Shown here: positions 1-64,000 of the stretch, piece after piece
How the letters are laid out: each line of letters starts with the position of its first letter
Numbering within the stretch: the first letter of the stretch is position 1
NCBI GenBank assembly: GCA_965218055.1
Contig: CBDCKA010000002.1
Span: forward strand, 1,136,514-1,200,513
DNA: 64,000 nucleotides
From: Terriglobia bacterium
GTDB taxonomy: Bacteria > Acidobacteriota > Terriglobia > JAJPHL01 > JAPKYU01
Direction of reading: 5' to 3'
Position numbers and translations under genes: made by a program
The notes under the pieces: model-generated
Told to the model about the DNA's origin: nothing
Database searches by the model: none
What the model saw: only the letters and a program-made list of their open reading frames with translations

Positions 1-732
1 GCTTGATCTCGACTTTGAACGTCTCCATGTTTCGGAGCAGTCCGGCGATCCCCTCTTCGTTCAGCCCGACCAGGTTTTCTTTCAAGTAGGCATCGCGTTG
101 GGCGCGAAGTTCGCTGGGTCGCCGGAGCAGTTCGGCGCGCTCAGCCTGCAGCTTCGCCCGCCGGTCCTTCAACTCGTTGAATTCCCGTTCCAGCTCATCG
201 TAGGTGAGGCTGACCCGCTCGATTTTGCCGTCGCCGGCTGGCAGCCGGGCCGGCCATTTCTCCTGCCTGGTCTGTTCCAGCGCCTTTCTGCGCGACTCCT
301 TTTCGCCGGTGCTGGAGGCAGTCTCCAGTTGGTAGGTCTTTTCACCCAGCTTGCCGCGGGCCACTTGAAACACTTCCGTTACGGCCATGATCCGCGGGGT
401 GAGCTCCTGGTTTACCTCGCGGTCAAGGTCGCGCAGTCTGGGCGCAACGGCCTTCTGCGCTTCGTCGAAAGCCTGCTCCAGGCGTTGGTACTCAGGCGAC
501 TGGCGTAGGGCTTCCTCTGAGCTGGCCTGCTTGGGTTTCAGGCTCTCCAGATATGTAGTGTACTGACGCACAAACCGCTGCTGGTAATCCTTATAGGGAC
601 GTTGCCCGTACCCTTCGTCGTACAACGACCACGCCACCGTCACCATCAGGAGGAGGACGGAAATCAACAGGGGACCACTGAGGGACTGGCTGACGATCGG
701 GTCCCGTTCCGGGACAGGTGTCTCAGGCACCA
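1..732 (-). CDS. membrane-anchored coiled-coil protein, partial (continues past window start); probable GTG start near 732
   Basis: Reverse-strand translation is open from about 732 to position 1. It reads VPETPVPERDPIVSQSLSGPLLISVLLLMVTVAWSLY... (one TM helix) then an E/L/K/Q/R-rich coiled coil (…REFNELKDRRAKLQAERAELLRR…). An in-frame TAA lies upstream with no ATG before the TM helix, so a GTG start is inferred. The gene sits immediately downstream of the cytochrome b genes on the same strand. Confidence 0.45.
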
Positions 733-811
733 GGCTCCTCCTTGCCTCTATACCTTGGGCCTTTGGACATTAGGCCTTCGCACGTCGGCTTCAGACGTTG
801 AACCCCTGGTT

Positions 812-1747
812 TCAGACGTTGAACCATGGTGTCACCCAGACGTACTTAATCCGGAGCAGCAGCCGGAGCAGGATCTTCACCGGCAGCGCCAGCATGGTAA
901 CGATCAAAAACTGCATGGTCAGGTACTGCAGCACGTTCATTCGCTTGTAAATCTTGCGACTGAACTCAGTGAGCGTAATCAGCTTGTGGAGGCCGGCGCC
1001 GGCCAGCACGAAATAGCCGCCCACCACCAGCGCCCCGAAAATGCCTTTACCCGCCAGGCCGGTAATCCCCACCATGTCGGGCAAGTCCCGGTTGGCTTCA
1101 AAGATCAACTTATTATGGTCCCAGATCTGGCCGGGCCAGAACCACATCCAGCCTGGTCCGCGGATAAAGGTCCCAATAATCACCATCGCCACCCAGAGCA
1201 AGATGAAACCGAAGCAAAACGTCAGGATGGCAAAGCGGCGCTGACGGAACGTATAGTAGCCGGCGCCTAGCGGATTCTCGTCCATGTAGGGGATCGCCAT
1301 CAGCCCGATAACGATGAGGGTGGGCATCACCACACCGGCGATCCAGGGGTCGAAATAGACCAGCATCTCCTGCAGCCCCAGGAAGTACCAGGGAGCTTTG
1401 GCCGGATTCATGGTCAGGCTTGGATTGGCCGGCTCTTCCAGGGGCGCGTCAAGCGTCAGAGACCAAACCATCAGGATCACGGTCACAATGATGGCCGCCA
1501 GGAATTCTATCCGCAGCAGGAAGGGCCAGACATGCACTTCGCGTGCCCAGCCGGGCCGCCACGGATGGGTTTTGCGATGATGGGTCTTGGCCAGCTGGGG
1601 GTCGGCTTCCAGCTGTGCGATCAGCCGGTCATTGGCCAGGGCCTGGCGCAAGCCGTACCAGCAGTAGAAGGGCACCAGAAACAACAGCGCCACAATCGGC
1701 ACATTGTCTGGTGCGGACGCGATTTCCCACAGTTGCGCCCAATTCAT
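812..1747 (-). CDS. cytochrome bc complex cytochrome b C-terminal-domain subunit (subunit IV-like)
   Basis: 311-aa polytopic membrane protein with a PWYFLGLQEML-type motif typical of the cytochrome b C-terminal domain. It directly follows the cytochrome b N-terminal gene on the same strand. Confidence 0.8.
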   Translation of the reverse strand: MNWAQLWEIASAPDNVPIVALLFLVPFYCWYGLRQALANDRLIAQLEADPQLAKTHHRKTHPWRPGWAREVHVWPFLLRIEFLAAIIVTVILMVWSLTLDAPLEEPANPSLTMNPAKAPWYFLGLQEMLVYFDPWIAGVVMPTLIVIGLMAIPYMDENPLGAGYYTFRQRRFAILTFCFGFILLWVAMVIIGTFIRGPGWMWFWPGQIWDHNKLIFEANRDLPDMVGITGLAGKGIFGALVVGGYFVLAGAGLHKLITLTEFSRKIYKRMNVLQYLTMQFLIVTMLALPVKILLRLLLRIKYVWVTPWFNV

Positions 1748-1763
1748 TCGGCGTCCCTCTCCA

Positions 1764-2699
1764 TTACAGCTTCCGGACTTCCTTGATCTCGCTTTCCAGC
1801 ATCACCGGTGCCGGGCCGGAAATTCCGCCGTCTTTGCGCACTCGCCAGAAGTGGACTCCCATGAAAACGGCGGCAATCAGGGGGATGGCGATACAATGCC
1901 ATATATAGGAGCGCAGCAAAGCGTTGGAATCCACGATAGACCCACCCAGGATGCCGAAACGCACGTCATTGTACGGACCAATTCCCAGTTCCGGCCCGAA
2001 GGGCCCTTCGTGTCCCAGCAGCGGTGTGGCCCGCGCCATGTTCGTGCCCACCGTCACCGCCCAGAATCCCAACTGGTCATCCGGCAGCAGGTAGCCAGTG
2101 AACGACAGCAGCATGGTCAGCACCAGCAGGATCACGCCCACCACCCAGTTGAACTCGCGCGGCTTCTTGTAGGAGCCGGTTAGGAACACCCGGAACATGT
2201 GCAGCCACACGGTGATGATCATCAGGTGCGCCGCCCAGCGGTGCATGTTCCGCAGCAGGCGGCCGAAAGGGACATCATGCTCCAGGTACAGGATGTCGCG
2301 GAATGCCTGTACCTTGGTGGGGTGGTAGTAGAACATCAGGAGCACGCCAGTGAAAGTCAGCACAATGAACAGGTAAAAGGTGATGCCCCCCATGCCCCAG
2401 GTGTAGCTGTAACGCACGGCGTCGCGATTGACCTTGGCCGGGTGCAGGTGCAGGAAGACATTGGTCAGCACGCCCAACGCCCGGCTCCGCGGCGTCTCGT
2501 CGTGCTTGACCCGGAACAGGGACTTCCAAAGCTGAGTCTTCTGGGGCTTCTTCAACGCCTGAGCGTCTTCCTGCACTTGCCCCATCAGCAGCCGGGCTCC
2601 GGCCTTGGCCTTCTCCACCAGCGTGGCCACGGTGGTTTTCCCGTTCCCGCTCACGCCCTGGTTGCCGTTGCCGTCCTGCTTCTTGTTTCCTTCTGCCAT
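1764..2699 (-). CDS. cytochrome b (b6-like N-terminal haem-binding subunit)
   Basis: Carries the HRWAAHLMIITVWLHMFRVFLTGSY haem-ligand motif of cytochrome b. A GGGAGA Shine-Dalgarno lies before the ATG at 2699; the listed ORF extends to 2750 but the MAEGN start is favoured. Confidence 0.85.
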   Translation of the reverse strand: MAEGNKKQDGNGNQGVSGNGKTTVATLVEKAKAGARLLMGQVQEDAQALKKPQKTQLWKSLFRVKHDETPRSRALGVLTNVFLHLHPAKVNRDAVRYSYTWGMGGITFYLFIVLTFTGVLLMFYYHPTKVQAFRDILYLEHDVPFGRLLRNMHRWAAHLMIITVWLHMFRVFLTGSYKKPREFNWVVGVILLVLTMLLSFTGYLLPDDQLGFWAVTVGTNMARATPLLGHEGPFGPELGIGPYNDVRFGILGGSIVDSNALLRSYIWHCIAIPLIAAVFMGVHFWRVRKDGGISGPAPVMLESEIKEVRKL

Positions 2700-2777
2700 G
2701 CGAATCTCCCGCCTGCAGCGCTGAACCTTACACGCTGCCCTACACCACACGCTGAACCCTACACCACCCGATGAACC

Positions 2778-3419
2778 CTACACCTGGATAAAGGCGCCGC
2801 TTCGGCCGTCGCCTTCGTCGAACTCCGATTGCAGTCCCTTGGGCCACGCGTAGAGGACCCCGGTGTCTACCACGATGCGGCCCTGGGCGTCCAGTTCCAG
2901 GTGGGCGCGGTCCATGGGCCGTGGCGCCGGGCCTTCAAAATTGACTCCCTCAGTGTCATAGCCGCTGCCGTGGCACGGACACTTGAACTTGGTCTCGGCC
3001 GACTTCCAGTCCGGCGTGCACCCCAGGTGAGTGCAGCGCGCAAAGATCACGAAGATGCGCTCGGCGTTGCGCACCACCCAGATGCGGAAGTCCTTTTGGA
3101 ACTTGGTCTCCACGCCCAAAGCAAAGTCGCCTGGATAGCCGATTGTAAATTTGGTTTTTGGTTCAAAGAGCGTGCGCGGCAGGAAAAAGCGAAGGAACAT
3201 CAAGAAGTTGGTCACCAGGTAAGCCACGACGCAAGCCCACACCAAGCGGCGGCGGCGGAGGCTCGGACTCGCCTCGGCAGTTTCTTTGGCCTGTTGCTTG
3301 CTCGGCGTAGCGGCCCGCTCGACTTTCTTGGCCGGCACACCCTTTGTTGGCACACCGGTCGCCGGTTTCTCGGGACCCTCCGGCGGCCCAGGGTTTCCCT
3401 TGCCTGTCAATTCCTCCAT
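2778..3419 (-). CDS. Rieske [2Fe-2S] iron-sulfur subunit of a cytochrome bc complex
   Basis: Rieske motifs CTHLGC…CPCHGS and an N-terminal TM anchor. It is the first gene of the Rieske–cyt b–cyt b C-term operon. Confidence 0.85.
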   Translation of the reverse strand: MEELTGKGNPGPPEGPEKPATGVPTKGVPAKKVERAATPSKQQAKETAEASPSLRRRRLVWACVVAYLVTNFLMFLRFFLPRTLFEPKTKFTIGYPGDFALGVETKFQKDFRIWVVRNAERIFVIFARCTHLGCTPDWKSAETKFKCPCHGSGYDTEGVNFEGPAPRPMDRAHLELDAQGRIVVDTGVLYAWPKGLQSEFDEGDGRSGAFIQV

Positions 3420-3730
3420 ACGCCCGCTCCCTTGCTCTGTGCTGGTTGGGGGTGCTCGGGCCGCAGCCCGCCCCCAGCTTCCCACTTCTCCCAGGAAAAA
3501 ACTTCGGGAGGAACCCTCACGAGGTGCTCGAAAGCCTGACCTTGCCAGTCGAAGCAGGAACTACCGCTCTGGCAACCGTCTGGGCAGCTCCTGACTCCCG
3601 TTCGCAACCCGGCGGCGCTGCTGAAGCGCTCAACTGCCGTGGTTGCCTTCCCAGTGCTGCCAAAGCCCCCGTACAACCTACCATTTTTATAATGCCGGTT
3701 GGCGACCTGTCAAGAAGGCCGGAAGTGAGA

Positions 3731-3766
3731 TAGTGGGTCAGTTTCCGGGAAGCCGACAATACGTCC
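3731..3766 (+). repeat. dispersed short repeat, type-1 copy A (TAGTGGGTCAGTTTCCGGGAAGCCGACAATACGTCC)
   Basis: Shares the GTGGGTCAGTTTCCGG core with copies at 4575, 29403, 62531 and 63504, and the CCGG-AGCCGAC-ATACG-CC tail with the copy at 12441. Confidence 0.7.
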
Positions 3767-3896
3767 ACTAGCCAAACCTCGGCCAAGGCCAGCGGCCTGT
3801 GTTTGAGGCCGAAAAGGCGCGGCCTTCCAAAACTCGTCTTACTGTCAAGGTCCGGCTGGCAGTTCAGCGGGGAGCGCCTAGAGCGGAAATCTTGAT

Positions 3897-4412
3897 TTAA
3901 TTGAGATTTTCAGGGGGGCCACCACTCCTGCTAAAGCTACGCTCCGCACCCAAGCGCCGCAATTTGTCTCTTAGCGTAGGGAAGCGTCCGAGAAAGGGAA
4001 CAAGGGGAGTTACAGGGATGGTCAGCAGACGTAGATTGCTTATCGCTTTCACACTGGCCGTCCGAACGCGTTCCGGATTCACGATCGCCATCTCGCCAAA
4101 AACCGTCGGAGCATCGAGGATGGCAAGTAATTCGGATGCACCGGTTTGTTCACGATAGATGGCAACCGAGCCCTCTTCCATTAGGTAGAGCTCATTGCCC
4201 ACTTGCCCTTGCCGGATAATGATGGTGCCCGGCTGAACAGTGCGCTCTTCACAGATTAGAGAGATTTCAGCCAGGTCTTCCTCATTTAGTCCCGCAAACC
4301 ATTCAAAGGCACCGAGGCGCGACAATTCCACCTTTTGCTCGCCAGGGATGTTACCCTGACGAAAGTCCGCGTACATTTGCTGCACTCTGTTCACGTTTTC
4401 TTGCTTACTCAT
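3897..4412 (-). CDS. cyclic nucleotide-binding domain protein
   Basis: cNMP-binding beta-roll signature (…GELYLMEEGSVAIY…FGEMAIV…RTASVKA). GAGG lies 8 nt before the ATG at 4412; the ORF is open to 4556. Confidence 0.65.
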   Translation of the reverse strand: MSKQENVNRVQQMYADFRQGNIPGEQKVELSRLGAFEWFAGLNEEDLAEISLICEERTVQPGTIIIRQGQVGNELYLMEEGSVAIYREQTGASELLAILDAPTVFGEMAIVNPERVRTASVKAISNLRLLTIPVTPLVPFLGRFPTLRDKLRRLGAERSFSRSGGPPENLN

Positions 4413-4574
4413 GGTTGGCCTCGATAACTTTCCAGCGCCTACGGACTTGATCCTGGGACTTATCGGCAGAATCCGCAGAAACTTAAGTAGGCTCCTGCGG
4501 CTCTTCTGTGCCGCAACCAGCGCGCAGAACAGCGCTGCCATGGTCGCGGCCAACAACTTTTTAGCTCACCTGAC

Positions 4575-4609
4575 CGCATAACGCCCTTTCCGGAAACTGA
4601 CCCACTACC
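4575..4609 (-). repeat. dispersed short repeat, type-1 copy B (inverted relative to copy A)
   Basis: CGCATAACGCCCTTTCCGGAAACTGACCCACTACC is identical over 35 nt to the copy at 63504-63539. It is the reverse complement of the GGTAGTGGGTCAGTTTCCGG core. Confidence 0.7.
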
Positions 4610-4693
4610 GGAAGCGAACCTTGGCGCGGTGGTCCGATGGTGTCGGCAGCGATTGCCGATGCACAGGCGATTTCCGCAGGATCCGAGCGCAAC

Positions 4694-6202
4694 TTACGAT
4701 TCGGAGGCCGATCCGGAAGCCGCGGTGGCGGTTGAGGAGCGCCCCAGGCGGCGGGAGATTGCTCTTAGCAGGAACCAGATCCCCGCGACTTGCAGTGCCA
4801 TCCCCAAATAAATCTCGGGCACCCCGGCGGGCCCAAGTTGTTTCACGCCGAAGACGGTAAATGGATTTGTCAAAGCATAAAAGGTGGAGCTGGACGGTGC
4901 CCAGACGAGCGCGAGAACACCTCCTAGGATGAAGACTGCCGTGTAATAGAGCAACAGGTAGAAAAGACCCTTGACCAGGGGGCGCTTCATCCGCGTGAGA
5001 TTGCACCATTGAAGGAACAGAATGTCGCGCGATATGAAGAGCAGAAAGACAAGCAGTTGGACGGCTGCCTTTCCGAGGTTCCAATGCGCGAAGGGAATGG
5101 AGTCCCATCCGGCCAGGGCTCGGCCAATCAGGAGGCTGTAAGCTACCAAAGCAGCCATGGCCAACCAGGGCCACGGCAGGCCATCCTCGGACACGTACGT
5201 CACTTCTGCCGCAGCACGCTTACGCCACCACACTTTCAGTTTCTCGCGCGGGACCACGGTTGCCAGACCTAGCAGGAATAGAATTGTCGTGTTCATGGCC
5301 ACCGCAAGAGTGGATGCCTCTTCTGGGGACACCAACGGGACGCCCGTTCGCCGCGAGACCTTCTCCATGTCCAGGAACCCATAGAACAGCGCGTTGAGAA
5401 AAATCGCAAAGCCGAGGGACTGCCACCGGGAAAGGAGCCGGACCTGCTCCAGATCCTTCTTGAAATTCCGCGTCAGCGTCAGGACAAGCCAGGCGCCGAA
5501 GGCGGCATAGAGGAACAGCGTCAAAAATGGGAAAGAACTCGGCATTCCGAATAGTTTGGGCGTCACGCTGGCGATTTTCCCCAGTCCGTAAAGCGAAAAG
5601 AGGGCAGGGAAGATACTGATGGCTCCCGCCCCCGGGAAGGGGCTGTCGGTTAAGCCGAACGTCAGGACAATCGGCAAAAGTGCCAATGCCCCAACGATGC
5701 CGCTCGATTTTTCCCGTAGCAGCGATATCCACAAACCGATCAGGCCCACAAACAGCATCAAGGCCAGCAGCAGGAGGTAGGTCCCAAAAAGCACGCGCAG
5801 CGGGTACCCCGCGAAAATTCCCGCCAGCAGCGAGATTGGCAACATGCAAGCCAGGGAGAAGTAGGCCAGAATGGGCGCGCCCAGAAGCTTTCCAAGCACC
5901 AGCTCGCCTGCGGTCAAGCGGGTGGTTTTCAGAAAGTCGAAGGTCTTCAGTTCCCGCTCGCGCGAAATTGCCTGGCCACAGGCGGAAGCGCACCAAAAAC
6001 CCAGCGCCACGAACTGGATTCCCACCAGCCAGCCATAGAGAGTGCGGGTGAACTGGCGGAAGTTGTCAGGCTCAGCACTCCAGCAGGCCAGCCCCGTGAG
6101 GAGGCAAATCACCAGGACCAGCAGGCCGGTCGTCAGCGCGCGCGCCGGGCGCAATTCGGCCCGGGCGTGCCGCACCAGCTCCGGATTCCGCCAGAACTGC
6201 AC
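4694..6202 (-). CDS. ABC-2 family exporter permease
   Basis: 502-aa polytopic membrane protein that overlaps by 1 nt the upstream ATP-binding protein gene on the same strand. Confidence 0.7.
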   Translation of the reverse strand: MQFWRNPELVRHARAELRPARALTTGLLVLVICLLTGLACWSAEPDNFRQFTRTLYGWLVGIQFVALGFWCASACGQAISRERELKTFDFLKTTRLTAGELVLGKLLGAPILAYFSLACMLPISLLAGIFAGYPLRVLFGTYLLLLALMLFVGLIGLWISLLREKSSGIVGALALLPIVLTFGLTDSPFPGAGAISIFPALFSLYGLGKIASVTPKLFGMPSSFPFLTLFLYAAFGAWLVLTLTRNFKKDLEQVRLLSRWQSLGFAIFLNALFYGFLDMEKVSRRTGVPLVSPEEASTLAVAMNTTILFLLGLATVVPREKLKVWWRKRAAAEVTYVSEDGLPWPWLAMAALVAYSLLIGRALAGWDSIPFAHWNLGKAAVQLLVFLLFISRDILFLQWCNLTRMKRPLVKGLFYLLLYYTAVFILGGVLALVWAPSSSTFYALTNPFTVFGVKQLGPAGVPEIYLGMALQVAGIWFLLRAISRRLGRSSTATAASGSASES

Positions 6203-7131
6203 TACATGACCTCGTGGCCGGAAAGCTTCAGGTACAGGTCCTCGACGGTTTTCTTGATCTCTCCGAAGGAGACCAGGCGGACTCCGGCGGCCACCAGGTC
6301 GGCGAGCAGCGTGGCCAGCTCCTCTTGTTCGCCGTCGAACCTAAACACTCCCTCGCGTTCTTTCACCAGCACGCCGGAAACTTTGGCATTGGCCTGCAGC
6401 CTGGATTCTACGGCGCTGGCGGCATCGCCTACCCAGCTAAAGCGCACCACCCGGTAGCGGCTTTCGGCGGCGGTGATTTCCTCAATCTTTCCACTGCGGA
6501 TCATCCGGCCTTTTTCCATCAGCCCGATGGAAGTGCAGAAACCCTCCAATTCGGTAAGGATGTGGGAGGAGATCAGCACGGTCGCCCCCTGGTCCCGCAA
6601 GGACTGGAGCAGATTGCGCAGATCGACGCGGGCCTTTGGGTCCAGGCCCGAGGCGGGCTCGTCCAGCAGCAGCACCCGCGGGCGGTGGATCACGGCGCGG
6701 GCAATGCCCAGGCGCTGTTTCATGCCGCGCGAGAGGCCCTTGATCATGGCGTCGCGCTTCACTTCCAGACCCACCTGCGGGATCACTTCTTCAATGCGCG
6801 CTGCAATGTCAGCCTCCGGCATTTTGTAGGCGTGGGCGAAGTAATCCAGATACTCCCAGACCTTGAGATCTTCGTACACGGAAAAGAAATCGGATAGGTA
6901 GCCTAGGAACTGCTGCGCTCGCTCCGGCTGGTGGTGTACATCTACGCCAGAAATGAAGACCTTACCGCCGGTCGGCTCCAGCAACCCGCAGGCCATGCGG
7001 ATGGTGGTTGTCTTGCCGGCCCCGTTGGGGCCGATGAGACCGTAGATTTCCCCTTCCGGAATGACCATCTCCAGGTCATTCACGGCCGCCAGCTCGTCAA
7101 ACTCCTTGTGCAACTTTTCCACTCGGATCAT
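6202..7131 (-). CDS. ABC transporter ATP-binding protein
   Basis: Walker A GPNGAGKTT, ABC signature LSRGMKQRLGIARA and Walker B LLLDEP. Confidence 0.9.
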   Translation of the reverse strand: MIRVEKLHKEFDELAAVNDLEMVIPEGEIYGLIGPNGAGKTTTIRMACGLLEPTGGKVFISGVDVHHQPERAQQFLGYLSDFFSVYEDLKVWEYLDYFAHAYKMPEADIAARIEEVIPQVGLEVKRDAMIKGLSRGMKQRLGIARAVIHRPRVLLLDEPASGLDPKARVDLRNLLQSLRDQGATVLISSHILTELEGFCTSIGLMEKGRMIRSGKIEEITAAESRYRVVRFSWVGDAASAVESRLQANAKVSGVLVKEREGVFRFDGEQEELATLLADLVAAGVRLVSFGEIKKTVEDLYLKLSGHEVM

Positions 7132-7310
7132 GGCAGATGAACCTCCGGCACTTGGTTTTCAGAATCCTATGGCATTCCGGCACCGCAAGTACAGGGGACA
7201 GTTGAAGCGCGGTCGCGGTTCTGTCACACTTGGAATGTTGCCCCAGCTTTGAAAACCATGGGACGAGAAAAGGGGCAAAGACTCTCTAGCCTGCTTCTGG
7301 TGTCGCCCAT

Positions 7311-7400
7311 GGAGGAGTGGCCGAGTGGTTGATGGCACTGGTCTTGAAAACCAGCGCACCCGAAAGGGTGTCGGGGGTTCGAATCCCTCCTCCTCCGCCA
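7311..7400 (+). tRNA. tRNA-Ser (anticodon UGA), class II with long variable arm, CCA encoded
   Basis: Cloverleaf folds by hand. The 7-bp acceptor GGAGGAG pairs with CTCCTCC. The anticodon stem CTGGT/ACCAG encloses the loop CTTGAAA. The long variable arm is GCACCC-GAAA-GGGTGT. The T-loop is TTCGAAT, and G plus CCA close the 3' end. Confidence 0.9.
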
Positions 7401-7679
7401 TAATTCATCATTGTCCATCAGCGACTTACAGCTGCAATGACACCGAGCGCTTGGAGCGGCGCTTCCTCAGCCGTTGCCGGGTGCTGGAGTTTTCCAGCTA
7501 CGGCTTGAATGGGGCCTGGGCCGAATTCCTGTGCCGCGTCTGGGAAGCCGAAGGCGGAAGCCTGGACGCTGCGCCGGACTTCACCCGCATCATGAAGAAC
7601 ACCTGCAACAACATCCGGGACGCCTTGATGCACCTGGAAGTGGAGCTACTGGCGGCTTGAACGCGCGGAGCAAACCACC

Positions 7680-8261
7680 ATGAAACGCGCAGCCATCTAC
7701 GCCAGGGTGAGCACCCGGAACGGCCAGCATCCAGAGATGCAACTAGCCGAGTTACGGGCCTACTGCGGCCGGCGCGAGTGGGGGGTTGCCGGGGAGTATG
7801 TGGACCAGGGCATAAGCGGCTCCAAGGAGCAGCGATCGGCCCTGGACCGCCTGCTGGCCGACTGCCGACGCCGCACCGTGGACGCTGTTGTGGTTTACCG
7901 CTATGACCGATTTGCCCGCAGTCTGCGCCAGCTTGTGAACGCCCTGGAGGAATTCCGCTCCCTGGGCGTTGACTTCATCAGCCTGCATGAGGGAGTGGAC
8001 ACCAGCACTCCGAATGGCCGCCTTGTGTTCGGTATCTTCGCCTCGATCGCAGAGTTTCAGCGGGAGTTGATTCGGGAGCGGGTCCGCTCGGGGATTGCAA
8101 CTGCTAGAACCAGAGAGAAAAGGTTGGGCCGTCCTAGGGTGACCGTGGATGCTTCTAGGGTAGCTGTCCTTCGCGCCCAGGGGCTTTCCTGGCGCTCCAT
8201 CGCGGACGAGATGGGCATTGGGCTGGCGACCGCAGTCCGAGCGGTTTCTAAGGCGAGCTGA
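7680..8261 (+). CDS. small serine recombinase (resolvase/invertase family)
   Basis: N-terminal AIYARVST catalytic-Ser motif, a resolvase catalytic domain and a C-terminal HTH. It lies 280 bp downstream of the tRNA-Ser. Confidence 0.9.
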   Translation: MKRAAIYARVSTRNGQHPEMQLAELRAYCGRREWGVAGEYVDQGISGSKEQRSALDRLLADCRRRTVDAVVVYRYDRFARSLRQLVNALEEFRSLGVDFISLHEGVDTSTPNGRLVFGIFASIAEFQRELIRERVRSGIATARTREKRLGRPRVTVDASRVAVLRAQGLSWRSIADEMGIGLATAVRAVSKAS

Positions 8262-8679
8262 GGTTGATTTCCAAGAGGGCGGGCCGCTTACGTCGCAGCC
8301 ACACAATCCAGGCTAGGATCTGAACCTTCCTTTTTCCGTACTTCTGTGAGATCAAGCTCCTTGGCCGGGGCTCCTCGGACGGATTGAGTATCCGGCAGAG
8401 GGCCTTAACCGCCGGCCCTGTGGGTTCTCCCCGCCGCGTGCAGGGCGCCACTTCCACCTGCGGGTTATTGCGAAGCCTCTTGACCTTGCCGGCTTGCGCT
8501 TCGGTTCCCACGTACAGTTTGCCTGAGTCCTCCACGAACCAAACGGGCGTTGCGACCGGTTGGCCCGACCGGCGGAATGTCGTAAGGGAGATGTACCGCT
8601 CCGGCTCGAACATGCGAACTGGCAGTATAAGCTCAACTGAGGCCAGAGCGCTGCTCCCGACCAGTGTTCCAAAACCCAC
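8248..8679 (-). CDS. PPOX-class (pyridoxamine 5'-phosphate oxidase-like / F420-dependent) FMN-binding family protein
   Basis: …TFRRSGQPVATPVWFVEDSGKLYVGTEAQAGKVKRLRNNPQVEV… matches the PNPOx-like split-barrel family. The true start may be the internal Met at 8613. Confidence 0.65.
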   Translation of the reverse strand: MGFGTLVGSSALASVELILPVRMFEPERYISLTTFRRSGQPVATPVWFVEDSGKLYVGTEAQAGKVKRLRNNPQVEVAPCTRRGEPTGPAVKALCRILNPSEEPRPRSLISQKYGKRKVQILAWIVWLRRKRPALLEINLSSP

Positions 8680-8839
8680 TCGCCGGCGCGGTCGGAAGTT
8701 GCTGATTCAGCACGCCGCACGAAAAGCCGTTCAGCCGTTCCGAAAACAATTGCTTTTCACACATGGGAGAGGAGCGCTAGCCCGTTTGTGGGGACTATCG
8801 GCCCGTGCGTGAGGTCTACTTCCCCGAAGGCGATCCAAG

Positions 8840-8869
8840 GCACTTGTCCGGTTAGGGCGTTATACGGCC
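8840..8869 (+). repeat. dispersed short repeat, type-2 copy G (GCACTTGTCCGGTTAGGGCGTTATACGGCC)
   Basis: Matches the reverse complement of 12441-12470 in 23 of 30 positions and shares GGGCGTTAT.CG with copies B and E. Confidence 0.6.
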
Positions 8870-9272
8870 ATGTGGCTGGCGTCGGAGCGAGATGCACATG
8901 ATGGCCGACGGGTGGCGCGGAAGTACGGAGGTCGCTATCCGCAGAGGAGACCTATGAGGATCAATCACCAGAGCAGCCCTGAAGCGACTAGACAATTGAC
9001 TCGATTCTGTCGTCTGCAACCGAACCACAGGTTGCTGCGTTCTTGCGACCGAGTATCCACCCGACCTTTCGAGGACCCGCCCCGCCACTCGGCGGGGCCA
9101 AGATGGCCTCGCTACGACTCAAACGGTCCTTCCTGGGGCGGAGAACTTGGGATGGTTGCCGCGTGTTGTCAAGCGGGTCGTGCTGCCCACCCTGAGAGTC
9201 TGGCGGTTCGATCGCCGCAACGCTCCGCGCCCACTCGGGAGTCCTGTAGCCGTCCCCGAAGTGCGGCGGCGG

Positions 9273-10947
9273 TCAATCTCGCCCGGGCGTGCTGTCGGCG
9301 GTGGTCTTCGGCTGGCTCGCCGTGGCGGGTGATGTTGCCGACGGCTGCCGGCTCATGGAAGGGAACAGGGGAGTCACTAGGAAGGGCATTTTCTTTTTGG
9401 CGGTAACCGGTGCGACGGGCTGGCTCCTCATCAGCTCGATCCGGCCACTCCAAGCATCGACTTTGAGGCGTGAGCCGAAGGGAAGGGCAGCGACCTGGTC
9501 AAGGCGATCAGGTTGGAGCTCGGGGATGTGGTTCTTCCGGGTAGCCAAGCGATTGCCCAAGTTGGCACCGAACAAGCTATCCAGGCGGGGGGCGTACTGC
9601 GCCATGGCATGCAGGAACAGGGCAGCGTTGCCCAGACGGTCTTGGTAGGGTGAGTTCTTCAGGAGCTCCATGGCCTTCGCGTCGGCGTCTGCCTCTTTCT
9701 TTCGGGTCGCGGGCGAAATCCAGGTCTTCCAAGAGCTCGTCATCGGACGCCATGAGGCGGTCGTTAAAGGCATACTTGGTATCCGTCGAGTGGCCCAGGA
9801 CCAGATGGGCCAGTTCGTGGGCCAGCATGGCGGCAAGTGCCGCTTCATTAGGGAGGGCATCAATCAGGCCGCGGCTAAGCACGATAGTATGGCCGACGGT
9901 AAAGGACTCGAATGGTAAGGTCAGCATCTCGCGGCAATGGATTGGCGGCAAGTTGTCGAGATGGTTCGTGACCACCAAATTGTTCACGACGGTTTCGAGG
10001 ACCTTGTCAACCTCGCCAGGCGGAGCAATCAGACGCGCTTTTTCCAACCGTTCGAGCACGTTGGCTTCCGCCTCATTCTCCCATTGTCGCATGCTCGCCA
10101 GCGGCGAGATGTCGCCGGCCGTCTCGCTGTTGTCGCGGACGGGCAGGGGCCCATCCACCAGGATGCGGGCCAATTGTTCCTCGCGAGCCGAATTGCTCAG
10201 GTCGTATCCCCAGAAACGTGTTTGCGATCGGAACTCGGATTCTTCGGCATAGACATAGACGGGAAGCCACAGCCCGGGCTGTAGGTTCTGCCGCCAACTG
10301 TCAAAATGGATGTAGAAGTAGAACTTCGGGGGCTTGGTCCGGATGCCCTTGAACCGGACGATGGTGTAATGCTCGTCTTCCACACAGATCCGGCCTTTGA
10401 ACCGCCCGGTTCCCGCGTGACGGCGCGGGCTCACATCAAACAGCAGACAGCGCAGATCGCCCAGAAAGGTGCTCCGCACAAACTGAAACTGGTAATGCTT
10501 GCGATCGAGTCCCTTGTAGTCGACCAGCGAGGCTTGGGCGAAACTGTCAATCTTAATCTTGAACTTGAATAGCCGCCTGACGAAGCTGGGATGGCCAAAC
10601 ATGCGGGACAGCAAACCGACTCGGGGCTTGGGGAGGAATGAGCGTACCTCCACACCTTCGTCAAATTCCAGCTGTCCGAGAAAATATCCGTCGTTGTGCG
10701 GGACAACGCCCCAATCGGGGTCGGGGCGGACTTGCTGAAAGTAGGTCTCAACGCGCGGGCGGTATTTCTGCAGAGTCTGAGCTAACGCGTTCTCACGCGC
10801 CATGATGCGGTCCACCACGGCCCGTACAGCCGGAGACTCCTCCTGCTGAGCCTCCCGCGGCTTCTCCGCCCCACCCTGGCCTTCTCCGGGAAAGAGGAAG
10901 AGTCCCGCCAACAGCCCTACGCTGAGAAAAATCCTGGAATTCGTCAT
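9273..10947 (-). pseudogene. secreted M48-family zinc metallopeptidase (HELAHLVLGH), interrupted by a frameshift near 9700-9730
   Basis: The N-terminal part (ORF 9577-10947) has a signal peptide and the HExxH motif. The downstream protein continues in another frame (ORF 9273-9863: …KKEADADAKAMELLKNSPYQDRLGNAALFLHAM…). The switch maps to the run CGAAAGAAAGAGG. Confidence 0.7.
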
Positions 10948-12044
10948 GAAAGTTCCCCTGAATTGCTAGATGACCCCGCCAATTGAAAGACCACGCGCAA
11001 AGTAGCTGGAAAATCCACTGGTTTCCCGTCACGTCGCGCCGGCTTGAAACGAATGGCCTCCGCGGCCCGGCACGCGGCCTCATCCAGGCCGTAACCCAAG
11101 CCCTCCACCACACGCACCACCTGCAATCTCCCGGAAGCCGTGAAGATCACGGAGAGCACAATCTCACCCTGCAGGCCCAGCTTGCGCGCCGCCTCGGTAT
11201 AAACAGGGTCGGGTTTGAAGAGAATTTCGACCGGCACCAGCGACGGCTTTTCCGGCACGCGCCGGTGCGTCACGGATGTCTGTGCGGCGGGTTTGGGGTC
11301 GAATCCACTTGGCCGCACGACGCCCCGGCTAGCTTCGCCTTGCCCATTGCCGCCCCCACTCGCACTGACGATGCCGTTGCTAAAGCCCGCGCTGGCAACC
11401 GTTCCGCGAGCGCCGGGAGTCCCGCCCGACCCATTTCCATAGCCCCCGCCGGAGGGCAGAGCGAAGGATCCCAATTTGACAACATTGCCCGGATTGCCCC
11501 CCTGGGCGTCCCCGGCGAGGCCGTTGGGGCTGCCAAAACCACCGGTCTGGACTTCGCGCGCCGGAAGCTTCAACGTTGCCACTGCGGCACTGCCTTCAAA
11601 AACACCCACCTTCGGCGGAGGGGAGTGGGGCCTTGGGTCGCCTGGAGTGGGAGCGCTGGGGAAGACCACTCCCACCTTGGGGGGAACCGGCGCCTGCACT
11701 TTGGGCTGTTCGAGGCGCGGAACAGCTCGCAACAGGGGCGCTAGACGCGCCTGGACGGGCGGAAGCGACAGTTTCGGGGCTTCCATCTTCCACACCGGCC
11801 TCGGCGGCATGGGAGCGCGCGCCTGTTGCTTTGGAGGCGTCACCAAATCGATATAGACGGGCGGCGGTTTCTGGTGGACGGTTTCGATGACCGAGGGGAA
11901 CAGGAGACCCAGAACGACAACCAGCCCCAATCCCAAGCCATGGGCGGCAATGCTGACTCCGAACGCACCCCATTGACGTCTGCCCTGGGTGGGCCCGTAC
12001 TCCAGGAGGCTGAAAGGGTGGACACTCCTGCTCTGCACTCGCAC
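10944..12044 (-). CDS. TonB family protein (C-terminal TonB domain)
   Basis: N-terminal TM helix, a Pro-rich spacer and a C-terminal TonB fold (…VEILFKPDPVYTEAARKLGLQGEIVLSVIFTASGRLQVVRVV…). It overlaps the M48 gene by 4 nt. Confidence 0.8.
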   Translation of the reverse strand: MRVQSRSVHPFSLLEYGPTQGRRQWGAFGVSIAAHGLGLGLVVVLGLLFPSVIETVHQKPPPVYIDLVTPPKQQARAPMPPRPVWKMEAPKLSLPPVQARLAPLLRAVPRLEQPKVQAPVPPKVGVVFPSAPTPGDPRPHSPPPKVGVFEGSAAVATLKLPAREVQTGGFGSPNGLAGDAQGGNPGNVVKLGSFALPSGGGYGNGSGGTPGARGTVASAGFSNGIVSASGGGNGQGEASRGVVRPSGFDPKPAAQTSVTHRRVPEKPSLVPVEILFKPDPVYTEAARKLGLQGEIVLSVIFTASGRLQVVRVVEGLGYGLDEAACRAAEAIRFKPARRDGKPVDFPATLRVVFQLAGSSSNSGELS

Positions 12045-12440
12045 TTCACACTCCCGTAGCTGCTTGTCTGGGGGGAATTCAGCCGCCCATCATTCTGTGG
12101 TCGCAGCGTTGAAATGTCAACGCCTGGGAATAGGGTATTGCTTGATGAGACACCGGCCTTCGGCAGTGAGCCAACACTCCCAGGAATCCCCAGGCTGGCG
12201 ATAGGGTGGCGCAGTTAGACTTCCGGTTAACCCGCGAGTCAAGGACAACATGTCCCTCGCTGGGCCCACTTATTTCCTCTCCTTGGCCGTTGCGAGACCC
12301 CACCTTGTCACCAGCGATGCCAGATAGATTGCCCCAATCCCTCAGTTTCTTTCCGATCCTGCTGTCAACTCCCGAATAGTCGCCAACTCAGACACTATCG
12401 CAGCGCTTTGCGGCTCCTCCTCTATCGTCGGCGGACACTT

Positions 12441-12470
12441 GGCCGTATAGTCGGCTATCCGGACAAGTGC
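12441..12470 (-). repeat. dispersed short repeat, type-2 copy F (reverse complement GCACTTGTCCGGATAGCCGACTATACGGCC)
   Basis: Inverted partner of copy G; its tail CCGGATAGCCGACTATACGGCC resembles the tail of copy A, CCGGGAAGCCGACAATACGTCC. Confidence 0.6.
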
Positions 12471-12719
12471 CTACCTGGAGGCGGCGTCACTCAATAGCTG
12501 AGAGCAGATAGGTCCACACAAGTCGGTTGGCGTTTACTTATGCTTTAGGAACGCGCCGGCGAGGCTACAGGTGTCAGGACCAGCCCGAACCGACAGCGCT
12601 CAGCCTGTCGAGGTGAATCGATGCCGTGCCTGGCGCAACGGAGGACCTTGTCGAGTGATTGTGCGCGACTACCGGCTGTCCCTCGATGCCACGATGCACC
12701 GAGGATTCACTAGGGATGT

Positions 12720-13839
12720 TTATCCCGTCACTCCGAGCGGGGAGAAATAGATCATTATGAGAACAATGACCGAAATGATAATCGCCGTGTGGATCACCTC
12801 CTTGTAGCTCCAGCTCGCTCTGGAGAGCGCCCTGTCTTGTGCCAAGGTCGTAGCGTAGGTCAGTCCCCTCAGCCTCTGTTCCGATGGGTTCTCTGTCAGG
12901 AGGCTCACGATGGTCATGATGGCGACGGCGATGAGGAACAAAACTGGCGCAAAGTATAGGAAGTTAATCCTGGCATAGGCATGGAGCAGCGGTACCCCTT
13001 CCACGGGGAAGACCTCGACGGCGAGCTTGCTCATGCCCAGAAGGAAGCCGGCGATCAGCGCCGAGAGGGCGCCCTTGCCGTTGATCCGCTTGAAGAAGAC
13101 GCCGAGCAGGAAGACCGCCGTGATCGGCGGAGCAATATAAGCCTGTACGTTTTGGAGGTACTTATAGAGCGAACTCTCCTCCGACATCCCCTTCAGAATC
13201 GGAATCCAGGCGATCCCCAGGGCGACGACGACCGTCGTGGCGATGCGTCCCACGCGCACCAGCGTCGCCTCGGTGGCTTCGGGTCGGAGCTTCTTGTAGA
13301 TGTCCATGGTGAACAGGGTCGAGCAGCCGTTAAACACCGCAGCCAGCGAGCTCATAAGCGCCGCGATCAAGCCCCCGGCAATGAGTCCCCGCACGCCCAC
13401 CGGGATCAGAGTCCTGACCATTGTAGGGAAGACCTGGTCCGCCGTCTCATAGTGGAGCTTGCCCTGCTTGTTCAGGGCAAAGGCGATGATCCCGGGGACG
13501 AGGAAAATAAAAAATGGGAGAAGTTTCAGGTAGCCCGCAAAGATCGTTCCCCTGCGGGCGTTTGCCTCGTCCTTGGCCGCCAGTGTCCGCTGGACGATGC
13601 ACTGATCGGTGCACCAATACCAAATGCCGACAATGGAGCCAGTAAGCAGGAGGCCGAGCCACGGGAAACTGGAGTCGAGTGGCGGCCACATGTTGAGATG
13701 ATCCTTGCCCACCGTCGACAGCACGTTGTCCCACCCCCCGACCTCCACGATGCCCACGATCGTCACTGTAATCGATCCCAAAATCAGGACGACTACGTGC
13801 ACCGCATCTGTGTACACGATAGCCCGAAGCCCACCGAGT
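12720..13839 (-). pseudogene. sodium:solute symporter (SSS) family transporter, 5'-truncated by the IS3-family insertion at 13840
   Basis: Only 365 aa (about 9 TM helices) of SSS-like sequence remain. The reading frame runs straight into the IS left terminal inverted repeat with no N-terminal third. Confidence 0.7.
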
Positions 13840-13895
13840 GCCCTGGACTGGGTAATTTAGACACTGAGGTTGGGAATTAACTACCCTGGTGTCAT

Positions 13896-14156
13896 ATGAA
13901 CAAAAAACATCATCGTATTGCAGCTGACGTAAAAGCCGATATCCTACGCCGCGTCAAGGAAGAAGGCATCTCGGTGGCCCAGGCCGCCAAGGATCACGGT
14001 ATTTCTGAAGGGAGCATCTATGGTTGGATGGTAAAAGGAGCAACCGGTGCCCCGTCCTGGGCGGAGTTCTCCCGACTTCAGAAGCAGAACAGAGAACTCC
14101 TGGAACTCGTGGGCGAGATCACGCTCAAGCTCTCCATGACTCAAAAAAACAATTGA
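13896..14156 (+). CDS. IS3-family transposase OrfA (HTH)
   Basis: 86-aa HTH protein MNKKHHRIAADVKADILRR…, identical in all copies. Confidence 0.85.
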   Translation: MNKKHHRIAADVKADILRRVKEEGISVAQAAKDHGISEGSIYGWMVKGATGAPSWAEFSRLQKQNRELLELVGEITLKLSMTQKNN

Positions 14157-14941
14157 GCGAAGGAAGAAACAAATCAGCGCTTGCCCGAGCCCTTGGCATA
14201 TCCCGCGCGAGCCTGTATTACGTCCCAAGAATGAAGGAGAAGGACTGGCGCCTCAAGGTCCGCCTGGAAGAAGAGCTGCAGATCCATCCCTCCTACGGCT
14301 CCCGGCGAATTGCTACGGCACTGGGACTCTGCCGCCAGCGGGCGCAGAGGGTCATGCGTCTGTTTGGCATCAAGCCCTACCGCAGGAGAGGCAGAAAATG
14401 GAGAAAATCCAAGGTTTCCCGGACCTATCCCAACCTCCTGCTCGCGCTCATGCCCGCATATGCAAACCACATCTGGGCAACGGACTTCACCGAGTTCGTG
14501 CAGCACGGAAAGAAGGTCTATGTGGCGACCGTGATCGATCTCTACACCCGCCGGATCCTGGGAATCCAGGTTGCGGTGAGAAAGGGAGCCGCGCTCACCA
14601 TTCAGGCGCTTTCCAACGCCCTGCTCCATCATCCGCGCCCGGGTCTATTCCACTCCGACAACGGGAGGGAGTATGACGCGATGGCGTTCACTGAAATCCT
14701 TGATGGATGCGGCATCGTGATTTCACGGAGCCGCCCGGGGTGCCCTTGGGAGAACGGATACCAGGAATCGTTCTACGACAAATTCAAGGTTGACCTGGGA
14801 GATCCGAACCGCTTCAAAACACTGGGGGAGCTAGTGGCGGAGATCTACCGCACCCTGTGGGACTACAACAACACGCGGATTCACTCCGCGCTCAACATGC
14901 CGCCTGTGGTATTCGCCAAACGGTATGCGTTAGTCGCGTAA
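14024..14941 (+). CDS. IS3-family transposase OrfB (DDE integrase domain), expressed as an OrfAB fusion by -1 frameshifting
   Basis: DDE catalytic core (…WATDFTEF…SDNGREYD…ENGYQESFYDKFK…). It is in the -1 frame relative to orfA, overlapping at CAAAAAAAC. Confidence 0.85.
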   Translation: MDGKRSNRCPVLGGVLPTSEAEQRTPGTRGRDHAQALHDSKKQLSEGRNKSALARALGISRASLYYVPRMKEKDWRLKVRLEEELQIHPSYGSRRIATALGLCRQRAQRVMRLFGIKPYRRRGRKWRKSKVSRTYPNLLLALMPAYANHIWATDFTEFVQHGKKVYVATVIDLYTRRILGIQVAVRKGAALTIQALSNALLHHPRPGLFHSDNGREYDAMAFTEILDGCGIVISRSRPGCPWENGYQESFYDKFKVDLGDPNRFKTLGELVAEIYRTLWDYNNTRIHSALNMPPVVFAKRYALVA

Positions 14942-14984
14942 AAAACTCTCAGAATCAGTGTCTAAAGAAATCAGTCCTTGACAC

Positions 14985-15494
14985 TCTGCGCCCGCTGGCG
15001 GCAGAGTCCCAGTGCCGTAGCAATTCGCCGGGAGCCGTAGGAGGGATGGATCTGCAGCTCTTCTTCCAGGCGGACCTTGAGGCGCCAGTCCTTCTCCTTC
15101 ATTCTTGGGACGTAATACAGGCTCGCGCGGGATATGCCAAGGGCTCGGGCAAGCGCTGATTTGTTTCTTCCTTCGCTCAATTGTTTTTTGGGGTCATGGA
15201 GAGCTTGAGCGTGATCTCGCCCACGAGTTCCAGGAGTTCTCTGTTCTGCTTCTGAAGCCGGGAGAACTCCGCCCAGGACGGGGCACCGGTTGCTCCCTTT
15301 ACCATCCAACCATAGATGGTCCCTTCAGAAATACCGTGATCCTTGGCGGCCTGGGCCACCGAGATGCCTTCTTCCTTGACGCGGCGTAGGATATCGGCTT
15401 TTACGTCGGCTGCAATACGATGATGTTTTTTGTTCATATGACACCAGGGTAGTTAATTCCCAACCTCAGTGTCTAAATTACCCAGTCCAGGGCA
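14985..15494 (-). mobile_element. IS3-family element, copy 2: 3'-truncated (510 bp: left terminal repeat + orfA + first 107 codons of orfB), inverted and abutting copy 1
   Basis: The sequence is the reverse complement of the copy-1 left end through its orfB codon 107. The breakpoint sits exactly at the right terminal repeat of copy 1 (…GTCCTTGACA|CTCTGCGCCCG…). The ORFs at 15177-15437 and 14971-15309 are about 96% identical to orfA and the N-terminus of orfB. Confidence 0.85.
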
Positions 15495-15495
15495 C

Positions 15496-16629
15496 TACGA
15501 GAAGGACGGCGAGGAACTGGAACACAAAGAGCACGGAAACATGCCGGAGTGGGCGCAGGAAGACCCCGGAAAGTACTGGGCGGCGGCGGACGAACACGAG
15601 CGGGCCAACGGGCGGCTGTACAGCGAGGTGCAGTTCGCCCTGCCCAAGGAGTTGAGCGAGCAACAGCGGCGGGAGGTAGCCGGGCGCTTCGCCGCCCGGC
15701 TGACCGGCGGGGAGAAGCTGCCCTACACGCTGGCGGTCCACCGTGGCGGTCCGGATGGGGAGAACCCCCACGCGCACCTGATGTTCTCCGAGCGGGGCCA
15801 TGACGGGATCGAGCGCAGCGGGGAGCAGTGGTTCCGGCGCTACAACGCGCCCCTCCCTTCTCCGGGGCCGGCGCGGAAATCGCGGGCGGCCAAGGCCGGG
15901 GACTGGCTGGAGAAGACCCGCGAGGAGTGGGAGCAGACGGCGAATCGGGCGCTGGAGCGGGCGGGCCGTGGGGAGCAGATCGACCGGCGCAGCCTGGCGG
16001 ATCGGCGGGAGGAGGCTTACCGGGCCGGGGACCTGGAGTGGGCGGCGGAGTTGAGCCGGGAGCCCCAGGTCCACCTCGGCCCGGCCCGGCACCGAGGGGT
16101 AGGTGGGGCGGCGTTGCAGGAAAAGCTACAGAAGGTGGAGCGGCTGGAGCGGGAGATCGCCGGGATCGAAGCGCGGCTGAAGGAGACCTATGACCGAGCT
16201 AGAGCAGCGATTGACGAACGAATTCGGCAAGCTGGCCGAGCAATACGAGCAGGAGCAGAAGCGGCTGGCCGGGCAGGTCGAGCGCTTGGAAGAGCAGGTG
16301 CGAGAATTGGCCGAACAATACGAGCAGGCGGGGAAACGGTACGCCAAGTGGGCGAACCAGACGGAAGCGTTGGCCGAGGACCAGCGAAAGATGGGCGCAC
16401 ATATCACGAAATTGACCGACGCCTACGAAAAACAGACCAACACATGCAACGAGTTTACGAGCGCGTTCAACGCGCTCGTGGTAGATTTGAACGAACTGTT
16501 TCGTTGATCCACGCCGAAGCGGAGCAGAAGCGGAAGGCAGGGAACCGGAGGGACCGCGTCGAGGGAAGAATCGAGAGCCTGATCCAAGGCCGAGTGCGCA
16601 GCCGCGACCGGGGGGGTCCGGATCGGTAA
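15496..16629 (+). pseudogene. MobA/MobL-family conjugative relaxase, 5'-truncated by IS3 copy 2 (catalytic-Tyr region missing)
   Basis: …YEKDGEELEHKEHGNMPEWAQEDPGKYWAAADEHERANGRLYSEVQFALPKELSEQQRREVAGRF…NPHAHLMFSER…IDRRSLADRRE…EPQVHLGPA matches MobA/MobL relaxases from about residue 30 onward, including the HxH motif. The reading frame begins exactly at the IS terminus, and the frame is doubtful after about 16190. Confidence 0.75.
16190..16507 (+). CDS. hypothetical coiled-coil protein (alternative frame overlapping the relaxase 3' region)
   Basis: 105 aa, MTELEQRLTNEFGKLAEQYEQEQKRLAGQVERLEEQVRELAEQYEQAGKRY…, a clean heptad coiled coil. The competing relaxase frame here is an Arg/Gly/Ala-rich low-complexity run. 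Confidence 0.35.
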   Translation: MTELEQRLTNEFGKLAEQYEQEQKRLAGQVERLEEQVRELAEQYEQAGKRYAKWANQTEALAEDQRKMGAHITKLTDAYEKQTNTCNEFTSAFNALVVDLNELFR

Positions 16630-16782
16630 CGTGGGAAGAGGAAACAGGAGAAGCCAGGAAGAGAAAACGAGACGGGTGGGTGCCCATTCCTGAAGACATC
16701 TCTGATCTGGGAGACCCTGTAAAGGCGCTCCGCGAAGCCGTCGCGCGGACGCTGTTGGCGGGTTGCACAAAGGAGGGGGAAT

Positions 16783-17088
16783 ATGACCGAAGACGAACGA
16801 CAGAAGCTGCTCGGAACGGTAGTCGAGGCCAACACCGGCCTGTCCGAGGTTGCCTTCAAGTTACGGCGAGAACTGACGCCGAAAGCCCCTGCGCTGAAGA
16901 CAGCAATAAAGGCCGAGCGGGAGACCTTTCGTCTCAAGCAAGAGCTTCAGCGGCTCGATATTGAGGATCTGGAACCAGCAAAAAGGCGCGAGTCGTTGCC
17001 CGAGGTTCGCCGGAGCGGGAAGGTGGTAGACATGGAGCAGCTACGACGCCGGTCTACTTTAGAATGGCCCGGCCCCAGGTGGCACAGT
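16783..17088 (+). CDS. hypothetical protein (only the 5' ~100 codons of the ORF at 16783-17661 are plausible)
   Basis: MTEDERQKLLGTVVEANTGLSEVAFKLRRELTPKAPALKTAIKAERETFRLKQELQRL… looks protein-like. The rest of the ORF overlaps a convincing beta-barrel gene on the other strand. Confidence 0.3.
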
Positions 17089-17973
17089 TCAGCTGCCGAA
17101 CAGGAACTTGACGGTAAACGACAGCGTCCAGGAACGCGGGCCGGTGAACGTATTGTAGTTGGAGAAGTCGGGGTCCTGCGCGTGAAACGGGTGAAGCGAG
17201 TATCCGCCGCTGGCTTCAATGTCGCCCATCATCGAGTAGGTCAGTTTCGGCCCCAACAATATCTTGTCTTTCAGGCTGTAGTCGGCGCCGGCGTGCAGGT
17301 GCCCGGCCAAGACAGTATCAGAGAGATTGGCGTCCTGACGAGAGTTGTAGAACGACAGGGGAGGATCGTAAGCCTGAGCATTGCCCGATGTGTCCTGGTA
17401 ATCGGTGGAGAAATGCACCCCGGACACCTTGACGAACGCGAGACCCAGCCCAAGGCCCAGGTAGGGAGAAAGCCCGCGGTACACATCCGGAAAATCGTAG
17501 TATGCATTGAGCGAAAGGGTGCGCACGGTGAGATGGTCGATCGAGTTCCGGGCATTGGATGCGACCGTACTACCCCGTCGCTCCTCCCTGGGCGTCCCAT
17601 CGTGATAGGTGATGCCGCGGAACATCTGGTCGGTGTTGTTCTTCCGCTGTGCGAGCGATAGCTCCAGGCGTGCGCGATTGAAAATGCGGCCGGCCGAGAC
17701 CTCGAACGCGGCTCCAGGGGCAGCGTCGATATCGTAACGCCAGCGGTATCCGGGGATTGCGGGAACGGGGTCCGCGTCGAAACAAGCGTCCGTCGGATAG
17801 CAGGTCGTCTCCCGATTCGAGCCCTCCTGGTCCATGTTGGACGCCCAATTCGATCCGATGCCCCCGCCGATGTACCACCCGGAGCGCGACCCGTCCTGGG
17901 CCGCCACGTCGGAGATGGAACAGAGCACCAGGATTCCACCGACGGCGGATGCGATGAACGATGCAAGACGCAT
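17089..17973 (-). CDS. outer-membrane beta-barrel protein (OmpA-like/OmpW-like porin domain)
   Basis: Signal peptide (MRLASFIASAVGGILVLCSISDVAAQ), alternating amphipathic beta-strands with aromatic girdles and a C-terminal …FTVKFLFGS. Confidence 0.7.
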   Translation of the reverse strand: MRLASFIASAVGGILVLCSISDVAAQDGSRSGWYIGGGIGSNWASNMDQEGSNRETTCYPTDACFDADPVPAIPGYRWRYDIDAAPGAAFEVSAGRIFNRARLELSLAQRKNNTDQMFRGITYHDGTPREERRGSTVASNARNSIDHLTVRTLSLNAYYDFPDVYRGLSPYLGLGLGLAFVKVSGVHFSTDYQDTSGNAQAYDPPLSFYNSRQDANLSDTVLAGHLHAGADYSLKDKILLGPKLTYSMMGDIEASGGYSLHPFHAQDPDFSNYNTFTGPRSWTLSFTVKFLFGS

Positions 17974-18208
17974 GAGAATTCCTATAGTACATCATGGTTA
18001 TGAGAATCACATAAGTGACGCCACTTCATGGAGCCTCTCTCCGGCGTGTCAGCGCCGCCGCCCGCTTGTGGGCCTGTGCGGCGCGCCCAACAGAAGGGTC
18101 TGAGAAGTCGAGGGCAAATGCGGACAAAAACAAGAGAAGCCGCAGAACAGGCACACAAGCGCCCTCTGGAGGGGATCGCTCAAAATAGTAGCGCCAAGCC
18201 GCCGTTTT

Positions 18209-21200
18209 TTAGAACGCCAACCGCAGCGTGAACTGGAACTGCCGAGGATCGAACGCCGAGGCGAACGAAAGCGGCTCCGTGACCGGCCCGCGCCGCCCAA
18301 CGAGCTGTGCCGGAAGGTCTTCAATGGACGCGCTTCCAACAACGCCGTTCACCGTCTTGAAATTGGTGCGGTTCAGCAGGTTGAACGCTTCGCCGATGAC
18401 CTGCAGGTTCACTGCTTCCGACAGCGAGAACGAGCGCGTGAGCCTCATGTCGACACCAAAGAAAGCCGGGCCTATCCCGGCGTTGCGGCCGAGGCCCCAC
18501 GGGCGGTGGGTGTCGGTATGGCGGTCGCCGAGCGAATCGAAGCCGGTGGTCAGGTTGAATGGCGCGAACGAGTTCGCCGCCACGATTCCGGACACGGTGA
18601 AATCCGCCAGGAGGTTATGTCCGAAGCCGCGCCCCCTGGCTGCCTCCCACGGGGACTGGGCCACGACGGTTGCGACAAAACGGTGCCCGCGGTGATAGGC
18701 GGAGAGGGCGCGTTCGTTCCGGGCGTCCCACGGGATGTGCGGCTCGAACGACGAATTGTAGTCAGTGGCCTCGTCCATGGCCTTGCTCCAGGTGTGATGC
18801 GCAGAGATCGAAAACCCGTCCGTGAACCGGTTCTCCAACTGCAAGATCATCGCGTGGTAGTCCGATGTTCCCCAACTGCCATACGCGTTGTCCTGATAAA
18901 TCAGTGGGTTGTGGAAGCCCGGGACCGGCCGGCCGGTCGCCGGGTCGGGTCCGGTGTCGTAAATGTTCAGGTCCAGCGGCCGGATGAGGTGGAGGCCGCG
19001 ATTGAAGTTATAGGCCGCGGACACGGCGTAACCGGCAACTTCGCGCTGGATTTCGAAACTGCCTTGCATGGAGTACGGGTTCACGACATCTTCCGCGACC
19101 CGGAAACCGATGCGTAGCGGGTATCCCGGGCCCGGCACGATACCGTGGGGCGCCAGGTCTTCGGGCAGGATGGCCCGCTGCCCGAGGATTCCCCGAGCCT
19201 GAAGTGTCTGGTAGATCTCCGCGGAGGTCAACCGGCCGCCCGTCAACGCGCTGTTAATCCCGGCGAGACCCGTCAATGGGATGAACACCTGATTGATTTG
19301 TTGCTTCTCTCCGAGCAGGTCGTTGATGAACCCGACGTGGCCCTCGATTCGGGAATAGTAGATTCCGAAACCGCCACGAACCACTGTCCTCGAGTTCGGG
19401 CTCCAAGCGAATCCAGCCCTCGGCGCGAAGTTGTTGTAATCGCGCGGGAACCTTGTCTTCAGTGCAAGCTCGTGCCGCAGTCCGAGCGTCAGCAGGAAAC
19501 TCGGCGAGACCCGGATCGAGTCCTCGATGAAGAAGTTCATCCGGTTGGCCCAGCCCACCCAGTTTGGATTCCCGAAGCCCTGCTGGTAGACGGTTGGCAG
19601 GCTGAGGGCGAACGCCTGCAATGCCGAAATGGGCGCGTCGACGGCGCCCGCCAGATGCGGCGCGCCGGCGCCGGACAGCAGCCCCTGGAGCTGCCGCGAC
19701 GTTCCCGCGCCCGCCACGTTGTCGATAATGTTGCTGAGCGGGACGGCCTCTCCGAAAACGAATCTTCCACTAAAGAAAGTCTCGGCTTGCGCGCTGTCGC
19801 GGATGGGATTGATGTCGGCGCCAAACTTGAGCGTCTGGCGGCCGGACACGCGCATGAAGTTCTGACGCACCTGGAAGGAGCGCTCGAGGTTTCGTACCGG
19901 GAGGATGAAGTCCCTGCCGAAGCTGATCGCGCCGATATCGATCGCGGGCCCGAACGTGTCGGTCGGATACACGCCGAAGTCGTGATACCCGAGACCCACA
20001 CGCGTCTCGCTGACCCAGCGGGGGTTGATCACCAGAGTGTCGCCGAACGCGACCGCGAAGTCATTGACGTTCGAGTTCCTTCCTCTGCTGCGAGCGGTGA
20101 GCGCCCCGAAATTTGTGTTGTCGCTCTCCTGCCCACTCCAGTTTCCCCGGAAGAACATATGGTGGCCGTCCCTCAGTGTGTGGTCGACACGCGTAATGAA
20201 CTGCTGGCGCTGCTCCCCGAACGGGAAGACACCGCTGTTCTCCTGGAACAGGGACACCACGGCCGGATTATGCGCCGGGACAAGCGCACCGGCGAGTCGG
20301 TCGACCAGGGGGACCAGGGGCGGCGCCGCGACGCGGAGCGCGCCGACCAGAGACTGCTGTGACTCCGTCAGCGACGTGAGGAACGATCTGTCGGCCAGCA
20401 GCGGAACGATCTGCGACTCGTGGCGGTCCAGGCGTTCGTACGCGGCGTAGAAGAACGTCCTGTTCGGCTCGATCGGACCGCCAATGGATGCGCCGGCCTG
20501 CGCCCGCGTATAGGCCGCCTTTCCGGGGTCGAAGTAATTGCGCGCCTGGAAGCGGCGGTTGCGCAGAACGCCGAAAAGGGTTCCATGCACCTCGTTCGTG
20601 CCCCCCTTCGTAACGATGTTGATCGTGCCGCCCGGCGCCCCACCCTGTTCGGTGGAGAACGAGTTCCTGTTGATCTGGAACTCCTGGACGGCATCCTGGC
20701 TGATCGAGGATCGAACGCTTCCGGAGCTGTAAAGGTTGTCCAGCCCGTCGATCATGAACGTGTTGCCTCGTCCGTTGCCCCCACCGATGCCGAGTCCAGA
20801 GGAGGGTGTGGGGCAATGCGGCGATCAGTCGCGTTGGCGATGTGGTTGGTATTCACGACGCCTGGGGTTAACAGCGCCAAGTCCAGATAGTCGCGACGGT
20901 TGATCGGGAGGTTCTGGATACGAACCGAGTCGATGTGAACGGACTGCTGAACGCGTTCGGGTTCGATGGCCAGCCGCGCGAATTCCGCCGCCACGACCAC
21001 CTGGGTCTCGGTCGTAGCGATCTCAAGTTGGGGCGAAAACGCCGAAACCTCGCCAACGCGCACTTCGAATCCCTCCACGGTCAGGGACGCGAAATTCGAT
21101 GCCTCGAAGCGCAGCGTATACGTTCCCGGCGCGAGATGACTGAACACGAACCCACCGCTATCGGTCGCCACTGCTTCCTGTGCCACGCCACGGCTCTCAT

Positions 21201-21423
21201 CAAGCGCCGTGACGGTCACGTCCTGGATCACGGCCTGGGTTTCGTCTACGACGAAACCTCGGATGCTGCCCGTGTTCGTCTGCGCGTACGCGGCAAGGCT
21301 GCCAATCAGCGTGAGCGATACGATGTGGAAGAAGCAAAACGAGATTGCCACGGCACGGATGAATCTGGAACGTACTTTCGTAGCTGCGATGTGAGGGGAT
21401 GTCTGCTGGGTAGTATGCAACAT
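18209..21423 (-). pseudogene. TonB-dependent receptor with N-terminal carboxypeptidase-regulatory-like domain; apparent frameshift at 20756-20830
   Basis: The ORF at 20752-21423 encodes a signal peptide, a CarbopepD_reg-like domain and the plug start (…INRRDYLDLALLTPGV…). The ORF at 18209-20755 continues upstream in another frame (…SSGLGIGGGNGRGNTFMIDGLDN…) and ends with the TBDR C-terminus …FTLRLAF. The frames switch within about 70 nt. Confidence 0.7.
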
Positions 21424-21775
21424 ATAGGTAGGGGATTATATGTCTGACCATGTATCGTCCCCAACAAAAACCACTCATGATTCGCGTGGACCCGGAATTT
21501 TAGAGCGCACCAATGCCTGCGCCAGACGCCTGGGACTAGACCGGAATTTCCATTATGACCTCCCGGCTGTGGCAATGATACGCTCGTTGGCCTGAGTTGG
21601 AGCACATTTTTGCCGCTTCCCTCCTCAGGAGGCAAGACACGCCAATGACGGCGTACCGCGTCTGCGATCCACGCAAGGTCCAGAAGCCTGGTTCCATCCC
21701 CAGCGTTGAAAAAACAACAATAAGCCATTCTTCGGGATGATCTATGCAACAAGCGCTTCAGGGGGTATTCCCCTC

Positions 21776-23044
21776 CTACCGATCGCCCAAGGCCTCCGCC
21801 TGCCGCTTGAAGCTCTTCTCGACCACTGCGGAACCAAGCGAATCACCGAAGACGTTCACCGCCGTCCTGAAACGGTCCAGTAGCCAGTCGACCGACAGGA
21901 TCAGCCCGATATATTCGACAGGTAATCCGACCGCGTTCAACACGATTACCATCGTGACCAGCCCGGCTTCGGGAATGCCCGCGGCTCCGATGGCCGCCAT
22001 GGTAGCGGTGACGGCAATCACAAGCTGCGAGGTGATCGTGAGCTCAAACCCAATCGCCTGTGCGATGAATATGGCGGCTGCGGCCTCATAGAGGGCGGTG
22101 CCATCCATGTTGATCGTGGCTCCCAAGGGAAGAACGAAATCGGAGGACTGTTTCGATACCTTGGCCTTTTCGACAGCACAATTCATCGTGATCGGCAGCG
22201 TTGCTGTTGAACTCGCAGTTGAAAAGGCCGTCAGGAGAGCCTGGGACATCTGGTACATGAAACGGAACGGGTTCCTTCGGGTGAAGATCCACAGGATCAA
22301 GGGAAGCGTTAAAAATGCATGGACCCCCAGCCCGGCGAGGACCGTTCCAAAGTACGCTCCGGTCTGTTGAAGAACCGCTCCCAGGTTTCCCCCAGCCTGG
22401 GCTTCACCAAAGCGGGCAGTCACCAGGCAGAAGATCCCAAACGGAGCCAGTTTCATCAGCAACAGGATGAACGACAAGAGCGCTTCGTTGACCTGGGTGA
22501 TCATCTCGGCAAGCGCCCGGACTCGGGCGCCCATCGTCGTGAGCATTCCGGCAAAGATGATCGAGAAGACAATCAGCGGCAGCAGGCTGGTCTTGGCTGC
22601 CGACTCGATCAGGTTGTCGGTAAAGAGCATCAGGACCAGGCCCCGGAGGATCGTTCCCAGGCCCGCGTCTTCCCGGCCAGCAGTGTTCACCTGGCCCTCC
22701 GCGAGGCTCGCGTCTAGGACCGCCTGGTCGACACCGACACCGGGCTGAATGAGATTCACCATGAGCAGACCCACGATCACAGCCAGGACGGTTGTCATCA
22801 GGTAGTAGGTCACCGCCAGACCGCCGGGGCGGCCCAGTTTTCGAATGTCGCCGAGTCCAAGGATGCCGCTCATCACGCTGGCCATCACCAGCGGAACCAC
22901 CATCATCGTGAGCAGGTTGAGGAATATCTTACCCCCAAGCTCGAACTGCATCGCAAATCCCGGAGCAAAAACAGCCAGGAGGACGGCCAAAATAATCGCA
23001 ACGGCGATGTACAAGGTCAGGTGGCTCTTCGGTTTATCGGGCAT
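21776..23044 (-). CDS. dicarboxylate/amino acid:cation symporter (DAACS family, GltP/DctA-like)
   Basis: DAACS family sequence (…LTMMVVPLVMASVMSGILGLGD…ATINMDGTALYEAAAAIFIAQAIGFELT…). The start is assigned to MPDKPKSHLT at 23044. Confidence 0.85.
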   Translation of the reverse strand: MPDKPKSHLTLYIAVAIILAVLLAVFAPGFAMQFELGGKIFLNLLTMMVVPLVMASVMSGILGLGDIRKLGRPGGLAVTYYLMTTVLAVIVGLLMVNLIQPGVGVDQAVLDASLAEGQVNTAGREDAGLGTILRGLVLMLFTDNLIESAAKTSLLPLIVFSIIFAGMLTTMGARVRALAEMITQVNEALLSFILLLMKLAPFGIFCLVTARFGEAQAGGNLGAVLQQTGAYFGTVLAGLGVHAFLTLPLILWIFTRRNPFRFMYQMSQALLTAFSTASSTATLPITMNCAVEKAKVSKQSSDFVLPLGATINMDGTALYEAAAAIFIAQAIGFELTITSQLVIAVTATMAAIGAAGIPEAGLVTMVIVLNAVGLPVEYIGLILSVDWLLDRFRTAVNVFGDSLGSAVVEKSFKRQAEALGDR

Positions 23045-23377
23045 TGTGCAGCCTCTCCGAGTTGATGCGCCGATTCTGCTTCCGCTTGGCGGCGATAAAC
23101 CATCATTATGCCCTCGCCAAGCCTGAAAAGCTAGCGAACGAGCATCGCCACGTTCCGAGGACAAGACCGGCCCAAAACCCCCAAAAGGCAACAAATCTCC
23201 TTAGCGTCCGATTCTTTCCGCTTCGTGAGGTGACTACAACACCCGTTCCGTAGCACCTTTTCCAGGAGTCGGGAACCTGGGGTGCGGACACGTTGGCATG
23301 CCCCACGTGGTTCCATCCCCATAGGCAGAAGAGTCCGCACCCAGCGCCCCGAAATATGACAAAACCGGGAGGATGCC

Positions 23378-24343
23378 ATGAAACGTATGCATCGATTGTG
23401 GAGCTTTCTAGTTGCGCTTGGGGTTTTCGTTCCGGGGGCGGCGCATGGTCAGGGAATATATCTCGGCTTCGAGATGGGCCAGAACTTCGTCCCGGGAATG
23501 AATACCACAGGAGACAGCGACGACCGGGCCAGCGTGTGTGACGAGTATATCAACCCGCTGTACACGACCGTGACACAAACTGCCGGGTATGAAGACTACA
23601 ACTGCACGGGTTCGAATCGCGGGTTAGGTGACGACTGGAACAACAGGTTTGACAGCGCCGGTGGCTTTCTGTCCGGATTCGTGCTGGGGTATCGAACAGG
23701 AAAGAACGACCCGGACGGGATGCGGGTCCGCCTTAGGCCAGAGTTCGAATACTTCTACCGGGCCTCCCGATATGACCAGACCGCCGATATTCCCTTCGCC
23801 ACCGGAGCCTCCGGCGACAAGATTCGTCAGGAAATTCAGGTGGCGACGGACCGCATAGGCACCCTCGCCGGGCACAATCTGTTCGGGAACCTGTATCTGG
23901 ACTTCACCAACAGCACCCGGTTCACCCCCTATGCCGGGCTGGGCATGGGTATCGGTTCTGCCAAAATGGAATACACCAGTCTGTGGGCCAGGAACGCCGA
24001 CCCCACCGCCATCTCCACCGGAGAGGGGCTGCCCAACGTCGAGCAGATCCGCCGGAACCTTGCCGGAACGACCAGTGTCGCCCAGAAGGCACTTTCCGAC
24101 ACCCTGTTCGGTTATCAGGTGCTGTTCGGAGTGGACTACGAAATCACGGAGTCTCTGTCCATAGGGGTGAAGGGCCACTGGATCAACTTCTCATCCTTCC
24201 ATAGCGAGCGTTTCGAATGGATTCCGTTGCGCAGCCACGTGCCGAATCTGCGCAGGGACGGGAGCGAACCGGTATCGGGCACCATCATGGCAGACGACAT
24301 GAAGCTGTTCGGTTTCAGCCTGAGCCTGAAATACCACTTCTGA
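23378..24343 (+). CDS. outer-membrane beta-barrel protein
   Basis: Signal peptide MKRMHRLWSFLVALGVFVPGAAHGQ, beta-strand periodicity and a C-terminal …LSLKYHF. Confidence 0.7.
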   Translation: MKRMHRLWSFLVALGVFVPGAAHGQGIYLGFEMGQNFVPGMNTTGDSDDRASVCDEYINPLYTTVTQTAGYEDYNCTGSNRGLGDDWNNRFDSAGGFLSGFVLGYRTGKNDPDGMRVRLRPEFEYFYRASRYDQTADIPFATGASGDKIRQEIQVATDRIGTLAGHNLFGNLYLDFTNSTRFTPYAGLGMGIGSAKMEYTSLWARNADPTAISTGEGLPNVEQIRRNLAGTTSVAQKALSDTLFGYQVLFGVDYEITESLSIGVKGHWINFSSFHSERFEWIPLRSHVPNLRRDGSEPVSGTIMADDMKLFGFSLSLKYHF

Positions 24344-24598
24344 CAACCTGTCGTTCGATGGCACCGCGTTCCGAATGCAGTCGGAGAGCGACCGGCCTAG
24401 AGCTAGCTCGCGGCTTTGGGTCTGAACCGCTTCGGTGCAAAGCCACGCGAGGATCAGGCGCGGCAGGTTCCCGTAGGGGAGCTTGAAATCCCCCGTGGCC
24501 GTCGTGATGAGGGTGGATGGCCCGCTCTGCCGCTTGTACTGGAGTTGGTTGCCGGGGTTGGGGCGGGGCAGTGAAGAGGATGCCGATCTGGGTTTCAA
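24344..24598 (-). other. possible fragment of a RepA_N-like replication initiator (gene remnant)
   Basis: …TATGDFKLPYGNLPRLILAWLCTEAVQTQSRELALGRSLSDCIRNA… loosely resembles the conserved RepA_N block (…ATIYDKDILIYCISQLVEA…). It is only a remnant with no intact ORF, and lies between the OMP gene and the integrase. Confidence 0.2.
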
Positions 24599-24649
24599 GG
24601 CGCGGCTTGTGGTGACAAAGAACCCGGGGTGAGGGAGTGTACTCGAGGC

Positions 24650-25624
24650 TCACACGGAGATGCGCTCGACGATGTTGCGGGTGACGCGGCGACGCCGGCG
24701 GTCATAGATCTGGGTGGTCTTGGGGTTGGCATGGCCGGCCAGGTACTGGACGTCCTCGAGAGGCACGTCCTGGGTGAGCAGGTCGGTGACCACCAGGACG
24801 CGGAAGCTGTGGGGGCTGAAGATGTCGGGCAACCGGGCATCTTTGAGCCGTCGCTTGAGCATGCGGCGCATGGCGTTGGCCGACAAGGGAGCGGCGGAGA
24901 GCTTCTTTTGCTTTCCCCTGGCCGCCCGGAACAGGGGCGTCTCCTTGGGGTCCGCAGCGATCCGGGCCGCCTGCAGGTACGCCTCAAGCCAGCGATCGAG
25001 GTCGTGGCGGACGGGGATCTCGCGCTGCTGGCCGCCCTTTTCCCGGAACCGCAGGACGCGCTGGGCGCCCTGGTCCTCGAGGTCCTGGCGGCGGAGCCGG
25101 GCGAGGGCGCCGACACGGGCCCCGGTGTAGGCGAGGGTTCCCAGCACGGCCCGATCTCGCAATCCCACGACACCAGAGAGGTCCAAGGAGCGAAGCAACC
25201 CCCGCGCCTGCCCGGGGGTCAGCTCGGGCGTCTTGCCGTCCACGACGGCGTGCTTCCGCCCCCGCACGGAGGAGAACGGGTTCAGAGCCACGGCATGGCG
25301 AATGACCAGGGCATCGAAGAAATGCCGCAGGGCGGCCAGCGCCAGATTCCGTGTGGGGTCAGATCCTGGAATCTCCTCAATGAAGCGCCCGGCGAGGCCC
25401 GGCGTAACCTGACGCAGCTCGATCCCTTGCTCCTCGCACCAGGCGAGGAAGCGCCCTACGATGCGGGCGTAGGCGCGGCGGGTGTGGGGGTTGGAGATGC
25501 GGGCGGCGAAGAACTCATCGGCGGCAAAGAGCGCGTTCTTCCCGGCACGCTGCAGGACGGCGGGGGTGCGATCGAGGGCCTGGGAGGCGGGCAGAAGGGC
25601 GGATTGGGAAGGGTCTGTGTGCAT
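24650..25624 (-). CDS. tyrosine recombinase / phage-type integrase
   Basis: C-terminal catalytic domain with …HSFRVLVVTDLL…LAGHANPKTTQIYDRR (box II, catalytic Tyr) and an N-terminal SAM-like domain. Confidence 0.9.
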   Translation of the reverse strand: MHTDPSQSALLPASQALDRTPAVLQRAGKNALFAADEFFAARISNPHTRRAYARIVGRFLAWCEEQGIELRQVTPGLAGRFIEEIPGSDPTRNLALAALRHFFDALVIRHAVALNPFSSVRGRKHAVVDGKTPELTPGQARGLLRSLDLSGVVGLRDRAVLGTLAYTGARVGALARLRRQDLEDQGAQRVLRFREKGGQQREIPVRHDLDRWLEAYLQAARIAADPKETPLFRAARGKQKKLSAAPLSANAMRRMLKRRLKDARLPDIFSPHSFRVLVVTDLLTQDVPLEDVQYLAGHANPKTTQIYDRRRRRVTRNIVERISV

Positions 25625-25831
25625 GGCGATATAGGGGATGATAACCTACTTTATCAGGCTGTATAAGGCTGTGCTCCAATCCCAGCCGCAACCGTCCGCC
25701 AGCACATCTGAGAGAGGAACGCGATAAAAAACAGTAACCTTCCCGCCTAAAGTCCGGCCACCACGGTGCGTAGCCAACGCAGCTTGCAGGCATGCACTTT
25801 ATATGGTTCACTGTATATTGAAAGGTGCAGG

Positions 25832-26188
25832 ATGGCCGACGAGCCGAAGCCACAGAAAATCCCGTTGATCTTCTACCGCACGCGGTCGGGCAGCGAACCC
25901 GGGAGGGAGTGGCTGAAAGGGCTGGATGAGGCCGAGCGTCAGGCGATAGGGAAGGACCTGCTGCGGGCGCAATGGCGCTGGCCGGTAGGCATGCCGCTGT
26001 GCCGCCCGATGGGAGACGGCCTCTGGGAAATCCGGACGGACCTGCCGACAAAACGGACGGCGCGCGTGCTGCTTTGCCTCTACCGCAAGCACCTGGTGGT
26101 GCTGCACGGGTTCATCAAGAAAACACGGGCAACGCCGGATTCGGACCTGGCAACGGCACACAAGCGTCAGAAGGAGTTGGAACGATGA
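25832..26188 (+). CDS. type II toxin, RelE/ParE superfamily (Gp49/HigB-like)
   Basis: …PMGDGLWEIRTDLPTKRTARVLLCLYRKHLVVLHGFIKKTRATPDSDLATAHKRQKE matches the Gp49-like HigB family. The toxin-first gene order and the ATGA overlap with the downstream HTH gene fit this call. Confidence 0.8.
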   Translation: MADEPKPQKIPLIFYRTRSGSEPGREWLKGLDEAERQAIGKDLLRAQWRWPVGMPLCRPMGDGLWEIRTDLPTKRTARVLLCLYRKHLVVLHGFIKKTRATPDSDLATAHKRQKELER

Positions 26189-26463
26189 GCAAGAAGCATA
26201 TGGGATCTAGCATCGATGCCTTCCTCCTTGAGGAAGGCATCTTCGAGGAAGCGCAGGCGCAGGCAATCAAGGAAGTCGTGGCGTGGCAGCTCGCGGAGGC
26301 CATGAAGAAGAAGAAAATCTCCAAGAACAAGATGGCGACGCTGCTGAAGACGAGCCGCACCCAGGTGGACCGGCTGCTCGATCCGAAAAACGACATTACG
26401 CTGGGAAGCCTGCAACGGGCCGCCGCAATGGTCGGGCGCCGCGTGAATATCGAGTTGGTGTAG
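26185..26463 (+). CDS. HigA-like antitoxin (XRE-family HTH protein)
   Basis: 92 aa with a C-terminal HTH (…KISKNKMATLLKTSRTQVDRLLDPKNDITLGSLQRAAAMVGRRVNIELV). Its start overlaps the toxin stop (ATGA). Confidence 0.75.
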   Translation: MSKKHMGSSIDAFLLEEGIFEEAQAQAIKEVVAWQLAEAMKKKKISKNKMATLLKTSRTQVDRLLDPKNDITLGSLQRAAAMVGRRVNIELV

Positions 26464-26520
26464 GGGGACAAAGGGTAAGCTCATCGTGGAGCGAATTTAG
26501 ATCCCCGGGGACAGCTGTAC

Positions 26521-27267
26521 GTGATGAAATTTGACGGCTACACCTTACAGGCTCGACTCATGCCCACATACGTCGTGCTTCTGCCCTTAGCGATAGGACT
26601 TCAGGTGTGGCTTCCGGAGGGAGCCATACTGGAGCGACTCGGCACGATTCTCGTCGCCCCCGCGCCGCTGGCTATACTTCTTGCACAGCTAGGCCGCGAC
26701 CGCGGCTACAGGTTGCAGAAGCAACTGTGGACCGGTTGGGGTGGCGCGATGACGACACAAATGCTTCGCCATCGGAGAACGGATGGCAACCCGGTCATGC
26801 GGCAATCGTATCATGCGTGCATTGAGCGGCTGTTTCCCGATCTGAATATACCCACGTCCGAAGAAGAGAACGCTAACCCCCAGGCGGCAGATCGCGTTTA
26901 TGAAGCGGCCACGAAAAAATTGATTGCGGCGACTCGGGATCGCGACAGATTTCCACTCATTTACAAGGAAAATGTAAGTTATGGCTTTAGGCGCAATCTC
27001 TGGGGGCTTCGGCCTCTTGGTCTGATTCTATCGATCGGGGGAGCAGTGATCTGCTTGGTCCGGTGGTTATTGTGGACGGACCCAGGGACCGCGCCGGCAC
27101 AGAATGTTGACTGGTTCTTGGCTTGTGGTGCATGCTTAGTGATGACTATCCTGTGGGTCTTTTGGATTAAGCGATCTTGGGTTCGTATTCCCGCAGAGGC
27201 ATACGCCGAGCGGCTCTTTGAAAGCTGCGAGCTACTGAAAACACAGGCGGATGACGCAACCCAATGA
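26521..27267 (+). CDS. hypothetical 4-TM membrane protein (2 TM – cytoplasmic domain – 2 TM)
   Basis: 248 aa, possibly with a GTG start at 26521 (ATG at 26524). Its stop overlaps the start of the next gene (ATGA), so the two look like an operon. Confidence 0.55.
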   Translation: MMKFDGYTLQARLMPTYVVLLPLAIGLQVWLPEGAILERLGTILVAPAPLAILLAQLGRDRGYRLQKQLWTGWGGAMTTQMLRHRRTDGNPVMRQSYHACIERLFPDLNIPTSEEENANPQAADRVYEAATKKLIAATRDRDRFPLIYKENVSYGFRRNLWGLRPLGLILSIGGAVICLVRWLLWTDPGTAPAQNVDWFLACGACLVMTILWVFWIKRSWVRIPAEAYAERLFESCELLKTQADDATQ

Positions 27268-27414
27268 AATTCGAGATACTCGACGTCGGTCACGGCTTCT
27301 GCGCGTTGCTGACTGCTGATAACGGGAATATCATACTGTTCGATTGCGGCCACAAAACCACCCCTGAGTTTCGGCCATCAACATACCTTCAGCAGCTTGG
27401 GTGCTCGGGTATCG
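27264..27414 (+). pseudogene. MBL-fold (ComEC-like metallo-beta-lactamase domain) protein, 3'-truncated after ~50 codons by IS3 copy 3
   Basis: MKFEILDVGHGFCALLTADNGNIILFDCGHKTTPEF… matches the N-terminal ComEC/MBL block (ILDVGQGD…ILID.GG). The frame runs directly into the IS right terminal repeat at 27415. Confidence 0.5.
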
Positions 27415-27456
27415 TGTCAAGGACTGATTTCTTTAGACACTGATTCTGAGAGTTTT

Positions 27457-28374
27457 TTACGCGACTAACGCATACCGTTTGGCGAATACCACAGGCGGCA
27501 TGTTGAGCGCGGAGTGAATCCGCGTGTTGTTGTAGTCCCACAGGGTGCGGTAGATCTCCGCCACTAGCTCCCCCAGTGTTTTGAAGCGGTTCGGATCTCC
27601 CAGGTCAACCTTGAATTTGTCGTAGAACGATTCCTGGTATCCGTTCTCCCAAGGGCACCCCGGGCGGCTCCGTGAAATCACGATGCCGCATCCATCAAGG
27701 ATTTCAGTGAACGCCATCGCGTCATACTCCCTCCCGTTGTCGGAGTGGAATAGACCCGGGCGCGGATGATGGAGCAGGGCGTTGGAAAGCGCCTGAATGG
27801 TGAGCGCGGCTCCCTTTCTCACCGCAACCTGGATTCCCAGGATCCGGCGGGTGTAGAGATCGATCACGGTCGCCACATAGACCTTCTTTCCGTGCTGCAC
27901 GAACTCGGTGAAGTCCGTTGCCCAGATGTGGTTTGCATATGCGGGCATGAGCGCGAGCAGGAGGTTGGGATAGGTCCGGGAAACCTTGGATTTTCTCCAT
28001 TTTCTGCCTCTCCTGCGGTAGGGCTTGATGCCAAACAGACGCATGACCCTCTGCGCCCGCTGGCGGCAGAGTCCCAGTGCCGTAGCAATTCGCCGGGAGC
28101 CGTAGGAGGGATGGATCTGCAGCTCTTCTTCCAGGCGGACCTTGAGGCGCCAGTCCTTCTCCTTCATTCTTGGGACGTAATACAGGCTCGCGCGGGATAT
28201 GCCAAGGGCTCGGGCAAGCGCTGATTTGTTTCTTCCTTCGCTCAATTGTTTTTTTGAGTCATGGAGAGCTTGAGCGTGATCTCGCCCACGAGTTCCAGGA
28301 GTTCTCTGTTCTGCTTCTGAAGTCGGGAGAACTCCGCCCAGGACGGGGCACCGGTTGCTCCTTTTACCATCCAA
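27457..28374 (-). CDS. IS3-family transposase OrfB (copy 3)
   Basis: Identical 305-aa product. Confidence 0.85.
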   Translation of the reverse strand: MDGKRSNRCPVLGGVLPTSEAEQRTPGTRGRDHAQALHDSKKQLSEGRNKSALARALGISRASLYYVPRMKEKDWRLKVRLEEELQIHPSYGSRRIATALGLCRQRAQRVMRLFGIKPYRRRGRKWRKSKVSRTYPNLLLALMPAYANHIWATDFTEFVQHGKKVYVATVIDLYTRRILGIQVAVRKGAALTIQALSNALLHHPRPGLFHSDNGREYDAMAFTEILDGCGIVISRSRPGCPWENGYQESFYDKFKVDLGDPNRFKTLGELVAEIYRTLWDYNNTRIHSALNMPPVVFAKRYALVA

Positions 28375-28502
28375 CCATAGATGCTCCCTTCAGAAATACC
28401 GTGATCCTTGGCGGCCTGGGCCACCGAGATGTCTTCTTCCTTGACGCGGCGTAGGATATCGGCTTTTACGTCAGCTGCAATACGATGATGTTTTTTGTTC
28501 AT
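28242..28502 (-). CDS. IS3-family transposase OrfA (copy 3)
   Basis: 86 aa with one substitution (E23D) relative to copy 1. Confidence 0.85.
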   Translation of the reverse strand: MNKKHHRIAADVKADILRRVKEEDISVAQAAKDHGISEGSIYGWMVKGATGAPSWAEFSRLQKQNRELLELVGEITLKLSMTQKNN

Positions 28503-29016
28503 ATGACACCAGGGTAGTTAATTCCCAACCTCAGTGTCTAAATTACCCAGTCCAGGGCAAACAGCAACGAGGAAGCCAGCGAACGCGGCCGCATCGATCC
28601 GCGCCGTAGCGGCACTGTGAACCCCTCGAGCATGGCCGGTGTGACCTGGCTCGGAGCCAGCGCCGCCTCCAGGTTGCCCGGCAACTCGGCCAGGGGCGAC
28701 GGCCACTTCACCAGCAACCGAGGAGCCGGATACAAAACCAAAGCCTCGCGTCGCGACCGCTGCGGTTCGCGACTGAGTCCCAGCCGCACAAGAATCCGCA
28801 TGACTTTGTTTCTGTATTATAGGCGTAGGATGCTATGCAGGGAAGGGCAGCGATTCGAGAGTCCGGAATGCAGGTTCCACACTTCCCACTACATTGGCCA
28901 CTGCGTCGGCGACTGCATCGGCCAGTGAGATGAATACCTGAATGTCGCGTGGGCGCGGCGGTCGCCTGACGCGGGGCAAGCAGGATGCGGAGCGGGCCGA
29001 AGGCACTCCTGCTCGC

Positions 29017-29325
29017 TCAGTATTTCCCGACGGCTCGCTGAATACCGGGAAGGGCCTTGGTGAACTCGGCCTGATTCATGGCCGGAATAGCCTCGATATT
29101 CGCCTTCAAAGATAGCCAGAGCGGCTCGGCGATCGCGGATATCTGGTGGGTCTCCGCAAGGTCCACGACAAAATAGATGGTCCTCTGGCCGTGCTCTGCG
29201 CAGTAGTAGACGGCTTCCGGCTTCAGGTCGGACAGAATGTCCTGCATCACCTTGCCGAAGTTGGGATCGCGGACCAGCGCGTTGCCGGCCTCCACGGGAA
29301 TGGTTGCCTTTACTAAGAACCGCAT
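29017..29325 (-). CDS. small hypothetical protein (alpha+beta, possibly DUF3303-like)
   Basis: MRFLVKATIPVEAGNALVRDPNFGKVMQDILSDLKPEAVYYCAEHGQRTIYFVVDLAE…; an AAGGAGA Shine-Dalgarno lies 8 nt upstream of the ATG at 29325. Confidence 0.55.
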   Translation of the reverse strand: MRFLVKATIPVEAGNALVRDPNFGKVMQDILSDLKPEAVYYCAEHGQRTIYFVVDLAETHQISAIAEPLWLSLKANIEAIPAMNQAEFTKALPGIQRAVGKY

Positions 29326-29402
29326 GTGGTGTGTCTCCTTTTCCAAAAGATTCCAGCATTCTACCCTCAGAGGCCGGGATCTCATGACCGACCACTCAGG
29401 GG

Positions 29403-29515
29403 ATAGTGGGTCATTTTCCGGGAAGCCGACTATTCGCCCAACTGAGAGCGGGCCAGCTGAAACCGAGCCAGCTGAAACCGAGATTGATACCTGTCTATAA
29501 ACGCTAGCCCCTTAG
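29403..29515 (+). repeat. dispersed short repeat, type-1 long copy C, containing a 14-bp tandem duplication (CAGCTGAAACCGAG x2)
   Basis: ATAGTGGGTCATTTTCCGGGAAGCCGACTATTCGCCCAACTGAG…GATTGATA…AAACGCTAGCCCCTT aligns with copy D (62531-62600) over about 75 nt. Confidence 0.7.
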
Positions 29516-29719
29516 CCGGGACCCATCCGGCATTGCGGGTGACAAAGAGGTAGCTGAGCGCTTACTGTACCGCAATCGTGGGGGGTCTTGCTTTGGAAGC
29601 CGTCCTGGGTCTACTCTAACTGCCCCGGCGGCGACGGCTTCGAGGTTGGCGGATGTTGACTTTTCGCAGGGGCAAGTCCAAAACGGAAATCCCGGGCAAA
29701 CTGTCGGAGGAGGCAAACG

Positions 29720-30379
29720 ATGTCACTACGCATAAACGACGAAGCACCGAATTTCACCACCGAAACCACCCAAGGTAGGATCGACTTTCACGAATGGATT
29801 GGCGACGGCTGGGCGATCTTGTTTTCACACCCGAAAGATTTTACTCCGGTGTGCACTACCGAACTAGGCTATATGGCAGGGCTCCAACCTGAATTCAAAA
29901 AGCGGAACTGCAAGGTTATCGGGTTGAGCGTGGACCCGGTGAACAATCACAGCAAGTGGGCGGCGGATATCGAGGAGACTCAGGGTCATAAGGTGAACTA
30001 CCCGATGATCGGCGACCCGGAGCTCAAAGTCGCCAAGCTCTATGGCATGCTGCCGGCCCATACCGGGAATACCTCCGAGGGCCGTACCGCGGCGGACAAT
30101 GCCACCGTGCGTACGGTGTTCATGATTGGTCCAGACAGGAAGATCAAGCTGATGCTCAGCTACCCGATGAGCACCGGCCGCAACTTTGACGAAGTGCTGC
30201 GGGTCCTTGATTCGATGCAGCTCACGGCCAGGCACAAAGTTGCCACACCGGTGAACTGGAAGCATGGCGAAGATGTCATCATCCTGCCGTCGGTGTCGGA
30301 CGAGGAAGCGAAGCAGAAATTCGCCGGCGGCTGGAAGGCGCCTAAGCCTTATCTTCGCATCGTCGCCCAGCCGAAGTAG
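29720..30379 (+). CDS. peroxiredoxin (1-Cys Prx / Prx6-like, AhpC/TSA family)
   Basis: Peroxidatic-Cys motif DFTPVCTTELG and a GGAGGAGG Shine-Dalgarno. Confidence 0.9.
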   Translation: MSLRINDEAPNFTTETTQGRIDFHEWIGDGWAILFSHPKDFTPVCTTELGYMAGLQPEFKKRNCKVIGLSVDPVNNHSKWAADIEETQGHKVNYPMIGDPELKVAKLYGMLPAHTGNTSEGRTAADNATVRTVFMIGPDRKIKLMLSYPMSTGRNFDEVLRVLDSMQLTARHKVATPVNWKHGEDVIILPSVSDEEAKQKFAGGWKAPKPYLRIVAQPK

Positions 30380-30661
30380 CTTAAGTGTTGGCGCCGCGAC
30401 GGGGTCACACGCAAATTATAGCCGACCGCACAGTGACCGGTCGCGACGCGGGGCCCAAGAGGCCTTGAATGCGCTTCGGCTGCATAACCTCGTTACACTG
30501 GAACTCAGATGGAACTTCGGCGCCATCTGATTTCCTGTGCTGGCCAGCAGCCGGCGGTCCACGCCGGCTGCGGCTAGTTCATGCAGGAATGTCGCGTCCT
30601 GAATGCCGCGCCCGGCGATGGGGATGTCCGGCTCGGTCGGTTGGTTCCGCCAAGTCCGCAC

Positions 30662-31201
30662 CTACTTTTCTTTTGAGACCTTGACCATGATGTGGGCGTA
30701 CGGAGTGCCCTTCCACATCACGTAGACGGGGTCCTTCGGATCCGTGGAAAGCCCCTCTAGAGTGGCCGGATCTGGCACCAAGATCATGAGGTGCGGTCCT
30801 TCTTTGACCCAGTCGTCCTTGGTGGCTGGGTCGGTGGCGAACGGATCTGAATTGCTGACGCCGATGGCATCTCCCTCGCCGGCCAGCATGTAGGATATGC
30901 TGAACTCCTTGACGTCGATCGGCTTACGCTTCTGCAAGGAGGCGAGCGCCGCATCCCACTGAGCTTGGTTACACATCGGCCCGATGGCTGCCGTGCCCGG
31001 GTAGCAGGTCCAGCCGTTCGTACCCTTTCTCAGCACCTTGCCGTCAGGGGTCTTGATTGTGGCGTTCTTGGTAATGACCTCGGGAGCAGCGCTCTCGGCC
31101 TCGGCGATGAGCTTCGCCTCATGCTTGTCTGCCTCTGCCGCACCCGCCGCGAGGAGGCAGAGAGCCATGGATACTGCGAAAGACTTCACGTGCGTTTTCA
31201 T
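30662..31201 (-). CDS. secreted hypothetical protein
   Basis: Signal peptide MKTHVKSFAVSMALCLLAAGAAEA and a GAGGGG Shine-Dalgarno. The ORF extends to 31288 but the Met at 31201 is favoured. Confidence 0.55.
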   Translation of the reverse strand: MKTHVKSFAVSMALCLLAAGAAEADKHEAKLIAEAESAAPEVITKNATIKTPDGKVLRKGTNGWTCYPGTAAIGPMCNQAQWDAALASLQKRKPIDVKEFSISYMLAGEGDAIGVSNSDPFATDPATKDDWVKEGPHLMILVPDPATLEGLSTDPKDPVYVMWKGTPYAHIMVKVSKEK

Positions 31202-31465
31202 TTGGTACCCCTCATTCGATTCGTCTTTCCTAAACAGCTTGCGACGAATCGTGGAGCGGAAGTAAACCACACTCGTCCCCCTTTTCAAGCCCTCACTCGC
31301 CGAGCCACTTCACTTACCGCAAAGGCTATCCCACTCCCACTCAGGGGCTGAGCACGGACAGCAAACCAAAACTCCACAAAACTGAGCATCCGGGTTCTCT
31401 AACAAGCGGCGAGTTGGCGCAAGGCCAGAAGGGTCGTGGCCACGGTGGAGCCAAGGTGGAACAGC

Positions 31466-32529
31466 TCAGTCGCGGATTGTGTACTGGCGGGACTGGCCGG
31501 TGCGGCCGTTGGTGACGGTATAACTTGTTCCGTCGGGGGCCACTGCGACTTTGATCAGGTGCCCCTGGCACTCCTTTTCCGTGCCCAGATTGGCGATCAG
31601 CTCCGGCGCCGTGTTCCCCTTGTCGCCGTAGTCCAGGTTCCGATGCCCCTGGTAGATGTCCTCCAGGCTGGGGAGCGAGCGCAACGTTTTCATCACCTCG
31701 GGGTAGATGCCCTTGTGGGCCCCGTTGTTTGCCACCGCCACCTGCGGCTTTATGCTGCGCAGTAACACCGGATTGCTGCTGCTGTCGAGGCCGTGGTGGG
31801 TCACCTGGTAGAGATCCACCCTGCCGATCACATTCACCGGGCAGGCCAACTTATGCTCGATGTTCCAGGTCAGATCGCCCAGGTCCAGGAAGCGGAAGTT
31901 GCCTAGGGTGAGCACGAAGCCCAGGCTGAGTGCGTTGTCGCTGGGATCCTCGGGCTTTGGCTTAGCCTGCTTGCACTCAGGGTTCTTTCTAGCAGTCCTG
32001 AGCGCAATCGTCTCGCCGTCCGAAGCCACCGCCAGCAGCCCGATGCGTGCCGCACCCTCAGCCTGCTTCAGCCGAATTTCGTCGCCAGGGCGCAGCGCTT
32101 GCCTCTTCCCCTTGGTCACCTTCCCATAGGCTTTGAACAACTCTGGGTCTTCGGCGAGATCGGTCCGCTTGTGGTCGTAGAACTTGCCAATGGGGATCAG
32201 TTCGCTGAGCTCGGCCAATCCGCCGTAGTGGTCGCCGTGGTAGTGGCTCGTCAGCAGGTGGTCTATGCGCTCCAACCCCGCCTGCCGCGCTGCCTGGTGA
32301 ATGCGTTTGGCGTCCCGGCCGTCATTTCCGGAGAAGCCGGTATCCATCAGCAGCGATTCGCCGGCGGGCGTGACGATCAGCGTGGCAGCTCCTCCTTCCG
32401 CGTCCACAAAGTAAATTTCCAGTGGCCGGGCGCTGGCGGGAGCCTCGGCGTCGGCAGCAGGCTCCGGGGGAACGGCCGGCTGGCAGGCCACCAGAAGGGT
32501 CAGTACAAGAAAGCCAATCAATCGTCTCA
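31466..32529 (-). CDS. MBL-fold metallo-hydrolase lipoprotein (ComEC-like lactamase_B domain)
   Basis: Lipobox LLVAC and …LEIYFVDAEGGAATLIVTPAGESLLMDTGF…HYHGDHYGG (HxHxDH motif). Confidence 0.75.
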
Positions 32530-32755
32530 TAAGCCCCAAGATATCATAAAGATGTCGCGAGGCAGCCGGGCATTGCTGAGCTTGGGGCCCCTCCCCCAGA
32601 AAAACGGTATCCGCATGGACCAGGACGTTGTACAATGTTGGCCTCGTAGCCGTCGTGGCCAGCGCAGGACGGTTCCCCCTGGAAGCCTGAGTGGCCCGGG
32701 TAGATGACCGGTTGGCGGAGTGGTCTTTCTTCTGGGTCAGGAAGGGGAGATACCG

Positions 32756-33958
32756 ATGACGATGCAAAGAAAACTGTTGGTGTCGCTCGTAATCCCGGTA
32801 ATGGTAACCATGGCAGTTCTCTCCATAACTGCCGGGACCGCAGCCGCCCAAGGCTGGGAAGACCTTTTCGAGGACACTACGCTTGATGAGAGTCATTGGG
32901 TTATCGAGGCCTGGGACCACCCGAACCCGAGATACGGGCCCCCGGGATTCATAGCCAACAACCACGTTGGGTATTACCTGGCAGAACACGTAACGCTGGA
33001 CAACGGATCCCTTCGCCTGCGTCTGAACCAAGCGGAGAGTAACGAGGGCGGTACGCTGTGGGTTGTCTCTTCAGGTGCCCTAATCTTTACCCAGCAGACT
33101 TACGGTTACGGCACCTACGAGTGGAGGATGAGGATGTCTTCCACGGCTGCCACTCCGTTCGGTGAAGGATCTCCCACACCAGGAGGCGTCTCTGCCGGTT
33201 TCATTTATGTGGATAACTCAACCACAGAAATCGACATTGAGTATTCGGGCCATGTTTTAGAAGACGCGGACTCTTCAAACGACGAAAGAATTTACATGGG
33301 GAACTGGCACAATCAGGACCCGTCCAGAGATCCTGAGGGCTCGGAGTCCACTTTCTCTACGCCGACGGTCCCTGGTGCCAACAGTGAATTTCACACGTAC
33401 AAGTTCATCTGGGAAGAAGGGAAGATCACCTTCTTTGTTGACGACGTCTATCAGGCCGAACACACAACGAATGTGCCCAGCGCCCCCGCTCACTTCATGA
33501 TCAATCACTGGGGAACCAATAGGCCCGGTGGGTTCGGGGGTGGGGCGACACTCGGAGTAGACCGTTACTTCCACGTGGACTGGGTAAAGTTTACGCCGCA
33601 AGAAGGCGCGCCGCCCCCACCGCCAGCTCCGCCGACAGCCCCGAGCAGTTTGACGGCTAGCGCAGGTTCAATAACTACGGGCAAAGGCAAGAACAGAGTG
33701 ATCCAAGAGGTATTTGTGGATCTGGCCTGGCAGGATAATTCCACCAATGAAGACAGCTTCATCATTGAGCGCTGCCAAGTCGCTGGAAAAGGAAAGAATA
33801 AGTCCTGCAATTTCGCCCAGCTTGCAGAGGTTGCAAACGTCACCACGTTCCACGATTCTGGCGTTGCACGCCGGACGACGTACCAATATCGGGTGAAGGC
33901 GCGCAACCCAAACGGCGATTCGCCATCCTCGAACATCGCGCAGGCCAAAACGCGATAG
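32756..33958 (+). CDS. glycoside hydrolase family 16 (laminarinase-like) with C-terminal fibronectin-III-like domain
   Basis: Signal peptide, the GH16 catalytic motif TEIDIEYSG (E-I-D-I-E), a Pro-rich linker and an FN3-like tail. Confidence 0.8.
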   Translation: MTMQRKLLVSLVIPVMVTMAVLSITAGTAAAQGWEDLFEDTTLDESHWVIEAWDHPNPRYGPPGFIANNHVGYYLAEHVTLDNGSLRLRLNQAESNEGGTLWVVSSGALIFTQQTYGYGTYEWRMRMSSTAATPFGEGSPTPGGVSAGFIYVDNSTTEIDIEYSGHVLEDADSSNDERIYMGNWHNQDPSRDPEGSESTFSTPTVPGANSEFHTYKFIWEEGKITFFVDDVYQAEHTTNVPSAPAHFMINHWGTNRPGGFGGGATLGVDRYFHVDWVKFTPQEGAPPPPPAPPTAPSSLTASAGSITTGKGKNRVIQEVFVDLAWQDNSTNEDSFIIERCQVAGKGKNKSCNFAQLAEVANVTTFHDSGVARRTTYQYRVKARNPNGDSPSSNIAQAKTR

Positions 33959-34061
33959 TCACCTTTCACCCCTGAGAACCCCTCCAACTTCCTCCAGCGG
34001 AAGAAAGGATTTCCTTGCCACTGGGACGCACCTTGAGATAGAAGGACGCGGCGGGGAAACC

Positions 34062-34727
34062 ATGCATTCGGTTGGTCCAACCTGGGCGGCGATCTGTCTT
34101 GTATTACTGGTGGGTGGGTGCCGCCAGGCCGGAGCGCAAGCTTTGCCCCGGCTATTGAGACAGGTCGCGGCAGCGCCCCCGCAGCAACAAGAGGGCACCC
34201 AGCGTGGCACAAACGATGCTCGCTGGAGTCGCGGCGCCACCGAGTGGAGCATTTTCTCCGGCGGCGGACCGTCGATCAGTGGCGGGGTAGGCGACCGCGG
34301 TTTCTGGTTTGTGTCTGGACGCTGGGGACGCCAGATTACTGCTGAGAGCGGCGACTCCTGGGCCCGGGGCCATCTCCAGTACGCCATCGAGGCTATGCCG
34401 CTTTACCTGCATTTCCAGTCCAAAACCGTCTATGGCGCCGGCATCACTCCCTTGCTGCTGCGCTACCACTTCACCCGCCCGCAAAGGTTTGTGCCGTTCC
34501 TGGAGGGGGGCGCCGGAATCCTGGCCACCACCGAGCAGGTGCCGGAGGGCACCTCACGCTTCAACTTTACCCCGCAGGCCGGCGTGGGTTTGCAGTACGT
34601 GCCCGCAACCGGCCCCAGCTGGACCGTCGGCGTCCGCTATCACCACACGTCAAACGCCGGGATCTCCAGACGAAACCCCGGCGTCAACGCGATCGTCTTC
34701 CACGCCGGCATCTCCTGGTGGAAGTGA
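34062..34727 (+). CDS. PagL-like lipid A 3-O-deacylase / acyloxyacyl hydrolase (outer membrane)
   Basis: C-terminal …VGVRYHHTSNAGISRRNPGVNAIVFHAGISWWK matches the PagL His/Ser catalytic block; lipoprotein-like signal peptide. Confidence 0.7.
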   Translation: MHSVGPTWAAICLVLLVGGCRQAGAQALPRLLRQVAAAPPQQQEGTQRGTNDARWSRGATEWSIFSGGGPSISGGVGDRGFWFVSGRWGRQITAESGDSWARGHLQYAIEAMPLYLHFQSKTVYGAGITPLLLRYHFTRPQRFVPFLEGGAGILATTEQVPEGTSRFNFTPQAGVGLQYVPATGPSWTVGVRYHHTSNAGISRRNPGVNAIVFHAGISWWK

Positions 34728-34815
34728 TCGGCTTGCCGCGGCGCTTCCTTCTTGCGCCCCATCTGTATGGTCCTTGGGCCGCCGGTATGTTCTGTGAACT
34801 GGTAGATGAGTTCCA

Positions 34816-36132
34816 ATGGGCGAGACGCAGTCGCAGACGCTAACCCCTGAACGTTCGCAGCCCCCCCGGTTGTATCGCTGGGCCGTGCTGGTGTTCCTGA
34901 GCGTCGCGATGGCGGGCAACTACTACGCTTTCGACAGCATCAGCCCGCTGGCCGACGTTCTGAAGCAGCAACTGGGCTTTTCCGATTCCAACATCGGCCT
35001 GCTCAACGCCATCTACAGCATTCCCAATGTCTTCATGGTGCTGCTCGGCGGATTCCTGATTGACCGCATCGGCACCAAGCGGGCCACCTTCATTTTTGGA
35101 GTGCTCTGCCTGCTGGGGGCGGCGCTGACAGCCGCCACCGAGCAGCTGGCCATGATGGCTGCAGGACGACTCGTGTTCGGCATCGGCGCCGAGTCGCTGA
35201 TTGTCTCGGTCACAACGGCTCTAGCCAAGTGGTTTCGCGGTAAGGAACTCGGCTTCGCCTTCGGCCTGAACCTCAGCATTGCGCGGCTGGGCTCCTTTGT
35301 CGCTTTGAATTCGCCCACCTGGGCGGGCCGCTACTACGAGCACTGGCAATGGCCCCTGCTGCTGGCGGTCGGCTTCAGCGGCTTTTGCGTCGCCGGCGCC
35401 ATCATTTACTGGCTCCTGGAGAACCACGCGGAGCGAACCTACGAGCTGGGGCAGGCCGGGACCACAGACAAGGTGGTGATCGGTGACATCTTCAGGTTCG
35501 GAAGGTCCTACTGGTACATTGTGGCCCTTTGCGTCACGTTCTATTCGGCCATTTTCCCCTTCCAGACCTTTGCGGTGAAATTTTTCATCGAGGCGCACGG
35601 GACCTCGCGTGAGGCTGGCGGCTTCCTCTCCAGCATGCTCACCCTGTTCGCTATGATCGCCACGCCGCTGTTCGGCCTGCTGGTGGACCGGGTGGGCAAG
35701 CGGTCGCTGTTGATGATGTTCGGCTCGCTGCTACTGGTGCCGGTGTACCTGATGATGGCCTACACGGGCCTCTCGCTCTACATCCCGATGGCGATGATGG
35801 GCGTGGCCTTTTCGCTGATCCCGGCGGTGATGTGGCCTTCGGTGGCCTACATCGTGGATCAGCGCCGGTTGGGCACCGCCTACGGGCTGATGACCATGAT
35901 CCAGAACATCGGCCTGGCCGGGTTCAACCTGCTGGTGGGCTGGGCGAACGACTATACGGGCGCCAGCGCCGCCAACCCCGGCGGCTATGCCCTGGGGATG
36001 TGGATTTTCTCTGTCCTGGGTGTTTGCGGCGTTTTGTTCTCCTGGCTGCTCCGCCGGCAGGAGACCGGCCCCCACGCCCACGGCCTGGAAACCATCACCA
36101 CCGCTTCTGGCACAACGGCTTCGGCCGGATAG
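34816..36132 (+). CDS. MFS transporter
   Basis: 12-TM protein of the MFS type. Confidence 0.8.
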   Translation: MGETQSQTLTPERSQPPRLYRWAVLVFLSVAMAGNYYAFDSISPLADVLKQQLGFSDSNIGLLNAIYSIPNVFMVLLGGFLIDRIGTKRATFIFGVLCLLGAALTAATEQLAMMAAGRLVFGIGAESLIVSVTTALAKWFRGKELGFAFGLNLSIARLGSFVALNSPTWAGRYYEHWQWPLLLAVGFSGFCVAGAIIYWLLENHAERTYELGQAGTTDKVVIGDIFRFGRSYWYIVALCVTFYSAIFPFQTFAVKFFIEAHGTSREAGGFLSSMLTLFAMIATPLFGLLVDRVGKRSLLMMFGSLLLVPVYLMMAYTGLSLYIPMAMMGVAFSLIPAVMWPSVAYIVDQRRLGTAYGLMTMIQNIGLAGFNLLVGWANDYTGASAANPGGYALGMWIFSVLGVCGVLFSWLLRRQETGPHAHGLETITTASGTTASAG

Positions 36133-36170
36133 GGCTGATCAAGAAATTTACTGCAAGGCACACCGAGACC

Positions 36171-36701
36171 CTAGATGGAGAACTCCTTCTTCACCTTCGC
36201 GGATTTTTCGGCGACGGTGCGGGCCAGCCGCTGCTTATGCTGGCGCAGGCGCTCGGCCAACTTGCCGTCCGCGGTGGCGATGATCTCGGCCGCGTAGATG
36301 GCGGCGTTCACCGCGCCAGCCTTCCCCACGGCCATCACCCCCACGGGCACCCCGCCCGGCATCTGCACTGCGGCCAGCAGCGAGTCCATGCCCGACAGCG
36401 CCGTGTTCGCGATGGGCACGGCGATCACCGGCAGGGTGGTCTCGGCGGCAATGGCGCCTCCCAAATGAAACGCGCCGCCAGCCCCCACAACGATGGCCTT
36501 CAGGCCGCGCTTCACCGCGGTGCGCGCGTATTCTGCCGCGCGCGCCGGCGAGCGATGCGCGCTCGCGATCTCCACTTCAAAGGGAATGCCGAACTCCTTC
36601 AGCGTCCGGGCGGTTTCCGTCATCAACGGCAGGTCCGAATCACTGCCCATCACGATCCCTACCAGGGGGCGCGGCTTGGAGCTTGCTTTGGCGCTGCTCA
36701 T
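36171..36701 (-). CDS. purE: 5-(carboxyamino)imidazole ribonucleotide mutase
   Basis: …IVMGSDSDLPLM…VGAGGAFHLGG…; 4-nt overlap with purD upstream. Confidence 0.9.
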   Translation of the reverse strand: MSSAKASSKPRPLVGIVMGSDSDLPLMTETARTLKEFGIPFEVEIASAHRSPARAAEYARTAVKRGLKAIVVGAGGAFHLGGAIAAETTLPVIAVPIANTALSGMDSLLAAVQMPGGVPVGVMAVGKAGAVNAAIYAAEIIATADGKLAERLRQHKQRLARTVAEKSAKVKKEFSI

Positions 36702-37978
36702 GCGGGTTTCCTCGTCAATCCCTTTCTGCCGATGTCGCGGCGGTAATGGATACCTTCGAAGCGAATTTTTTCCACGGCGGCATACACCCGGGAGATGGCC
36801 TCGCGCAGGTCGTTTCCCGGGGCGGTGACGCCCAGCACGCGCCCGCCGGCGGTGACGTACTGGCCGTCGCGGAACCGCGTGCCGGCGTGAAACACTTTTA
36901 CGCCGGGTAGCGCTTCGGCTTCGCTCAGGCCGGCGATGGGTTTGTCGCGCGCGAACTCGCCTGGGTACCCGCCCGAGGTAGCTACCACACAAACGGTCGC
37001 ACCCGCCGACCACTCCGGCCGGATAGCAGCCAGGCCGCCGCCTGCTGCGGCCTCGAGCACTGGTACCAGGTCCGACGTCAGCCGCATCACCAGCGGCTGG
37101 GTCTCCGGGTCGCCGAAGCGTGCATTGTATTCCAGCAAGCACGGGCCTTCGGCTGTAATCATCAGCCCGAAATACAGGATGCCACAGTATGGGGTCCCTT
37201 CGGCGGCCATACCGGCTAGAGTCGGCTGCACGATCTCATCCATGATACGCCGGCGAAGCGTTTCAGAAAGGATGGCATCCTCGCAATAGGCGCCCATGCC
37301 GCCGGTGTTGGGCCCCTGGTCGTTGTCGAAGACCGGTTTGTGGTCCTGCGTCGGCGCGAGCGCTAGCGCCGTTTCCCCGTCGGTCACCACCGTAAAGGTG
37401 ACTTCTTCTCCGGACAGAAAGCGCTCCAGCACCAGGCAGCGGCCGGCCTTGCCTACCAGCTCTCCGGAGAGCATCCCTTCCAGGGTCAGTTCAGCCTGGT
37501 GGGCGTCAGCGGCCACTACCACACCCTTTCCGGCGGCCAGGCCGTCGGCCTTCAACACTACCGGAAAACCGAAGCGAGCCAGATGTTGACGGGCATCCTG
37601 TAGATGCTCCGAGACCACGAACTCCGCCGTGGGGATACCGTGGCGCTCGGCGAACTGCTTGGCGAAAATCTTGCTTCCCTCCAGTCGCGCGGCGGCGCGC
37701 GTGGGACCGACGATGCGCAGCCCCCGGGCCTGAAACTCATCCACCACGCCCGCCACCAGCGGCGCTTCCGGTCCTACGACGGTCAGCTCGGCCCCCAGAC
37801 GCAGAGCCAGTTCGGCCATCTCTGCCGGGCGCAGGATGTCTCCGCGCTCGAGCGTCGCTTCACCTGCGATGCCGGCATTGCCTGGCACGCAATAGACCTG
37901 CTCGACATGCGGGCTCTGCCTCAGCTTCCACACCAGCGCGTGTTCGCGTCCGCCGGAGCCCAGTACCAGGATTTTCAT
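36698..37978 (-). CDS. purD: phosphoribosylamine--glycine ligase
   Basis: MKILVLGSGGREHALVWKL… and an ATP-grasp core. The start could equally be 37987. Confidence 0.9.
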   Translation of the reverse strand: MKILVLGSGGREHALVWKLRQSPHVEQVYCVPGNAGIAGEATLERGDILRPAEMAELALRLGAELTVVGPEAPLVAGVVDEFQARGLRIVGPTRAAARLEGSKIFAKQFAERHGIPTAEFVVSEHLQDARQHLARFGFPVVLKADGLAAGKGVVVAADAHQAELTLEGMLSGELVGKAGRCLVLERFLSGEEVTFTVVTDGETALALAPTQDHKPVFDNDQGPNTGGMGAYCEDAILSETLRRRIMDEIVQPTLAGMAAEGTPYCGILYFGLMITAEGPCLLEYNARFGDPETQPLVMRLTSDLVPVLEAAAGGGLAAIRPEWSAGATVCVVATSGGYPGEFARDKPIAGLSEAEALPGVKVFHAGTRFRDGQYVTAGGRVLGVTAPGNDLREAISRVYAAVEKIRFEGIHYRRDIGRKGLTRKPA

Positions 37979-38199
37979 CTGCGCCATGATCGGGAAGTTG
38001 TCATTATGCCGTGCCACCGCCCTCTGTCAACACCCAGTCGGCGCAGAGTTGCGCGACCACCTGAGCCTTTGCCCCGGCCGACGTCGTTTGAGATGAGCTT
38101 GAGTCGGCAGGGCTGCTGACATATGCTCTTGGGCGATATGCAACAGCGCTGTGGCCGAGATGAAGGGGCGGGGCCAAGCGCCAAGCTCCTGAACACCCC

Positions 38200-39402
38200 A
38201 TGACCGCAGCGACCCGTCACGCCTACGTCACGGCCTATCTGAGATCGACTCTGCCTTCTCTACAACAAATTGAAAGCTTTATCGGAAAAACGCCAGACGT
38301 CAAAGGGTATAACCCCAACGCCGGCTGGACTTACGATTCTGTCCTGGGCTGGGTCCTTAGAGATGCCGTTCACAACGACGGTCTGGATGGATCCAAGACC
38401 TTTTACCATTATGAAAACTCCGGCGCCCGCAAAAGGATACATTTTTCAGATATTCTCTCTCGTATTCATACGTATGGAAACAGTTTTACGCATGGCGACC
38501 AAGTCAACGATGGAGAAACCTGGCAGGAATATCTTGCAGCACATTTAGGAGAGCCAATTGAAAACTTTGGTGTCGGCGGATACAGTGTCTATCAGGCTTA
38601 CTTACGGATGAAGCAAGTTGAATCAATTCATCCGGCTCAGAACATCGTACTCAATATTTATGACGACGATCACTTCCGCAATCTAGCCGCGTGGCGCCGC
38701 TGGTCTCTCCCGCGTGAAGTAACCCCAAGAGAGGGAACGCTGCCGCATGTCCGAGTTCATGTCGGAAAGCAGGAACTCGTAGAAGTTCCCAACCCGTGCG
38801 GCACCCCGCGCGATGCCTACAAGCTCAGAAATCTAGGCTGGCTCCTCGCAACCTTTGGGCATGATGTGGTCCTCCGTATCGCGGCAGCAAAGGCGGAAGG
38901 AAGAGTCTCGCACGAATGCGTCCTGCAGGCGGCGACAGACCTTGGGGTACGCTATTCCGGGAAACGGCGACGGGACGGGGCAAAAGCCGAGCTAGATCGC
39001 CTGTTCACTCGGGCGGCCCTTTTCTCGACTATGAAAATCCTTGATCTGGTGGGCAATTACATCAGGCGGTCCCGAAAGCGACTTTTTGTCATTCTCTCGT
39101 ATAGCCCCGGGAATGTGGAACGCTATTTGCAAGGCAAAAAGCCGTTTGACCAGATTCTGGTCGATTACCTTAAAGCGCGCCGGTACCGTTATTTGGACTT
39201 GAGGGAAACTCACCTCGCCGAGTTCCGAAGGTTCCGATTATCGCCGAAGGAGTATGTGAAGCGCTATTATATCGGTCGTTATGTGAAGAACCATTATATC
39301 GGGCATTATGCTCCTGCTGGGAATTTCTTCTGTGCAATGGCGATCAAGAATAGGATTGTACGCTGGCTAAACCCGCCACCGAAAACATATAGCATGCGAT
39401 GA
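38200..39402 (+). CDS. hypothetical protein, possibly a SGNH/GDSL-like hydrolase
   Basis: GNSFTHGDQVNDGETWQEYLA resembles block I of the SGNH hydrolases with Asp replaced by Asn; otherwise unassigned. Confidence 0.4.
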   Translation: MTAATRHAYVTAYLRSTLPSLQQIESFIGKTPDVKGYNPNAGWTYDSVLGWVLRDAVHNDGLDGSKTFYHYENSGARKRIHFSDILSRIHTYGNSFTHGDQVNDGETWQEYLAAHLGEPIENFGVGGYSVYQAYLRMKQVESIHPAQNIVLNIYDDDHFRNLAAWRRWSLPREVTPREGTLPHVRVHVGKQELVEVPNPCGTPRDAYKLRNLGWLLATFGHDVVLRIAAAKAEGRVSHECVLQAATDLGVRYSGKRRRDGAKAELDRLFTRAALFSTMKILDLVGNYIRRSRKRLFVILSYSPGNVERYLQGKKPFDQILVDYLKARRYRYLDLRETHLAEFRRFRLSPKEYVKRYYIGRYVKNHYIGHYAPAGNFFCAMAIKNRIVRWLNPPPKTYSMR

Positions 39403-39456
39403 GAGAACCTATGGATAGAATCAATGCCAGTGATCGTTGATTCTCTTGAAAAGCGG

Positions 39457-40737
39457 ACGATGAGAAAGATCCGCTTTCGGATTCTTCCACTCGTCTTTCT
39501 CCTCTACATCATCTCGTTCCTGGATCGCGCCAATGTGGCCTATGCCAAGCTGACGATGTCGGTGGATCTCGGCTTTTCCGAGGCCGCCTACGGCCTAGGT
39601 TTGGGACTGTTTTTTGTTGGGTACCCGCTGCTGGAGATTCCCGGCGCCTTGATTGTGCAAAAGTGGGGTGCAAGGTCGTGGGTGAGCCGGCTTCTGATCG
39701 CTTGGGGCATCTGCACGATCCTGATTGGCTTCGTGCGAACCGCCAATGAGTTTTATCTTGCCCGTTTCCTTTTGGGCGTGGCCCAAGGGGGCTTCTGGCC
39801 GGGCATGATCGTTTATCTCAGCCAATGGTTTCCCAGCGGGTACCGGGCTAGAGCCACGGCGCGGTTCGCGGCGGCGCATCCGGTAGCAATGATCATCGGG
39901 GGTCCTATTGCCGGCGTCATTTTGCAACTTAACTGGCTTGGTCTACCGGGCTGGAGCTGGGTGTTTATTCTGGAAGGCATCCCCGCGGTCGTCGTGGGAT
40001 TCGCGGTATTTTTTATTATGCCCAATTGGCCCCGCGAGGCTTCCTGGTTGAAGCCAGAGGAGAAAGAATGGGTGGTTGATGAGCTGGAGATGGAAAAACA
40101 AAGAAAGGCCGCCCTTGGCGTGCTCACCATCCGGCAGGTCCTGCGCCACCCCGCTGTGCTTTTGTTCGCCCTGATTCATTTCCTGGGCACCGCCGGGATG
40201 TATCCGTTCATCTACTGGCTGCCCACCACAATTCAAAAAGCATCGGGATTGCCGGCCCATCTGGCGGCGATCGTGTCCGGTCTTCCATTCGTCTTCGCGG
40301 TGATGGGCCAGTTGCTAAATGCCTGGTCTTCGGACCGCAGGGGGGAACGCTGCCTGCACACGGGGATTCCGCTGATAGTGGCGGCGGTGATTTTCCCCAT
40401 TACGACCGTTCCCGGCATGTCGTTCGGCTGGGTTCTGTTCTGGCTGTGCATTTCGAGCGCCTTCATCTACGGATTCGGCCCCTCCTTTTGGGTGCTGCCG
40501 ACGGTGACCCTTGGGGAATCGGGTGCGGCTGTTGCGGTCGGCTGTATTACCGTCATTGGCAATATTGGCGGATTTGTCGGACCGGCCGCGGTGGGATGGA
40601 TTCTGACAACCAGCTCTGCTTCGCTCAGTGCGTTTTTCTTGTCGTTTTGCTTCCTTGGTGCCGGCCTCGCGGCGGTCAGTTTGCGGCCTCTAGTTGCCCG
40701 GCAAACACAAGCGCTCCGTACCGCGGAAAGCGAGTAG
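39457..40737 (+). CDS. MFS transporter, anion:cation symporter (ACS) subfamily
   Basis: …FLDRANVAYAKLTM… signature and 12 TM helices. Confidence 0.8.
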   Translation, partial: TMRKIRFRILPLVFLLYIISFLDRANVAYAKLTMSVDLGFSEAAYGLGLGLFFVGYPLLEIPGALIVQKWGARSWVSRLLIAWGICTILIGFVRTANEFYLARFLLGVAQGGFWPGMIVYLSQWFPSGYRARATARFAAAHPVAMIIGGPIAGVILQLNWLGLPGWSWVFILEGIPAVVVGFAVFFIMPNWPREASWLKPEEKEWVVDELEMEKQRKAALGVLTIRQVLRHPAVLLFALIHFLGTAGMYPFIYWLPTTIQKASGLPAHLAAIVSGLPFVFAVMGQLLNAWSSDRRGERCLHTGIPLIVAAVIFPITTVPGMSFGWVLFWLCISSAFIYGFGPSFWVLPTVTLGESGAAVAVGCITVIGNIGGFVGPAAVGWILTTSSASLSAFFLSFCFLGAGLAAVSLRPLVARQTQALRTAESE

Positions 40738-40909
40738 AAGATCTCCCGGTACGACGCTGCTTCCCCCGTTCCACCTTGGAATCCGCTTGGGCCTGGTCTG
40801 AGAGAGTGTAAACTAATGCCTTTCGCGGTGAGTCTTGGCGGTCGCCATCTTTTACTTCGGTTACAGTGTTGCCCGGCCACAGATTGCTCGATGAGCTAAG
40901 GAGGAGAGC

Positions 40910-41674
40910 ATGCGTCTAGCGAACAAAGTGGCGGTGGTTACCGGTTCGAGTTCGGGAATTGGCCAGGCTACGGCAATTCGTTTTGCCGAGGAGGGCGCTG
41001 CTGTTTGTGTAGCGGACCTGGACGTCGGCGGCGGCGAGGAGACGGTGGCCCAGATCAAAGCTGCCGACGGTAGGGCCTTTTTTCACAAGGCCGATATCTC
41101 CAGCGAGTCCGAAGCTCGGGAGCTGATGAACACCGCCGCGCGCGCGCTGGGAGGCCTGGATATCCTGGTGAACAATGCTGCGGCCTTCGTTTTCGGCACA
41201 GTGGAAACGGCCAGCGAGAAGGATTGGGACCGGATCCTGAACGTGAACGTCAAAGGGTACGCGTTCTGTTCCAAGTACGCTGTCCCCCACATGCGAAAGG
41301 GCGGGGGCGGGTCCATCGTAAACTTGGGCTCCATTAGCTCATTCATCGCCCAGCCTGCTTTTGTCCCTTACAACACCAGCAAAGGGGCGGTGCTGCAGAT
41401 GACACGGTGCTTGGCTTTCGATCTGGCGCCGGATAACATTCGCGTGAATTGCGTCTGCCCGGGAGCTATAGATACCCCCGCCACGTTGCGCGATGCCGCC
41501 AGTAAGGGACTGACCAAGGAGCAGGTGGTGGAACTGTATGGCGCGCTGGCTTTCATCAAGCGCATGGGCGATCCTCGCGAAGTGGCGAACGCCATTCTCT
41601 TCCTCGCCTCTGACGAGGCTTCCTTTATTACCGCCACGCCGCTCATGGTGGATGGGGGGTACACGGCTCAGTAA
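40910..41674 (+). CDS. SDR-family oxidoreductase
   Basis: TGSSSGIGQATA Rossmann motif and YNTSKGAV catalytic motif. Confidence 0.9.
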   Translation: MRLANKVAVVTGSSSGIGQATAIRFAEEGAAVCVADLDVGGGEETVAQIKAADGRAFFHKADISSESEARELMNTAARALGGLDILVNNAAAFVFGTVETASEKDWDRILNVNVKGYAFCSKYAVPHMRKGGGGSIVNLGSISSFIAQPAFVPYNTSKGAVLQMTRCLAFDLAPDNIRVNCVCPGAIDTPATLRDAASKGLTKEQVVELYGALAFIKRMGDPREVANAILFLASDEASFITATPLMVDGGYTAQ

Positions 41675-41719
41675 GCCCTCAGACACGATGATCGAAATCG
41701 GTGGGCAGAGGAGTATGCC

Positions 41720-43405
41720 GTGAGCGTTTCCCGTCGTAAATTCCTCGGGGGGCTGGCTGTTTCCGCGGCAACGCCCGCTGTGCCAATGGAATCGCAGCCG
41801 GCCGTCGCGACGGGGGTCTGCGTAAAACCGGGGAAAGAGACACGCGAGTTCGACGTGGTGGTCGTCGGCGGCGGGTCCGCCGGTTGTGTCGTAGCAAATC
41901 GGCTTTGCCAGGGATCGAATCTTTCAGTGTGTCTGGTCGAGGGCGGGCCGGATTACGGTCCGGCCCATGGCGGCCGCTGGCCGGAGGAGTTGCTGGATGG
42001 ACGATATCCTCCGCCCACGCACGACTGGGGATACTTCGAGGACCTCGCCGAGCGTAGGATTGGGGCGGAACCCCGCGGCAAAGTCATTGGCGGCTCTTCG
42101 GCGATCAACATGGCCGCCGCGATGTGGGGGTTACCCGAGGACTATGACCGATGGGCGCGTGCGGGAAATCCCGGCTGGACCTACGCGGAGCTGCGGCCCC
42201 TCATCGATCGGATAGAGAAAACGGCAGACAATTCCCAGGCCAAGTATCGCGGCAGCCGCGGCCTGTTGCCCACAGAACCTTATGGGGACAGCGCACTGGG
42301 CCTATGGGCGCGGTCATTTCTGGAGTCGGCCGGTGCGGCCGGTTTCGAGCGGCTGGCCGATTTGAGCGCTCCGGAGCCTGCCGAGGGCGCGGCTGCGCTC
42401 CACGCGAACATCCGCAACGGGATTCGGTGGAATGCGGCGTTTGCCTTTCTGGACCCGGTGCGGGGGCAGCGCAACCTCACGATTCTCGATGAATTTTCCG
42501 TGGATCGCCTGCTGGTTCGCCAGGACAAAGCCGTGGCCCTGCTGGGCCGGCGTGGACAGAAAATCGTGGAGTTGCGGGCGTCGAGGTTTGTCCTGTGCGC
42601 TGGGACCTATGGCTCGCCCGCGATTCTGATGCGCAGCGGCATCGGTCCGCCGAGCCACCTTGGCGGATCGGGAATCGTGGTGGGGATCGACCTTCCAGGG
42701 GTCGGGCAGAACCTGCAGGACCATCCAGGCGTGGGAGTAACATTTGCGGGGACGTCTGCGGTCAGACAGGCGCTCGAAGACGAGCGGGCCCGGTGCCGAT
42801 TCTATGCCGCGCAGGCCATGCTGCGCGCTCAGAGCCCACACGCGCAGGGTGGTTTTGACTTGCAACTGCCGGCGGTACAGCGCCTGGATAACAACGGAGA
42901 ATGGGTCTCCAGCATTGTGGTCTTCAACGTGGCGCCGCGATCGCGCGGCCAGGTACAGTTGCTTGGCCCAGATCCCCGATTGCCGTTGCGTATTGAGAAG
43001 CGCTTTCTCACCGACCCGGAACAGCGCGATATCGCCGTCCTTGCGCACGGCGTCCGGGTAGCCCGGAAGGTGGGGAGACAAAAGCCGCTGGCCGATCTTG
43101 TCACGAGGGAAGTCGCGCCGGGAGAAGCGGTCCGGGAAGAGAGCGACATTCGTGCCTACGTCCGGCGGATGGTGAGGAACTATAACCATGCCTGCGGCAC
43201 CTGCAAGATGGGGCCTCGTTCCGACCCCGGCTCGGTCGTCGATCGTTCCGGGCGGCTGCACGGGGCAGCCAATGTGTGGGTGGCCGACGCCTCCATCATT
43301 CCGCAGATTCCGCGCGTGCCTACCAATCTGACCTGCATGCTGATCGGCCTTCGCATCGCCGACGGCCTGCTCTCCGCTCGTCCGGCGACGCCTGGGGCGC
43401 TATGA
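41720..43405 (+). CDS. GMC-family FAD-dependent oxidoreductase with Tat signal
   Basis: Twin-arginine motif SRRKFLGG and an FAD-binding motif VVVGGGSAGCVVANRL. Confidence 0.85.
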   Translation: MSVSRRKFLGGLAVSAATPAVPMESQPAVATGVCVKPGKETREFDVVVVGGGSAGCVVANRLCQGSNLSVCLVEGGPDYGPAHGGRWPEELLDGRYPPPTHDWGYFEDLAERRIGAEPRGKVIGGSSAINMAAAMWGLPEDYDRWARAGNPGWTYAELRPLIDRIEKTADNSQAKYRGSRGLLPTEPYGDSALGLWARSFLESAGAAGFERLADLSAPEPAEGAAALHANIRNGIRWNAAFAFLDPVRGQRNLTILDEFSVDRLLVRQDKAVALLGRRGQKIVELRASRFVLCAGTYGSPAILMRSGIGPPSHLGGSGIVVGIDLPGVGQNLQDHPGVGVTFAGTSAVRQALEDERARCRFYAAQAMLRAQSPHAQGGFDLQLPAVQRLDNNGEWVSSIVVFNVAPRSRGQVQLLGPDPRLPLRIEKRFLTDPEQRDIAVLAHGVRVARKVGRQKPLADLVTREVAPGEAVREESDIRAYVRRMVRNYNHACGTCKMGPRSDPGSVVDRSGRLHGAANVWVADASIIPQIPRVPTNLTCMLIGLRIADGLLSARPATPGAL

Positions 43406-43447
43406 CGAACCGTGAAGCCAGAAAGTGTGGGTGTCGCGGGCTTCTTG

Positions 43448-44125
43448 CTACTTGGGAGTTTGTGAGGCGGCCTTTTTTTTGTTGAAAGCGCGGATGACGC
43501 GCGAGACGTAGTTGCGTGTCTCCCGGTACGGTGGAATTCCCTTGTAGACAGCTACCTTTTGCGGTCCGGCGTTGTAGGCAGCCAGGGCCAAGGCCAGGTC
43601 GTGGTCGTAAAGATCGAGCAACTGCCGCAGGTAGCGCGTGCCTCCCTCCACATTTTGCGCGGGATCGAACACATCCCGGACGCGCAGTTCGCGCGCCGTC
43701 TCGGGCATTAACTGCATCAGTCCGCTCGCCCCTTTCGGTGAGACCGCGCGCGGGTTGCCGGCGGATTCGACGCGAATCACACTCTCGATCAGGTCGGGAT
43801 CGAGACCATGGGTCTCACCCGCGCTGCGAACCAACTGCCTCAGGTCACCTTCCGCAGCTCCGCCAGACCCCGCGGGCGCAGGGGGCGCAGCCTGCGGGAC
43901 AAATTCATCGGCTTCGAAGCGCTGGATCTCGCCTGAAGGGACTTCCACCACGCCGCCGCCGGCCAGGAACAGACGCGTCACTACGCCGCTCTGTTCGTGT
44001 CGTTCGATCTCAAGGCGGAACCCGGTCTTGAAAACCGCATACTCGGCCGCGGGCAGGTGGGCAGCAGCCAACAGGACGAGAAACGGCAGGACAAGAAACG
44101 GCAACCACCGCCCCGCCCGTTGCAT
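43448..44125 (-). CDS. lytic transglycosylase (SLT domain)
   Basis: SLT catalytic block ES…GLMQLMP…AYNAG. Confidence 0.8.
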   Translation of the reverse strand: MQRAGRWLPFLVLPFLVLLAAAHLPAAEYAVFKTGFRLEIERHEQSGVVTRLFLAGGGVVEVPSGEIQRFEADEFVPQAAPPAPAGSGGAAEGDLRQLVRSAGETHGLDPDLIESVIRVESAGNPRAVSPKGASGLMQLMPETARELRVRDVFDPAQNVEGGTRYLRQLLDLYDHDLALALAAYNAGPQKVAVYKGIPPYRETRNYVSRVIRAFNKKKAASQTPK

Positions 44126-44177
44126 TCCGCTTCTCAGTCTTGAACTCCGCATTCTGCGTCCTGCACTAGGGCTTGCA

Positions 44178-45035
44178 CTAGGATAAGATCCAACGCTCGA
44201 CGGCATCGGCCACGCCCGCCTGATCGCAAGCCGAGGTGACCTCCCAGCCGTTCGACTTCAGTTCGGCCACGGCGTTGCCCATGACGACGGGCCGCCCGGC
44301 GAATTCCAGCATCTCCCGGTCATTGAAGTTGTCTCCGATCGCCATGACCTCATCGCGTCGGCAACCCTGGCGCTGGGCCCAGGCCCGCAGCGCGTGACCC
44401 TTCGAGCAACGGCGGTTGATGACATCCAGGATGCTCAAATCCTTGGTCACGTACTCGGTTTTCAGCAGGCGAAACTCGGCACGGAAGGGCGAATCCAGCA
44501 GCCTGCTTTCGATCTGACGCAGCACCTCGACAGACCCGCTGTACATCACCTGGAGGGGCTCCTCGGGTGCCCGAGCTTCCAGTGTTTCCTCCAGCGGCGC
44601 GAAGCTGACAAACGGGCGGTTGCGCTCTAGCCAGGCCAAGAAGCTGGGGGTTCGCTTCTCCACGCTCTCCAGCACCAGTTGTCCGGAAACTTCCGAATCA
44701 TAAGCCAGCAGCGTGTAGTCGCGCCAGGGACGCGTCCATTCCAGCGTGCGGGCCGCTGTCTCAAGGGCGAGCAGGTCGCGGTAGTAGGACTCCCCGCTGC
44801 GCGACTTCACCAGGGCGCCGTTGCTGGTGATCATCACCAGTTCGAACGGGAGCAATTGCGCCACGGGAAGAGCGAAGGCAAAGCGCCGCCCGGTCACCAG
44901 CAACACCTCCACACCGGCGCGATGGGCTGCCTCCAGCGCGGCCGCGTTGCGCGGCGGTAACTGCGACCGAGTGTCCAGCAGTGTGCCGTCAATGTCTACC
45001 GCCAGCAGGCGGACTGGTGGCTGCATCCCTTCCAT
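44178..45035 (-). CDS. Cof-type HAD-IIB family hydrolase
   Basis: …LLAVDIDGTLLD… motif I, with Cof-like motifs downstream. Confidence 0.8.
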   Translation of the reverse strand: MEGMQPPVRLLAVDIDGTLLDTRSQLPPRNAAALEAAHRAGVEVLLVTGRRFAFALPVAQLLPFELVMITSNGALVKSRSGESYYRDLLALETAARTLEWTRPWRDYTLLAYDSEVSGQLVLESVEKRTPSFLAWLERNRPFVSFAPLEETLEARAPEEPLQVMYSGSVEVLRQIESRLLDSPFRAEFRLLKTEYVTKDLSILDVINRRCSKGHALRAWAQRQGCRRDEVMAIGDNFNDREMLEFAGRPVVMGNAVAELKSNGWEVTSACDQAGVADAVERWILS

Positions 45036-45216
45036 GCTAGCACGCCTGGGCCAGCTTCTTGCTGTCCCGGGTGGAGATGGTCACCACCGCGGGGACCTAC
45101 CTCGACAGCCCATACCATCGCTATGAAGCAGGGACGGATTTGGCCGGCCTGCCGTTGGAAAAAATTGGCAACCGAATGCGTGCCAATAATATGAGTTATA
45201 GTTTCCGGGGCTCCCG

Positions 45217-46464
45217 ATGACCCCCTCATGCTCCCCCATGACCAATGTCACTCACCTGGAATGCTCCCGCTGCCAGCGACGGTTTGAGGCTGGCAGGCCG
45301 CACACCCTTTGTCCGTGCGGCGGGCCGCTGTTGGTCCGCTACGACCTGCCCTCGGTGGCTGGCCACCAGACACGCGCGTCGCTGTCCGAGGGCCCGGCCA
45401 ACATGTGGCGCTATCGCGCTCTACTTCCCTGCGAGCGCGAAGACTCGGTGGTGACGCTGGGCGAAGGGTTTACGCCGCTGGTGCACGCTCGCCGACTGGG
45501 CCAGCGCTACGGCGCGTCCCGCCTGTTCATCAAGGACGAAGGACAAAACCCCACCGGATCGTTCAAGGCGCGCGGGCTTTCCTGCGCAGTTTCCATGGCG
45601 CGCGAGCTGGGGCTGACGCGCCTGGCCGTGCCCTCGGCGGGCAACGCGGCTTCCGCCCTGGCCGCCTACGCCGCTGCCGCAGGCCTGGAAGCGCATGTCT
45701 TCCTGCCCGCGGACGCTCCTCGGGCCAACGTGGTGGAATGCCGCACCTATGGGGCGTCGGTGACCCTGGTCCCCGGACTGCTCAGTGATTGCGCGCGCCT
45801 CGTAGCTGAGCGTGCGCCACAGGAAGGATGGTTCGACGTCTCCGCCATGAAGGAGCCCTATCGGGTGGAAGGAAAGAAGACCATGGGCTACGAGGTAGCC
45901 GAGCAGCGCGGCTGGACGCTCCCCGATGCCATCTTGTATCCCACCGGTGGTGGCGTCGGCCTGATCGGCATGTGGAAAGCATTCGAGGAAATGGAGCAGG
46001 TTGGTTGGATCGATGGTCCTGAGCGCCCCAGGATGATCGTAGTGCAGGCGGCGGGATGCCAGCCCCTGGTGCGCGCCTTTGAGCAGGGTGCCAACAGCGC
46101 GGAGTTTTTCGAAGGCGCCCAAACACTGGCGGCCGGCCTGCGTGTTCCCAAGCCGCTGGCCGACTCGCTCATCCTGGAGATTGTCCACGCCAGCGGCGGC
46201 ACCTGTCTCAGCGTCACCGACGAAGAGATCCTGGAAGGGGCGCGTGAGATGAGTTCCACTGAGGGCATCCTGCCGGCCCCGGAAGGGGCCGCCTGTCTCC
46301 CTGCCTACCGCAAGCTGCTCGCCTCGGGGTTCCTGACGCCGGACCAGTCGGTGGTGTTATTCAACACCGGCTCGGGACTGAAATATCTGGACGTGCTTGA
46401 ACGCCCAACGCTCACCCCTAGGGGCACCGAGGCCCAGACCGGTGGCCTGATTACCCCCTTCTAA
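45217..46464 (+). CDS. thrC: threonine synthase-like PLP-dependent enzyme
   Basis: PLP-lysine motif TGSFKARG and an N-terminal zinc-ribbon-like CxxC…CxC. Confidence 0.75.
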   Translation: MTPSCSPMTNVTHLECSRCQRRFEAGRPHTLCPCGGPLLVRYDLPSVAGHQTRASLSEGPANMWRYRALLPCEREDSVVTLGEGFTPLVHARRLGQRYGASRLFIKDEGQNPTGSFKARGLSCAVSMARELGLTRLAVPSAGNAASALAAYAAAAGLEAHVFLPADAPRANVVECRTYGASVTLVPGLLSDCARLVAERAPQEGWFDVSAMKEPYRVEGKKTMGYEVAEQRGWTLPDAILYPTGGGVGLIGMWKAFEEMEQVGWIDGPERPRMIVVQAAGCQPLVRAFEQGANSAEFFEGAQTLAAGLRVPKPLADSLILEIVHASGGTCLSVTDEEILEGAREMSSTEGILPAPEGAACLPAYRKLLASGFLTPDQSVVLFNTGSGLKYLDVLERPTLTPRGTEAQTGGLITPF

Positions 46465-46492
46465 GATTACCTTGCGGTGTTAGAATCCCCGC

Positions 46493-48202
46493 GTGATGAA
46501 ACAGCTCTACTACGACCCGTTGTTCAGCGCATTTCTGGCGCGACGTAAAGTCCGGTTGAGCAGCCGGTTGAGCAGTTGGATGGGACTGGTTGTTCTTCTC
46601 GGTCTCCTATTGCCGGCTCCGGTCTATGCCGGCGTGACGACCGTTCGATTCCGATTGGTCGATGGAGCGACCGGGAAAATCACCCCTGCCATGATTTGCA
46701 TCACCGGCCCGGACGGCGAGGTTCGTCTCCCTCCCGATGGCAAGATTGTGGACGAGCTCCCTCCAGTCCAACTTTTCTACAGGGGCGTGCGTTTCAGCCA
46801 CCACCGTAACTGGATCGGTCCGGTGCGCCAGATGCAGGGGCCGGGCGACAACCGCATCCGTGCCACCGCGTACGAATCGCGGCTCGCGCTCCCCTATTGG
46901 GAGGAGCCGGTCATGTACCAGACCTCCGGTGACTTTACGATTGATCTGCCCCCCGGGCGGTGGCGCATTGCCGTCCAGCACGGCATGGAATACATACCCG
47001 TCGTTGAGGAATTCACGACCCGTGAAAAGGGCCTGCTGAGCAGGACAATTGAACTCAAACGCTGGATTGACATGCCGAAGCGGGGCTGGTGGTCAGGCGA
47101 CGTGCACGTGCACCATCCCACGCTGGAACAAGCCCATCGCGAGTTCCTCCTGCATTATGCGAAAGCGGAGGACTTGCACATTGTCAATCTGCTGGAGATG
47201 GGCCACCACAAGGGGACGGATTTCAAACATGAAGGATTCGGGAAGGACTATCGCGTCTGCCGGGAGGGGTACTGTCTGATCTCCGGACAGGAGGGGCCGC
47301 GGAGCACCTTCGGTCACATCATTGGGTTAAATATCAACCGCATGGTTCGTGATACCAGCACCTACGATTTCTACGATCTCGCTTTCAAAGGGATTCACGA
47401 GCAAAAGGGCGCGCTGGTGGGCTTCGCCCACTTTGCCTGGGAAGCGGCGGGCTTGCCGTACGGGACGGGTTTCGAGCGTGGCTTTCCCTGGTACGTCACC
47501 ACCGGCGAATTGGATTTTGTTGAGTTGTTGCAGTTCAGCAAGATCAACGCCATGAGCTACTACGACTATCTCAACCTCGGCTTCAAACTGACCGCCGCCG
47601 GCGGGAGCGACGTGCCCTGGGGTTCCACGATTGGGGAAGCGCGGACCTACGTTTATACGGGACCAAATCTCGACATCGACGCCTGGTTCGCAGGGCTGAA
47701 AAAGGGACACTCATTTGTAAGCAACGGGCCGGTACTTTCCTTCACCGTCGACGGCCAGTTACCGGGCAGCGAGGTCGCGAAGACTGCCGGCGATAAGGTG
47801 CGGATCATGGCCCGCGTCGAGAGCCATCCGAAGATCGGCATCCCCAAGGCCCTGACCCTGGTCGGGAACCGGGGGGTCATCAAAGAAGTGATGAACCCGG
47901 ACAGAAAAACCGACCTGACCCTGGAATTGGAATGGGAGATCGACCAAAGCCAGTGGTTTGTGGTGAGCACGGTCTGCGAGAACAACGCCCTGGCCCACAC
48001 CACGCCCATCTACGTGATCGTTGATGGGCGGCCTGCCTGGAGTCCGGAGCGGGGCCCGGCCGTCGTAGGAAAGCAACTCGAAGCGATTGACGCCATTGCC
48101 AAGGAATTCGGTGGCGGATCGGACAAGCGGTCACAAGGCGTCATCGAGCGATTGAACCGGGCCAGACGATACTATCGAGAGCTCCTGAGCAAGATGAAGT
48201 GA
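46493..48202 (+). CDS. secreted PHP-like (CehA/McbA-type) metallohydrolase, putative
   Basis: Signal peptide, an N-terminal beta-sandwich region, and WWSGDVHVHH in the His-rich PHP motif position. Confidence 0.45.
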   Translation: MMKQLYYDPLFSAFLARRKVRLSSRLSSWMGLVVLLGLLLPAPVYAGVTTVRFRLVDGATGKITPAMICITGPDGEVRLPPDGKIVDELPPVQLFYRGVRFSHHRNWIGPVRQMQGPGDNRIRATAYESRLALPYWEEPVMYQTSGDFTIDLPPGRWRIAVQHGMEYIPVVEEFTTREKGLLSRTIELKRWIDMPKRGWWSGDVHVHHPTLEQAHREFLLHYAKAEDLHIVNLLEMGHHKGTDFKHEGFGKDYRVCREGYCLISGQEGPRSTFGHIIGLNINRMVRDTSTYDFYDLAFKGIHEQKGALVGFAHFAWEAAGLPYGTGFERGFPWYVTTGELDFVELLQFSKINAMSYYDYLNLGFKLTAAGGSDVPWGSTIGEARTYVYTGPNLDIDAWFAGLKKGHSFVSNGPVLSFTVDGQLPGSEVAKTAGDKVRIMARVESHPKIGIPKALTLVGNRGVIKEVMNPDRKTDLTLELEWEIDQSQWFVVSTVCENNALAHTTPIYVIVDGRPAWSPERGPAVVGKQLEAIDAIAKEFGGGSDKRSQGVIERLNRARRYYRELLSKMK

Positions 48203-48225
48203 CAGAATCGAAACAAGGGACAAGC

Positions 48226-49200
48226 TCATCGCACCGCAATCGGATTCCCCGGTGAGCCGGTCGCTCCCTTGAATGGCAGCGGCGCGAGAACGAAGGCGAA
48301 CTCGTAGACCTTGTCGGCGGCGAGTTCTTCTAGGTTCATGTTCTCGAGATGGTAGATCCCGTGGCGCGTAATCGTCCACTGATGCACTGGGATCACATGG
48401 TCCGGATCCTCGCCGGGGATCTTCTCGATTCCCCAGTTGTCGACGCCAATCAAGCTCACTTTGCGATCTGTGATCCAGCGCGCAGCTTCCATGCCGATAC
48501 CAGGTTCGCTCGCGTTATAGGTATCGTTATCTTTCATCCAAAGCTGGGCGTGTCCGGTGCGGATCAAGACCACGTCTCCAGTGCCGATTTTCAGTCCTGC
48601 TGCGTCGAGAGCCTTCTGCAGATCGTCAGCCGTGATCAGATAGTTCGGGTCCAGCCGCTCGACACCTTTCAATCCAGCCACGTCGAGCAGCACCCCGCGA
48701 GTAAAGAATGCCCCGATATTTTCGACGCCAAGCTTCTTCAGGCCGTAGGCTGAGCCGAACTCCGAGAGCTTGAACCCGTTATAGAAATAGTTGTCGCCCT
48801 TCATGTGCACACCCACGTGTCCAAGACCATCCATCTGTGTGCCGACCTGTCCGATTTCACCGCTGAACATCTCATCGTTACCGACCACTTGGTTTTTCCC
48901 GGTGGGGTCTGAGGTTGGCAGACCTGGAATCGTCAGCTTGAAATGTCGTCGGCCGACCAACGGCATCCCTTTTTCGTAGACCTGTCCGACGTGGTACACC
49001 TTGCCCGTCTTGATCAGCTTTGCGGCTTCAATCACCTTCTCTGGGGTGATGCGGTTAGCTGCCCCGCGCTGGTCGTCTGGCCCCCACTCGGAGGGCCACC
49101 ACCTGGATCCCATTGGCGTTTGGACGTTGCCGATGGTCATACCGGCAAGAACCAGAACGCTGCACCCAACTAAGGCAAGAATCGAGCGCTGTTTCCCCAT
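48226..49200 (-). CDS. cyclase-family protein (kynurenine formamidase-like)
   Basis: Signal peptide and cyclase-family blocks (…QVGTQMDGLGHVG…). Confidence 0.6.
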   Translation of the reverse strand: MGKQRSILALVGCSVLVLAGMTIGNVQTPMGSRWWPSEWGPDDQRGAANRITPEKVIEAAKLIKTGKVYHVGQVYEKGMPLVGRRHFKLTIPGLPTSDPTGKNQVVGNDEMFSGEIGQVGTQMDGLGHVGVHMKGDNYFYNGFKLSEFGSAYGLKKLGVENIGAFFTRGVLLDVAGLKGVERLDPNYLITADDLQKALDAAGLKIGTGDVVLIRTGHAQLWMKDNDTYNASEPGIGMEAARWITDRKVSLIGVDNWGIEKIPGEDPDHVIPVHQWTITRHGIYHLENMNLEELAADKVYEFAFVLAPLPFKGATGSPGNPIAVR

Positions 49201-49306
49201 GATTAATCTCCCTTCTGAAGTGAGAAATCAGTAGTTTATTGTCCTCAGTCCAAATCATACACTCGTCAGCACGACACAAGCATCCTCCCGGTGCTAGAAT
49301 CGCCGC

Positions 49307-50497
49307 GTGACCGAGCGGCTGTACTACCACGACTCGTTTCTCAAGACATTTGAGGCGCGGGTCGCTCGCCTCGATCCAGAAGGCGTGGTGTTGGACCGTA
49401 CGGCCTTCTACCCCACGGGAGGCGGCCAGCCGCATGACGCCGGGCTACTCGGTGGAGTGCCCGTCGTGGAAGTTTTGGAGAACACGCGGGGCGAGATCGT
49501 GCATCGGCTCGACGGAGCGGCACCGGCCCAGGTCGGCGAGACGGTGCAGGGCGAAATTGACTGGACCCGCCGCACCGACCACATCCAGCAGCACTCCGGC
49601 CAGCACCTGCTCTCGGCGGTCTTCCTGCGCCAGTTCGGATTCCCCACGGTGAGCTTCCACCTGGGCGCCGAGACCTCGACGATTGACCTGGCCACCCCCG
49701 CGGTTGCACCCGAACAGGCCCAACAGGCCGAGGAACTCGTGAATGAAGTCGTGTTCGAGGACCGTCAGGTGCGCGTGTGGTTCGCCACGCCGGAGGAGGC
49801 CAAGGCCCTGCCGTTGCGCAAGGACGTGGCGCGCGAAGGCGAGCTGCGGCTGGTGGAGATTCCCGACCTGGACCTGACCGCCTGCGGCGGCACGCACGTT
49901 GCGCATACCGGGCAAATTGGTGCCGTGTTGGTGCGAAAAGTGGAGAAATCCAGGCAGGGTGTGAGGGTGGAATTTGTGTGCGGGCAGCGCGCCGTTCGTC
50001 TGGCCAGGTTGGACTACACGGCGCTGACGGAAGCAGCCAACACACTCACCACCCATCCGCATCAGGTGGCCGAGCTGGTGGGCGGGCAGCTCCAGGCTCT
50101 CAAGAGGGCCGACAGAGAGCGGCAGAAGTTGCTGGAGACGCTGGCGGGCTATGAGGCGCGCCAGATGTATGCTGAGGCGGAGGAGTCGAACGGCGTCCGT
50201 CAACTAGTGAAGCTGTTCGATGCAGCCGATCCCGGCTACGTTCGCGGGCTGGCCGCCCGGTTTGCCGCGCAGGGCAGCTCAGGACCTGGAGCGCGGGCCT
50301 TGTTTGGCGTCCGGCAACCGCCAACGCTGGTGCTGGCGCAGTCCCCCGGACTGGCGGCGAACCTGGGCGCGTTGGTGAAGGGGCTGGCGGGGGAGTACAG
50401 GCTGCGGGGCGGCGGTTCGCACGATTCGGCGCAGGCGGGCGCAGCCGACGTGGCCTCGCTGGAGCGTGCCCTGGAAGCCATCTGTCGTCAGGTATGA
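49307..50497 (+). CDS. alaX: alanyl-tRNA editing protein AlaX-L
   Basis: AlaRS second-additional-domain motifs HSGQHLL (HxxxH) and CGGTHV, followed by a DHHA1-like C-terminal region. Confidence 0.8.
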   Translation: MTERLYYHDSFLKTFEARVARLDPEGVVLDRTAFYPTGGGQPHDAGLLGGVPVVEVLENTRGEIVHRLDGAAPAQVGETVQGEIDWTRRTDHIQQHSGQHLLSAVFLRQFGFPTVSFHLGAETSTIDLATPAVAPEQAQQAEELVNEVVFEDRQVRVWFATPEEAKALPLRKDVAREGELRLVEIPDLDLTACGGTHVAHTGQIGAVLVRKVEKSRQGVRVEFVCGQRAVRLARLDYTALTEAANTLTTHPHQVAELVGGQLQALKRADRERQKLLETLAGYEARQMYAEAEESNGVRQLVKLFDAADPGYVRGLAARFAAQGSSGPGARALFGVRQPPTLVLAQSPGLAANLGALVKGLAGEYRLRGGGSHDSAQAGAADVASLERALEAICRQV

Positions 50498-50988
50498 ACT
50501 TATGCCGGAACAAACCACCGGGCTGAGGAGGATGTGCAGCGACGCCTGGTGGGGACAGCTGGAAACGGCTCGCACCGAATGGCAGACCATCCTGCAACGC
50601 TGCGCCTTCCCCGCTGAGCCGATGCCGGCCAACTGGGCCGCCATCATGGCCATCCTCGGAGTCGCCCCGCAACAGTGAGGCTGAAAGCGGCTTGCGCGCC
50701 CCGGTCCTGTTTCCGAACGTTACGCGGGCGATGGAGGCTGGCCCTAGCGGACTGCGTTTGGGGCTTGCGGGACTTCCTGGGCGCTTAGCAATGCTGAGCG
50801 AGCGGCTGTGCCCGATTCGCGTAACGGCGCGCTACCTTTACCGCGTTGACGCTATTGGGCACGATCCTCGAGCTTGAGCGCTTCTTGGAACCTCGTTTGG
50901 GGAACAGTGAGAAATCTACTCTCTGGCACGACAATGCCCTATCGGAGGTTGGTTTCTAACGGGAAGGTTTCTTAGATTTCGTCTTCAG

Positions 50989-51534
50989 TTAGAGCGTCTT
51001 CATGTAGGCGATTACATCCTCCTTTTCTTTCGGGGTAAGGGTGTCCTTGAACGATGGCATCCCTCTGCCTTTCTTATTGAGGATCTCGCGGAGCGTGTCA
51101 TCGGTGGCGTCTTTGCCCCTGCCTTTAAGCCCGGGGCCTTTTAGTTGATAGGTGCTAGTGGCTTCGTGGCAGGCTGCACATTTCCTCAAGAAGACACCCT
51201 TACCAGTTTCGCGGTCTACTTTCGGGAACTCAGACGGGGGAGGAACGGACTTACCGCTTCGTACCAACTCGACGACGAGGTGCGCGATGGAGGAGCGTGA
51301 AGCTGGTTTGATCACGCCGATCACATCTCCCGAAAACACTTCCTGGCCCGCTTCAACGAATACTTCCGAGAGATTTCTGTAGACCAAAAGCTCATCCAAG
51401 TTGCCCTCATCCAGGGTGATCTCGATGGTATGACCCTTGGAGACACGTGAGCCCGGATTTCCTTTATGAACTATCGGCGGCAACCTTCTGAATGACTCCA
51501 ACGTCAGTATTGATGCGGGTTCCAGCATCAACAT
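50989..51534 (-). CDS. degenerate M23 (LytM)-like domain fused to a c-type cytochrome domain; N-terminus probably lost to the IS1380-family insertion
   Basis: …GHTIEITLDEGNLDELLVYRNLSEVFVEAGQEVFSGDVIGVIKPASRSSIAHLVVEL resembles the M23 block …TLYAHLS..V..GQ.V..GQ.IG.VG.TGRSTGPHLHFE but lacks the catalytic His. The C-terminal part carries a CAACHE haem site. No signal peptide is present, and the listed ORF extends into the IS. Confidence 0.55.
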   Translation of the reverse strand: MLMLEPASILTLESFRRLPPIVHKGNPGSRVSKGHTIEITLDEGNLDELLVYRNLSEVFVEAGQEVFSGDVIGVIKPASRSSIAHLVVELVRSGKSVPPPSEFPKVDRETGKGVFLRKCAACHEATSTYQLKGPGLKGRGKDATDDTLREILNKKGRGMPSFKDTLTPKEKEDVIAYMKTL

Positions 51535-51540
51535 TGCCTT

Positions 51541-53110
51541 CCGGAGGTGTACACCGAATGGGTGAGAGCCAAAAACAGGCGTTTCAACTGTCATTCAACC
51601 GGTTTCTGCGGGTCACATTTCAGGGATCGCGAATCACTTCCGACGGCGGTCTGATTCTGGTGCGCGAGTTGGACGAACGTTTGGGGTTCGGCGAACTTAT
51701 CGAACAGCACTTGATCGACTCTCGGGGAAGAACACCCGGTTGCCCCTCGCTGACTTGCTGCGGCAGTCCATCTACAGCCGCTTGGCAGGATACGAAGACG
51801 TCAACGACGCCGAGCGGCTTTCCCAAGATCCGACGTTCCGGCTGATCGGTTCGGAGAAGATCTGGGAACGTGGCGCAGCCCTGACTTCCCGGTTACAGTC
51901 GTTCGAGACAGAACTGCTGACGCAAGACGAGAACCTTGCTGGTTTGGCAGCGATCAACCGGGATTTGATCGCCAGGGCGGAAGCTATGGATGCGCCGCGC
52001 CGGGTGGTGCTGGACATGGACAGCACCGAGATCCCGGTCTACGGGGAGCAGGAACAGAGCGCCTACAACGGGCATTTCGAGTCGAGTTGCTATCACCCGT
52101 TGTTGCTGTTCAGTCGCGAGGGTGACTGTCTGGCGGCCAAGCTGCGACCCGGCAACGTGCACAGCGCCGAGGATTGGGAAGAACTTCTCCTGCCAGAGAT
52201 CGAACGGCAGCAGAAGCTGGGCAAGGAAGTGGTGTTTCGCGCCGACGCCGCCTTCGCCAAGCCGGAGATCTACGACGCACTGGAGGAGCGGGACGTGAAG
52301 TATGCGATTCGCATCCCGGCCAACGACAGTCTGGAGAGGGACATCGCGGAGTTGTTGACGCGGTCAGTGGGGCGACCGAGCCACAAGCCGGTGGTCTGGT
52401 ACAAGAGCTTTCTCTACCAGGCAGCCAGTTGGAAAAAGGCGCGGCGGGTGGTGGCGAAGGTGGAGTTCCACTTTGGCGAACTGTTCCCTCGCGTGGGGTT
52501 CATCGTCACCAATCTGGAGACCGACAGCCGGGCGGTGGTCCGGTTCTACAACAAGCGGGGCACCGCAGAGCAATGGATCAAGGAAGGCAAGCAGGCGGTA
52601 AAGATGACCCGGCTGAGTTGCCATCGGTTTCGGTCGAACGAGGTGCGCCTATGGCTGAGCCTGATCGCCTACAACTTGGGAAACCTGTGGCGGCGGCTGG
52701 TGCTACCGAAGAGGATCAACAACTGGTCGCTGACGAGTTTGCAGCAGCGGCTGGTGAAAACGGGCGGACGGCTGGTGAAACATGCACGATATTACTGGCT
52801 TTTGCTGGCCGAAGGGCACTTGAGCCGGAGGCTGTTCAGCAGCATGCTGCGAACGATCTCGGCACTGCCGCTGCCAGACGGCTAGCGACCCAGGAGAGAG
52901 GGTAATTTTAGGTGCTCAGAAGTGGTCGGGCCGGACAAGTGTCAGCGGCGAGGCAGGCTGGGCAGGCGAAACCCGCACAGCGACTCCGAAGAACAGCCAA
53001 AATGTGCCGCACTACCACCTCAAAGAGGCCCGGGCGATTTGCGATTGACACGACAGGGTACGAGGCATAGGTTTTCGGGTGAAGGGGAAGCTCAAAATGG
53101 AAATTCCGGC
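51541..53110 (+). mobile_element. IS1380-family insertion sequence (about 1.6 kb; ends approximate)
   Basis: The transposase has the IS1380 hallmarks (…TSDGGLILVRELDERLGFGELI…RLAGYEDVNDAERL…YNGHFESSCYHPLLLF…LVKHARYYWLLLAE). The left end is placed near CCGGAGG at 51541. The right end is placed where LOG-gene homology breaks, at about 53095-53115. Confidence 0.55.
51558..52885 (+). pseudogene. IS1380-family DDE transposase, -1 frameshifted at the run GGGGAAGAA (about 51728)
   Basis: The N-terminal 58 codons are in the 51492-frame (MGESQKQAFQLSF…DSRG). The remainder is in the 51740-frame (KNTRLPLADLLRQSIYSRLAGYEDVN…). One missing base would restore the conserved DSRGKNTRLPLADLL. Confidence 0.75.
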
Positions 53111-53315
53111 TTAGATGTCGTGGGATGACGCCGGCGACACTGCCGCCGTGCGCAAGGACGGCATTGGCCAGGACCCCCATCAGCCCGACGCGGGCGCCGC
53201 CGTAAACCAGCCCAATCCCTTCCGTCGCCATCAGGCGGCCCAGGGTCTCGGCCTGTTCGACATACCCCTTCTCGTGTCCGATGTTGCCGGCCAAGTAGAC
53301 GCAGATGTGCTTCAT
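53095..53315 (-). pseudogene. LOG-family protein (cytokinin riboside 5'-monophosphate phosphoribohydrolase-like), 3'-truncated
   Basis: MKHICVYLAGN…VYGGARVGLMGVLANAVLAHGGSVAGVIP matches the LOG GGxxGxMG/PGGxGT blocks. Similarity ends after about 75 codons, at the inferred IS1380 right end. Confidence 0.5.
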
Positions 53316-53569
53316 GCCATTGGATGTGCTGGGTTGACACCACGTTCGGAGGCGTCTCTGTTTGGTGATCCCGTGGTCGACATCATACCGACTCTCCAAC
53401 TCGGCGCTGGTGACCTATCGCTGCTGGACGATCAGCGCTCCTTATCCCGTTCCGGCATCAACACGAACTTGGGGTACGCCTTGATCCCGAGTTTCGCGAC
53501 GTCGCCGACGAGTTGTTCCGCTCGGTTCAACACCTTTGAACGACGGCCGCACACATGGCCCTCAACTGC

Positions 53570-54247
53570 TTATGGTGTGGCACTGAACCTGGGGGACACT
53601 GGTGAACTGCCTTCGATCGGAAGACCCACCTGCACGAAACGTGGCGACTTTGCGCTGGCGACCGTGACGTACTTGTAGATGGTGCCATCCGAGGCGCGCG
53701 GCGCGGTTGGGTGATCCACGACTTGCTTCGTTCCGTCCACGAGCGGCCCCAGATCGTCGGCACGCAGCAGACCGGCCGGGGAGTTGCCCGCGAGGGGCGA
53801 CAGCAGAGTGGTGTAGACCGCGTCACCGCTCAGAGCCACGATGTGAATCTCGCGTGAGACGTCTCCTGGGTGGCCAGCAAGAATCGGAGTGGCTTGAGCA
53901 ACCCCGAAAACGAGCGAATTGTTTTCCCTAAAAGCTGAGCCGATGGTGGTCGGCAGAGTAAAGGTGTGAGAACCATACTTGGTTTCTTGGTCCGCAGGCA
54001 AGACAACGTCTATTCTGAGGGCAACTGCGAGCCGCCTGATGGCGGCGCTGAAGAGGGCATGGTCCTTGGTGAGCCGGTATTCTAGCGCGTGTAGATCAGC
54101 CTCGGTAGCCATGTTCTTCTCGATGGAGGAGAGTCTACTCTCAATTGTGCCGAGGGTCATGCCGACCGTGAAAGTGTATGTCAAGATCGTGATCAGGAGT
54201 GTGACCCCCCCGATGATGATGCCGACGGCAATGTCTTTCTTTATCAT
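53570..54247 (-). CDS. hypothetical membrane-anchored protein
   Basis: N-terminal TM helix and 225 aa; IS3 copy 4 lies 28 bp upstream of its start codon. Confidence 0.5.
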   Translation of the reverse strand: MIKKDIAVGIIIGGVTLLITILTYTFTVGMTLGTIESRLSSIEKNMATEADLHALEYRLTKDHALFSAAIRRLAVALRIDVVLPADQETKYGSHTFTLPTTIGSAFRENNSLVFGVAQATPILAGHPGDVSREIHIVALSGDAVYTTLLSPLAGNSPAGLLRADDLGPLVDGTKQVVDHPTAPRASDGTIYKYVTVASAKSPRFVQVGLPIEGSSPVSPRFSATP

Positions 54248-54331
54248 TCGTCTCGTGTTATCGGTCGTAAGCCTTGCCCTGGACTGGGTAATTTAGACAC
54301 TGAGGTTGGGAATTAACTACCCTGGTGTCAT

Positions 54332-54592
54332 ATGAACAAAAAACATCATCGTATTGCAGCTGACGTAAAAGCCGATATCCTACGCCGCGTCAAGGAAGAA
54401 GGCATCTCGGTGGCCCAGGCCGCCAAGGATCACGGTATTTCTGAAGGGAGCATCTATGGTTGGATGGTAAAAGGAGCAACCGGTGCCCCGTCCTGGGCGG
54501 AGTTCTCCCGACTTCAGAAGCAGAACAGAGAACTCCTGGAACTCGTGGGCGAGATCACGCTCAAGCTCTCCATGACTCAAAAAAACAATTGA
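54332..54592 (+). CDS. IS3-family transposase OrfA (copy 4)
   Basis: Identical to copy 1. Confidence 0.85.
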   Translation: MNKKHHRIAADVKADILRRVKEEGISVAQAAKDHGISEGSIYGWMVKGATGAPSWAEFSRLQKQNRELLELVGEITLKLSMTQKNN

Positions 54593-55377
54593 GCGAAGGA
54601 AGAAACAAATCAGCGCTTGCCCGAGCCCTTGGCATATCCCGCGCGAGCCTGTATTACGTCCCAAGAATGAAGGAGAAGGACTGGCGCCTCAAGGTCCGCC
54701 TGGAAGAAGAGCTGCAGATCCATCCCTCCTACGGCTCCCGGCGAATTGCTACGGCACTGGGACTCTGCCGCCAGCGGGCGCAGAGGGTCATGCGTCTGTT
54801 TGGCATCAAGCCCTACCGCAGGAGAGGCAGAAAATGGAGAAAATCCAAGGTTTCCCGGACCTATCCCAACCTCCTGCTCGCGCTCATGCCCGCATATGCA
54901 AACCACATCTGGGCAACGGACTTCACCGAGTTCGTGCAGCACGGAAAGAAGGTCTATGTGGCGACCGTGATCGATCTCTACACCCGCCGGATCCTGGGAA
55001 TCCAGGTTGCGGTGAGAAAGGGAGCCGCGCTCACCATTCAGGCGCTTTCCAACGCCCTGCTCCATCATCCGCGCCCGGGTCTATTCCACTCCGACAACGG
55101 GAGGGAGTATGACGCGATGGCGTTCACTGAAATCCTTGATGGATGCGGCATCGTGATTTCACGGAGCCGCCCGGGGTGCCCTTGGGAGAACGGATACCAG
55201 GAATCGTTCTACGACAAATTCAAGGTTGACCTGGGAGATCCGAACCGCTTCAAAACACTGGGGGAGCTAGTGGCGGAGATCTACCGCACCCTGTGGGACT
55301 ACAACAACACGCGGATTCACTCCGCGCTCAACATGCCGCCTGTGGTATTCGCCAAACGGTATGCGTTAGTCGCGTAA
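54460..55377 (+). CDS. IS3-family transposase OrfB (copy 4)
   Basis: Identical to copy 1. Confidence 0.85.
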   Translation: MDGKRSNRCPVLGGVLPTSEAEQRTPGTRGRDHAQALHDSKKQLSEGRNKSALARALGISRASLYYVPRMKEKDWRLKVRLEEELQIHPSYGSRRIATALGLCRQRAQRVMRLFGIKPYRRRGRKWRKSKVSRTYPNLLLALMPAYANHIWATDFTEFVQHGKKVYVATVIDLYTRRILGIQVAVRKGAALTIQALSNALLHHPRPGLFHSDNGREYDAMAFTEILDGCGIVISRSRPGCPWENGYQESFYDKFKVDLGDPNRFKTLGELVAEIYRTLWDYNNTRIHSALNMPPVVFAKRYALVA

Positions 55378-55406
55378 AAAACTCTCAGAATCAGTGTCTA
55401 AAGAAA

Positions 55407-55922
55407 TCAGTCCTTGACAGCCTCGACACTAACCTCCTCTCCAGCGCCGATTATGGCGACCTCGGAATCGCAGCCCTTGAAACCGAGGAAAGGAATAACG
55501 ACTCCTGTACTTGATAGTGGGAGGGACGGACTGATCACGGACCAAGTGTTGTCGCTGCCCATGTGCTGCACGTAGAAGGTGTCCACCTTCACACAGCCGT
55601 CACCGTCGTCAACGATCTCCCCGTAGCCGAAGCGCTCCTGTTCTGTGGGAGGAAAGTACCAATAATGGACGCCCTTGGCTGCAAATTCTTCGGATTTGAA
55701 TCTGGCCCACATTCCGTCTGCAAAAGAAAACTCCTTTAATTCGCCATCAGGTCCCCTAAGAAAAACGTCGTATTGTGAAGGGGACGAACAGAGGTTGAAG
55801 ACGTGGAACGCCGTGCTCCATCCGACTCCCTGGCGGATGTGGGGAATGAACTGGTTTGACTGCGCGAAAGCGACTGTGGATAAAAGGGACAGCAGGACCG
55901 GCAAGATCAGGATGGGCCTCAT
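55407..55922 (-). CDS. secreted hypothetical protein
   Basis: Signal peptide MRPILILPVLLSLLSTVAFAQ; 171 aa. Confidence 0.5.
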   Translation of the reverse strand: MRPILILPVLLSLLSTVAFAQSNQFIPHIRQGVGWSTAFHVFNLCSSPSQYDVFLRGPDGELKEFSFADGMWARFKSEEFAAKGVHYWYFPPTEQERFGYGEIVDDGDGCVKVDTFYVQHMGSDNTWSVISPSLPLSSTGVVIPFLGFKGCDSEVAIIGAGEEVSVEAVKD

Positions 55923-56135
55923 GGGAGCTCGCTCCTTGAAGAGATGAGGTCGTCCTGTGCCGAATTGGGAGCGAAAAGAGCCGCTGAAGCGTAGAATACT
56001 TCTTAGGCCCGCTCTTCCTCAGCACAGGACGAGTGGGTTTAGGGCTCGCTGGGTGTGTTCAGCACTCAGCGGGCTCGTCTCAAACAGCCGCTATCCTAAC
56101 GCAACCATCCTGCCGGTGGCAAGCATATAAAAGAC

Positions 56136-56164
56136 TTGACAGGCCAGCCAAGCGGGGCTACATT
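56136..56164 (+). promoter_or_regulatory. sigma-70-like promoter (TTGACA-17-TACATT) driving a leaderless or short-leader small ORF
   Basis: TTGACA at 56136-56141, a 17-nt spacer and TACATT at 56159-56164. The ATG lies at 56175. Confidence 0.4.
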
Positions 56165-56174
56165 CCCAAAAACC

Positions 56175-56300
56175 ATGAAGAAAAACAGCACCAGCGAGGA
56201 CAAGTTCAAGGTAGAAAAAAAGACGTTCGATCTGGTCCTTGGCAAGCTCCTCAACGCCAAGCCGTTCCCGAAAAGTCACACAAGGAAGTGCCCGAAGTAA
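56175..56300 (+). CDS. small Lys-rich ORF (41 aa: MKKNSTSEDKFKVEKKTFDLVLGKLLNAKPFPKSHTRKCPK)
   Basis: A consensus promoter lies immediately upstream; no Shine-Dalgarno, so it may be leaderless. It could instead be a non-coding RNA. Confidence 0.3.
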   Translation: MKKNSTSEDKFKVEKKTFDLVLGKLLNAKPFPKSHTRKCPK

Positions 56301-56452
56301 AGCCTAGTCCGCACTTAGCGCACTACCTAAGACCAGGTAGTGTCCTAATTTGACCCAGGGGCGGTTTTGGGCTTGACAGGGACCATGTTGTGCCATGGTA
56401 GCACACCATACCGCATCTGGTGGTCTGACTTGAGTCCGTGGCGTTTTTGTGC

Positions 56453-56481
56453 TTGAAAGCGCCTTGGGGGACAGATATTCT
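56453..56481 (+). promoter_or_regulatory. sigma-70-like promoter (TTGAAA-17-TATTCT) for the small-protein/aspartic-protease cassette
   Basis: TTGAAA at 56453-56458 and TATTCT at 56476-56481. The predicted 5' UTR is about 137 nt and contains a GGGGT-GATTGT-ACCCC hairpin and a strong AAAGGAGGAGAG Shine-Dalgarno. Confidence 0.4.
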
Positions 56482-56624
56482 GACAGAGGTGGCATCATAA
56501 TTTGAAGCTCCTCCTGTGATTATATCCTTGACTAACCTCGCGGGGGGTGATTGTACCCCGAAGCTCACCCACGAAGGCATCTTCCACCAAATCCAACCTA
56601 AGCATCTTATTAAAGGAGGAGAGC

Positions 56625-56879
56625 ATGAGTATGGGAAAAGGAACACTTCTAGGGAAAGAGATTGCCTTTTTTGAAAGAGAGCAAGAGATGCTGTTGCGGG
56701 AGTATCCCAATCGATACCTCGTGATCTACGGCGATGCCCTGGAGGGCGACTTCGGGGAGTACAAAAATGCTCTGAAGTTCAGCTTCGACAAGCATGGCGA
56801 GGAGCCAGTTCTCATTCGCCGTCCTGGAGACAAGACACAAACCATCGTTGCGCCAGCACTCGTATTGGGGTTGCTGTAA
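56625..56879 (+). CDS. small hypothetical protein (84 aa) partnered with a retropepsin-like protease
   Basis: MSMGKGTLLGKEIAFFEREQEMLLREYPNRYLVIYGDALEGDFGEYKNALKFSFDKHGEEPVLIRRPGDKTQTIVAPALVLGLL. A strong Shine-Dalgarno precedes it and its stop overlaps the next start (TAATG). Confidence 0.6.
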   Translation: MSMGKGTLLGKEIAFFEREQEMLLREYPNRYLVIYGDALEGDFGEYKNALKFSFDKHGEEPVLIRRPGDKTQTIVAPALVLGLL

Positions 56880-57355
56880 TGGCGATCTTCAACATCCGAG
56901 CTGAAAGGCACGATAGGGATGGGCGCGTCGTAGCGGCCCCCGAAGTACTCATGCAGGGCGGTCCCGTCCTGCCTGCGATATTGACGCTACCAAGAGATTT
57001 AGAGAAAGCACTTCCAGGCCCAAGATCGTTGCAAGGGGTTGCCCTGATCGATACGGGGGCCTCCAGGAGTTGCTTCGACATTGAAGCGGCAGAAGAAATT
57101 GGCTTGCCTGTTAGGAACACGGAAGATATTGCGTCCGTTTCGGATGTCGTCAAAGACGTTCCAATATTTGCAGGGGAACTGACCATCCTGGGACTCACAA
57201 AGTTCGATCTCCTAGCCGCAGGACTCCCATTGAAGCGAACATGGCTCAAAGGAAAAGATACACCTCCCTTGATCGCTCTTGTTGGGCGAGATATCCTCAG
57301 CCGAGGGATGTTCGTCTACAACGGCCCGGATGGTTTTGCATCTCTGGCCATTTGA
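56879..57355 (+). CDS. retropepsin-like (clan AA) aspartic protease
   Basis: Catalytic motif ALIDTGAS with hydrophobic-hydrophobic-DTGA in the usual position of bacterial retropepsin-like proteases. 158 aa, translationally coupled to the upstream small gene. Confidence 0.75.
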   Translation: MAIFNIRAERHDRDGRVVAAPEVLMQGGPVLPAILTLPRDLEKALPGPRSLQGVALIDTGASRSCFDIEAAEEIGLPVRNTEDIASVSDVVKDVPIFAGELTILGLTKFDLLAAGLPLKRTWLKGKDTPPLIALVGRDILSRGMFVYNGPDGFASLAI

Positions 57356-57451
57356 TTTTCTTCAAGCGTTAATTTAAGATTAAAGCCTCCGGGACTGCTC
57401 TCCACAGCCCCGGAGGACCGGGAAGCGGCGCTGATTCAGGAGTTCCGCTGT

Positions 57452-58465
57452 GAGCTTGTCCACTTAGAAAAGTGAACTCTTCTCCGAGAAGTCAAGCCAC
57501 CAGATCCCTGTAGGGCACTGCGGTCCCGCGCAACAGGTTCTTCAGGGTGTCCCCCCATATATTCGGGTTCTTCCGCCCGTTGAATCGGTAGGTGAACTCG
57601 TTCACGTAGCGGTGCAGGTGCTTCGTGCTCATCTTGTGGAAGCTGCCGATCAGCCCGCGCTTGAACAGGCTCCAGAAATTCTCGATGGTGTTGGTGTGGA
57701 TGTTCCCGCGCACGTACTCCCGCATGTGGTTGATGAACTGGTGGCGGTAGTCTTTCCCCAAAGACTTGTAGGCTTGGTACTGGTCTGTGACCACCATTTC
57801 CGCCTTGGTGGAAACCCTGTCCCTCACAACTCCGGTTAGGACCGCCTTGCTGGGAGTGGGGATGGGCCGCGCCTCAACCTTGCCCCCGCGTTCGATCATT
57901 CCGACGACCGGCTGTTTTTCATACGGGTTGCGCTTCCGGCGACGGTCATACTTGCCGCCCACGTAGGTTTCGTCCACCTCCACGATTCCTTCCAGCTTAG
58001 GGCCGCCAGCGCTCTGCATGGCAGCCCTGATGCGGTGGCACAGGTGCCAGGCGGTCTTGTAGGAAACCCCCAGGTCCCGCTGCATCTGCTTTGCCGATAG
58101 CCCCTTCTTGGCGTTGCATACCAGGGTAATAGCCAGGAACCACTTATTCAGCGGAAGGTGGGTATCGTGGAAGATGGTTCCAGTTGTGGCCGTGAACTGA
58201 TAGCGGCAGGTCTTCTCAAGGCACTGGAGCAGGTGGCGCACCTTGCCGGTCTTGCCCTTGCCCTTGAACCTGGAGATCCGACTTTCCCCACAGATGGGGC
58301 AGCGCACAACACCATCCGGCCAGCGCATCTGTTCCACTTTGGCCAGGCAGGCATCCTCGGAAGCGTAGCGTTTTTGAATGTCGATGATGTTCATTAGCCA
58401 GAGTGTACGCCTGATTCCCGTCTTTGTCAAGCACATAATCACCAAACTTTTCTCTTGACAAGCTT
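57452..58465 (-). mobile_element. IS1595-family insertion sequence (about 1.0 kb)
   Basis: Imperfect terminal inverted repeats AGCTTGTCcActtaGAAAAGT (57453-) and AGCTTGTCaAgagaGAAAAGT (reverse complement, ending 58464) bracket a single transposase gene. Confidence 0.7.
57492..58394 (-). CDS. IS1595-family (ISXO2-like) transposase
   Basis: N-terminal zinc finger (CPICG…C…C) and the ISXO2-like DDE domain (…VEVDETYVGGK…NTIENFWSLFKRG…). Confidence 0.85.
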   Translation of the reverse strand: MNIIDIQKRYASEDACLAKVEQMRWPDGVVRCPICGESRISRFKGKGKTGKVRHLLQCLEKTCRYQFTATTGTIFHDTHLPLNKWFLAITLVCNAKKGLSAKQMQRDLGVSYKTAWHLCHRIRAAMQSAGGPKLEGIVEVDETYVGGKYDRRRKRNPYEKQPVVGMIERGGKVEARPIPTPSKAVLTGVVRDRVSTKAEMVVTDQYQAYKSLGKDYRHQFINHMREYVRGNIHTNTIENFWSLFKRGLIGSFHKMSTKHLHRYVNEFTYRFNGRKNPNIWGDTLKNLLRGTAVPYRDLVA

Positions 58466-58803
58466 CGCGTGTTTGTGTTCGAGGGACAATCTCTTCATTT
58501 CGCACCCCTCCAGTGATCGCTATGGGTACATGCTCAAGAAGGCTTGGGAGTGGATCAATAGACACAGTTGAGGGTTTCTAGGGTCGAAACGTGGTCTGTC
58601 GTCCAGTTAGCAACACACTGTTAGCCCAGTACCGAAATTGGGACACGACCGGCCTGACCTTGCCCTTAATGTGGGCCCTAATCGGGGCATCTGCGTTCCA
58701 CCACAAGGCTGCCACGGCAGCGAGTCTGGCACACGTCGCCAGTGGCTGGCAAAAAGCGGCCAGATAGGCCAGATGGGCAAGCCCGGCAATGGCCCAGGCG
58801 GAA

Positions 58804-59574
58804 TCACTCGCGCAGGATGCCGCGCCGGGAAGCGCGGACGAAAGCGACTAAGTGGCGGGCCTCCTCGCCCGGAACTTCCTCCTCGATTCGCTGCAGCGCA
58901 TCGGCCAACGGCAACTGGGAGCGGTAGAGCAGCCGGTAGGCGTCTCTCAGCCGACCGATGGCGTCCCGGGACAAGCCGTTGCGCCGAAGTCCCACCAGGT
59001 TCAGCCCGCGGGCCACGATGTGAAACTCCGCGGCCAGAATAAAGGGCGGCACGTCCAGGGTGACCCGCGCGTTGCCGCTGATCATGGACATCCGCCCGAT
59101 GTGGGAGTACTGGTGCACCGTGACCGCGCCCGAAATGAAGCAGTGGTCTTCAATTTCCGTGTAGCCGGCAATGAGCACACAGGAGCAGATGACGTTGTGG
59201 TCGCCCACCGTGCAGTTGTGGGCGATGTGCACGTTGGTCATCACGTAGTTGTCGCTGCCAATGCAAGTGGTGGAGCCCGCCTCGGTGCCGCGCGAGATCG
59301 TTAGGTACTCGCGCAGGACGTTGCGGTCGCCGACGCGCAGGTAGCTGGCCTGGCTGGAGTCGAATTTCTTGTCCAGCGGGTCGGTGCCCAGCTGCGCCCC
59401 TGAGTAGAGGTGGTTGTCCTGGCCCAGAGTGGTATACCGTTTGACGATGGCGAATGGGTCCAGGCGCGAACCGCGTCCGATTTCCACCTCGTCCTCGACG
59501 ATGCAGTAGTCGCCGATACTGGCTTCGGGATGCACCCGCGCCCCCGGGTGCACAATGGCAGTGGCGGCAATCAT
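58804..59574 (-). CDS. lpxA: acyl-ACP--UDP-N-acetylglucosamine O-acyltransferase
   Basis: MIAATAIVHPGARV… hexapeptide repeats and a C-terminal LNLVGLRRNG…; 257 aa. The ORF is extended artefactually upstream to 60654. Confidence 0.85.
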   Translation of the reverse strand: MIAATAIVHPGARVHPEASIGDYCIVEDEVEIGRGSRLDPFAIVKRYTTLGQDNHLYSGAQLGTDPLDKKFDSSQASYLRVGDRNVLREYLTISRGTEAGSTTCIGSDNYVMTNVHIAHNCTVGDHNVICSCVLIAGYTEIEDHCFISGAVTVHQYSHIGRMSMISGNARVTLDVPPFILAAEFHIVARGLNLVGLRRNGLSRDAIGRLRDAYRLLYRSQLPLADALQRIEEEVPGEEARHLVAFVRASRRGILRE

Positions 59575-59640
59575 CAGCAGTAGTAATCTTACCGGAGCGG
59601 CGTAGGAACGCCAAACTGGTAGTTTGCAGGGGGGAGAAGG

Positions 59641-60645
59641 ATGGGTGTGCAACCACAACGGCATGATGGAGAAACTGTGGAAGCGCTGGCCGCGGTGGCC
59701 GGCGGCACGGCGGAGGGGGATACCTGGCGGTTGATCCGAGGAGTGGCCCCCCTGGAGAGCGCCACCGAACGGGACGTGGTCTTCGCCGACTCGGAGCGGG
59801 CGCTCGAGCGAACGCTCCAGAGCCAGGCAGGGTGCATCGTTGTGGAAGAAGGCGTCGAGGCGGGCGGCCGCACGGTCATTCGTGCGCGTAATCCCAAGCT
59901 GGCGTTTGCCCGCATCGTGACGCGCTTCCACCCCCAGCCTCGTCCAGCCCTGGGCATCCACCCGACGGCGGTGGTGGACCCCGGCGCCCGTCTGGGCGAG
60001 GGGGTGCACGTCGGCGCCCACGCGGTCGTCGGCGCCTGGGTGGAGGTCGGCCCGGAGACGGTCATCGGCGCCGCCTGTGTTTTGGGTGAGGGTGTGCGCC
60101 TGGGCCCAGGCTGTTTTCTCCATCCGCGCGTCACCATCTACCCGGGCACAACCATTGGGGCTCGCGTCATCCTGCACAGTGGGGTGGTGCTGGGCAGCGA
60201 TGGCTTCGGGTATGTCTTCGACGGCCAGGGCTACCACAAGTTTCCGCAGGTGGGCACGCTGGAGGTGGGCGATGACGTGGAAGTGGGGGCCAACACAACG
60301 ATTGACCGGGGCGCGCTGGGGGCGACCCTCATCGGAAGCGGCACCAAAATTGACAACCTTGTGCAGGTCGCCCACAACGTCACCATCGGCGAGCACTGCG
60401 CGATTGCCTCGCAGAGTGGCATTTCCGGCAGCGTGGTGATCGAACCCTATGTGGTGATTGGCGGCCAGGTGGGCATCGGCGACCACGTGCGCATCGAGCG
60501 CGGAGCTGTGCTGGGGGGAGGGTGCGGCGTGCTCCCGCACAAGACCATCCGCCGCGGCCAAACGGTCTGGGGAACCCCGGCGCGGCCCATCAAGGAACAC
60601 CTGGAGCAGCTTGCCACTCTTGCCCGCCTGACCAAGCGCGGCTAG
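59641..60645 (+). CDS. lpxD: UDP-3-O-(3-hydroxyacyl)glucosamine N-acyltransferase
   Basis: LpxD N-terminal domain plus left-handed beta-helix hexapeptide repeats. Confidence 0.85.
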
Positions 60646-60688
60646 TCGTTGCAAGTTGGGGCACGCGAAACGGTGGAGGACACGCGCT

Positions 60689-62401
60689 TCACTTGGCCAA
60701 CTCCAATTGCAACTTTCCCTGGATGTGTGCCCGACGAGCTTCCCAGAGAATGACGCCGGTCATGATCAGCAGCAGCAGTGCGCCAATCGCGTTGGCGGCT
60801 GTGACGCCGGCAGCCAGCAACCCCTGGTCCAGCACGGTGCCGCTGAAATTGGCAAACTGGGCGACCAGCGCCCACAGCGAAATCGTCAGCATGAAGAGCA
60901 TAGGCAGGAGGGTGAACCAGTAAGGGCGTCCGGTGCGCATCAACCAGCGGGTCACGGCCAGCAAAGTGAGGGCAGCCAGCAACTGGTTGGAGGTGCCAAA
61001 CAGCGTCCAGAATTTCAGGTAGGCGCCCTTCTCCGCCGTGGCGATGAAAATGTAAGCAGGTAGGAGCGTGATGGCGGTGGCTGCTATCATGCCCCGCTTC
61101 CCTTTCCAGTCGAACAGCTCCAGCACAATGTGGCGGCCCAGACGAGTGGCTACGTCCAGCGTATCAAAGACAAAAGTAGAGAAGGCCATGGTCCCGAAGG
61201 TCACCGCAAACAAACGATGTTTCTCGCCGATGAGGACCGTCAGGAAGGAGCCCAGGCCGTTTCCATAAATGGTCCCCGGCGCCAGGCCGACGGTGTCCTT
61301 CGGCAGCACGATCATGATGGTGGCCAGGGCAATCAGGGCCACAAATCCTTCCAGCAGCATCGCCCCGTAGCCGATGGGCCGACTGTCGGGCTCACAGGCG
61401 ATCTGTTTGGAAGTCGTGCCGGAACAAACCAGGCCGTGGAAGCCGGAACAGGCGCCGCAAGCAATGGTGACAAACAGGAAGGGGAACAGCGGGATCGCCG
61501 AGCCGTCTTTGGCTGTGGCGCTCCAGGTTTTGAATGAGTCCTGGACAACCTCAAAGTTGCCGAAGAACACCCCAAACACTCCCACGGCTAGCGCAGTGTA
61601 AAGGACGAAGCCACCCAGGTACCCCCGGGGTTGCAGCAGCGCCCACACCGGCACCAGCGAGGCCACAAAGCAATAGGCCAGAATCAGCAGGCCCCACATC
61701 TTGACTGGGTTTTGGGAGGCAAAGACGAACAGAGTGGAAATCTTGGTGCTCAGCCACACCAGGACGAATGTGGCCGGGACAAAGGTTACCGTCAGCAGCC
61801 ACAGCGGCGGGTTCCAAAACCTCCGGACCAAGCCCATCACCACGGCCAGCAGCAGATACAGCGTGCTGGCCAGCGCCACGGCTCCGCCAGCATTGAAGGT
61901 GACGTTTTGTAGTGGAAACTCCTGGGTGCGGCCCACAAAGGTGCTGGCGGTGATGTCGGCAAAGGCCACGATGACGTAGATCAGAGCGATCCAGATGAAG
62001 CTCAGCATGGCCCACCAGGCGCGGCGGCTTACGTTCTCTCGCATGATCTCGGCGATCGAGCGCGCCCCGTGACGCAACGAGGCGATGAGGCTGGAGAAAT
62101 CGTGCACCGCGCCAATGAAGATCACCCCCAGGACAATCCACAAAATCGAGGGCAGCCAGCCAAAATAAATGCAGGCAATGATGGGGCCGGCGATGGGCCC
62201 GGCAGCGGCAATGGCAGAGAAATGCTGCCCCAGCAGATAGAAGCGGGGGGTGGGTACGAAATCCACGCCGTCGTTGACGGTGGAGGCGGGAGTGGGCCGG
62301 TTCGGGTCCAGGACCACCAGCCGGGCCACGAATCTTCCGTAGAGGCTGTAGCCGGCGATGAGCAGCAACATCACAATCACCGCGAGCAGCGGCAAGCTCA
62401 T
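60689..62401 (-). CDS. cstA: carbon starvation protein A (CstA family transporter)
   Basis: CstA-family membrane protein; start assigned to MSLPLLAVIV at 62401. Confidence 0.85.
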   Translation of the reverse strand: MSLPLLAVIVMLLLIAGYSLYGRFVARLVVLDPNRPTPASTVNDGVDFVPTPRFYLLGQHFSAIAAAGPIAGPIIACIYFGWLPSILWIVLGVIFIGAVHDFSSLIASLRHGARSIAEIMRENVSRRAWWAMLSFIWIALIYVIVAFADITASTFVGRTQEFPLQNVTFNAGGAVALASTLYLLLAVVMGLVRRFWNPPLWLLTVTFVPATFVLVWLSTKISTLFVFASQNPVKMWGLLILAYCFVASLVPVWALLQPRGYLGGFVLYTALAVGVFGVFFGNFEVVQDSFKTWSATAKDGSAIPLFPFLFVTIACGACSGFHGLVCSGTTSKQIACEPDSRPIGYGAMLLEGFVALIALATIMIVLPKDTVGLAPGTIYGNGLGSFLTVLIGEKHRLFAVTFGTMAFSTFVFDTLDVATRLGRHIVLELFDWKGKRGMIAATAITLLPAYIFIATAEKGAYLKFWTLFGTSNQLLAALTLLAVTRWLMRTGRPYWFTLLPMLFMLTISLWALVAQFANFSGTVLDQGLLAAGVTAANAIGALLLLIMTGVILWEARRAHIQGKLQLELAK

Positions 62402-62530
62402 TCCTGCCCCTTTCCCTAGCTGGCCAAGATTTTCAGACGCCCCTGGCTTCCATCCTATACCGCGAAGTCTCAGCCTTGTCCAAAAGAAAAGCAGGCAAGA
62501 CCGGCGCTCTGTCGGCATTCAAACTGGGTG

Positions 62531-62600
62531 GTGGGTCAGTTTCTGGGAAGCGACTATTCGCCCAACTGAAACCGGGATTGATAAACGCTAGTCCCTTTGT
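62531..62600 (+). repeat. dispersed short repeat, type-1 long copy D
   Basis: GGTGGTGGGTCAGTTTCTGGGAAGCGACTATTCGCCCAACTGAAACCGGGATTGATAAACGCTAGTCCCTT aligns with copy C. Confidence 0.7.
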
Positions 62601-62922
62601 AGGCTAACCTGCCTCCATGTTAGCGCTCTCTCAGGCCGCACTAATTCTCCGAATTCAAATGCTCCCCATTGTGTGCTGCCTGCTTCTGAATATGGGGGAT
62701 CACAGCCTGTCGCCTACCGATAAGGAGGATGTGGCGGCATTGCCCTCTCCGGCAAAGAGAATGAACGCGCCCACCGCCTATACTACAGCGAAAAGTCGGC
62801 GGCTCAAGTTGAGAGTATTGACGTGGAATAGATACAGGAGCGGAGAACGGCGCATCCACGATGAATAGAATGGGTAAGATGTCTGGGCGAAACATACATT
62901 ATTCGGAGAGGACGACCTGTTC

Positions 62923-63399
62923 ATGCCTCTAACTTTTCGTTTTGCCACACCCGTTGATTATGCGCGCGTTGAACAGCTGGCCATCAGCAGCTTCGGGCCC
63001 TTTACTTGGTTCCGCCGGGTTGATGAGAAGTTTGGCTCCTTGAACGGTAAGGACTGGAAGGACCGCTGGAGGCTACGGATGCAGAAGATCTTCGAGACCC
63101 AAATCGTCCTGCTGGCCGAAGCCAACGGGGGGATCGTGGGATTCTCCAGTGGGACCATCGACCTCGAACTTCGGCTGGGCTATGTGGACCTTTTGGCCAT
63201 CGATCCCAAGGCCCAGGGCAAAGGCTATGGGCGACGGCTATTGCACGCTATGCTCCGTACTTTCTTGGATCGTGGCGCTGAGCACGCCTACCTAGACTGC
63301 TTGGTTGAGAACAGTGTCGGTAACACCCTCTATCGCGCCGAAGGATTTGAGGAGGTAGCCCGTTCTATTCGATGGTTCATCAAGATTCGCCCCGAGTAA
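62923..63399 (+). CDS. GNAT-family N-acetyltransferase
   Basis: Acetyl-CoA-binding block …AQGKGYGRRLLHAM…. Confidence 0.8.
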   Translation: MPLTFRFATPVDYARVEQLAISSFGPFTWFRRVDEKFGSLNGKDWKDRWRLRMQKIFETQIVLLAEANGGIVGFSSGTIDLELRLGYVDLLAIDPKAQGKGYGRRLLHAMLRTFLDRGAEHAYLDCLVENSVGNTLYRAEGFEEVARSIRWFIKIRPE

Positions 63400-63503
63400 A
63401 GAGTCGCCTCCTCAGAGGTGGCACCTTCTCGGCCTGCCCGCAGCGAAATCTACCACTGACACTCGGTTAGCGTTCACCTATGCTGTCACTCAGCCTACTT
63501 GGA

Positions 63504-63539
63504 CGCATAACGCCCTTTCCGGAAACTGACCCACTACCT
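63504..63539 (-). repeat. dispersed short repeat, type-1 copy E
   Basis: Identical over 35 nt to copy B (4575-4609). Confidence 0.7.
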
Positions 63540-63624
63540 CAAACTGTCGTGCCTTTACGGATCCCCTCCTTTTGGTTATGCTGTTTTGCCGTTTCGGGGG
63601 CATCATCCGTTCGGGGGTATCACG

Positions 63625-64000
63625 ATGAAAGCACAGTTGATGTTTGCTTCCCTGCTCACCCTGGGTCTGCTGACTGGCTTCGTCGCCACCATCGTGCTGC
63701 TGGCCATGTACTGGGGCGGCATGATCAATGCGGTGGGCCTGATCGCACTGACGGTACTGTTCAACGTCGCGGCGTGGCTGCTTTCGCCCTGGATCCAGGA
63801 CCTGATCCTGCGATGGTTTTACGCCGCCGAGGTGGTGGAATGGTGGGACTTCCAACAGCACTGGCCCCGCCTGGCGAAGGACATCGAGGCGTCCTGCGCC
63901 AAGCATCGAGTCCCCGTCCCCAAGATGCGCATCATTGACGACGGGAACCCCACCGCCTACTGCTTCGGATCCGGCGCTTGGAATTCACGCCTGGTGGCCA
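63625..64000 (+). CDS. M48-family (HtpX-like) membrane metallopeptidase, partial (runs off window)
   Basis: Two N-terminal TM helices and …PKMRIIDDGNPTAYCFG… matching the M48 block …IIDS..PNAFATG. The HExxH motif would lie beyond the window. Confidence 0.55.
   Translation, partial: MKAQLMFASLLTLGLLTGFVATIVLLAMYWGGMINAVGLIALTVLFNVAAWLLSPWIQDLILRWFYAAEVVEWWDFQQHWPRLAKDIEASCAKHRVPVPKMRIIDDGNPTAYCFGSGAWNSRLVA

Follow-up and report, generated by a model that had tools for sequence, protein, structure and literature searches.

Short dispersed repeats in Terriglobia as probable ends of non-autonomous, gene-carrying transposable cassettes

The short intergenic repeats of a 64,000-nt stretch of DNA from a Terriglobia bacterium (hereafter the window) are very probably the ends of transposable cassettes of the MIC kind, which carry genes, are non-autonomous, and would be mobilised in trans. 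The best reading is that they define a new family of non-autonomous, cargo-carrying transposons. Observed features are insertion with an 8-bp target duplication, empty sites, one cassette at several genomic locations, pairs made of unlike ends, and the lack of a transposase in cis.

The original prediction described a family of dispersed repeats with two head variants and a common tail, and the family is real. Head-1, GTAGTGGGTCAGTTTCCGG, was matched five times in the window with at most three mismatches, against 0.02 matches expected from shuffles, at 3730 (+), 4608 (−), 29403 (+), 62528 (+), and 63537 (−), corresponding to copies A, B, C, D, and E, respectively. Head-2, GCACTTGTCCGG, was found exactly in the two copies to which it had been assigned, G (8840, +) and F (12470, −); a third match with one mismatch, at 52931 within an IS1380 element, is no more than expected by chance. 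The identity of B and E over 35 nt, with the palindrome TTTCCGGAAA included, was recovered, as were the approximately 75 nt common to C and D. The tandem duplication reported in C consists of two copies of CCAGCTGAAACCGAG at 29453–29482, with a 15-bp unit. The shared-tail expression as first written gave zero matches, even when one mismatch was allowed, because it was one position too long and forced a 'CG'. The corrected tail, RWAGSSSRYWATDCG, gave nine matches, including A, B, C, E, F, and G, compared with 1.8 expected; D escaped it because of a 1-nt deletion. The degenerate fragment noted at approximately 12372–12398 does exist and is a second inner tail copy (12373–12387, −). The copies had been listed without strands. 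B, E, and F are on the minus strand, so that the copies are arranged as inverted pairs.

The D/E pair bounds 1012 bp with one GNAT acetyltransferase gene (62923–63399, +; 158 aa; Pfam Acetyltransf_1, E=3e-13). Its ends are end D (type II, GGTGGTGGGTCAGTTTCTGGGAAGCGACTATTCGCCCAACTGAAACCGGGATTGATAAACGCTAG; 62527–62602, +) and end E (type I, GGTAGTGGGTCAGTTTCCGGAAAGGGCGTTATGCGTCCAAGTAGG...CATAGGTGAACGCTAACCGAG; 63463–63538, −). The target-site duplication, TCAAACTG, was identical at 8/8 positions on the left (62519–62526) and the right (63539–63546). In the contig L068, where cstA is 97% identical, the D/E element is absent and the homology continues across the junction. D/E is an intact element, and its insertion parted cstA from its earlier upstream region.

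Similarly, the A/B pair bounds 881 bp with one gene for a cyclic-nucleotide-binding protein (3897–4412, −; 171 aa; Pfam cNMP_binding, E=2.4e-17). Its ends are end A (type II, GATAGTGGGTCAGTTTCCGGGAAGCCGACAATACG...; 3729–3775, +) and end B (type I, GGTAGTGGGTCAGTTTCCGGAAAGGGCGTTATGCG...; 4565–4609, −). The left duplication, GGAAGTGA (3721–3728), matched the right one, GGAAGCGA (4610–4617), at 7/8 positions, and at offset 0 only. The A/B site was empty in three related genomes, L064, L065, and L067, where the permease–Rieske spacer contains a single TCGCTTCC and no 881-bp element. Homologues of the A/B cargo, with 78–96% identity, were found in at least four other genomic contexts, and the same cNMP cassette lies between unrelated flanks in L015 and in L071/L072. 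A/B is an intact element as well. The cNMP-binding and GNAT genes of the window are recent insertions, and an exact-sequence look-up of these two cargo proteins found neither on record.

Copies C and D had been noted ahead of two gene starts, at 29325 and at cstA. They do lie 75–126 nt upstream of gene starts; however, this position results from intergenic insertion. It is highly improbable that the repeats are transcription-factor sites or promoter elements regulating adjacent genes. Although the location of C and D would suit such a role, as would the conservation of the head among species and the dyad within it, a relative keeps cstA without the element, the neighbouring genes have no common function, half of the copies face gene 3′ ends, and promoter-like matches were no higher than in shuffles. 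Promoter and terminator scans likewise remained at chance level. A secondary regulatory effect of insertion is conceivable.

The elements terminate in 5′-GG...CC-3′ with imperfect inverted ends. Each end consists of a terminal head of approximately 20 bp, GGTAGTGGGTCAGTTTCCGG, followed by a core of approximately 25 bp, and many ends have a second conserved block 70–100 bp further inward. The core motifs are GGCGTTATRCG and GCCGACTATWCG; the type I core has GGCGTTAT, and the type II core has GCCGACTAT. All ten classifiable pairs combined one type I end with one type II end. Inverted heads were present at both ends of A/B, D/E, L008, L011, L033, L045, and others. Across genomes, the conservation of the ends extends over 110–170 nt, well past the first 45 nt. 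This length exceeds what a transposase would strictly need, which counts against the transposon reading.

The 8-bp direct repeats abut the GG/CC termini precisely, and the match is lost once the flank is shifted. Five pairs showed 8/8 duplications (window D/E, L008, L011, L033, and L045), for which the chance of a match is 5e-5; three showed 7/8 (window A/B, L014, and L017b), and another three showed 6/8. No target duplication was found at the flanks of the L023 and L037 pairs. The smallest pairs measured 768–1012 bp and all carried genes, the cassettes ranging from about 0.9 to 5 kb; among the pairs examined, none was cargo-less.

These features also bear on the earlier reading of the repeats as a REP/MITE-like or regulatory-site family. 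Its likeness to transposon ends stands, while miniature stand-alone elements, REP hairpins, and regulatory sites are set aside, because the ends bound gene-carrying cassettes with 8-bp target duplications and the sites are empty in relatives. In particular, REP/BIME extragenic palindromes, whether maintained by RAYT or acting as RNA hairpins, are scarcely credible. Like such elements, the copies are found between genes in either orientation and hold a short palindrome; however, they form inverted pairs bounding genes, and a stable hairpin is absent, with fold z-scores of +0.19 to −1.91 on either strand. No RAYT-type (Y1) transposase was present among the families listed for the scanned open reading frames (ORFs), these being the 25 most frequent in the case of the 141-ORF set described below. 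Conserved stem-loops, which the original prediction proposed to look for, gave no signal in eight folds of six ends (D and E on both strands). It is very unlikely that the 110–170-nt ends encode a structured small RNA, such as a guide RNA or a regulatory RNA for the element. Conservation well past the first 45 nt across genomes would fit such an RNA, but the folding energy does not exceed that of shuffles, and the candidate stem in E is lost, by eye, in other copies. At the Rfam gathering score, the window yielded tRNA-Ser only, with nothing at E≤1 in 62400–63700.

Some copies depart from a simple two-end model, because their heads are variant or missing (G/F, L041, and L042) and because conserved sequence can extend beyond head-2. 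The G/F pair encloses about 3.6 kb. End G is composite (8775–8884, +): its outer part (8775–8835) is similar to the second block found in type II ends, and its inner part (8840–8866) comprises head-2 and a type I core. The same architecture was found in L062 and L063. End F is also composite (12330–12565, −), with head-2 and a type II core in its inner part (12444–12470), the second core repeat at 12373–12387, and an outer part (12475–12565) resembling the second block of type I ends. As conserved sequence runs outward past head-2 in both G and F, head-2 is not a terminus. The interior (8885–12329) encodes a 178-aa ORF, a BlaR1-like M48 peptidase, and a TonB_C protein, and the domain scan found no transposase there. 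The pair is old, and either composite or nested. End C (29402–29553, +), which contains the 15-bp tandem duplication, is a solo type II end with no partner within the window; in L017, the orthologous site is occupied by a full 1234-bp element.

Window C and L017, as well as L039 and L040, thus share an insertion site with different interiors, and extra recombination events are therefore needed. Moreover, at one and the same target site, the element points one way in L002 and the other way in L014, a difference between species. Such cases would suit invertible or exchangeable segments, in which the repeats would be sites of a site-specific recombinase, for example the serine recombinase encoded at 7680–8261, and the unlike cores would steer inversion or exchange. 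Inverted repeats do flank genes, the resolvase gene lies 575 nt outside G, another is found near an end in L063, and two loci combine a shared site with a different interior. This explanation is nevertheless quite unlikely. The window recombinase, considered as the enzyme of the family, has no homologue in the other Terriglobia loci L001–L054, and homologous recombination can invert segments between inverted repeats of 45–120 bp. Duplication of 8 bp of arbitrary sequence, together with the empty sites, points to transposition and not to conservative recombination.

Integron-type gene cassettes, with the repeats as attC-like sites, can hardly be entertained. The cargo is cassette-like (GNAT, toxin-antitoxin, and small unknown ORFs), and L041 contains three type I units in one orientation, approximately 950 bp apart, with GTTAGGC and GCCTAAC motifs. 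However, the ends are inverted, not direct, and have target duplications, a scan for the R''-L''...L'-R' pattern was negative in L031, L041, and the window, and no IntI-type integrase was seen beside the arrays.

Transposases were sought using Pfam and NCBIfam on cargo ORFs, BLAST clustering of all ORFs, and Pfam on 141 ORFs from 33 loci (with the 25 most frequent families listed), and 20 more window ORFs were also covered. No cognate transposase or autonomous copy was found in about 40 loci covered by genome and metagenome scans and context look-ups. The only elements that surfaced were IS1380, IS30, IS3, IS21, IS1182, and IS110, and the transposases inside cassettes were limited to nested IS1380 and IS30 copies. 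The ends inspected, namely, those of IS1380, IS1182, and the window IS3 and one end of the IS21-like copy, are unrelated to the head. The single large ORFs that fill the L008 and L017 elements were considered as novel transposases but do not look like DDE enzymes: one resembles a methyltransferase-like membrane protein, and the other an unknown protein.

It is extremely improbable that an IS1380-family element near the cassettes supplies the transposase. Its genes or fragments do occur in or near the cassettes of L011, L014, L015, L017, and L019, and in the window at 51443–53110. Against this, the ends of the element are CC...GG, CCCGGATTTCC...GGAAATCCGGG, and unrelated to the head, and in L015 a copy interrupts the cNMP gene. 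IS1380 duplications, as ISfinder describes them, are 4–5 bp and not 8 bp, which also counts against IS1380 as the source.

As no autonomous copy or candidate transposase was found, we infer transposition in trans. A transposase encoded elsewhere would bind the core repeats, cut at the GG/CC termini, and join the cut ends across an 8-bp staggered cut in the target. The trans-acting enzyme probably belongs to the DDE type, since target duplications of fixed length and arbitrary sequence are the hallmark of DDE chemistry. It is rather doubtful that the cassettes instead belong to a shuttling system without a conventional parent IS, in which an unrecognised enzyme, or a transposase family outside Pfam and NCBIfam, would read two unlike ends, transpose cassettes with 8-bp duplications, and let cargo swap or invert at fixed sites. 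The pairs with the same site and different cargo, the reversed orientation, and ends that abut with a spacer of exactly 8 bp hint at such shuttling. If it existed, this system would be a transposition-based analogue of the integron in Acidobacteriota, and possibly distant kin of the orphan Correia elements.

Returning to trans-mobilised cassettes, the family occurs across Terriglobia (Acidobacteriota) of soils and sediments. The head was found in at least eight Terriglobia genomes and about 20 metagenome contigs, while matches outside Acidobacteriota equalled the number estimated by chance, about nine. In other Terriglobia contigs, at least nine additional cassettes with different cargo have the same ends, and at least 11 different cargo sets were counted in several species. 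Among the cargo are a three-gene ABC-3C defence system, an NmrA-like gene, OmpA, toxin-antitoxin genes, signalling proteins, and acetyltransferases. A plasmid BLAST with both end types as queries gave no match, a scan of viral contigs gave four matches, all by chance, and a full-text literature search for the head sequence returned nothing relevant.

Acidobacteriota are abundant in soil, and their mobile DNA is poorly described. As the family moves intact accessory genes without its own transposase, it offers a route for gene shuffling within and between Terriglobia genomes. The family also accounts for repeats whose intergenic conservation annotation pipelines would leave without an explanation. 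Moreover, the ends provide a sequence handle for the missing transposase and for the capture of whole genes between bacterial transposon ends.

Among known systems, MIC231 of Bacillus cereus carries passenger genes between IS-type ends. MIC and tIS elements share with the present cassettes the IS-type inverted ends, passenger genes, lack of a transposase, movement in trans, and target duplications. IS derivatives with passenger genes are termed tIS, a concept cited in PMC7986276. Inverted ends, a fixed 8-bp duplication, empty sites, and passengers without a transposase were all found here, but an autonomous IS partner was not: no parent IS was seen in the approximately 40 loci. In contrast to MIC and tIS, the ends are long (110–170 nt), differ between left and right, contain repeated internal motifs, and enclose the at least 11 cargo sets.

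The elements exceed the size of MITEs (under about 500 bp, no coding capacity). Correia elements of Neisseria are 100–155 bp, have no cargo, and duplicate TA, whereas the elements described here carry genes and duplicate 8 bp. MITEs and Correia elements likewise have short conserved inverted ends of two kinds, are intergenic, and are orphans of a transposase. The Correia repeats are TATAGTGGATTAA...CCGGTACGG and ...TCAGGACAA (PMC5039591). They share TAGTGG and CCGG with the head, in the same order; the resemblance is weak, the best pair being equalled by 26 of 5000 shuffles in a comparison chosen post hoc.

The IS1 ('GGnnnTG'), IS1595/ISPna2 ('GGCnnTG'), IS6, ISL3, IS256, and ISH6 families combine 8-bp duplications with GG termini. 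The terminus GGTAGTG/GGCAGTG with its 8-bp duplication fits the ISfinder descriptions of those families, and IS1595 groups carry passenger genes. None of the loci, however, yielded a transposase of this kind. Ends of the Tn3 type measure 38 bp, begin with GGGG, and generate 5-bp duplications; neither the end form nor the duplication length fits here. TIMEs and mosaic non-autonomous Tn3-derived transposons are similar in that non-autonomous ends mobilise the host genes between them (PMC4133298). Integron cassettes are likewise small, promoter-poor, single-gene units with accessory cargo; here, in contrast, the ends are inverted, target duplications are present, and no attC was found. Plant MULEs generate duplications of 8–11 bp. 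Their Pack-MULE or Pack-TYPE derivatives (PMC6379663) resemble the present family in having long inverted ends, captured host genes, non-autonomy, and many cargoes per family. They are eukaryotic and carry mostly gene fragments, whereas the Terriglobia cassettes carry whole genes and operons.

The short repeats of the original prediction were recovered in the window, and their strands, which it had not recorded, showed the copies to be inverted pairs facing each other across genes. Head-1 (GTAGTGGGTCAGTTTCCGG) gave five matches at ≤3 mismatches, namely, copies A (3730, +), B (4608, −), C (29403, +), D (62528, +), and E (63537, −), with 0.02 expected from dinucleotide-preserving shuffles. Head-2 (GCACTTGTCCGG) was exact at 8840 (+, copy G) and 12470 (−, copy F); a third match with one mismatch lay within an IS1380 element and was at chance level. 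As predicted, a 35-nt stretch was identical in B and E, approximately 75 nt were common to C and D, and C carried a tandem duplication, measured here as 15 bp. The shared tail stood only after correction: the pattern as first written had no match, and the corrected form RWAGSSSRYWATDCG recovered 9 against 1.8 expected, being found in A, B, C, E, F, and G and in a second inner copy at 12373–12387. D was absent from these matches because of a 1-nt deletion.

The inverted pairs delimited cassettes, namely, A→ ←B (3729–4609, 881 bp; one cNMP-binding protein gene), D→ ←E (62527–63538, 1012 bp; one GNAT acetyltransferase gene), and G→ ←F, enclosing approximately 3.6 kb with three ORFs (a 178-aa ORF without family match, a BlaR1-like M48 peptidase, and a TonB_C protein). 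Two types of end were distinguished: type I, ...CCGGAAAG-GGCGTTAT-GCG, in B, E, and G, and type II, ...CCGGGAAG-CCGACTAT-TCG, in A, C, D, and F. Unlike ends were joined in 10/10 classifiable pairs from the window and elsewhere. Alignment of approximately 20 copies per type revealed three parts: a conserved 20-nt head, a core of about 25 nt, and, in the main subfamilies, a second block 70–100 nt in, which was ATAGGTAAACGCTAACCGAC..GACCTATCC in type I ends and had a related form in type II ends. The core motif can be repeated within one end, as at 12373–12387 inside F; by analogy with other transposons, such repeated subterminal motifs would have the look of transposase-binding ends. Head-2 was a divergent form of the head, longer by one base, and L063, one of the loci from other assemblies and metagenomes compared with the window, contained intermediates. 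In G and F, as in related ends from L062 and L063, head-2 had on its outer side a second-block sequence belonging to the opposite end type; G and F are therefore internal units within composite or nested ends.

Directly outside the GG...CC termini, 8 bp were repeated. The two copies agreed at 8/8 positions for D/E (TCAAACTG on both sides), L008 (AAAGCGAG), L011 (GCCCGTCG), L033 (GGTCGGGC), and L045 (CGCTTTGC), and at 7/8 for A/B (GGAAGTGA / GGAAGCGA), L014 (GAAGGGCT / GAAGGGTT), and L017b (CGCAGCTG / CGCAACTG). Three further pairs matched at 6/8 and two had no duplication; for G/F, 6/8 was reached at the best offset, the true termini not being definable as G and F are inner units. Random window 8-mers agree at 8/8 with a frequency of 5e-5, and the match was lost when a flank was shifted by ≥1 base. 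The duplicated 8-mers had no consensus.

Cassette A/B neighbours an ABC permease, whose orthologues in L064, L065, and L067 (86–88% identity) adjoin the same Rieske/cytochrome b genes, with an intergenic spacer lacking the cNMP gene. The empty site was aligned as ...GGTTCGCTTCCGGCCTTCTTGAC..., and the window had ...GGT[TCGCTTCC]GGTAGTGGG-element-CCCACTATC[TCACTTCC]GGCCTTC... at this position; A/B was inserted cleanly here, duplicating 8 bp. The cassette was present at the same site in the closer relatives L059–L061. The D/E element was absent from L068, a contig with a 97% identical cstA, whose upstream sequence aligned with the window after removal of 62527–63546, only about 60 nt lying past the junction on that contig. 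Moreover, L015 carried the A end and the cNMP gene (90% nucleotide identity) in unrelated flanks, and L071 and L072 held a second cNMP cassette copy with a B-type end between other genes, their source samples also containing the Rieske-site copy. In the L067 sample, the Rieske site was empty, yet a cNMP gene was located elsewhere, in L070. The empty sites and the unrelatedness of the adjoining genes contradict the predicted family of regulatory sites; secondary effects on expression are possible because D/E lies 126 nt upstream of cstA. Likewise, REP hairpins or a structured RNA were not supported, as there was no Rfam match and the folding proposed in the prediction gave no signal.

The head 20-mer was scanned against 185,579 species genomes, and additional copies outside the window were found, as the prediction had anticipated: 18 of the 28 loci belonged to Terriglobia or Acidobacteriota assemblies, with ≤6 matches per genome. 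The remaining 10 lay in scattered phyla without the rest of the repeat, our own estimate of chance matches being about 9. Metagenomes yielded 26 more loci, chiefly from soil and freshwater sediment and almost all family members, and no family member was found in plasmid and viral collections. The cargo elsewhere included a three-gene ABC-3C defence system (L033, 3.46 kb, with a perfect duplication), an NmrA-like reductase (L045), an OmpA-family protein (L007, L019), cytochrome c (L023), a TetR regulator (L049), hydrolases with a ferritin-like protein (L042), a large Ig-repeat protein (L039), and PIN / toxin–antitoxin genes (L041, L047). On the minus strand of L041, three type I core-plus-tail units pointed the same way at intervals of about 950 bp (~4962, 5953, and 6912), with apparent toxin–antitoxin ORFs between them, as judged by eye; in one unit, 40 nt were inserted between head and core, another had an unrelated head, and the same region was present in L031, L034, L043, and L051. 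This array is integron-like, but a scan of L031, L041, and the window for the attC architecture that integron cassettes would carry found none.

A cognate transposase was not found by BLAST clustering of all ORFs or by Pfam screening of 33 non-redundant loci (141 ORFs); among the 25 commonest Pfam families there, the recurrent transposase families were limited to IS1380 (3 ORFs) and rve (2 ORFs). An IS1380-family element occupied 51443–53110 of the window, with CCCGGATTTCC at one end and GGAAATCCGGG (also given as GGAAATTCCGG) at the other, and its relatives lay in or beside cassettes in L011 (2862–4006), L014 (3062–3823), and L019 (6884–8000). As it has its own ends and a 99% identical piece interrupts the cNMP cassette of L015 (2638–2750), it is an independent IS. 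A solitary IS1380-terminus-like sequence, CCGGAATTTCCATTATGACC, was located at 21536–21564 as an inverted match to 53086–53114, between a carboxypeptidase-regulatory-domain gene (20752–21423) and the 3' end of a dicarboxylate symporter gene (21776–23194, minus). The ends inspected in IS1182-like, IS3-family, and IS21-like elements were unrelated to the cassette ends. Among the families described in ISfinder, IS1 or IS1595 (ISPna2 group) would presumably match an 8-bp duplication combined with a GGnnnTG terminus, and IS6, ISL3, IS256, and ISH6 would do so less specifically.

Other mobile elements were also observed. An IS110-family transposase gene (DEDD_Tnp_IS110; L070, 586–2002) lay roughly 360 nt inward of a type II end; repeated sequences are frequent targets of IS110 elements. 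A 1146-bp IS3-family IS (305-aa rve transposase, NCBIfam transpos_IS3) was present in three identical window copies (13839–14984, +; 27414–28559, −; 54274–55419, +), with a 518-bp partial inverted copy at 14979–15496. This fragment and the second copy flank approximately 12 kb with a MobA/MobL relaxase gene (15469–16629) and a run of ORFs without family match, a segment that may represent a composite transposon or else a mobilisable element that has integrated. Inside the MobA/MobL ORF, a 32-nt stretch was repeated at 75-bp spacing with 84% identity (16233–16339). In addition, tRNA-Ser (7311–7400) was followed by a 193-aa serine recombinase (7680–8261); this region (7311–8261) looks like an integration hot spot because in close relatives (L059/L061, 4526–5449) the equivalent position is occupied by a tyrosine integrase and several IS elements.

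Site-specific inversion or exchange may act as a second layer. Elements of opposite orientation occupied the same target in L002 and L014. At window 29394–29432 and L017 332–370, in two species, insertion had occurred at one and the same point of an orthologous flank (88.7% identity), but the interiors differed, diverging about 30 nt into the end: L017 held a complete 1234-bp element, and the window held solo end C followed by a 1-Cys peroxiredoxin gene. L039 (reverse strand) had flank and head in common with L040 (5164–5763) and was longer by 7.08 kb; this extra segment encodes a 645-aa regulator along with a 1476-aa Ig-repeat protein and lies between direct copies of the 13-bp sequence GGGAAGGCGACTT, which belongs to the core of the end. 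Two loci (L062, ~441–472; L070, ~5286–5315) carried outward-facing ends back to back, with a spacer of exactly 8 bp (CTTGCGGG and CTGGCGGG), the length of the target duplication; these could also be tandem insertions into a pre-existing duplication or dimer-type junctions. However, inversion or exchange cannot account for the target duplications, and homologues of the serine recombinase adjoining G were absent from the other Terriglobia loci, L001–L054.

The repeats were interpreted as the ends of non-autonomous transposons with passenger genes, a type of transposable element already known, of which these form a new family. The family stands out through its wide range of cargo, the length and unlikeness of its ends, and the absence so far of an autonomous partner. 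The head showed a weak likeness to Neisseria Correia repeats (PMC5039591), in a post hoc comparison in which 26/5000 shuffles reached the best alignment. The elements resemble plant Pack-type transposons (PMC6379663), and in their behaviour they are comparable to mobile insertion cassettes and to IS derivatives that carry passenger genes (PMC7986276).

Follow-up and report, generated by a model that had tools for sequence, protein, structure and literature searches.

The systems closest to the locus described here are the islands and IMEs inserted at tRNA genes by tyrosine integrases (e.g. P4-like), the MOBQ plasmids of the IncQ/RSF1010 type, the insertion sequences of the IS3 family with the IS-mediated rearrangements and composite transposons, and the HigBA pairs, which beside a tyrosine recombinase are typical of plasmid maintenance regions. 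As in tRNA-integrated islands, variable accessory DNA begins exactly at a tRNA 3' end in the window, a 64-kb stretch read from the genome of a soil acidobacterium (Terriglobia) and belonging to its chromosome. The tRNA is tRNA-Ser(UGA) at 7311–7400 on the plus strand, recognized by ARAGORN (tga) in agreement with the initial annotation, and its 3' end is the left edge of the variable region. A comparison with relatives had been proposed to define the empty site, and five Terriglobia genomes provide it: homology to the window stops in all of them exactly at position 7400, confirming that gene content turns accessory right after the tRNA. The order ABC ATPase, tRNA-Ser, BNR, TPR, MCM, FecR, MreBCD, PBP2, RodA is found in four of these genomes; the fifth (L099) shares these flanks, with an FRG gene replacing TPR and an IS1595-type transposase gene between tRNA-Ser and BNR. 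The identical tRNA-Ser end hosts true integrase islands in other genomes, with a P4-type integrase island and a 14-nt repeat of the tRNA end adjoining BNR in L095, and an 18-nt repeat in L088–L094. The 3' end of tRNA-Ser(UGA) is thus an integration hot spot in the clade, used by the tyrosine-integrase islands of related genomes.

The interval that follows had been interpreted as an integrated mobilisable element inactivated by IS activity. The evidence agrees with this in that the interval (7401–28559) consists of decayed accessory DNA in which mobile sequences abound and IS activity has left its mark, and it supports the presence within it of the remnant of a mobilisable replicon; however, this is not one element integrated at tRNA-Ser. 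The interval probably consists of two accessory pieces, unrelated to each other, that recombination between IS copies brought together, namely part A (7401–13838) and segment B (13839–28559, IS copies included), the latter enclosing a plasmid-derived mosaic at 14984–27414. In other words, the stretch after tRNA-Ser would be a small variable islet plus a broken-up small-plasmid piece brought by copies of one IS, and the process behind it is the everyday wear and tear of mobile DNA, which is ordinary biology.

The comparison with sister strains carries most of this reading. A 723-kb contig of a sister strain is 99.95% identical to the window at 1–13838 and at 28560–40379, and between the two matches it holds 23,332 bp that comprise the rest of a sodium:solute symporter (SSF) gene, an IS5-like element, sulfatase, TIG, MCM, MreBCD, PBP2, RodA and RNase E/G genes, and the rest of a 614-aa TonB_C-domain gene. 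Positions 8841–20660 of L005 match window 28560–40379 with 99.95% identity, and chromosomal synteny resumes there. Segment B occupies the place of this 23.3-kb core block (mcm, mreBCD, pbp2, rodA, rng, glycosyltransferases). The ancestral order is seen in two independent sister assemblies and the rearranged one in the window only. Segment B is itself 99.7–99.9% identical to separate 20-kb contigs from the same metagenomes as the sister strains, which carry other IS insertions and a full-length IS at the identical mobA truncation point, followed by hsdM; these contigs end in repeats, so that they may belong to a chromosome or to a larger plasmid.

Part A opens with a small ORF (7325–7660, plus strand), which is conserved at residues 34–111 only and has no Pfam or NCBIfam match. 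Together with the small serine recombinase that had been annotated after the tRNA (7680–8261, plus strand, 193 aa; Pfam PF00239, Resolvase, 160.6 bits), it makes up a module of two genes, as ORFs with 51–53% identity lie directly upstream of resolvase homologues at four other loci. The recombinase is of the resolvase/invertase type, with a catalytic N-terminal and an HTH C-terminal domain, and its 80 homologues in metagenomes (71–81% identity) have unrelated neighbours. The genes that follow encode a PNPOx-like cargo protein (8248–8679, minus strand; PF01243), also found in sister strains; a 178-aa hypothetical protein (8870–9406, plus strand) called in the sister contig and matching no family; an M48-like peptidase/membrane sensor (9274–10947, minus strand), which has 557 aa in a sister strain and is frameshifted in the window by an extra T (+1) at 9696; and, translationally coupled to the latter, a 366-aa TonB_C-domain protein (10944–12044, minus strand; PF03544). 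Part A ends within the SSF gene (12720–13838, minus strand), which is interrupted by IS copy 1, lacks its first 170 codons and matches the Pfam SSF profile at positions 144–406 only. The gene is intact at 542 aa in L001 and L100, with identity to the window ending at 13838. In the sister strains the islet goes on with an IS5-like element, part of a sulfatase gene and the gene for a TIG protein before core genes are reached; the full islet, 11.6 kb, stands where the empty site has the BNR and TPR genes, which are deleted, and the right junction shows no repeat. With integrase and attR both absent, the window's islet appears to be an immobile leftover.

The direct repeat of the tRNA-Ser 3' end that had been expected as attR was found neither in the window nor at the sister-strain locus. 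The proposed comparison of base composition with the flanks also gave a negative answer: across the interval there is no break in GC content (0.608 in part A and 0.611 in segment B versus 0.587–0.617 in the flanks) or in tetranucleotides, the correlation to core DNA being 0.94 and 0.93, respectively, versus 0.94–0.98. The lack of an att-like repeat and that of a compositional break had both been listed by the initial annotation as outcomes that would speak against its own interpretation.

The junctions of segment B are formed by one 1145-bp IS. Copy 1 (13839–14983, plus strand) has TG...CA ends, orfA at 13896–14156 and the orfB frame at 14024–14941, and was assigned to the IS3 family by NCBIfam NF033516 (189.5 bits versus a cutoff of 160); copy 2 (27415–28559, minus strand) lies in the opposite orientation, with 1 nt different from copy 1. 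Three copies and a fragment had been counted in the interval: two full copies and the fragment are indeed there, while the third full copy lies outside it (54275–55419, plus strand) and represents a simple insertion, bordered by a target duplication of 4 bp (GCCT). The three full copies differ mutually by 0–1 nt, and this new copy with its target duplication, along with many strain-specific insertions, indicates that the IS is active in the lineage. The fragment (14984–15494, minus strand; IS positions 1 to about 511) belongs to an older, diverged copy, which is full-length beside the relaxase remnant in sister strains; it has six diagnostic SNPs in common with the L007 copy that distinguish it from the adjacent copy 1. 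The four sequences that border copies 1 and 2 are unrelated to one another, every one belonging to a truncated gene or to the old IS copy, and no matching target duplication was found in them. Copy 2 cuts a 276-aa MBL-fold gene, intact in L003 and L004, of which the first 50 codons remain (27264–27414, plus strand; weak MBL/ComEC similarity), and the 614-aa TonB_C-domain gene, of which the first 80 codons remain (28560–28801, minus strand). These two genes, SSF, M48 and the TonB-dependent-type protein described below bear out the truncated and frameshifted genes noted initially.

Within segment B, the relaxase was correctly recognized as MobA/MobL without its catalytic N-terminus. The MOBQ remnant (15495–16629, plus strand, in an ORF at 15469–16629) gives partial Pfam and NCBIfam matches, covers profile positions 42–205 only and aligns to RSF1010-type (IncQ) MobA from about residue 30; about 30 N-terminal codons are gone with the Tyr25 region, catalytic Tyr included, and the HxH motif (NPHAHLM) is kept. 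Intact relatives have 428–429 aa and 86% identity to the remnant, and are encoded by circular contigs, either alongside RepA_C, ParA and resolvase (L102) or, on L104 (35.5 kb), alongside a Xer-like recombinase 86% identical to that of the window. The parts of the window that match these two plasmids are 15495–17044, 24368–24583 and 24650–25663. Nucleotide identity of the relaxase remnant to them is 88–93%, rising to 95% with L104 over 16133–17044, and a homologue of the plasmid 97-aa gene that follows mobA is retained at 16783–17052 (plus strand; 93% amino acid identity to the L104 protein); plasmid homology stops at 17044. A replication gene remnant is present as had been suspected, at 24368–24583 (minus strand, codons about 63–134), although it resembles RepA_C (Pfam E = 0.001; 61–67% amino acid identity to RepA of L102 and L104) rather than RepA_N; a second, weak Rep piece lies at 16659–16754. 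The annotated tyrosine integrase is a 324-aa Xer-like recombinase (24650–25624, minus strand; PF00589 and PF02899) that scores below every NCBIfam Xer cutoff, and the HigBA pair consists of HigB, a Gp49-like toxin (25832–26188, plus strand; PF05973, 64 bits), and a 92-aa HigA-like HTH antitoxin (26185–26463, plus strand; weak HTH_26/HTH_37 matches). As for the oriT search upstream of the relaxase remnant, which had also been suggested, the window lacks the sequence that precedes the relaxase gene on the intact plasmids. By its homologies, segment B is a mosaic whose source is a plasmid family of these soil communities, small, circular and mobilisable, with RepA_C, a MOBQ relaxase and an Xer-like recombinase. 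Having lost the catalytic Tyr, the oriT region and most of repA, it is no longer capable of replication, nicking or mobilisation.

The cargo of segment B named in the initial annotation, which serves nutrient uptake and the outer membrane, was found in full by Pfam: a 294-aa outer-membrane beta-barrel protein (17089–17973, minus strand; PF13505), an Oar-like TonB-dependent-type outer-membrane protein (TBDR; 18209–21423, minus strand; CarboxypepD_reg and OMP_b-brl_4), a dicarboxylate/amino-acid:cation symporter of the SDF family (DAACS; 21776–23044, minus strand; PF00375, 383 bits; called at 422 aa in the sister) and a second beta-barrel protein of 321 aa (23378–24343, plus strand; weak Pfam match, called in sister contigs). 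Two hypothetical genes for a 71-aa protein and a 172-aa membrane protein, called in the sister and matching no family, lie at 26524–27267 (plus strand). The TBDR, 1071 aa long in the sister strain, is split into two ORFs in the window, where one G is missing at 20809. This single-base frameshift and that of the M48 gene at 9696 both fall in short, homopolymer-like stretches and may reflect errors of sequencing. The cargo block 17045–24367 may have been plasmid-borne or captured from a chromosome.

By taking into account the junctions and the ancestral order, it can be proposed that in this strain copies of the 1145-bp IS3-family element inserted into the SSF gene and the 614-aa TonB_C gene, and further copies into the old IS beside mobA and into the 276-aa MBL-fold gene. 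Homologous recombination between IS copies would then have placed the mosaic between the truncated SSF and TonB_C genes, which would require at least two exchanges, either two inversions or a double crossover. What kind of events these were and in which order they came is what we infer, as is the fate of the displaced 23.3-kb block (mre–rodA–rng), which should now sit elsewhere in the genome, predicted to have IS copies and the lost halves of the SSF and TonB_C genes at its ends. A single integrative mobilisable element at 7311–28558, entering by its integrase at tRNA-Ser and decaying later through IS activity, would account for an interval that begins exactly at the tRNA 3' end, which is a genuine att hot spot in relatives, and for the relaxase remnant, two site-specific recombinases, toxin–antitoxin pair and cargo inside it. 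This model was rejected as highly improbable since it is contradicted by the sister-strain arrangement: the 99.95%-identical sisters carry only 7401–13838 after the tRNA, then core genes, with the relaxase/integrase segment on other contigs, and the bounding IS copies cut chromosomal genes that the ancestral order separates by 23.3 kb. Moreover, the tyrosine recombinase is in segment B, 17 kb away from tRNA-Ser, its close homologues are plasmid-borne, and both the tRNA-derived repeat and the compositional break are missing.

The near identity of the IS copies also raises the doubt that these 1.1-kb repeats led the assembly to fuse the chromosome with the segment-B locus, in which case segment B would have another location, and SSF and TonB_C would each be interrupted by one simple insertion of the IS or by no IS at all. 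The restriction of the arrangement to the window, with two independent sister assemblies being ancestral, is in line with such an artefact, and the two single-base frameshifts suggest some base errors in the source assembly. However, two independent misjoins would be required, a contig of over 1 Mb carries window proteins and, if it is the source of the window, was probably assembled from long reads, which should bridge a repeat of 1.1 kb, and the abutment of copy 1 on a truncated, SNP-distinct older IS is not easily made by repeat collapse, so that an artefact is considered unlikely. Transposition of copy 1, segment B and copy 2 as a unit, with an adjacent deletion removing the 23.3 kb, is a doubtful explanation as well: two near-identical inverted IS3-family copies do surround a 12.4-kb cargo-bearing segment, and the IS is active, but the outer ends have no target duplication, copy 1 adjoins the older truncated IS instead of a clean segment end, and the deletion would take mreBCD, pbp2, rodA and RNase E/G, a loss expected to be severely deleterious.

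The locus departs from the described systems in several ways. Unlike tRNA-integrated islands, its tRNA-proximal part has no adjoining integrase, attR, or relaxase and oriT of its own, its right junction replaces BNR and TPR instead of marking a clean insertion, and a small serine recombinase of the resolvase type takes the place beside the tRNA. The IS resembles IS3-family elements in its DDE transposase above the NCBIfam cutoff, orfA/orfB layout, termini and 4-bp target duplication at the simple insertion, its 1145 bp being at the short end of the family range. As in IS-mediated rearrangements and composite transposons, inverted copies bracket a segment and mark synteny breakpoints; because target duplications are missing and the outer flanks belong to genes separated by 23.3 kb, the copies represent recombination junctions, not the product of one transposition. 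With IncQ/RSF1010 plasmids the locus shares a relaxase remnant 53.5% identical to IncQ1 MobA (residues 8–205), with the histidine-triad motif kept, and intact relatives on small circular replicons with the Rep gene just upstream. In contrast to RSF1010 MobA, these relatives have no primase fusion, the replicase is of the RepA_C type instead of IncQ RepA/B/C, the hosts are uncultured Terriglobia, and the window copy is a dead chromosomal remnant. Finally, as in HigBA loci associated with Xer-like plasmid recombinases, the Gp49/HigB gene overlaps (by 4 nt) a small HTH antitoxin gene, whose product matches HTH families weakly, and adjoins the tyrosine recombinase, for which a role in multimer resolution or integration may be envisaged. 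The two form a 1.8-kb module that recurs with 93% identity (24649–26475) in a different mobile-DNA context in L106, and the recombinase of L104 is found without HigBA.

The initial annotation had taken 7311-28558 for a single decayed integrative/mobilisable element inserted at tRNA-Ser. It was broadly correct in describing the DNA as mobile, decayed and riddled with IS, while the reading as one integrated unit is not sustained, given that neither an att-like repeat nor a compositional break was found and that sister strains do not have the insert as a single piece. Such near-identical strains were identified by exact-protein look-ups in two metagenomes, ERZ25067264 and ERZ25072670. In the first, the 723-kb contig ctg835736 matches the window at 1-13838 and 28560-40379 with 99.95% identity, and between the points equivalent to 13838 and 28560 it carries 23,332 bp that the window is without: in order, codons 1-170 of a sodium:solute symporter (SSF) gene, an IS5-like element, a sulfatase fragment, genes for a TIG-domain protein, methylmalonyl-CoA mutase (MCM) and a FecR-like protein, MreB, MreC, MreD, PBP2 and RodA, RNase E/G, two glycosyltransferase-type genes, and the last 534 codons of a TonB_C gene encoding 614 aa. 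The window instead has 13839-28559 (segment B with an IS copy at each end) at that place. Without the flanking IS copies, segment B (14984-27414) has counterparts of 99.7-99.9% identity in the same metagenomes on 20-kb contigs of their own, which bear other strain-specific IS insertions and a full-length IS at the same mobA truncation point, followed by hsdM. The truncation of mobA is thus common to the window and the sister strains, and must be older than the split between them. In one of these contigs, at 5x coverage, mobA shows many indels, treated as assembly noise, and the corresponding 24x contig agrees with the window. Further differences in IS content among sister strains that are more than 99.8% identical were detected in three loci (L002, 4716-6055; L003, 6205-7697 and 10653-12322; L004, 11663-12914); they are due to IS5/IS1182-like, IS4-like and IS3-like elements, one of which interrupts the gene of the TonB-dependent receptor (TBDR), and indicate that IS activity in the population is very recent and ongoing.

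The repeated IS is 1145 bp long and has TG...CA ends (TGCCCTGGACTG...CAGTCCTTGACA). A first assignment to IS481, guessed from a single 305-aa rve ORF, was abandoned on the basis of the NCBIfam scores (91 bits, below the cutoff of 224) in favour of IS3 (NF033516, 189.5 bits, cutoff 160), and an orfA frame of 86 aa, labelled HTH_Tnp_1 by the gene calls of the sister contigs, is present together with an overlapping orfB frame. Three IS copies and one fragment had initially been counted in the interval: the fragment (14984-15494) and two full copies (copy 1, 13839-14983, + strand; copy 2, 27415-28559, - strand) do lie inside it, and the third full copy is outside, at 54275-55419, as a simple insertion between duplicated 4-bp targets (GCCT). 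A single nucleotide separates copy 1 from copy 2; the two are inverted with respect to each other and have four unrelated flanks, namely SSF codon 170, an internal point of an older IS copy (at about 511-518 of that copy), codon 50 of a gene for a 276-aa MBL-fold protein, the remainder of which flanks segment B in the sister strains, and codon 80 of the 614-aa TonB_C gene. Six SNPs that set the relaxase-adjacent copy of the sister strains apart from copy 1 are also present in the truncated older copy and identify the two as orthologues.

The simplest history consistent with these junctions has two stages. The active IS would have inserted independently into four targets, and at least two homologous exchanges between IS copies (two inversions or a double crossover) would then have put segment B and the 23.3-kb core block each in the place of the other. 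The arrangement of inverted IS copies around a cargo also recalls a composite transposon, but the outer ends are without target duplication: CGAG on the left differs from AACA on the right, and these flanks belong to genes that lie 23.3 kb apart. Outright deletion of the 23.3-kb block, with segment B in its place, is unlikely, as mreBCD, pbp2, rodA and the gene of RNase E/G are normally indispensable. A chimeric assembly at the junctions is improbable too, though it deserves to be kept in mind. The two-stage history of insertion and exchange is the one preferred.

GC content and tetranucleotide profiles reveal no break for 7.4-28.6 kb with respect to the flanks. The outliers in the window are the IS itself and the 54-58 kb region (GC 0.54; tetranucleotide r 0.62). 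The latter falls in the true compositional outlier of the window, an IS-dense stretch at 51441-58600 that includes an IS4/IS701-like element (51441-53109), the third copy of the IS3-family element and an IS1595-type transposase gene (57492-58565, - strand), along with several ORFs for which no family match was obtained.

Segment B contains the remains of a plasmid. The MobA/MobL ORF (15469-16629) matches Pfam PF03389 with 75.6 bits (cutoff 26.7) over profile positions 42-205 only, and NCBIfam MobQ with 76.8 bits, under the cutoff of 200. It is 53.5% identical to IncQ1 MobA in an alignment that begins at about residue 30, so that the loss of the catalytic N-terminus, as initially annotated, was verified: the region of Tyr25, the catalytic residue of RSF1010 MobA, is gone, and the His motif NPHxH is retained. 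From its sequence, the protein is predicted to be a remnant of the MOBQ family and not a functional member. Intact relatives, of 428-429 aa and at most 86% identical, are numerous on contigs of 5-55 kb, and more than 1200 homologues with E ≤ 1e-20 were retrieved from peat and soil metagenomes. The nearest relaxase is encoded by a contig (ERZ26167216 ctg453884_c) with RepA_C, ParA, RHH, resolvase and restriction-modification genes that recur with a period of approximately 14.5 kb; a second contig (ERZ25072670 ctg249699_40x_c; 35.5 kb, 40x coverage) carries a relaxase and also a Xer-like recombinase, the latter 86% identical to that of the window, both contigs being considered circular by interpreting the assembler suffix _c as circular and _l as linear. 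They exemplify an extensive family of small mobilisable plasmids with RepA_C, ParA, a MOBQ relaxase and a resolvase or Xer-like recombinase. Compared with PLSDB plasmids by megablast, 7311-28558 gave no match and hence has no near DNA relative among described plasmids.

Three pieces of segment B match these plasmids. The first (15495-17044; 88-95% nucleotide identity) spans mobA from about codon 30 and the following gene, encoding 97 aa. The second (24368-24583, opposite strand) corresponds to codons 63-134 of repA, about 72 codons, with 61-67% amino acid identity to plasmid RepA and a Pfam E value of 0.001; this Rep remnant, first described as a RepA_N-like fragment, resembles RepA_C instead. 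A weak 32-codon match at 16659-16754 may be added to it, and the window contains no full-length protein with a RepA_C domain. The third (24650-25663) includes the gene of the Xer-like tyrosine recombinase (24650-25624), which belongs to segment B, is not at the tRNA locus in sister strains and has plasmid-borne homologues. Homology to the intact plasmids starts only within mobA, which implies that the upstream region, the place of oriT in MOBQ plasmids, has been lost; a search for oriT upstream of the relaxase remnant met the end of an IS, and with the Tyr region missing and the upstream DNA replaced the interval is left with neither a functional relaxase nor a cognate oriT. Between the plasmid pieces (17045-24367) sits a block of outer-membrane and transport genes, including an Oar-like TonB-dependent-type outer-membrane protein (18209-21423) split in two ORFs, a DAACS transporter (21776-23044) and two OMP β-barrel proteins, in the order OMP/TBDR/DAACS/OMP. 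Two single-base frameshifts, at 9696 and 20809, fall within short runs resembling homopolymers and could stem from sequencing error. Next to the recombinase gene, the presence of a HigBA pair was supported by a HigB/Gp49 toxin (PF05973, 64 bits, cutoff 23.9) and a 92-aa HigA-like partner overlapping it by 4 nt (HTH_26/HTH_37 matches under cutoff) in one putative operon (25832-26463). The whole int-HigBA unit (24649-26475) is 93% identical to a copy in another mobile-DNA context.

The DNA immediately after tRNA-Ser(tga) (7311-7400) is unrelated to segment B. The window comes from an uncultured lineage of Terriglobia (Acidobacteriota), and its chromosomal setting is given by Rieske/cytochrome b genes upstream and by peroxiredoxin and purD downstream. 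In two GTDB genomes, with an ABC ATPase 96% and 91% identical to that of the window, and in three metagenome contigs, the common gene order is cytochrome genes, permease, ABC ATPase, tRNA-Ser(tga), BNR, TPR (or FRG), MCM, FecR, MreBCD, PBP2 and RodA. BNR directly follows tRNA-Ser in four of these loci (L079, L062, L096 and L098), and in the fifth (L099), with the same flanks, an IS1595-type transposase gene is found between the two. Homology of the window to these empty sites stops exactly at the 3' end of the tRNA (7400), which defines the site by comparison with related genomes and confirms that accessory DNA begins there; in the sister strain it restarts 9 nt past the MCM stop codon, leaving 11.6 kb of lineage-specific DNA in place of 3.0 kb (BNR and TPR). 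The DNA after 7400 is missing from syntenic empty sites, as in an island, but is not one unit. A side product of the comparison with the L079 empty site was an approximately 880-bp insertion at 3727-4608, which ends in inverted repeats of 22 bp (TAGTGGGTCAGTTTCCGGRAAG) and is flanked by a target duplication of 7 bp (CCGGAAG); its sole gene encodes a cNMP-binding Crp/Fnr-like protein (3897-4556, - strand). It contains no transposase and is, for this reason, a non-autonomous TIR element carrying a regulator; intergenic solo copies of its approximately 40-nt terminal-repeat sequence at 63492-63541 and 29402-29440 suggest a dispersed MITE-like family.

Occupied sites demonstrate that the 3' end of tRNA-Ser(UGA) is a genuine integration hot spot, with different islands in different genomes. 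At the junction with BNR, one locus (L095, 8512-9732) contains an island with a P4-type integrase, AlpA and IS91, with a 14-nt tRNA-end repeat adjoining BNR, and L088-L094 contain other DNA closed by an 18-nt repeat (ATCCCTCCTCCTCCGCCA; in L088 at 9892-9909, with GSDH/aldehyde-dehydrogenase/IS content). These 14- and 18-nt repeats served as positive controls in the attR search, carried out with 25-, 19-, 18- and 17-nt patterns and with 11-mers on the window, the sister-strain locus and all retrieved loci. Within the window the 25-nt tRNA end matches nowhere else at up to 3 mismatches, none of its 11-mers recurs there, and the 17-18-nt core has no further copy in the window (up to 1 mismatch) or in the sister-strain locus (up to 4 mismatches). 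The direct repeat expected downstream is therefore absent from both. A 13-nt match at 21064, inside the TBDR gene, was attributed to chance. The BNR-cluster representative P0001, tried as a route to the sister strain, turned out to be from a different species with islands at the same site, and was used as a hot-spot control instead.

Part A (7401-13838) contains a small ORF, a resolvase gene, PNPOx, an ORF of 178 aa, the coupled pair of an M48-like and a TonB_C gene, and SSF; in composition it is chromosome-like (GC 0.608; tetranucleotide r 0.94 versus 0.94-0.98 for core pieces, the latter slightly inflated by their inclusion in the reference set). NCBIfam and Pfam gave no name to the ORFs of 111, 178, 71, 172 and 97 aa. 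The serine recombinase (193 aa, 7680-8261) was confirmed as resolvase-type by Pfam and NCBIfam. At least 80 homologues, 71-81% identical, are found in soil and peat metagenomes, and none of the 80 loci has the part A cargo as a neighbour. Seven have a tRNA gene nearby, upstream and on the same strand as the resolvase in six; in five of the seven (L133, L155, L164, L108 and L169, with tRNAs Asn, Lys, Cys, Thr and SeC) a tyrosine integrase is directly beside the tRNA. An ORF of 78 aa upstream of the resolvase is conserved in four to seven loci, all without a tRNA beside the resolvase module, and in one of them (L160) an ArdC-like gene precedes the module, in keeping with a passenger of mobile DNA. 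In our reading, the resolvase module often travels as a passenger on plasmids and tRNA-integrated islands, and is not the integrase. With only 280 bp and no integrase between tRNA-Ser and the resolvase gene, part A looks like a remodelled, immobile leftover at the hot spot. It is conceivable, but most improbable, that the islet owes its integration at the tRNA-Ser 3' end to the serine recombinase and its conserved partner of 78 aa. Integration by serine recombinases produces no long direct repeat, and a missing attR would follow if this one had done the integration; a resolvase-sized serine recombinase would then be a tRNA-site integrase. Passenger status of the module is the reading retained. 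Non-coding dispersed repeats were also noted at 12215-12515 and 8782-8884, 82-90% identical both to pieces in two of the occupied loci (L088 and L090) and to the spacer between TIG and MCM in the sister strain. An imperfect inverted pair of 47 nt (8838-8884/12426-12472) brackets the 178-aa, M48 and TonB_C genes; it was discarded as the bounds of a transposon since its arms belong to dispersed non-coding repeats that other genomes share and enclose no transposase.

The outcome is a correction at the level of annotation, of small direct value and opening no long-standing question, and a worked example of how IS3-family copies can set a dead plasmid fragment beside a tRNA hot spot so as to mimic a classical genomic island. 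For work on soil Acidobacteriota it defines a tRNA-Ser(UGA) hot spot with empty and occupied sites, and a small circular MOBQ/RepA_C plasmid family whose relatives in peat and soil metagenomes number in the hundreds; if the proposed swap is correct, it also offers strain-level evidence that IS recombination moves a block with mreBCD-pbp2-rodA-rng. A preprint on peat-soil metagenomes described abundant mobile elements in Acidobacteriota and suggested that the majority of the conjugative elements in its data had undergone degradation, were poorly assembled or escaped detection as complete elements (10.1101/2025.02.12.637893), a picture that the interval fits. As far as could be checked by a PLSDB DNA search and in the literature, the specific plasmid family and the tRNA-Ser hot spot are undescribed. 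All components are nonetheless of known kinds: a tRNA hot-spot islet, a MOBQ/RepA_C plasmid remnant, a Xer-like recombinase with HigBA, and an IS3-family element as the substrate of recombination.

What the first reader, a model, noticed from the sequence alone, without database searches (positions are those of the whole stretch)
56453..57355. Self-contained, IS-flanked cassette: 84-aa protein translationally coupled to a retropepsin-like aspartic protease (DTGA) – candidate uncharacterised two-component module
The sequence shows a consensus-like promoter (TTGAAA-17-TATTCT) and a ~137-nt leader with a GGGGT/ACCCC hairpin. A near-perfect Shine-Dalgarno (AAAGGAGGAGAG) precedes the 84-aa gene, whose stop overlaps the start of the 158-aa ALIDTGAS protease (TAATG). 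That protease has the hallmark of single-domain retropepsin-like enzymes that must dimerise to be active. The pair sits between an IS3-family copy and an IS1595-family element and is unrelated to its chromosomal neighbours. The tight small-partner + protease layout with its own promoter recalls toxin/antitoxin or protease-activated defence modules. I cannot name a described system with this composition.
Basis: partly seen in the sequence, partly recalled or inferred. Interest (0 to 1): 0.7.

Follow-up and report, generated by a model that had tools for sequence, protein, structure and literature searches.

The report
Small-protein/retropepsin pair on an IS
A small protein and a retrovirus-type aspartic protease form a strictly conserved, uncharacterised two-gene unit that spreads between bacterial phyla and here rides inside an IS1595-type insertion sequence; it may be a protease-based addiction or defence module, but its function is untested.

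Summary
An 84-aa gene (56625-56879) and a 158-aa gene (56879-57355) overlap at TAATG behind a strong Shine-Dalgarno.

- **Partner:** the 84-aa protein is a divergent DUF5678-fold protein.
- **Pairing:** the partner lies directly upstream of the protease in 90 of 92 genomic loci across many phyla and in 12 of 14 viral contigs.
- **Co-evolution and selection:** the two genes co-evolve (Mantel r 0.76). Both are under purifying selection (dN/dS 0.06 and 0.12).
- **Fusions:** natural fusions exist (2xDUF5678 + retropepsin).
- **Neighbours:** no third gene is conserved.
- **Context here:** the pair is more than IS-flanked. It lies inside an IS1595-family transporter IS, and the closest homologue (L001) has perfect 26-nt inverted repeats plus an 8-bp target duplication around pair and transposase.

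I found no described system of this composition.

Function is inferred only. The most likely reading is a toxin-antitoxin-like addiction or defence cassette in which the small protein regulates the protease. This is a new variant of a known kind, of moderately high interest.

The parts
56359..56379 (+). IS1595 inverted-repeat-like box A (GGGCGGTTTTGGGCTTGACAG), in the first of three diverged ~78-nt tandem units
   Evidence: 15 of 21 identical to the transposase-side IR. IR alignment; tandem units.
56439..56459 (+).
   Evidence: 16 of 21 identical, joint best of about 128,000 positions in the window.
56453..56481 (+). Sigma-70-like promoter candidate TTGAAA-17-TATTCT
   Evidence: 9 of 12 consensus match. 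3 sites found against 0.8 expected in the region. Weak evidence.
56514..56534 (+). IR-like box C (CTGTGATTATATCCTTGACTA); the most likely left end of the transporter IS
   Evidence: 16 of 21 identical to the transposase-side IR. It is also the box closest to the L003 IRL (GGTAATTATGCCCTTGACTAA). No target duplication was found.
56612..56621 (+). Shine-Dalgarno AAAGGAGGAG
   Evidence: Read directly from the sequence.
56625..56879 (+). 84-aa DUF5678-fold partner protein, with the C-terminal motif PALVLGLL
   Evidence: ORF. Family HMM E 3e-26. 14 of 50 relatives hit PF18929. The AF2 model matches Pandoravirus DUF5678 proteins at TM 0.62-0.66. dN/dS 0.06.
56879..57355 (+). 158-aa cytoplasmic retropepsin-like aspartic protease (D58-T-G-A; G136-R-D)
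57386..57416 (.). 13-bp GC-rich hairpin between the convergent protease and transposase genes; terminator-like on the minus strand
   Evidence: (I25).
57492..58394 (-). IS1595-family transposase (300 aa, starting MNIIDIQ)
   Evidence: Zn_ribbon_IS1595 at 4.7e-11 and DDE_Tnp_IS1595 at 6.7e-38. Start codon read.
58402..58444 (-). Transposase-side terminal inverted repeat (TGGTGATTATGTGCTTGACAA, 58444-58424) carrying the transposase promoter TTGACA-17-TACACT

Best explanation
SHOWN:
- The region encodes an obligately paired, translationally coupled operon.
- The upstream gene encodes an acidic, cytoplasmic, DUF5678-fold protein of 84 aa.
- The downstream gene encodes a cytoplasmic single-domain retropepsin-like aspartic protease of 158 aa with an intact catalytic signature.
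- The pair is inherited and horizontally transferred as one unit across many bacterial phyla. It has no conserved third gene.
- It is sometimes fused into one polypeptide.

SHOWN for the closest homologue, PROBABLE for this window:
- The pair is passenger cargo of an IS1595-family transporter IS. The layout is left IR, small gene and protease, then the transposase on the opposite strand, then the right IR.
- The element sits in a 4.6-kb low-GC mobile island next to lpxA/lpxD.

INFERRED mechanism:
- The protease is active as a homodimer.
- The small protein is its dedicated binding partner. It either holds the protease in check or is its substrate. Its flexible hydrophobic C-terminal octapeptide (PALxLGxL in this subfamily) is a candidate occupant of the substrate cleft.
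- The cassette would then behave like a toxin-antitoxin addiction or abortive-defence module that pays for the upkeep of the IS or plasmid carrying it.
For: - **Pairing:** the partner is upstream in 90 of 92 genomic loci and 12 of 14 viral loci. Remote 142-aa protease subfamilies keep it too.
- **Overlapping reading frames:** most common overlap is 13-14 nt, seen in 40 of 66 pairs.
- **Co-evolution:** Mantel r = 0.76, with 0 of 1000 permutations reaching it.
- **Purifying selection on both genes**.
- **Rosetta-stone fusions:** P0199 and P0200.
- **Protease fold and catalytic residues:**
- **DUF5678 fold of the partner:**
- **Disordered C-terminal tail of the partner:** pLDDT about 50 or below over roughly the last 15-20 residues.
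- **No signal peptide or TM segment**.
- **Variable neighbours:** 123 Pfam families among 138 neighbour ORFs, with a few restriction genes. These include GmrSD and MmeI plus an integrase.
- **Plasmid context:** repA and relaxase neighbours.
- **Two copies on one genome record** in two MAGs.
- **Cross-phylum near-identity**.
- **IS cargo:**
  - L001 has perfect 26-nt IRs and the 8-bp TSD ATTGATTA around pair plus transposase.
  - L039 has perfect 24-nt IRs around transposase plus pair.
  - In the window, the two best matches to the transposase-side IR among about 128,000 positions lie just upstream of the small gene, in inverted orientation. Nothing above background lies between the protease and transposase stops.
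  - An IS1595 transposase lies next to the pair in 7 of 92 loci and within 3 kb in an eighth.
- **Precedent:** passenger genes are described for IS1595 'transporter IS' (Siguier et al. 2009, as cited in PMC11891212).
Against: - No toxicity, inhibition or cleavage was tested. The complex could not be modelled.
- The small protein has no recognisable DNA-binding fold. It is acidic, and no conserved operator lies upstream. Canonical type II autoregulation is therefore not supported.
- The PALxLGxL tail is absent from remote subfamilies and from the fusions.
- In the window, no 8-bp target duplication flanks any IRL-like box. The boxes match at only 15-16 of 21 and occur three times in tandem.
- In L089 a minimal IS1595 lies beside the pair rather than around it.
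- More than 90% of pairs have no IS1595 nearby.
- Defence-gene enrichment among neighbours is mild.
- There is no match in PLSDB plasmids or in cultured phages.
Confidence: 0.45

Rival explanations
1. Dedicated anti-phage abortive-infection system. The partner senses infection or is degraded during it, and the released retropepsin then cleaves host or phage proteins.
For: - Some loci lie beside GmrSD, MmeI or DUF1156-methylase genes and integrases.
- The protease domain gives a weak hit to the PADLOC candidate PDC-M08B.
- The pair is mobile and occurs twice on one genome record in two MAGs.
Against: - Only about 6-8 of 138 nearest neighbours are defence-type. Most are housekeeping genes.
- The partner matches no PADLOC model.
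- The PDC-M08B match covers only 36 residues around DTG, at E of 4e-4 or weaker.
- This rival is not mutually exclusive with the TA-like reading.
Confidence: 0.2
2. Non-toxic maturation pair. The protease trims the partner's C-terminal tail, or the partner is an adaptor that delivers substrates. This would be a Ddi1-like arrangement of small domain plus retropepsin with a regulatory or proteostasis role.
For: - The partner has a beta-beta-alpha-beta core followed by a flexible tail with an invariant Gly.
Against: - The tail motif is not conserved across subfamilies.
- A patchy, mobile distribution is unusual for a proteostasis function.
Confidence: 0.15
3. Transposition accessory genes. The pair regulates or assists IS1595 transposition.
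For: The pair lies inside IS1595 IRs in L001, L039 and probably the window.
Against: - 84 of 92 loci have no IS1595 transposase within about 4 kb.
- IS1595 relatives carry other passengers (L003) or none (L089).
Confidence: 0.03
4. Ordinary housekeeping, periplasmic or phage-morphogenesis protease with a chance upstream ORF.
Against: - There is no signal peptide or TM segment.
- The upstream ORF is conserved, co-evolving and under selection.
- Neighbours vary.
- Only 14 loci were found in 2.9 million viral contigs.
Confidence: 0.02

Closest known systems
Clan AA retropepsin-like proteases of prokaryotes: Pfam PF13650 Asp_protease_2, NCBIfam TIGR03698 (clan_AA_DTGF) and TIGR02281
   Same: D-T-G-A active site, the G-R-D motif and a single-lobe retropepsin fold, which implies a homodimeric enzyme.
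   Different: - The window protein scores below every curated cut-off: PF13650 21.2 against 24.3 bits, and TIGR02281 14.1 against 57.95 bits.
- It carries a conserved N-terminal extension of about 50 aa beginning MPIxN.
- It has no membrane anchor.
- It is always preceded by a DUF5678-like gene.
DUF5678 (Pfam PF18929)
   Same: The alpha-beta-beta-alpha-beta core. 14 of 50 relatives match the Pfam model. The AF2 model matches Pandoravirus DUF5678 proteins.
   Different: The window protein itself gives no Pfam hit. This subfamily adds a conserved C-terminal PALxLGxL tail. DUF5678 has no assigned function, and no paper in the searched library discusses its function.
Type II toxin-antitoxin / plasmid addiction modules
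   Same: Two small, overlapping, co-directional genes. Mobile, in variable contexts, twice on one genome record in two MAGs, next to plasmid repA genes and carried as IS cargo.
   Different: No known TA toxin is a retropepsin. The putative antitoxin lacks an HTH, RHH or AbrB DNA-binding domain, and no conserved operator was seen. Toxicity is untested.
ImmR/ImmA-type (Xre-COG2856) repressor-protease pairs of mobile elements
   Same: A small upstream gene overlapping a downstream dedicated protease gene on mobile DNA, where the protease's natural substrate is its own partner. This comparison rests on my own knowledge of ICEBs1.
   Different: ImmA is a metalloprotease and ImmR is an HTH repressor. 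Here the protease is aspartic and the partner is not a recognisable DNA binder.
IS1595-family transporter IS (tIS, e.g. ISNha5; Siguier et al. 2009)
   Same: Zn-ribbon plus DDE IS1595 transposase, terminal IRs, 8-bp TSD and passenger genes unrelated to transposition.
   Different: I found no description of this passenger, a protease pair. The window copy has three degenerate left-end boxes and no TSD.
PADLOC candidate system PDC-M08
   Same: Its B component shares the retropepsin DTG region (E 4e-4 to 6e-4).
   Different: The match covers 36 residues only. The small partner matches no PADLOC model, so this is not that system.
Eukaryotic Ddi1 (UBL-RVP-UBA)
   Different: No detectable homology between DUF5678 and ubiquitin-like domains. 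The window has two separate genes.

Membership tests
Retropepsin-like clan AA aspartic proteases | Catalytic Asp in a hydrophobic-hydrophobic-D-T/S-G-A motif | tested here: met
   ALIDTGAS at residues 55-62. L56, I57, D58, T59, G60 and A61 are invariant in 45 sequences.
Retropepsin-like clan AA aspartic proteases | Single-lobe retropepsin fold | tested here: met
Retropepsin-like clan AA aspartic proteases | Score above the curated threshold of a family model (PF13650, PF13975, TIGR02281, TIGR03698) | tested here: not met
   Window protein scores: PF13650 21.2 against 24.3 bits; PF13975 19.1 against 28.2; TIGR02281 14.1 against 57.95; no TIGR03698 hit. At family level, 43 of 45 relatives hit PF13650 (best 3e-7) and 34 of 45 hit TIGR03698 (best 9e-7). 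This is a divergent subfamily of the clan.
Retropepsin-like clan AA aspartic proteases | Homodimerisation to form the active site, and proteolytic activity | not testable with these tools
   Only a monomer could be modelled.
DUF5678 (PF18929) | Sequence match to the Pfam model | tested here: inconclusive
   The window protein has no hit at E up to 1. 14 of 50 family members hit, with best E 1.1e-5. The fusion P0199 has a precomputed faint DUF5678 hit.
DUF5678 (PF18929) | Same fold as annotated DUF5678 proteins | tested here: met
   Foldseek against BFVD: the top named hits are DUF5678 domain-containing proteins of Pandoraviruses (probability 1.00, TM 0.62-0.66). The model's mean pLDDT is 73.5.
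Type II toxin-antitoxin module | Two small adjacent co-directional, translationally coupled genes that always co-occur | tested here: met
Type II toxin-antitoxin module | Mobile, patchy distribution; on plasmids or transposable elements; multicopy | tested here: met
Type II toxin-antitoxin module | Antitoxin with a DNA-binding domain that autoregulates the operon | tested here: not met
Type II toxin-antitoxin module | One product is toxic and is neutralised by direct binding of the other | not testable with these tools
   Only indirect support for binding: fusions and co-evolution.
IS1595-family transporter IS | Transposase with an N-terminal Zn ribbon and the IS1595 DDE domain | tested here: met
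   PF12760 at 4.7e-11 and PF12762 at 6.7e-38.
IS1595-family transporter IS | Terminal inverted repeats enclosing transposase and passenger genes | tested here: inconclusive
   - Window: 15-16 of 21 identity at three tandem boxes upstream of the small gene. Two of them are the two best matches in the window.
- L001: perfect 26-nt IRs around pair plus transposase.
- L039: perfect 24-nt IRs.
IS1595-family transporter IS | 8-bp target-site duplication | tested here: not met
   - Window: the right flank AAACTTTT has no matching left flank at any of the three boxes.
- L001: met, with ATTGATTA on both sides.
PADLOC PDC-M08 | Both components (A and B) match | tested here: not met
   B matches only weakly, in 7 of 45 relatives with best E 3.7e-4. 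The partner matches no PDC model.

The most novel reading that the evidence does not exclude
A widespread, previously undescribed class of protease-based conflict module. A cytoplasmic bacterial retropepsin would be gated by a dedicated DUF5678 partner, probably through the partner's C-terminal tail acting as pseudo-substrate or substrate. The module would function as a toxin-antitoxin or abortive-defence cassette that hitch-hikes on IS1595 transporter ISs, plasmids and occasionally phages. This would assign a first function to DUF5678 and a first cytoplasmic role to prokaryotic retropepsins. It could also bear on the origin of UBL-retropepsin (Ddi1-like) and retroviral protease regulation.
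Probability: 0.3. Interest if true: 0.8.

Novelty: new variant of a known kind. Interest (0 to 1): 0.6.

Why it matters
- Prokaryotic retropepsin-like proteases are poorly understood. The few studied ones, to my knowledge, are envelope-associated.
- This family is cytoplasmic and has an obligate partner from a domain family with no known function.
- The partner family is large: 4,685 clusters at 50% identity with E up to 1e-3. Protease relatives occur at 229 loci in a set of 185,579 species genomes.
- Its mobility pattern resembles that of toxin-antitoxin or defence cassettes.
- If the protease is a toxin or effector held by its partner, this would be a new enzymatic class of TA or defence effector. 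It would also be a compact two-gene system that is directly testable in E. coli.
- It is a clean example of an insertion sequence capturing an operon as cargo.

Tried and rejected
- **AFDB50 fold search:** not available.
- **Partner against PADLOC:** no hit.
- **Leader hairpin or riboswitch:**
  - The fold is not better than shuffles.
  - No Rfam match.
  - A possible anti-SD pairing (56508-56529 with 56600-56621) is not in the MFE structure.
- **17-nt inverted repeat bracketing the cassette** (56415-56431 / 57489-57505): about 0.6 such pairs are expected by chance in 3.9 kb (my own estimate), so I dropped it.
- **A minimal IS1595 ending between protease and transposase:** the best IR match there is 11 of 21, which is background level.
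- **Conserved operator or promoter upstream in homologous loci:** none found.
- **Independent insertions of the same transporter IS:**
  - L039 and L054 proved syntenic rather than independent.
  - Metagenome scans for both IRs found nothing.
- **Other collections:** PLSDB plasmids and cultured phages gave no match.
- **Literature:** searches for DUF5678, PF18929, PDC-M08, retropepsin with toxin-antitoxin, retropepsin-like with bacteria and antitoxin, and retropepsin with anti-phage found nothing relevant.
- **A conserved third gene:** none among 138 nearest neighbours.

Full report
**1. Observation**

The 84-aa gene runs from ATG 56625 to TAA 56877-56879 and follows AAAGGAGGAG. The 158-aa gene starts at ATG 56879 (TAATG overlap) and ends at 57355. 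It contains ALIDTGAS.

The promoter-like TTGAAA-17-TATTCT (56453-56481) is present, but it matches only 9 of 12 consensus positions. Such sites are only modestly over-represented in the region (3 found, 0.8 expected). The leader from 56488 to 56640 folds no better than shuffled sequence (z = +0.5) and matches no Rfam family. I therefore do not count the GGGGT/ACCCC stem as a feature.

The surroundings are as described, with one refinement below:
- a DDE_Tnp_1_4 transposase at 51740-52885;
- an IS3-family element at 54332-55377;
- an IS1595 transposase at 57492-58394 on the minus strand;
- lpxA and lpxD beyond 58.8 kb.

GC content is 52-57% between 54.0 and 58.6 kb, against 60-69% outside.

**2. 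The protease**

Profile searches on the window protein alone are sub-threshold: PF13650 at 21.2 against 24.3 bits, and TIGR02281 at 14.1 against 57.95 bits. Evidence at the family and structure level is stronger:
- The protein has a family of 155-165-aa relatives (75 found).
- In these relatives L56-I-D-T-G-A61, G136-R-D138, L140, Y147 and G149 are invariant.
- 43 of 45 relatives match PF13650, and 34 of 45 match TIGR03698.
- The AF2 model is confident (pLDDT 94).
- It carries an N-terminal extension of about 50 residues.
- It has no signal peptide or transmembrane segment.

It is therefore a cytoplasmic, probably catalytically competent, divergent member of the retropepsin clan.

**3. The small protein**

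A word-based search found only one relative. Context look-ups of protease homologues then showed an 81-88-aa gene directly upstream each time, overlapping the protease start.

I built an HMM from these genes and ran it over all fetched loci.
- The partner was found in 90 of 92 genomic loci. These came from a scan of 185,579 species genomes that detected 229 protease relatives.
- It was found in 12 of 14 viral-contig loci.
- The two genomic exceptions are a solo protease (L090) and a degraded copy at a contig end (L037).

Family assignment:
- 14 of 50 members match Pfam DUF5678 (best E 1e-5).
- The AF2 model has an alpha-beta-beta-alpha-beta core at pLDDT above 80 and a low-confidence tail.
- Its best named structural matches are DUF5678 proteins of Pandoraviruses (TM 0.62-0.66).

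A profile search of 1.84 billion cluster representatives found 4,685 clusters at E up to 1e-3. The subfamily that contains the window protein ends in a conserved hydrophobic octapeptide, P-A-L-x-L-G-x-L. Remote subfamilies keep the partner but not this motif.

**4. The pair is one unit**

- Overlapping reading frames are the rule. An overlap of 13-14 nt occurs in 40 of 66 pairs.
- Pairwise identities of partners and proteases are strongly correlated (r = 0.76; none of 1000 label permutations exceeded 0.12).
- Both genes are under purifying selection, with median dN/dS of 0.06 and 0.12 and the overlap excluded.
- Two proteins of 376 and 385 aa fuse two DUF5678-like domains to a retropepsin domain and a C-terminal hydrophobic helix. 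One of them lies in a phage-like gene block.
- No third gene is conserved. The 138 nearest-neighbour ORFs fall into 123 Pfam families, mostly housekeeping. There is a sprinkling of GmrSD, DUF1156 methylase, MmeI, integrase, plasmid repA/relaxase and IS genes.
- Two MAG genome records each carry two copies.
- Pairs that are 82-89% identical occur in MAGs assigned to different phyla. This could reflect horizontal transfer or mis-binning.

**5. Relation to IS1595**

In L001, the closest homologue (61% and 51% identity), perfect 26-nt inverted repeats enclose the pair and a convergent IS1595 transposase. The 8-bp direct repeat ATTGATTA flanks the whole unit. This is a 2,193-bp transporter IS. In L039, perfect 24-nt repeats enclose transposase, a 149-aa ORF and the pair.

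In the window, the transposase-side repeat is at 58444-58424 and carries the transposase promoter. Across both strands of the 64-kb window, the two best matches to this 21-mer (16 of 21) lie at 56514 and 56439. A 15 of 21 match lies at 56359. All three are upstream of the small gene and in inverted orientation. The best match between the protease and transposase stop codons is 11 of 21, which is background level.

The three boxes sit in three diverged tandem units of about 78 nt. In L089 a minimal IS1595 lies beside the pair rather than around it.

An IS1595 transposase is adjacent to the pair in 7 of 92 loci and within 3 kb in an eighth. Passenger-carrying IS1595 members are an established category (Siguier et al. 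2009, as cited in PMC11891212).

The window copy lacks a target duplication, so its left boundary is probable rather than proven.

**6. Mechanism**

Shown:
- an obligate, co-evolving, mobile gene pair;
- an intact aspartic-protease catalytic site;
- a cytoplasmic location;
- fusion of the two parts in some lineages;
- carriage by IS elements and location next to plasmid repA genes.

Inferred:
- The partner binds the protease.
- Retropepsin clefts hold about eight extended, mostly hydrophobic residues (my knowledge of HIV-type proteases). The partner's flexible hydrophobic C-terminal octapeptide is therefore a plausible pseudo-substrate or substrate.
- The whole arrangement behaves like an addiction or abortive-defence cassette.

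Against a canonical type II TA system:
- The partner has no DNA-binding fold and is acidic.
- No conserved operator is present upstream.

Against a dedicated defence system:
- Defence neighbours are few.
- PADLOC recognises only the DTG region, weakly, as PDC-M08B. It does not recognise the partner at all.

A maturation or adaptor role (Ddi1-like) is not excluded. A role in transposition is very unlikely, because most pairs have no IS1595 nearby.

**7. Novelty and verdict**

No paper in the searched library describes DUF5678 function, a retropepsin TA or defence system, or this gene pair. I rate it a new variant of a known kind: a mobile two-gene conflict-type module with an unprecedented protease/partner composition, here riding a transporter IS. 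Interest is 0.6.

The leader hairpin is not supported, and the TA or defence function remains a hypothesis.

Noticed in passing
window 56310-56565: Three diverged tandem units of about 78 nt. Each contains an IS1595 inverted-repeat-like box with a TTGAC(A/T) hexamer, at 56359, 56439 and 56514. TRF does not call them. A local alignment of units 1 and 2 scores 46, against a maximum of 33 in a shuffle control run on a neighbouring pair of segments. I cannot explain why the left end is triplicated.
   Followed up: partly
L003:6259-8157: An IS1595 relative of the window's element (transposase E 8e-79). It carries a different passenger, a 253-aa ORF of unknown function, in the same convergent layout. 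It lies 2 kb from another copy of the small-protein/protease pair on a plasmid-like contig with RepA_C, a relaxase and a resolvase.
   Followed up: partly
L107:4001-5158 (protein P0199); also P0200: Single ORFs that fuse two DUF5678-like domains, a low-complexity linker, a retropepsin domain and a C-terminal hydrophobic helix. They sit in a co-directional, phage-like gene block. No match in cultured phage genomes.
   Followed up: partly
proteins P0198, P0203, P0263, P0284, P0299: Proteins made of two tandem DUF5678-like domains (160-198 aa). Their contexts were not examined.
   Followed up: no
L081 versus L055 and L047: Pairs from a Verrucomicrobiia MAG and from Acidobacteriota MAGs are 82-89% identical at the protein level. 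This indicates either recent cross-phylum transfer or mis-binning.
   Followed up: no
L089:1040-2051: A minimal IS1595 (15-nt IRs containing CTTGAC) inserted directly upstream of a pair rather than enclosing it. It may represent an intermediate stage of cargo capture.
   Followed up: partly
window 55407-55922 (minus strand): A 171-aa ORF with a hydrophobic N-terminus (MRPILILPVLLSLLSTVAFA) and no Pfam match, lying between the IS3 element and the cassette. The same gene is present on metagenome contig L092.
   Followed up: no
window 51740-53399: A DDE_Tnp_1_4 transposase (51740-52885) abuts a SLOG/LOG-like ORF on the opposite strand, of which only a short stretch (residues 41-94) matches the Pfam model (52908-53399). 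This would be a third IS in the same 7-kb stretch and suggests an insertion hotspot or a decaying island.
   Followed up: no
L108:2754-3429 and L109:236-897: A remote 142-aa protease subfamily keeps the DUF5678-like partner, but the partner lacks the PALxLGxL tail. In L108 the pair sits among housekeeping genes (dfp, dut, a ThiF-like gene).
   Followed up: partly
L012-L091 record titles: By their record titles, some relatives come from MAGs of the kind recovered from marine sponges (for example a Methylococcales symbiont of Iophon sp.; Aestuariivita, Ca. Binatia, Nitrospirales, Ca. Porisulfidus), and many others from soil or groundwater (Acidobacteriota). The source of the window itself was not determined.
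   Followed up: no
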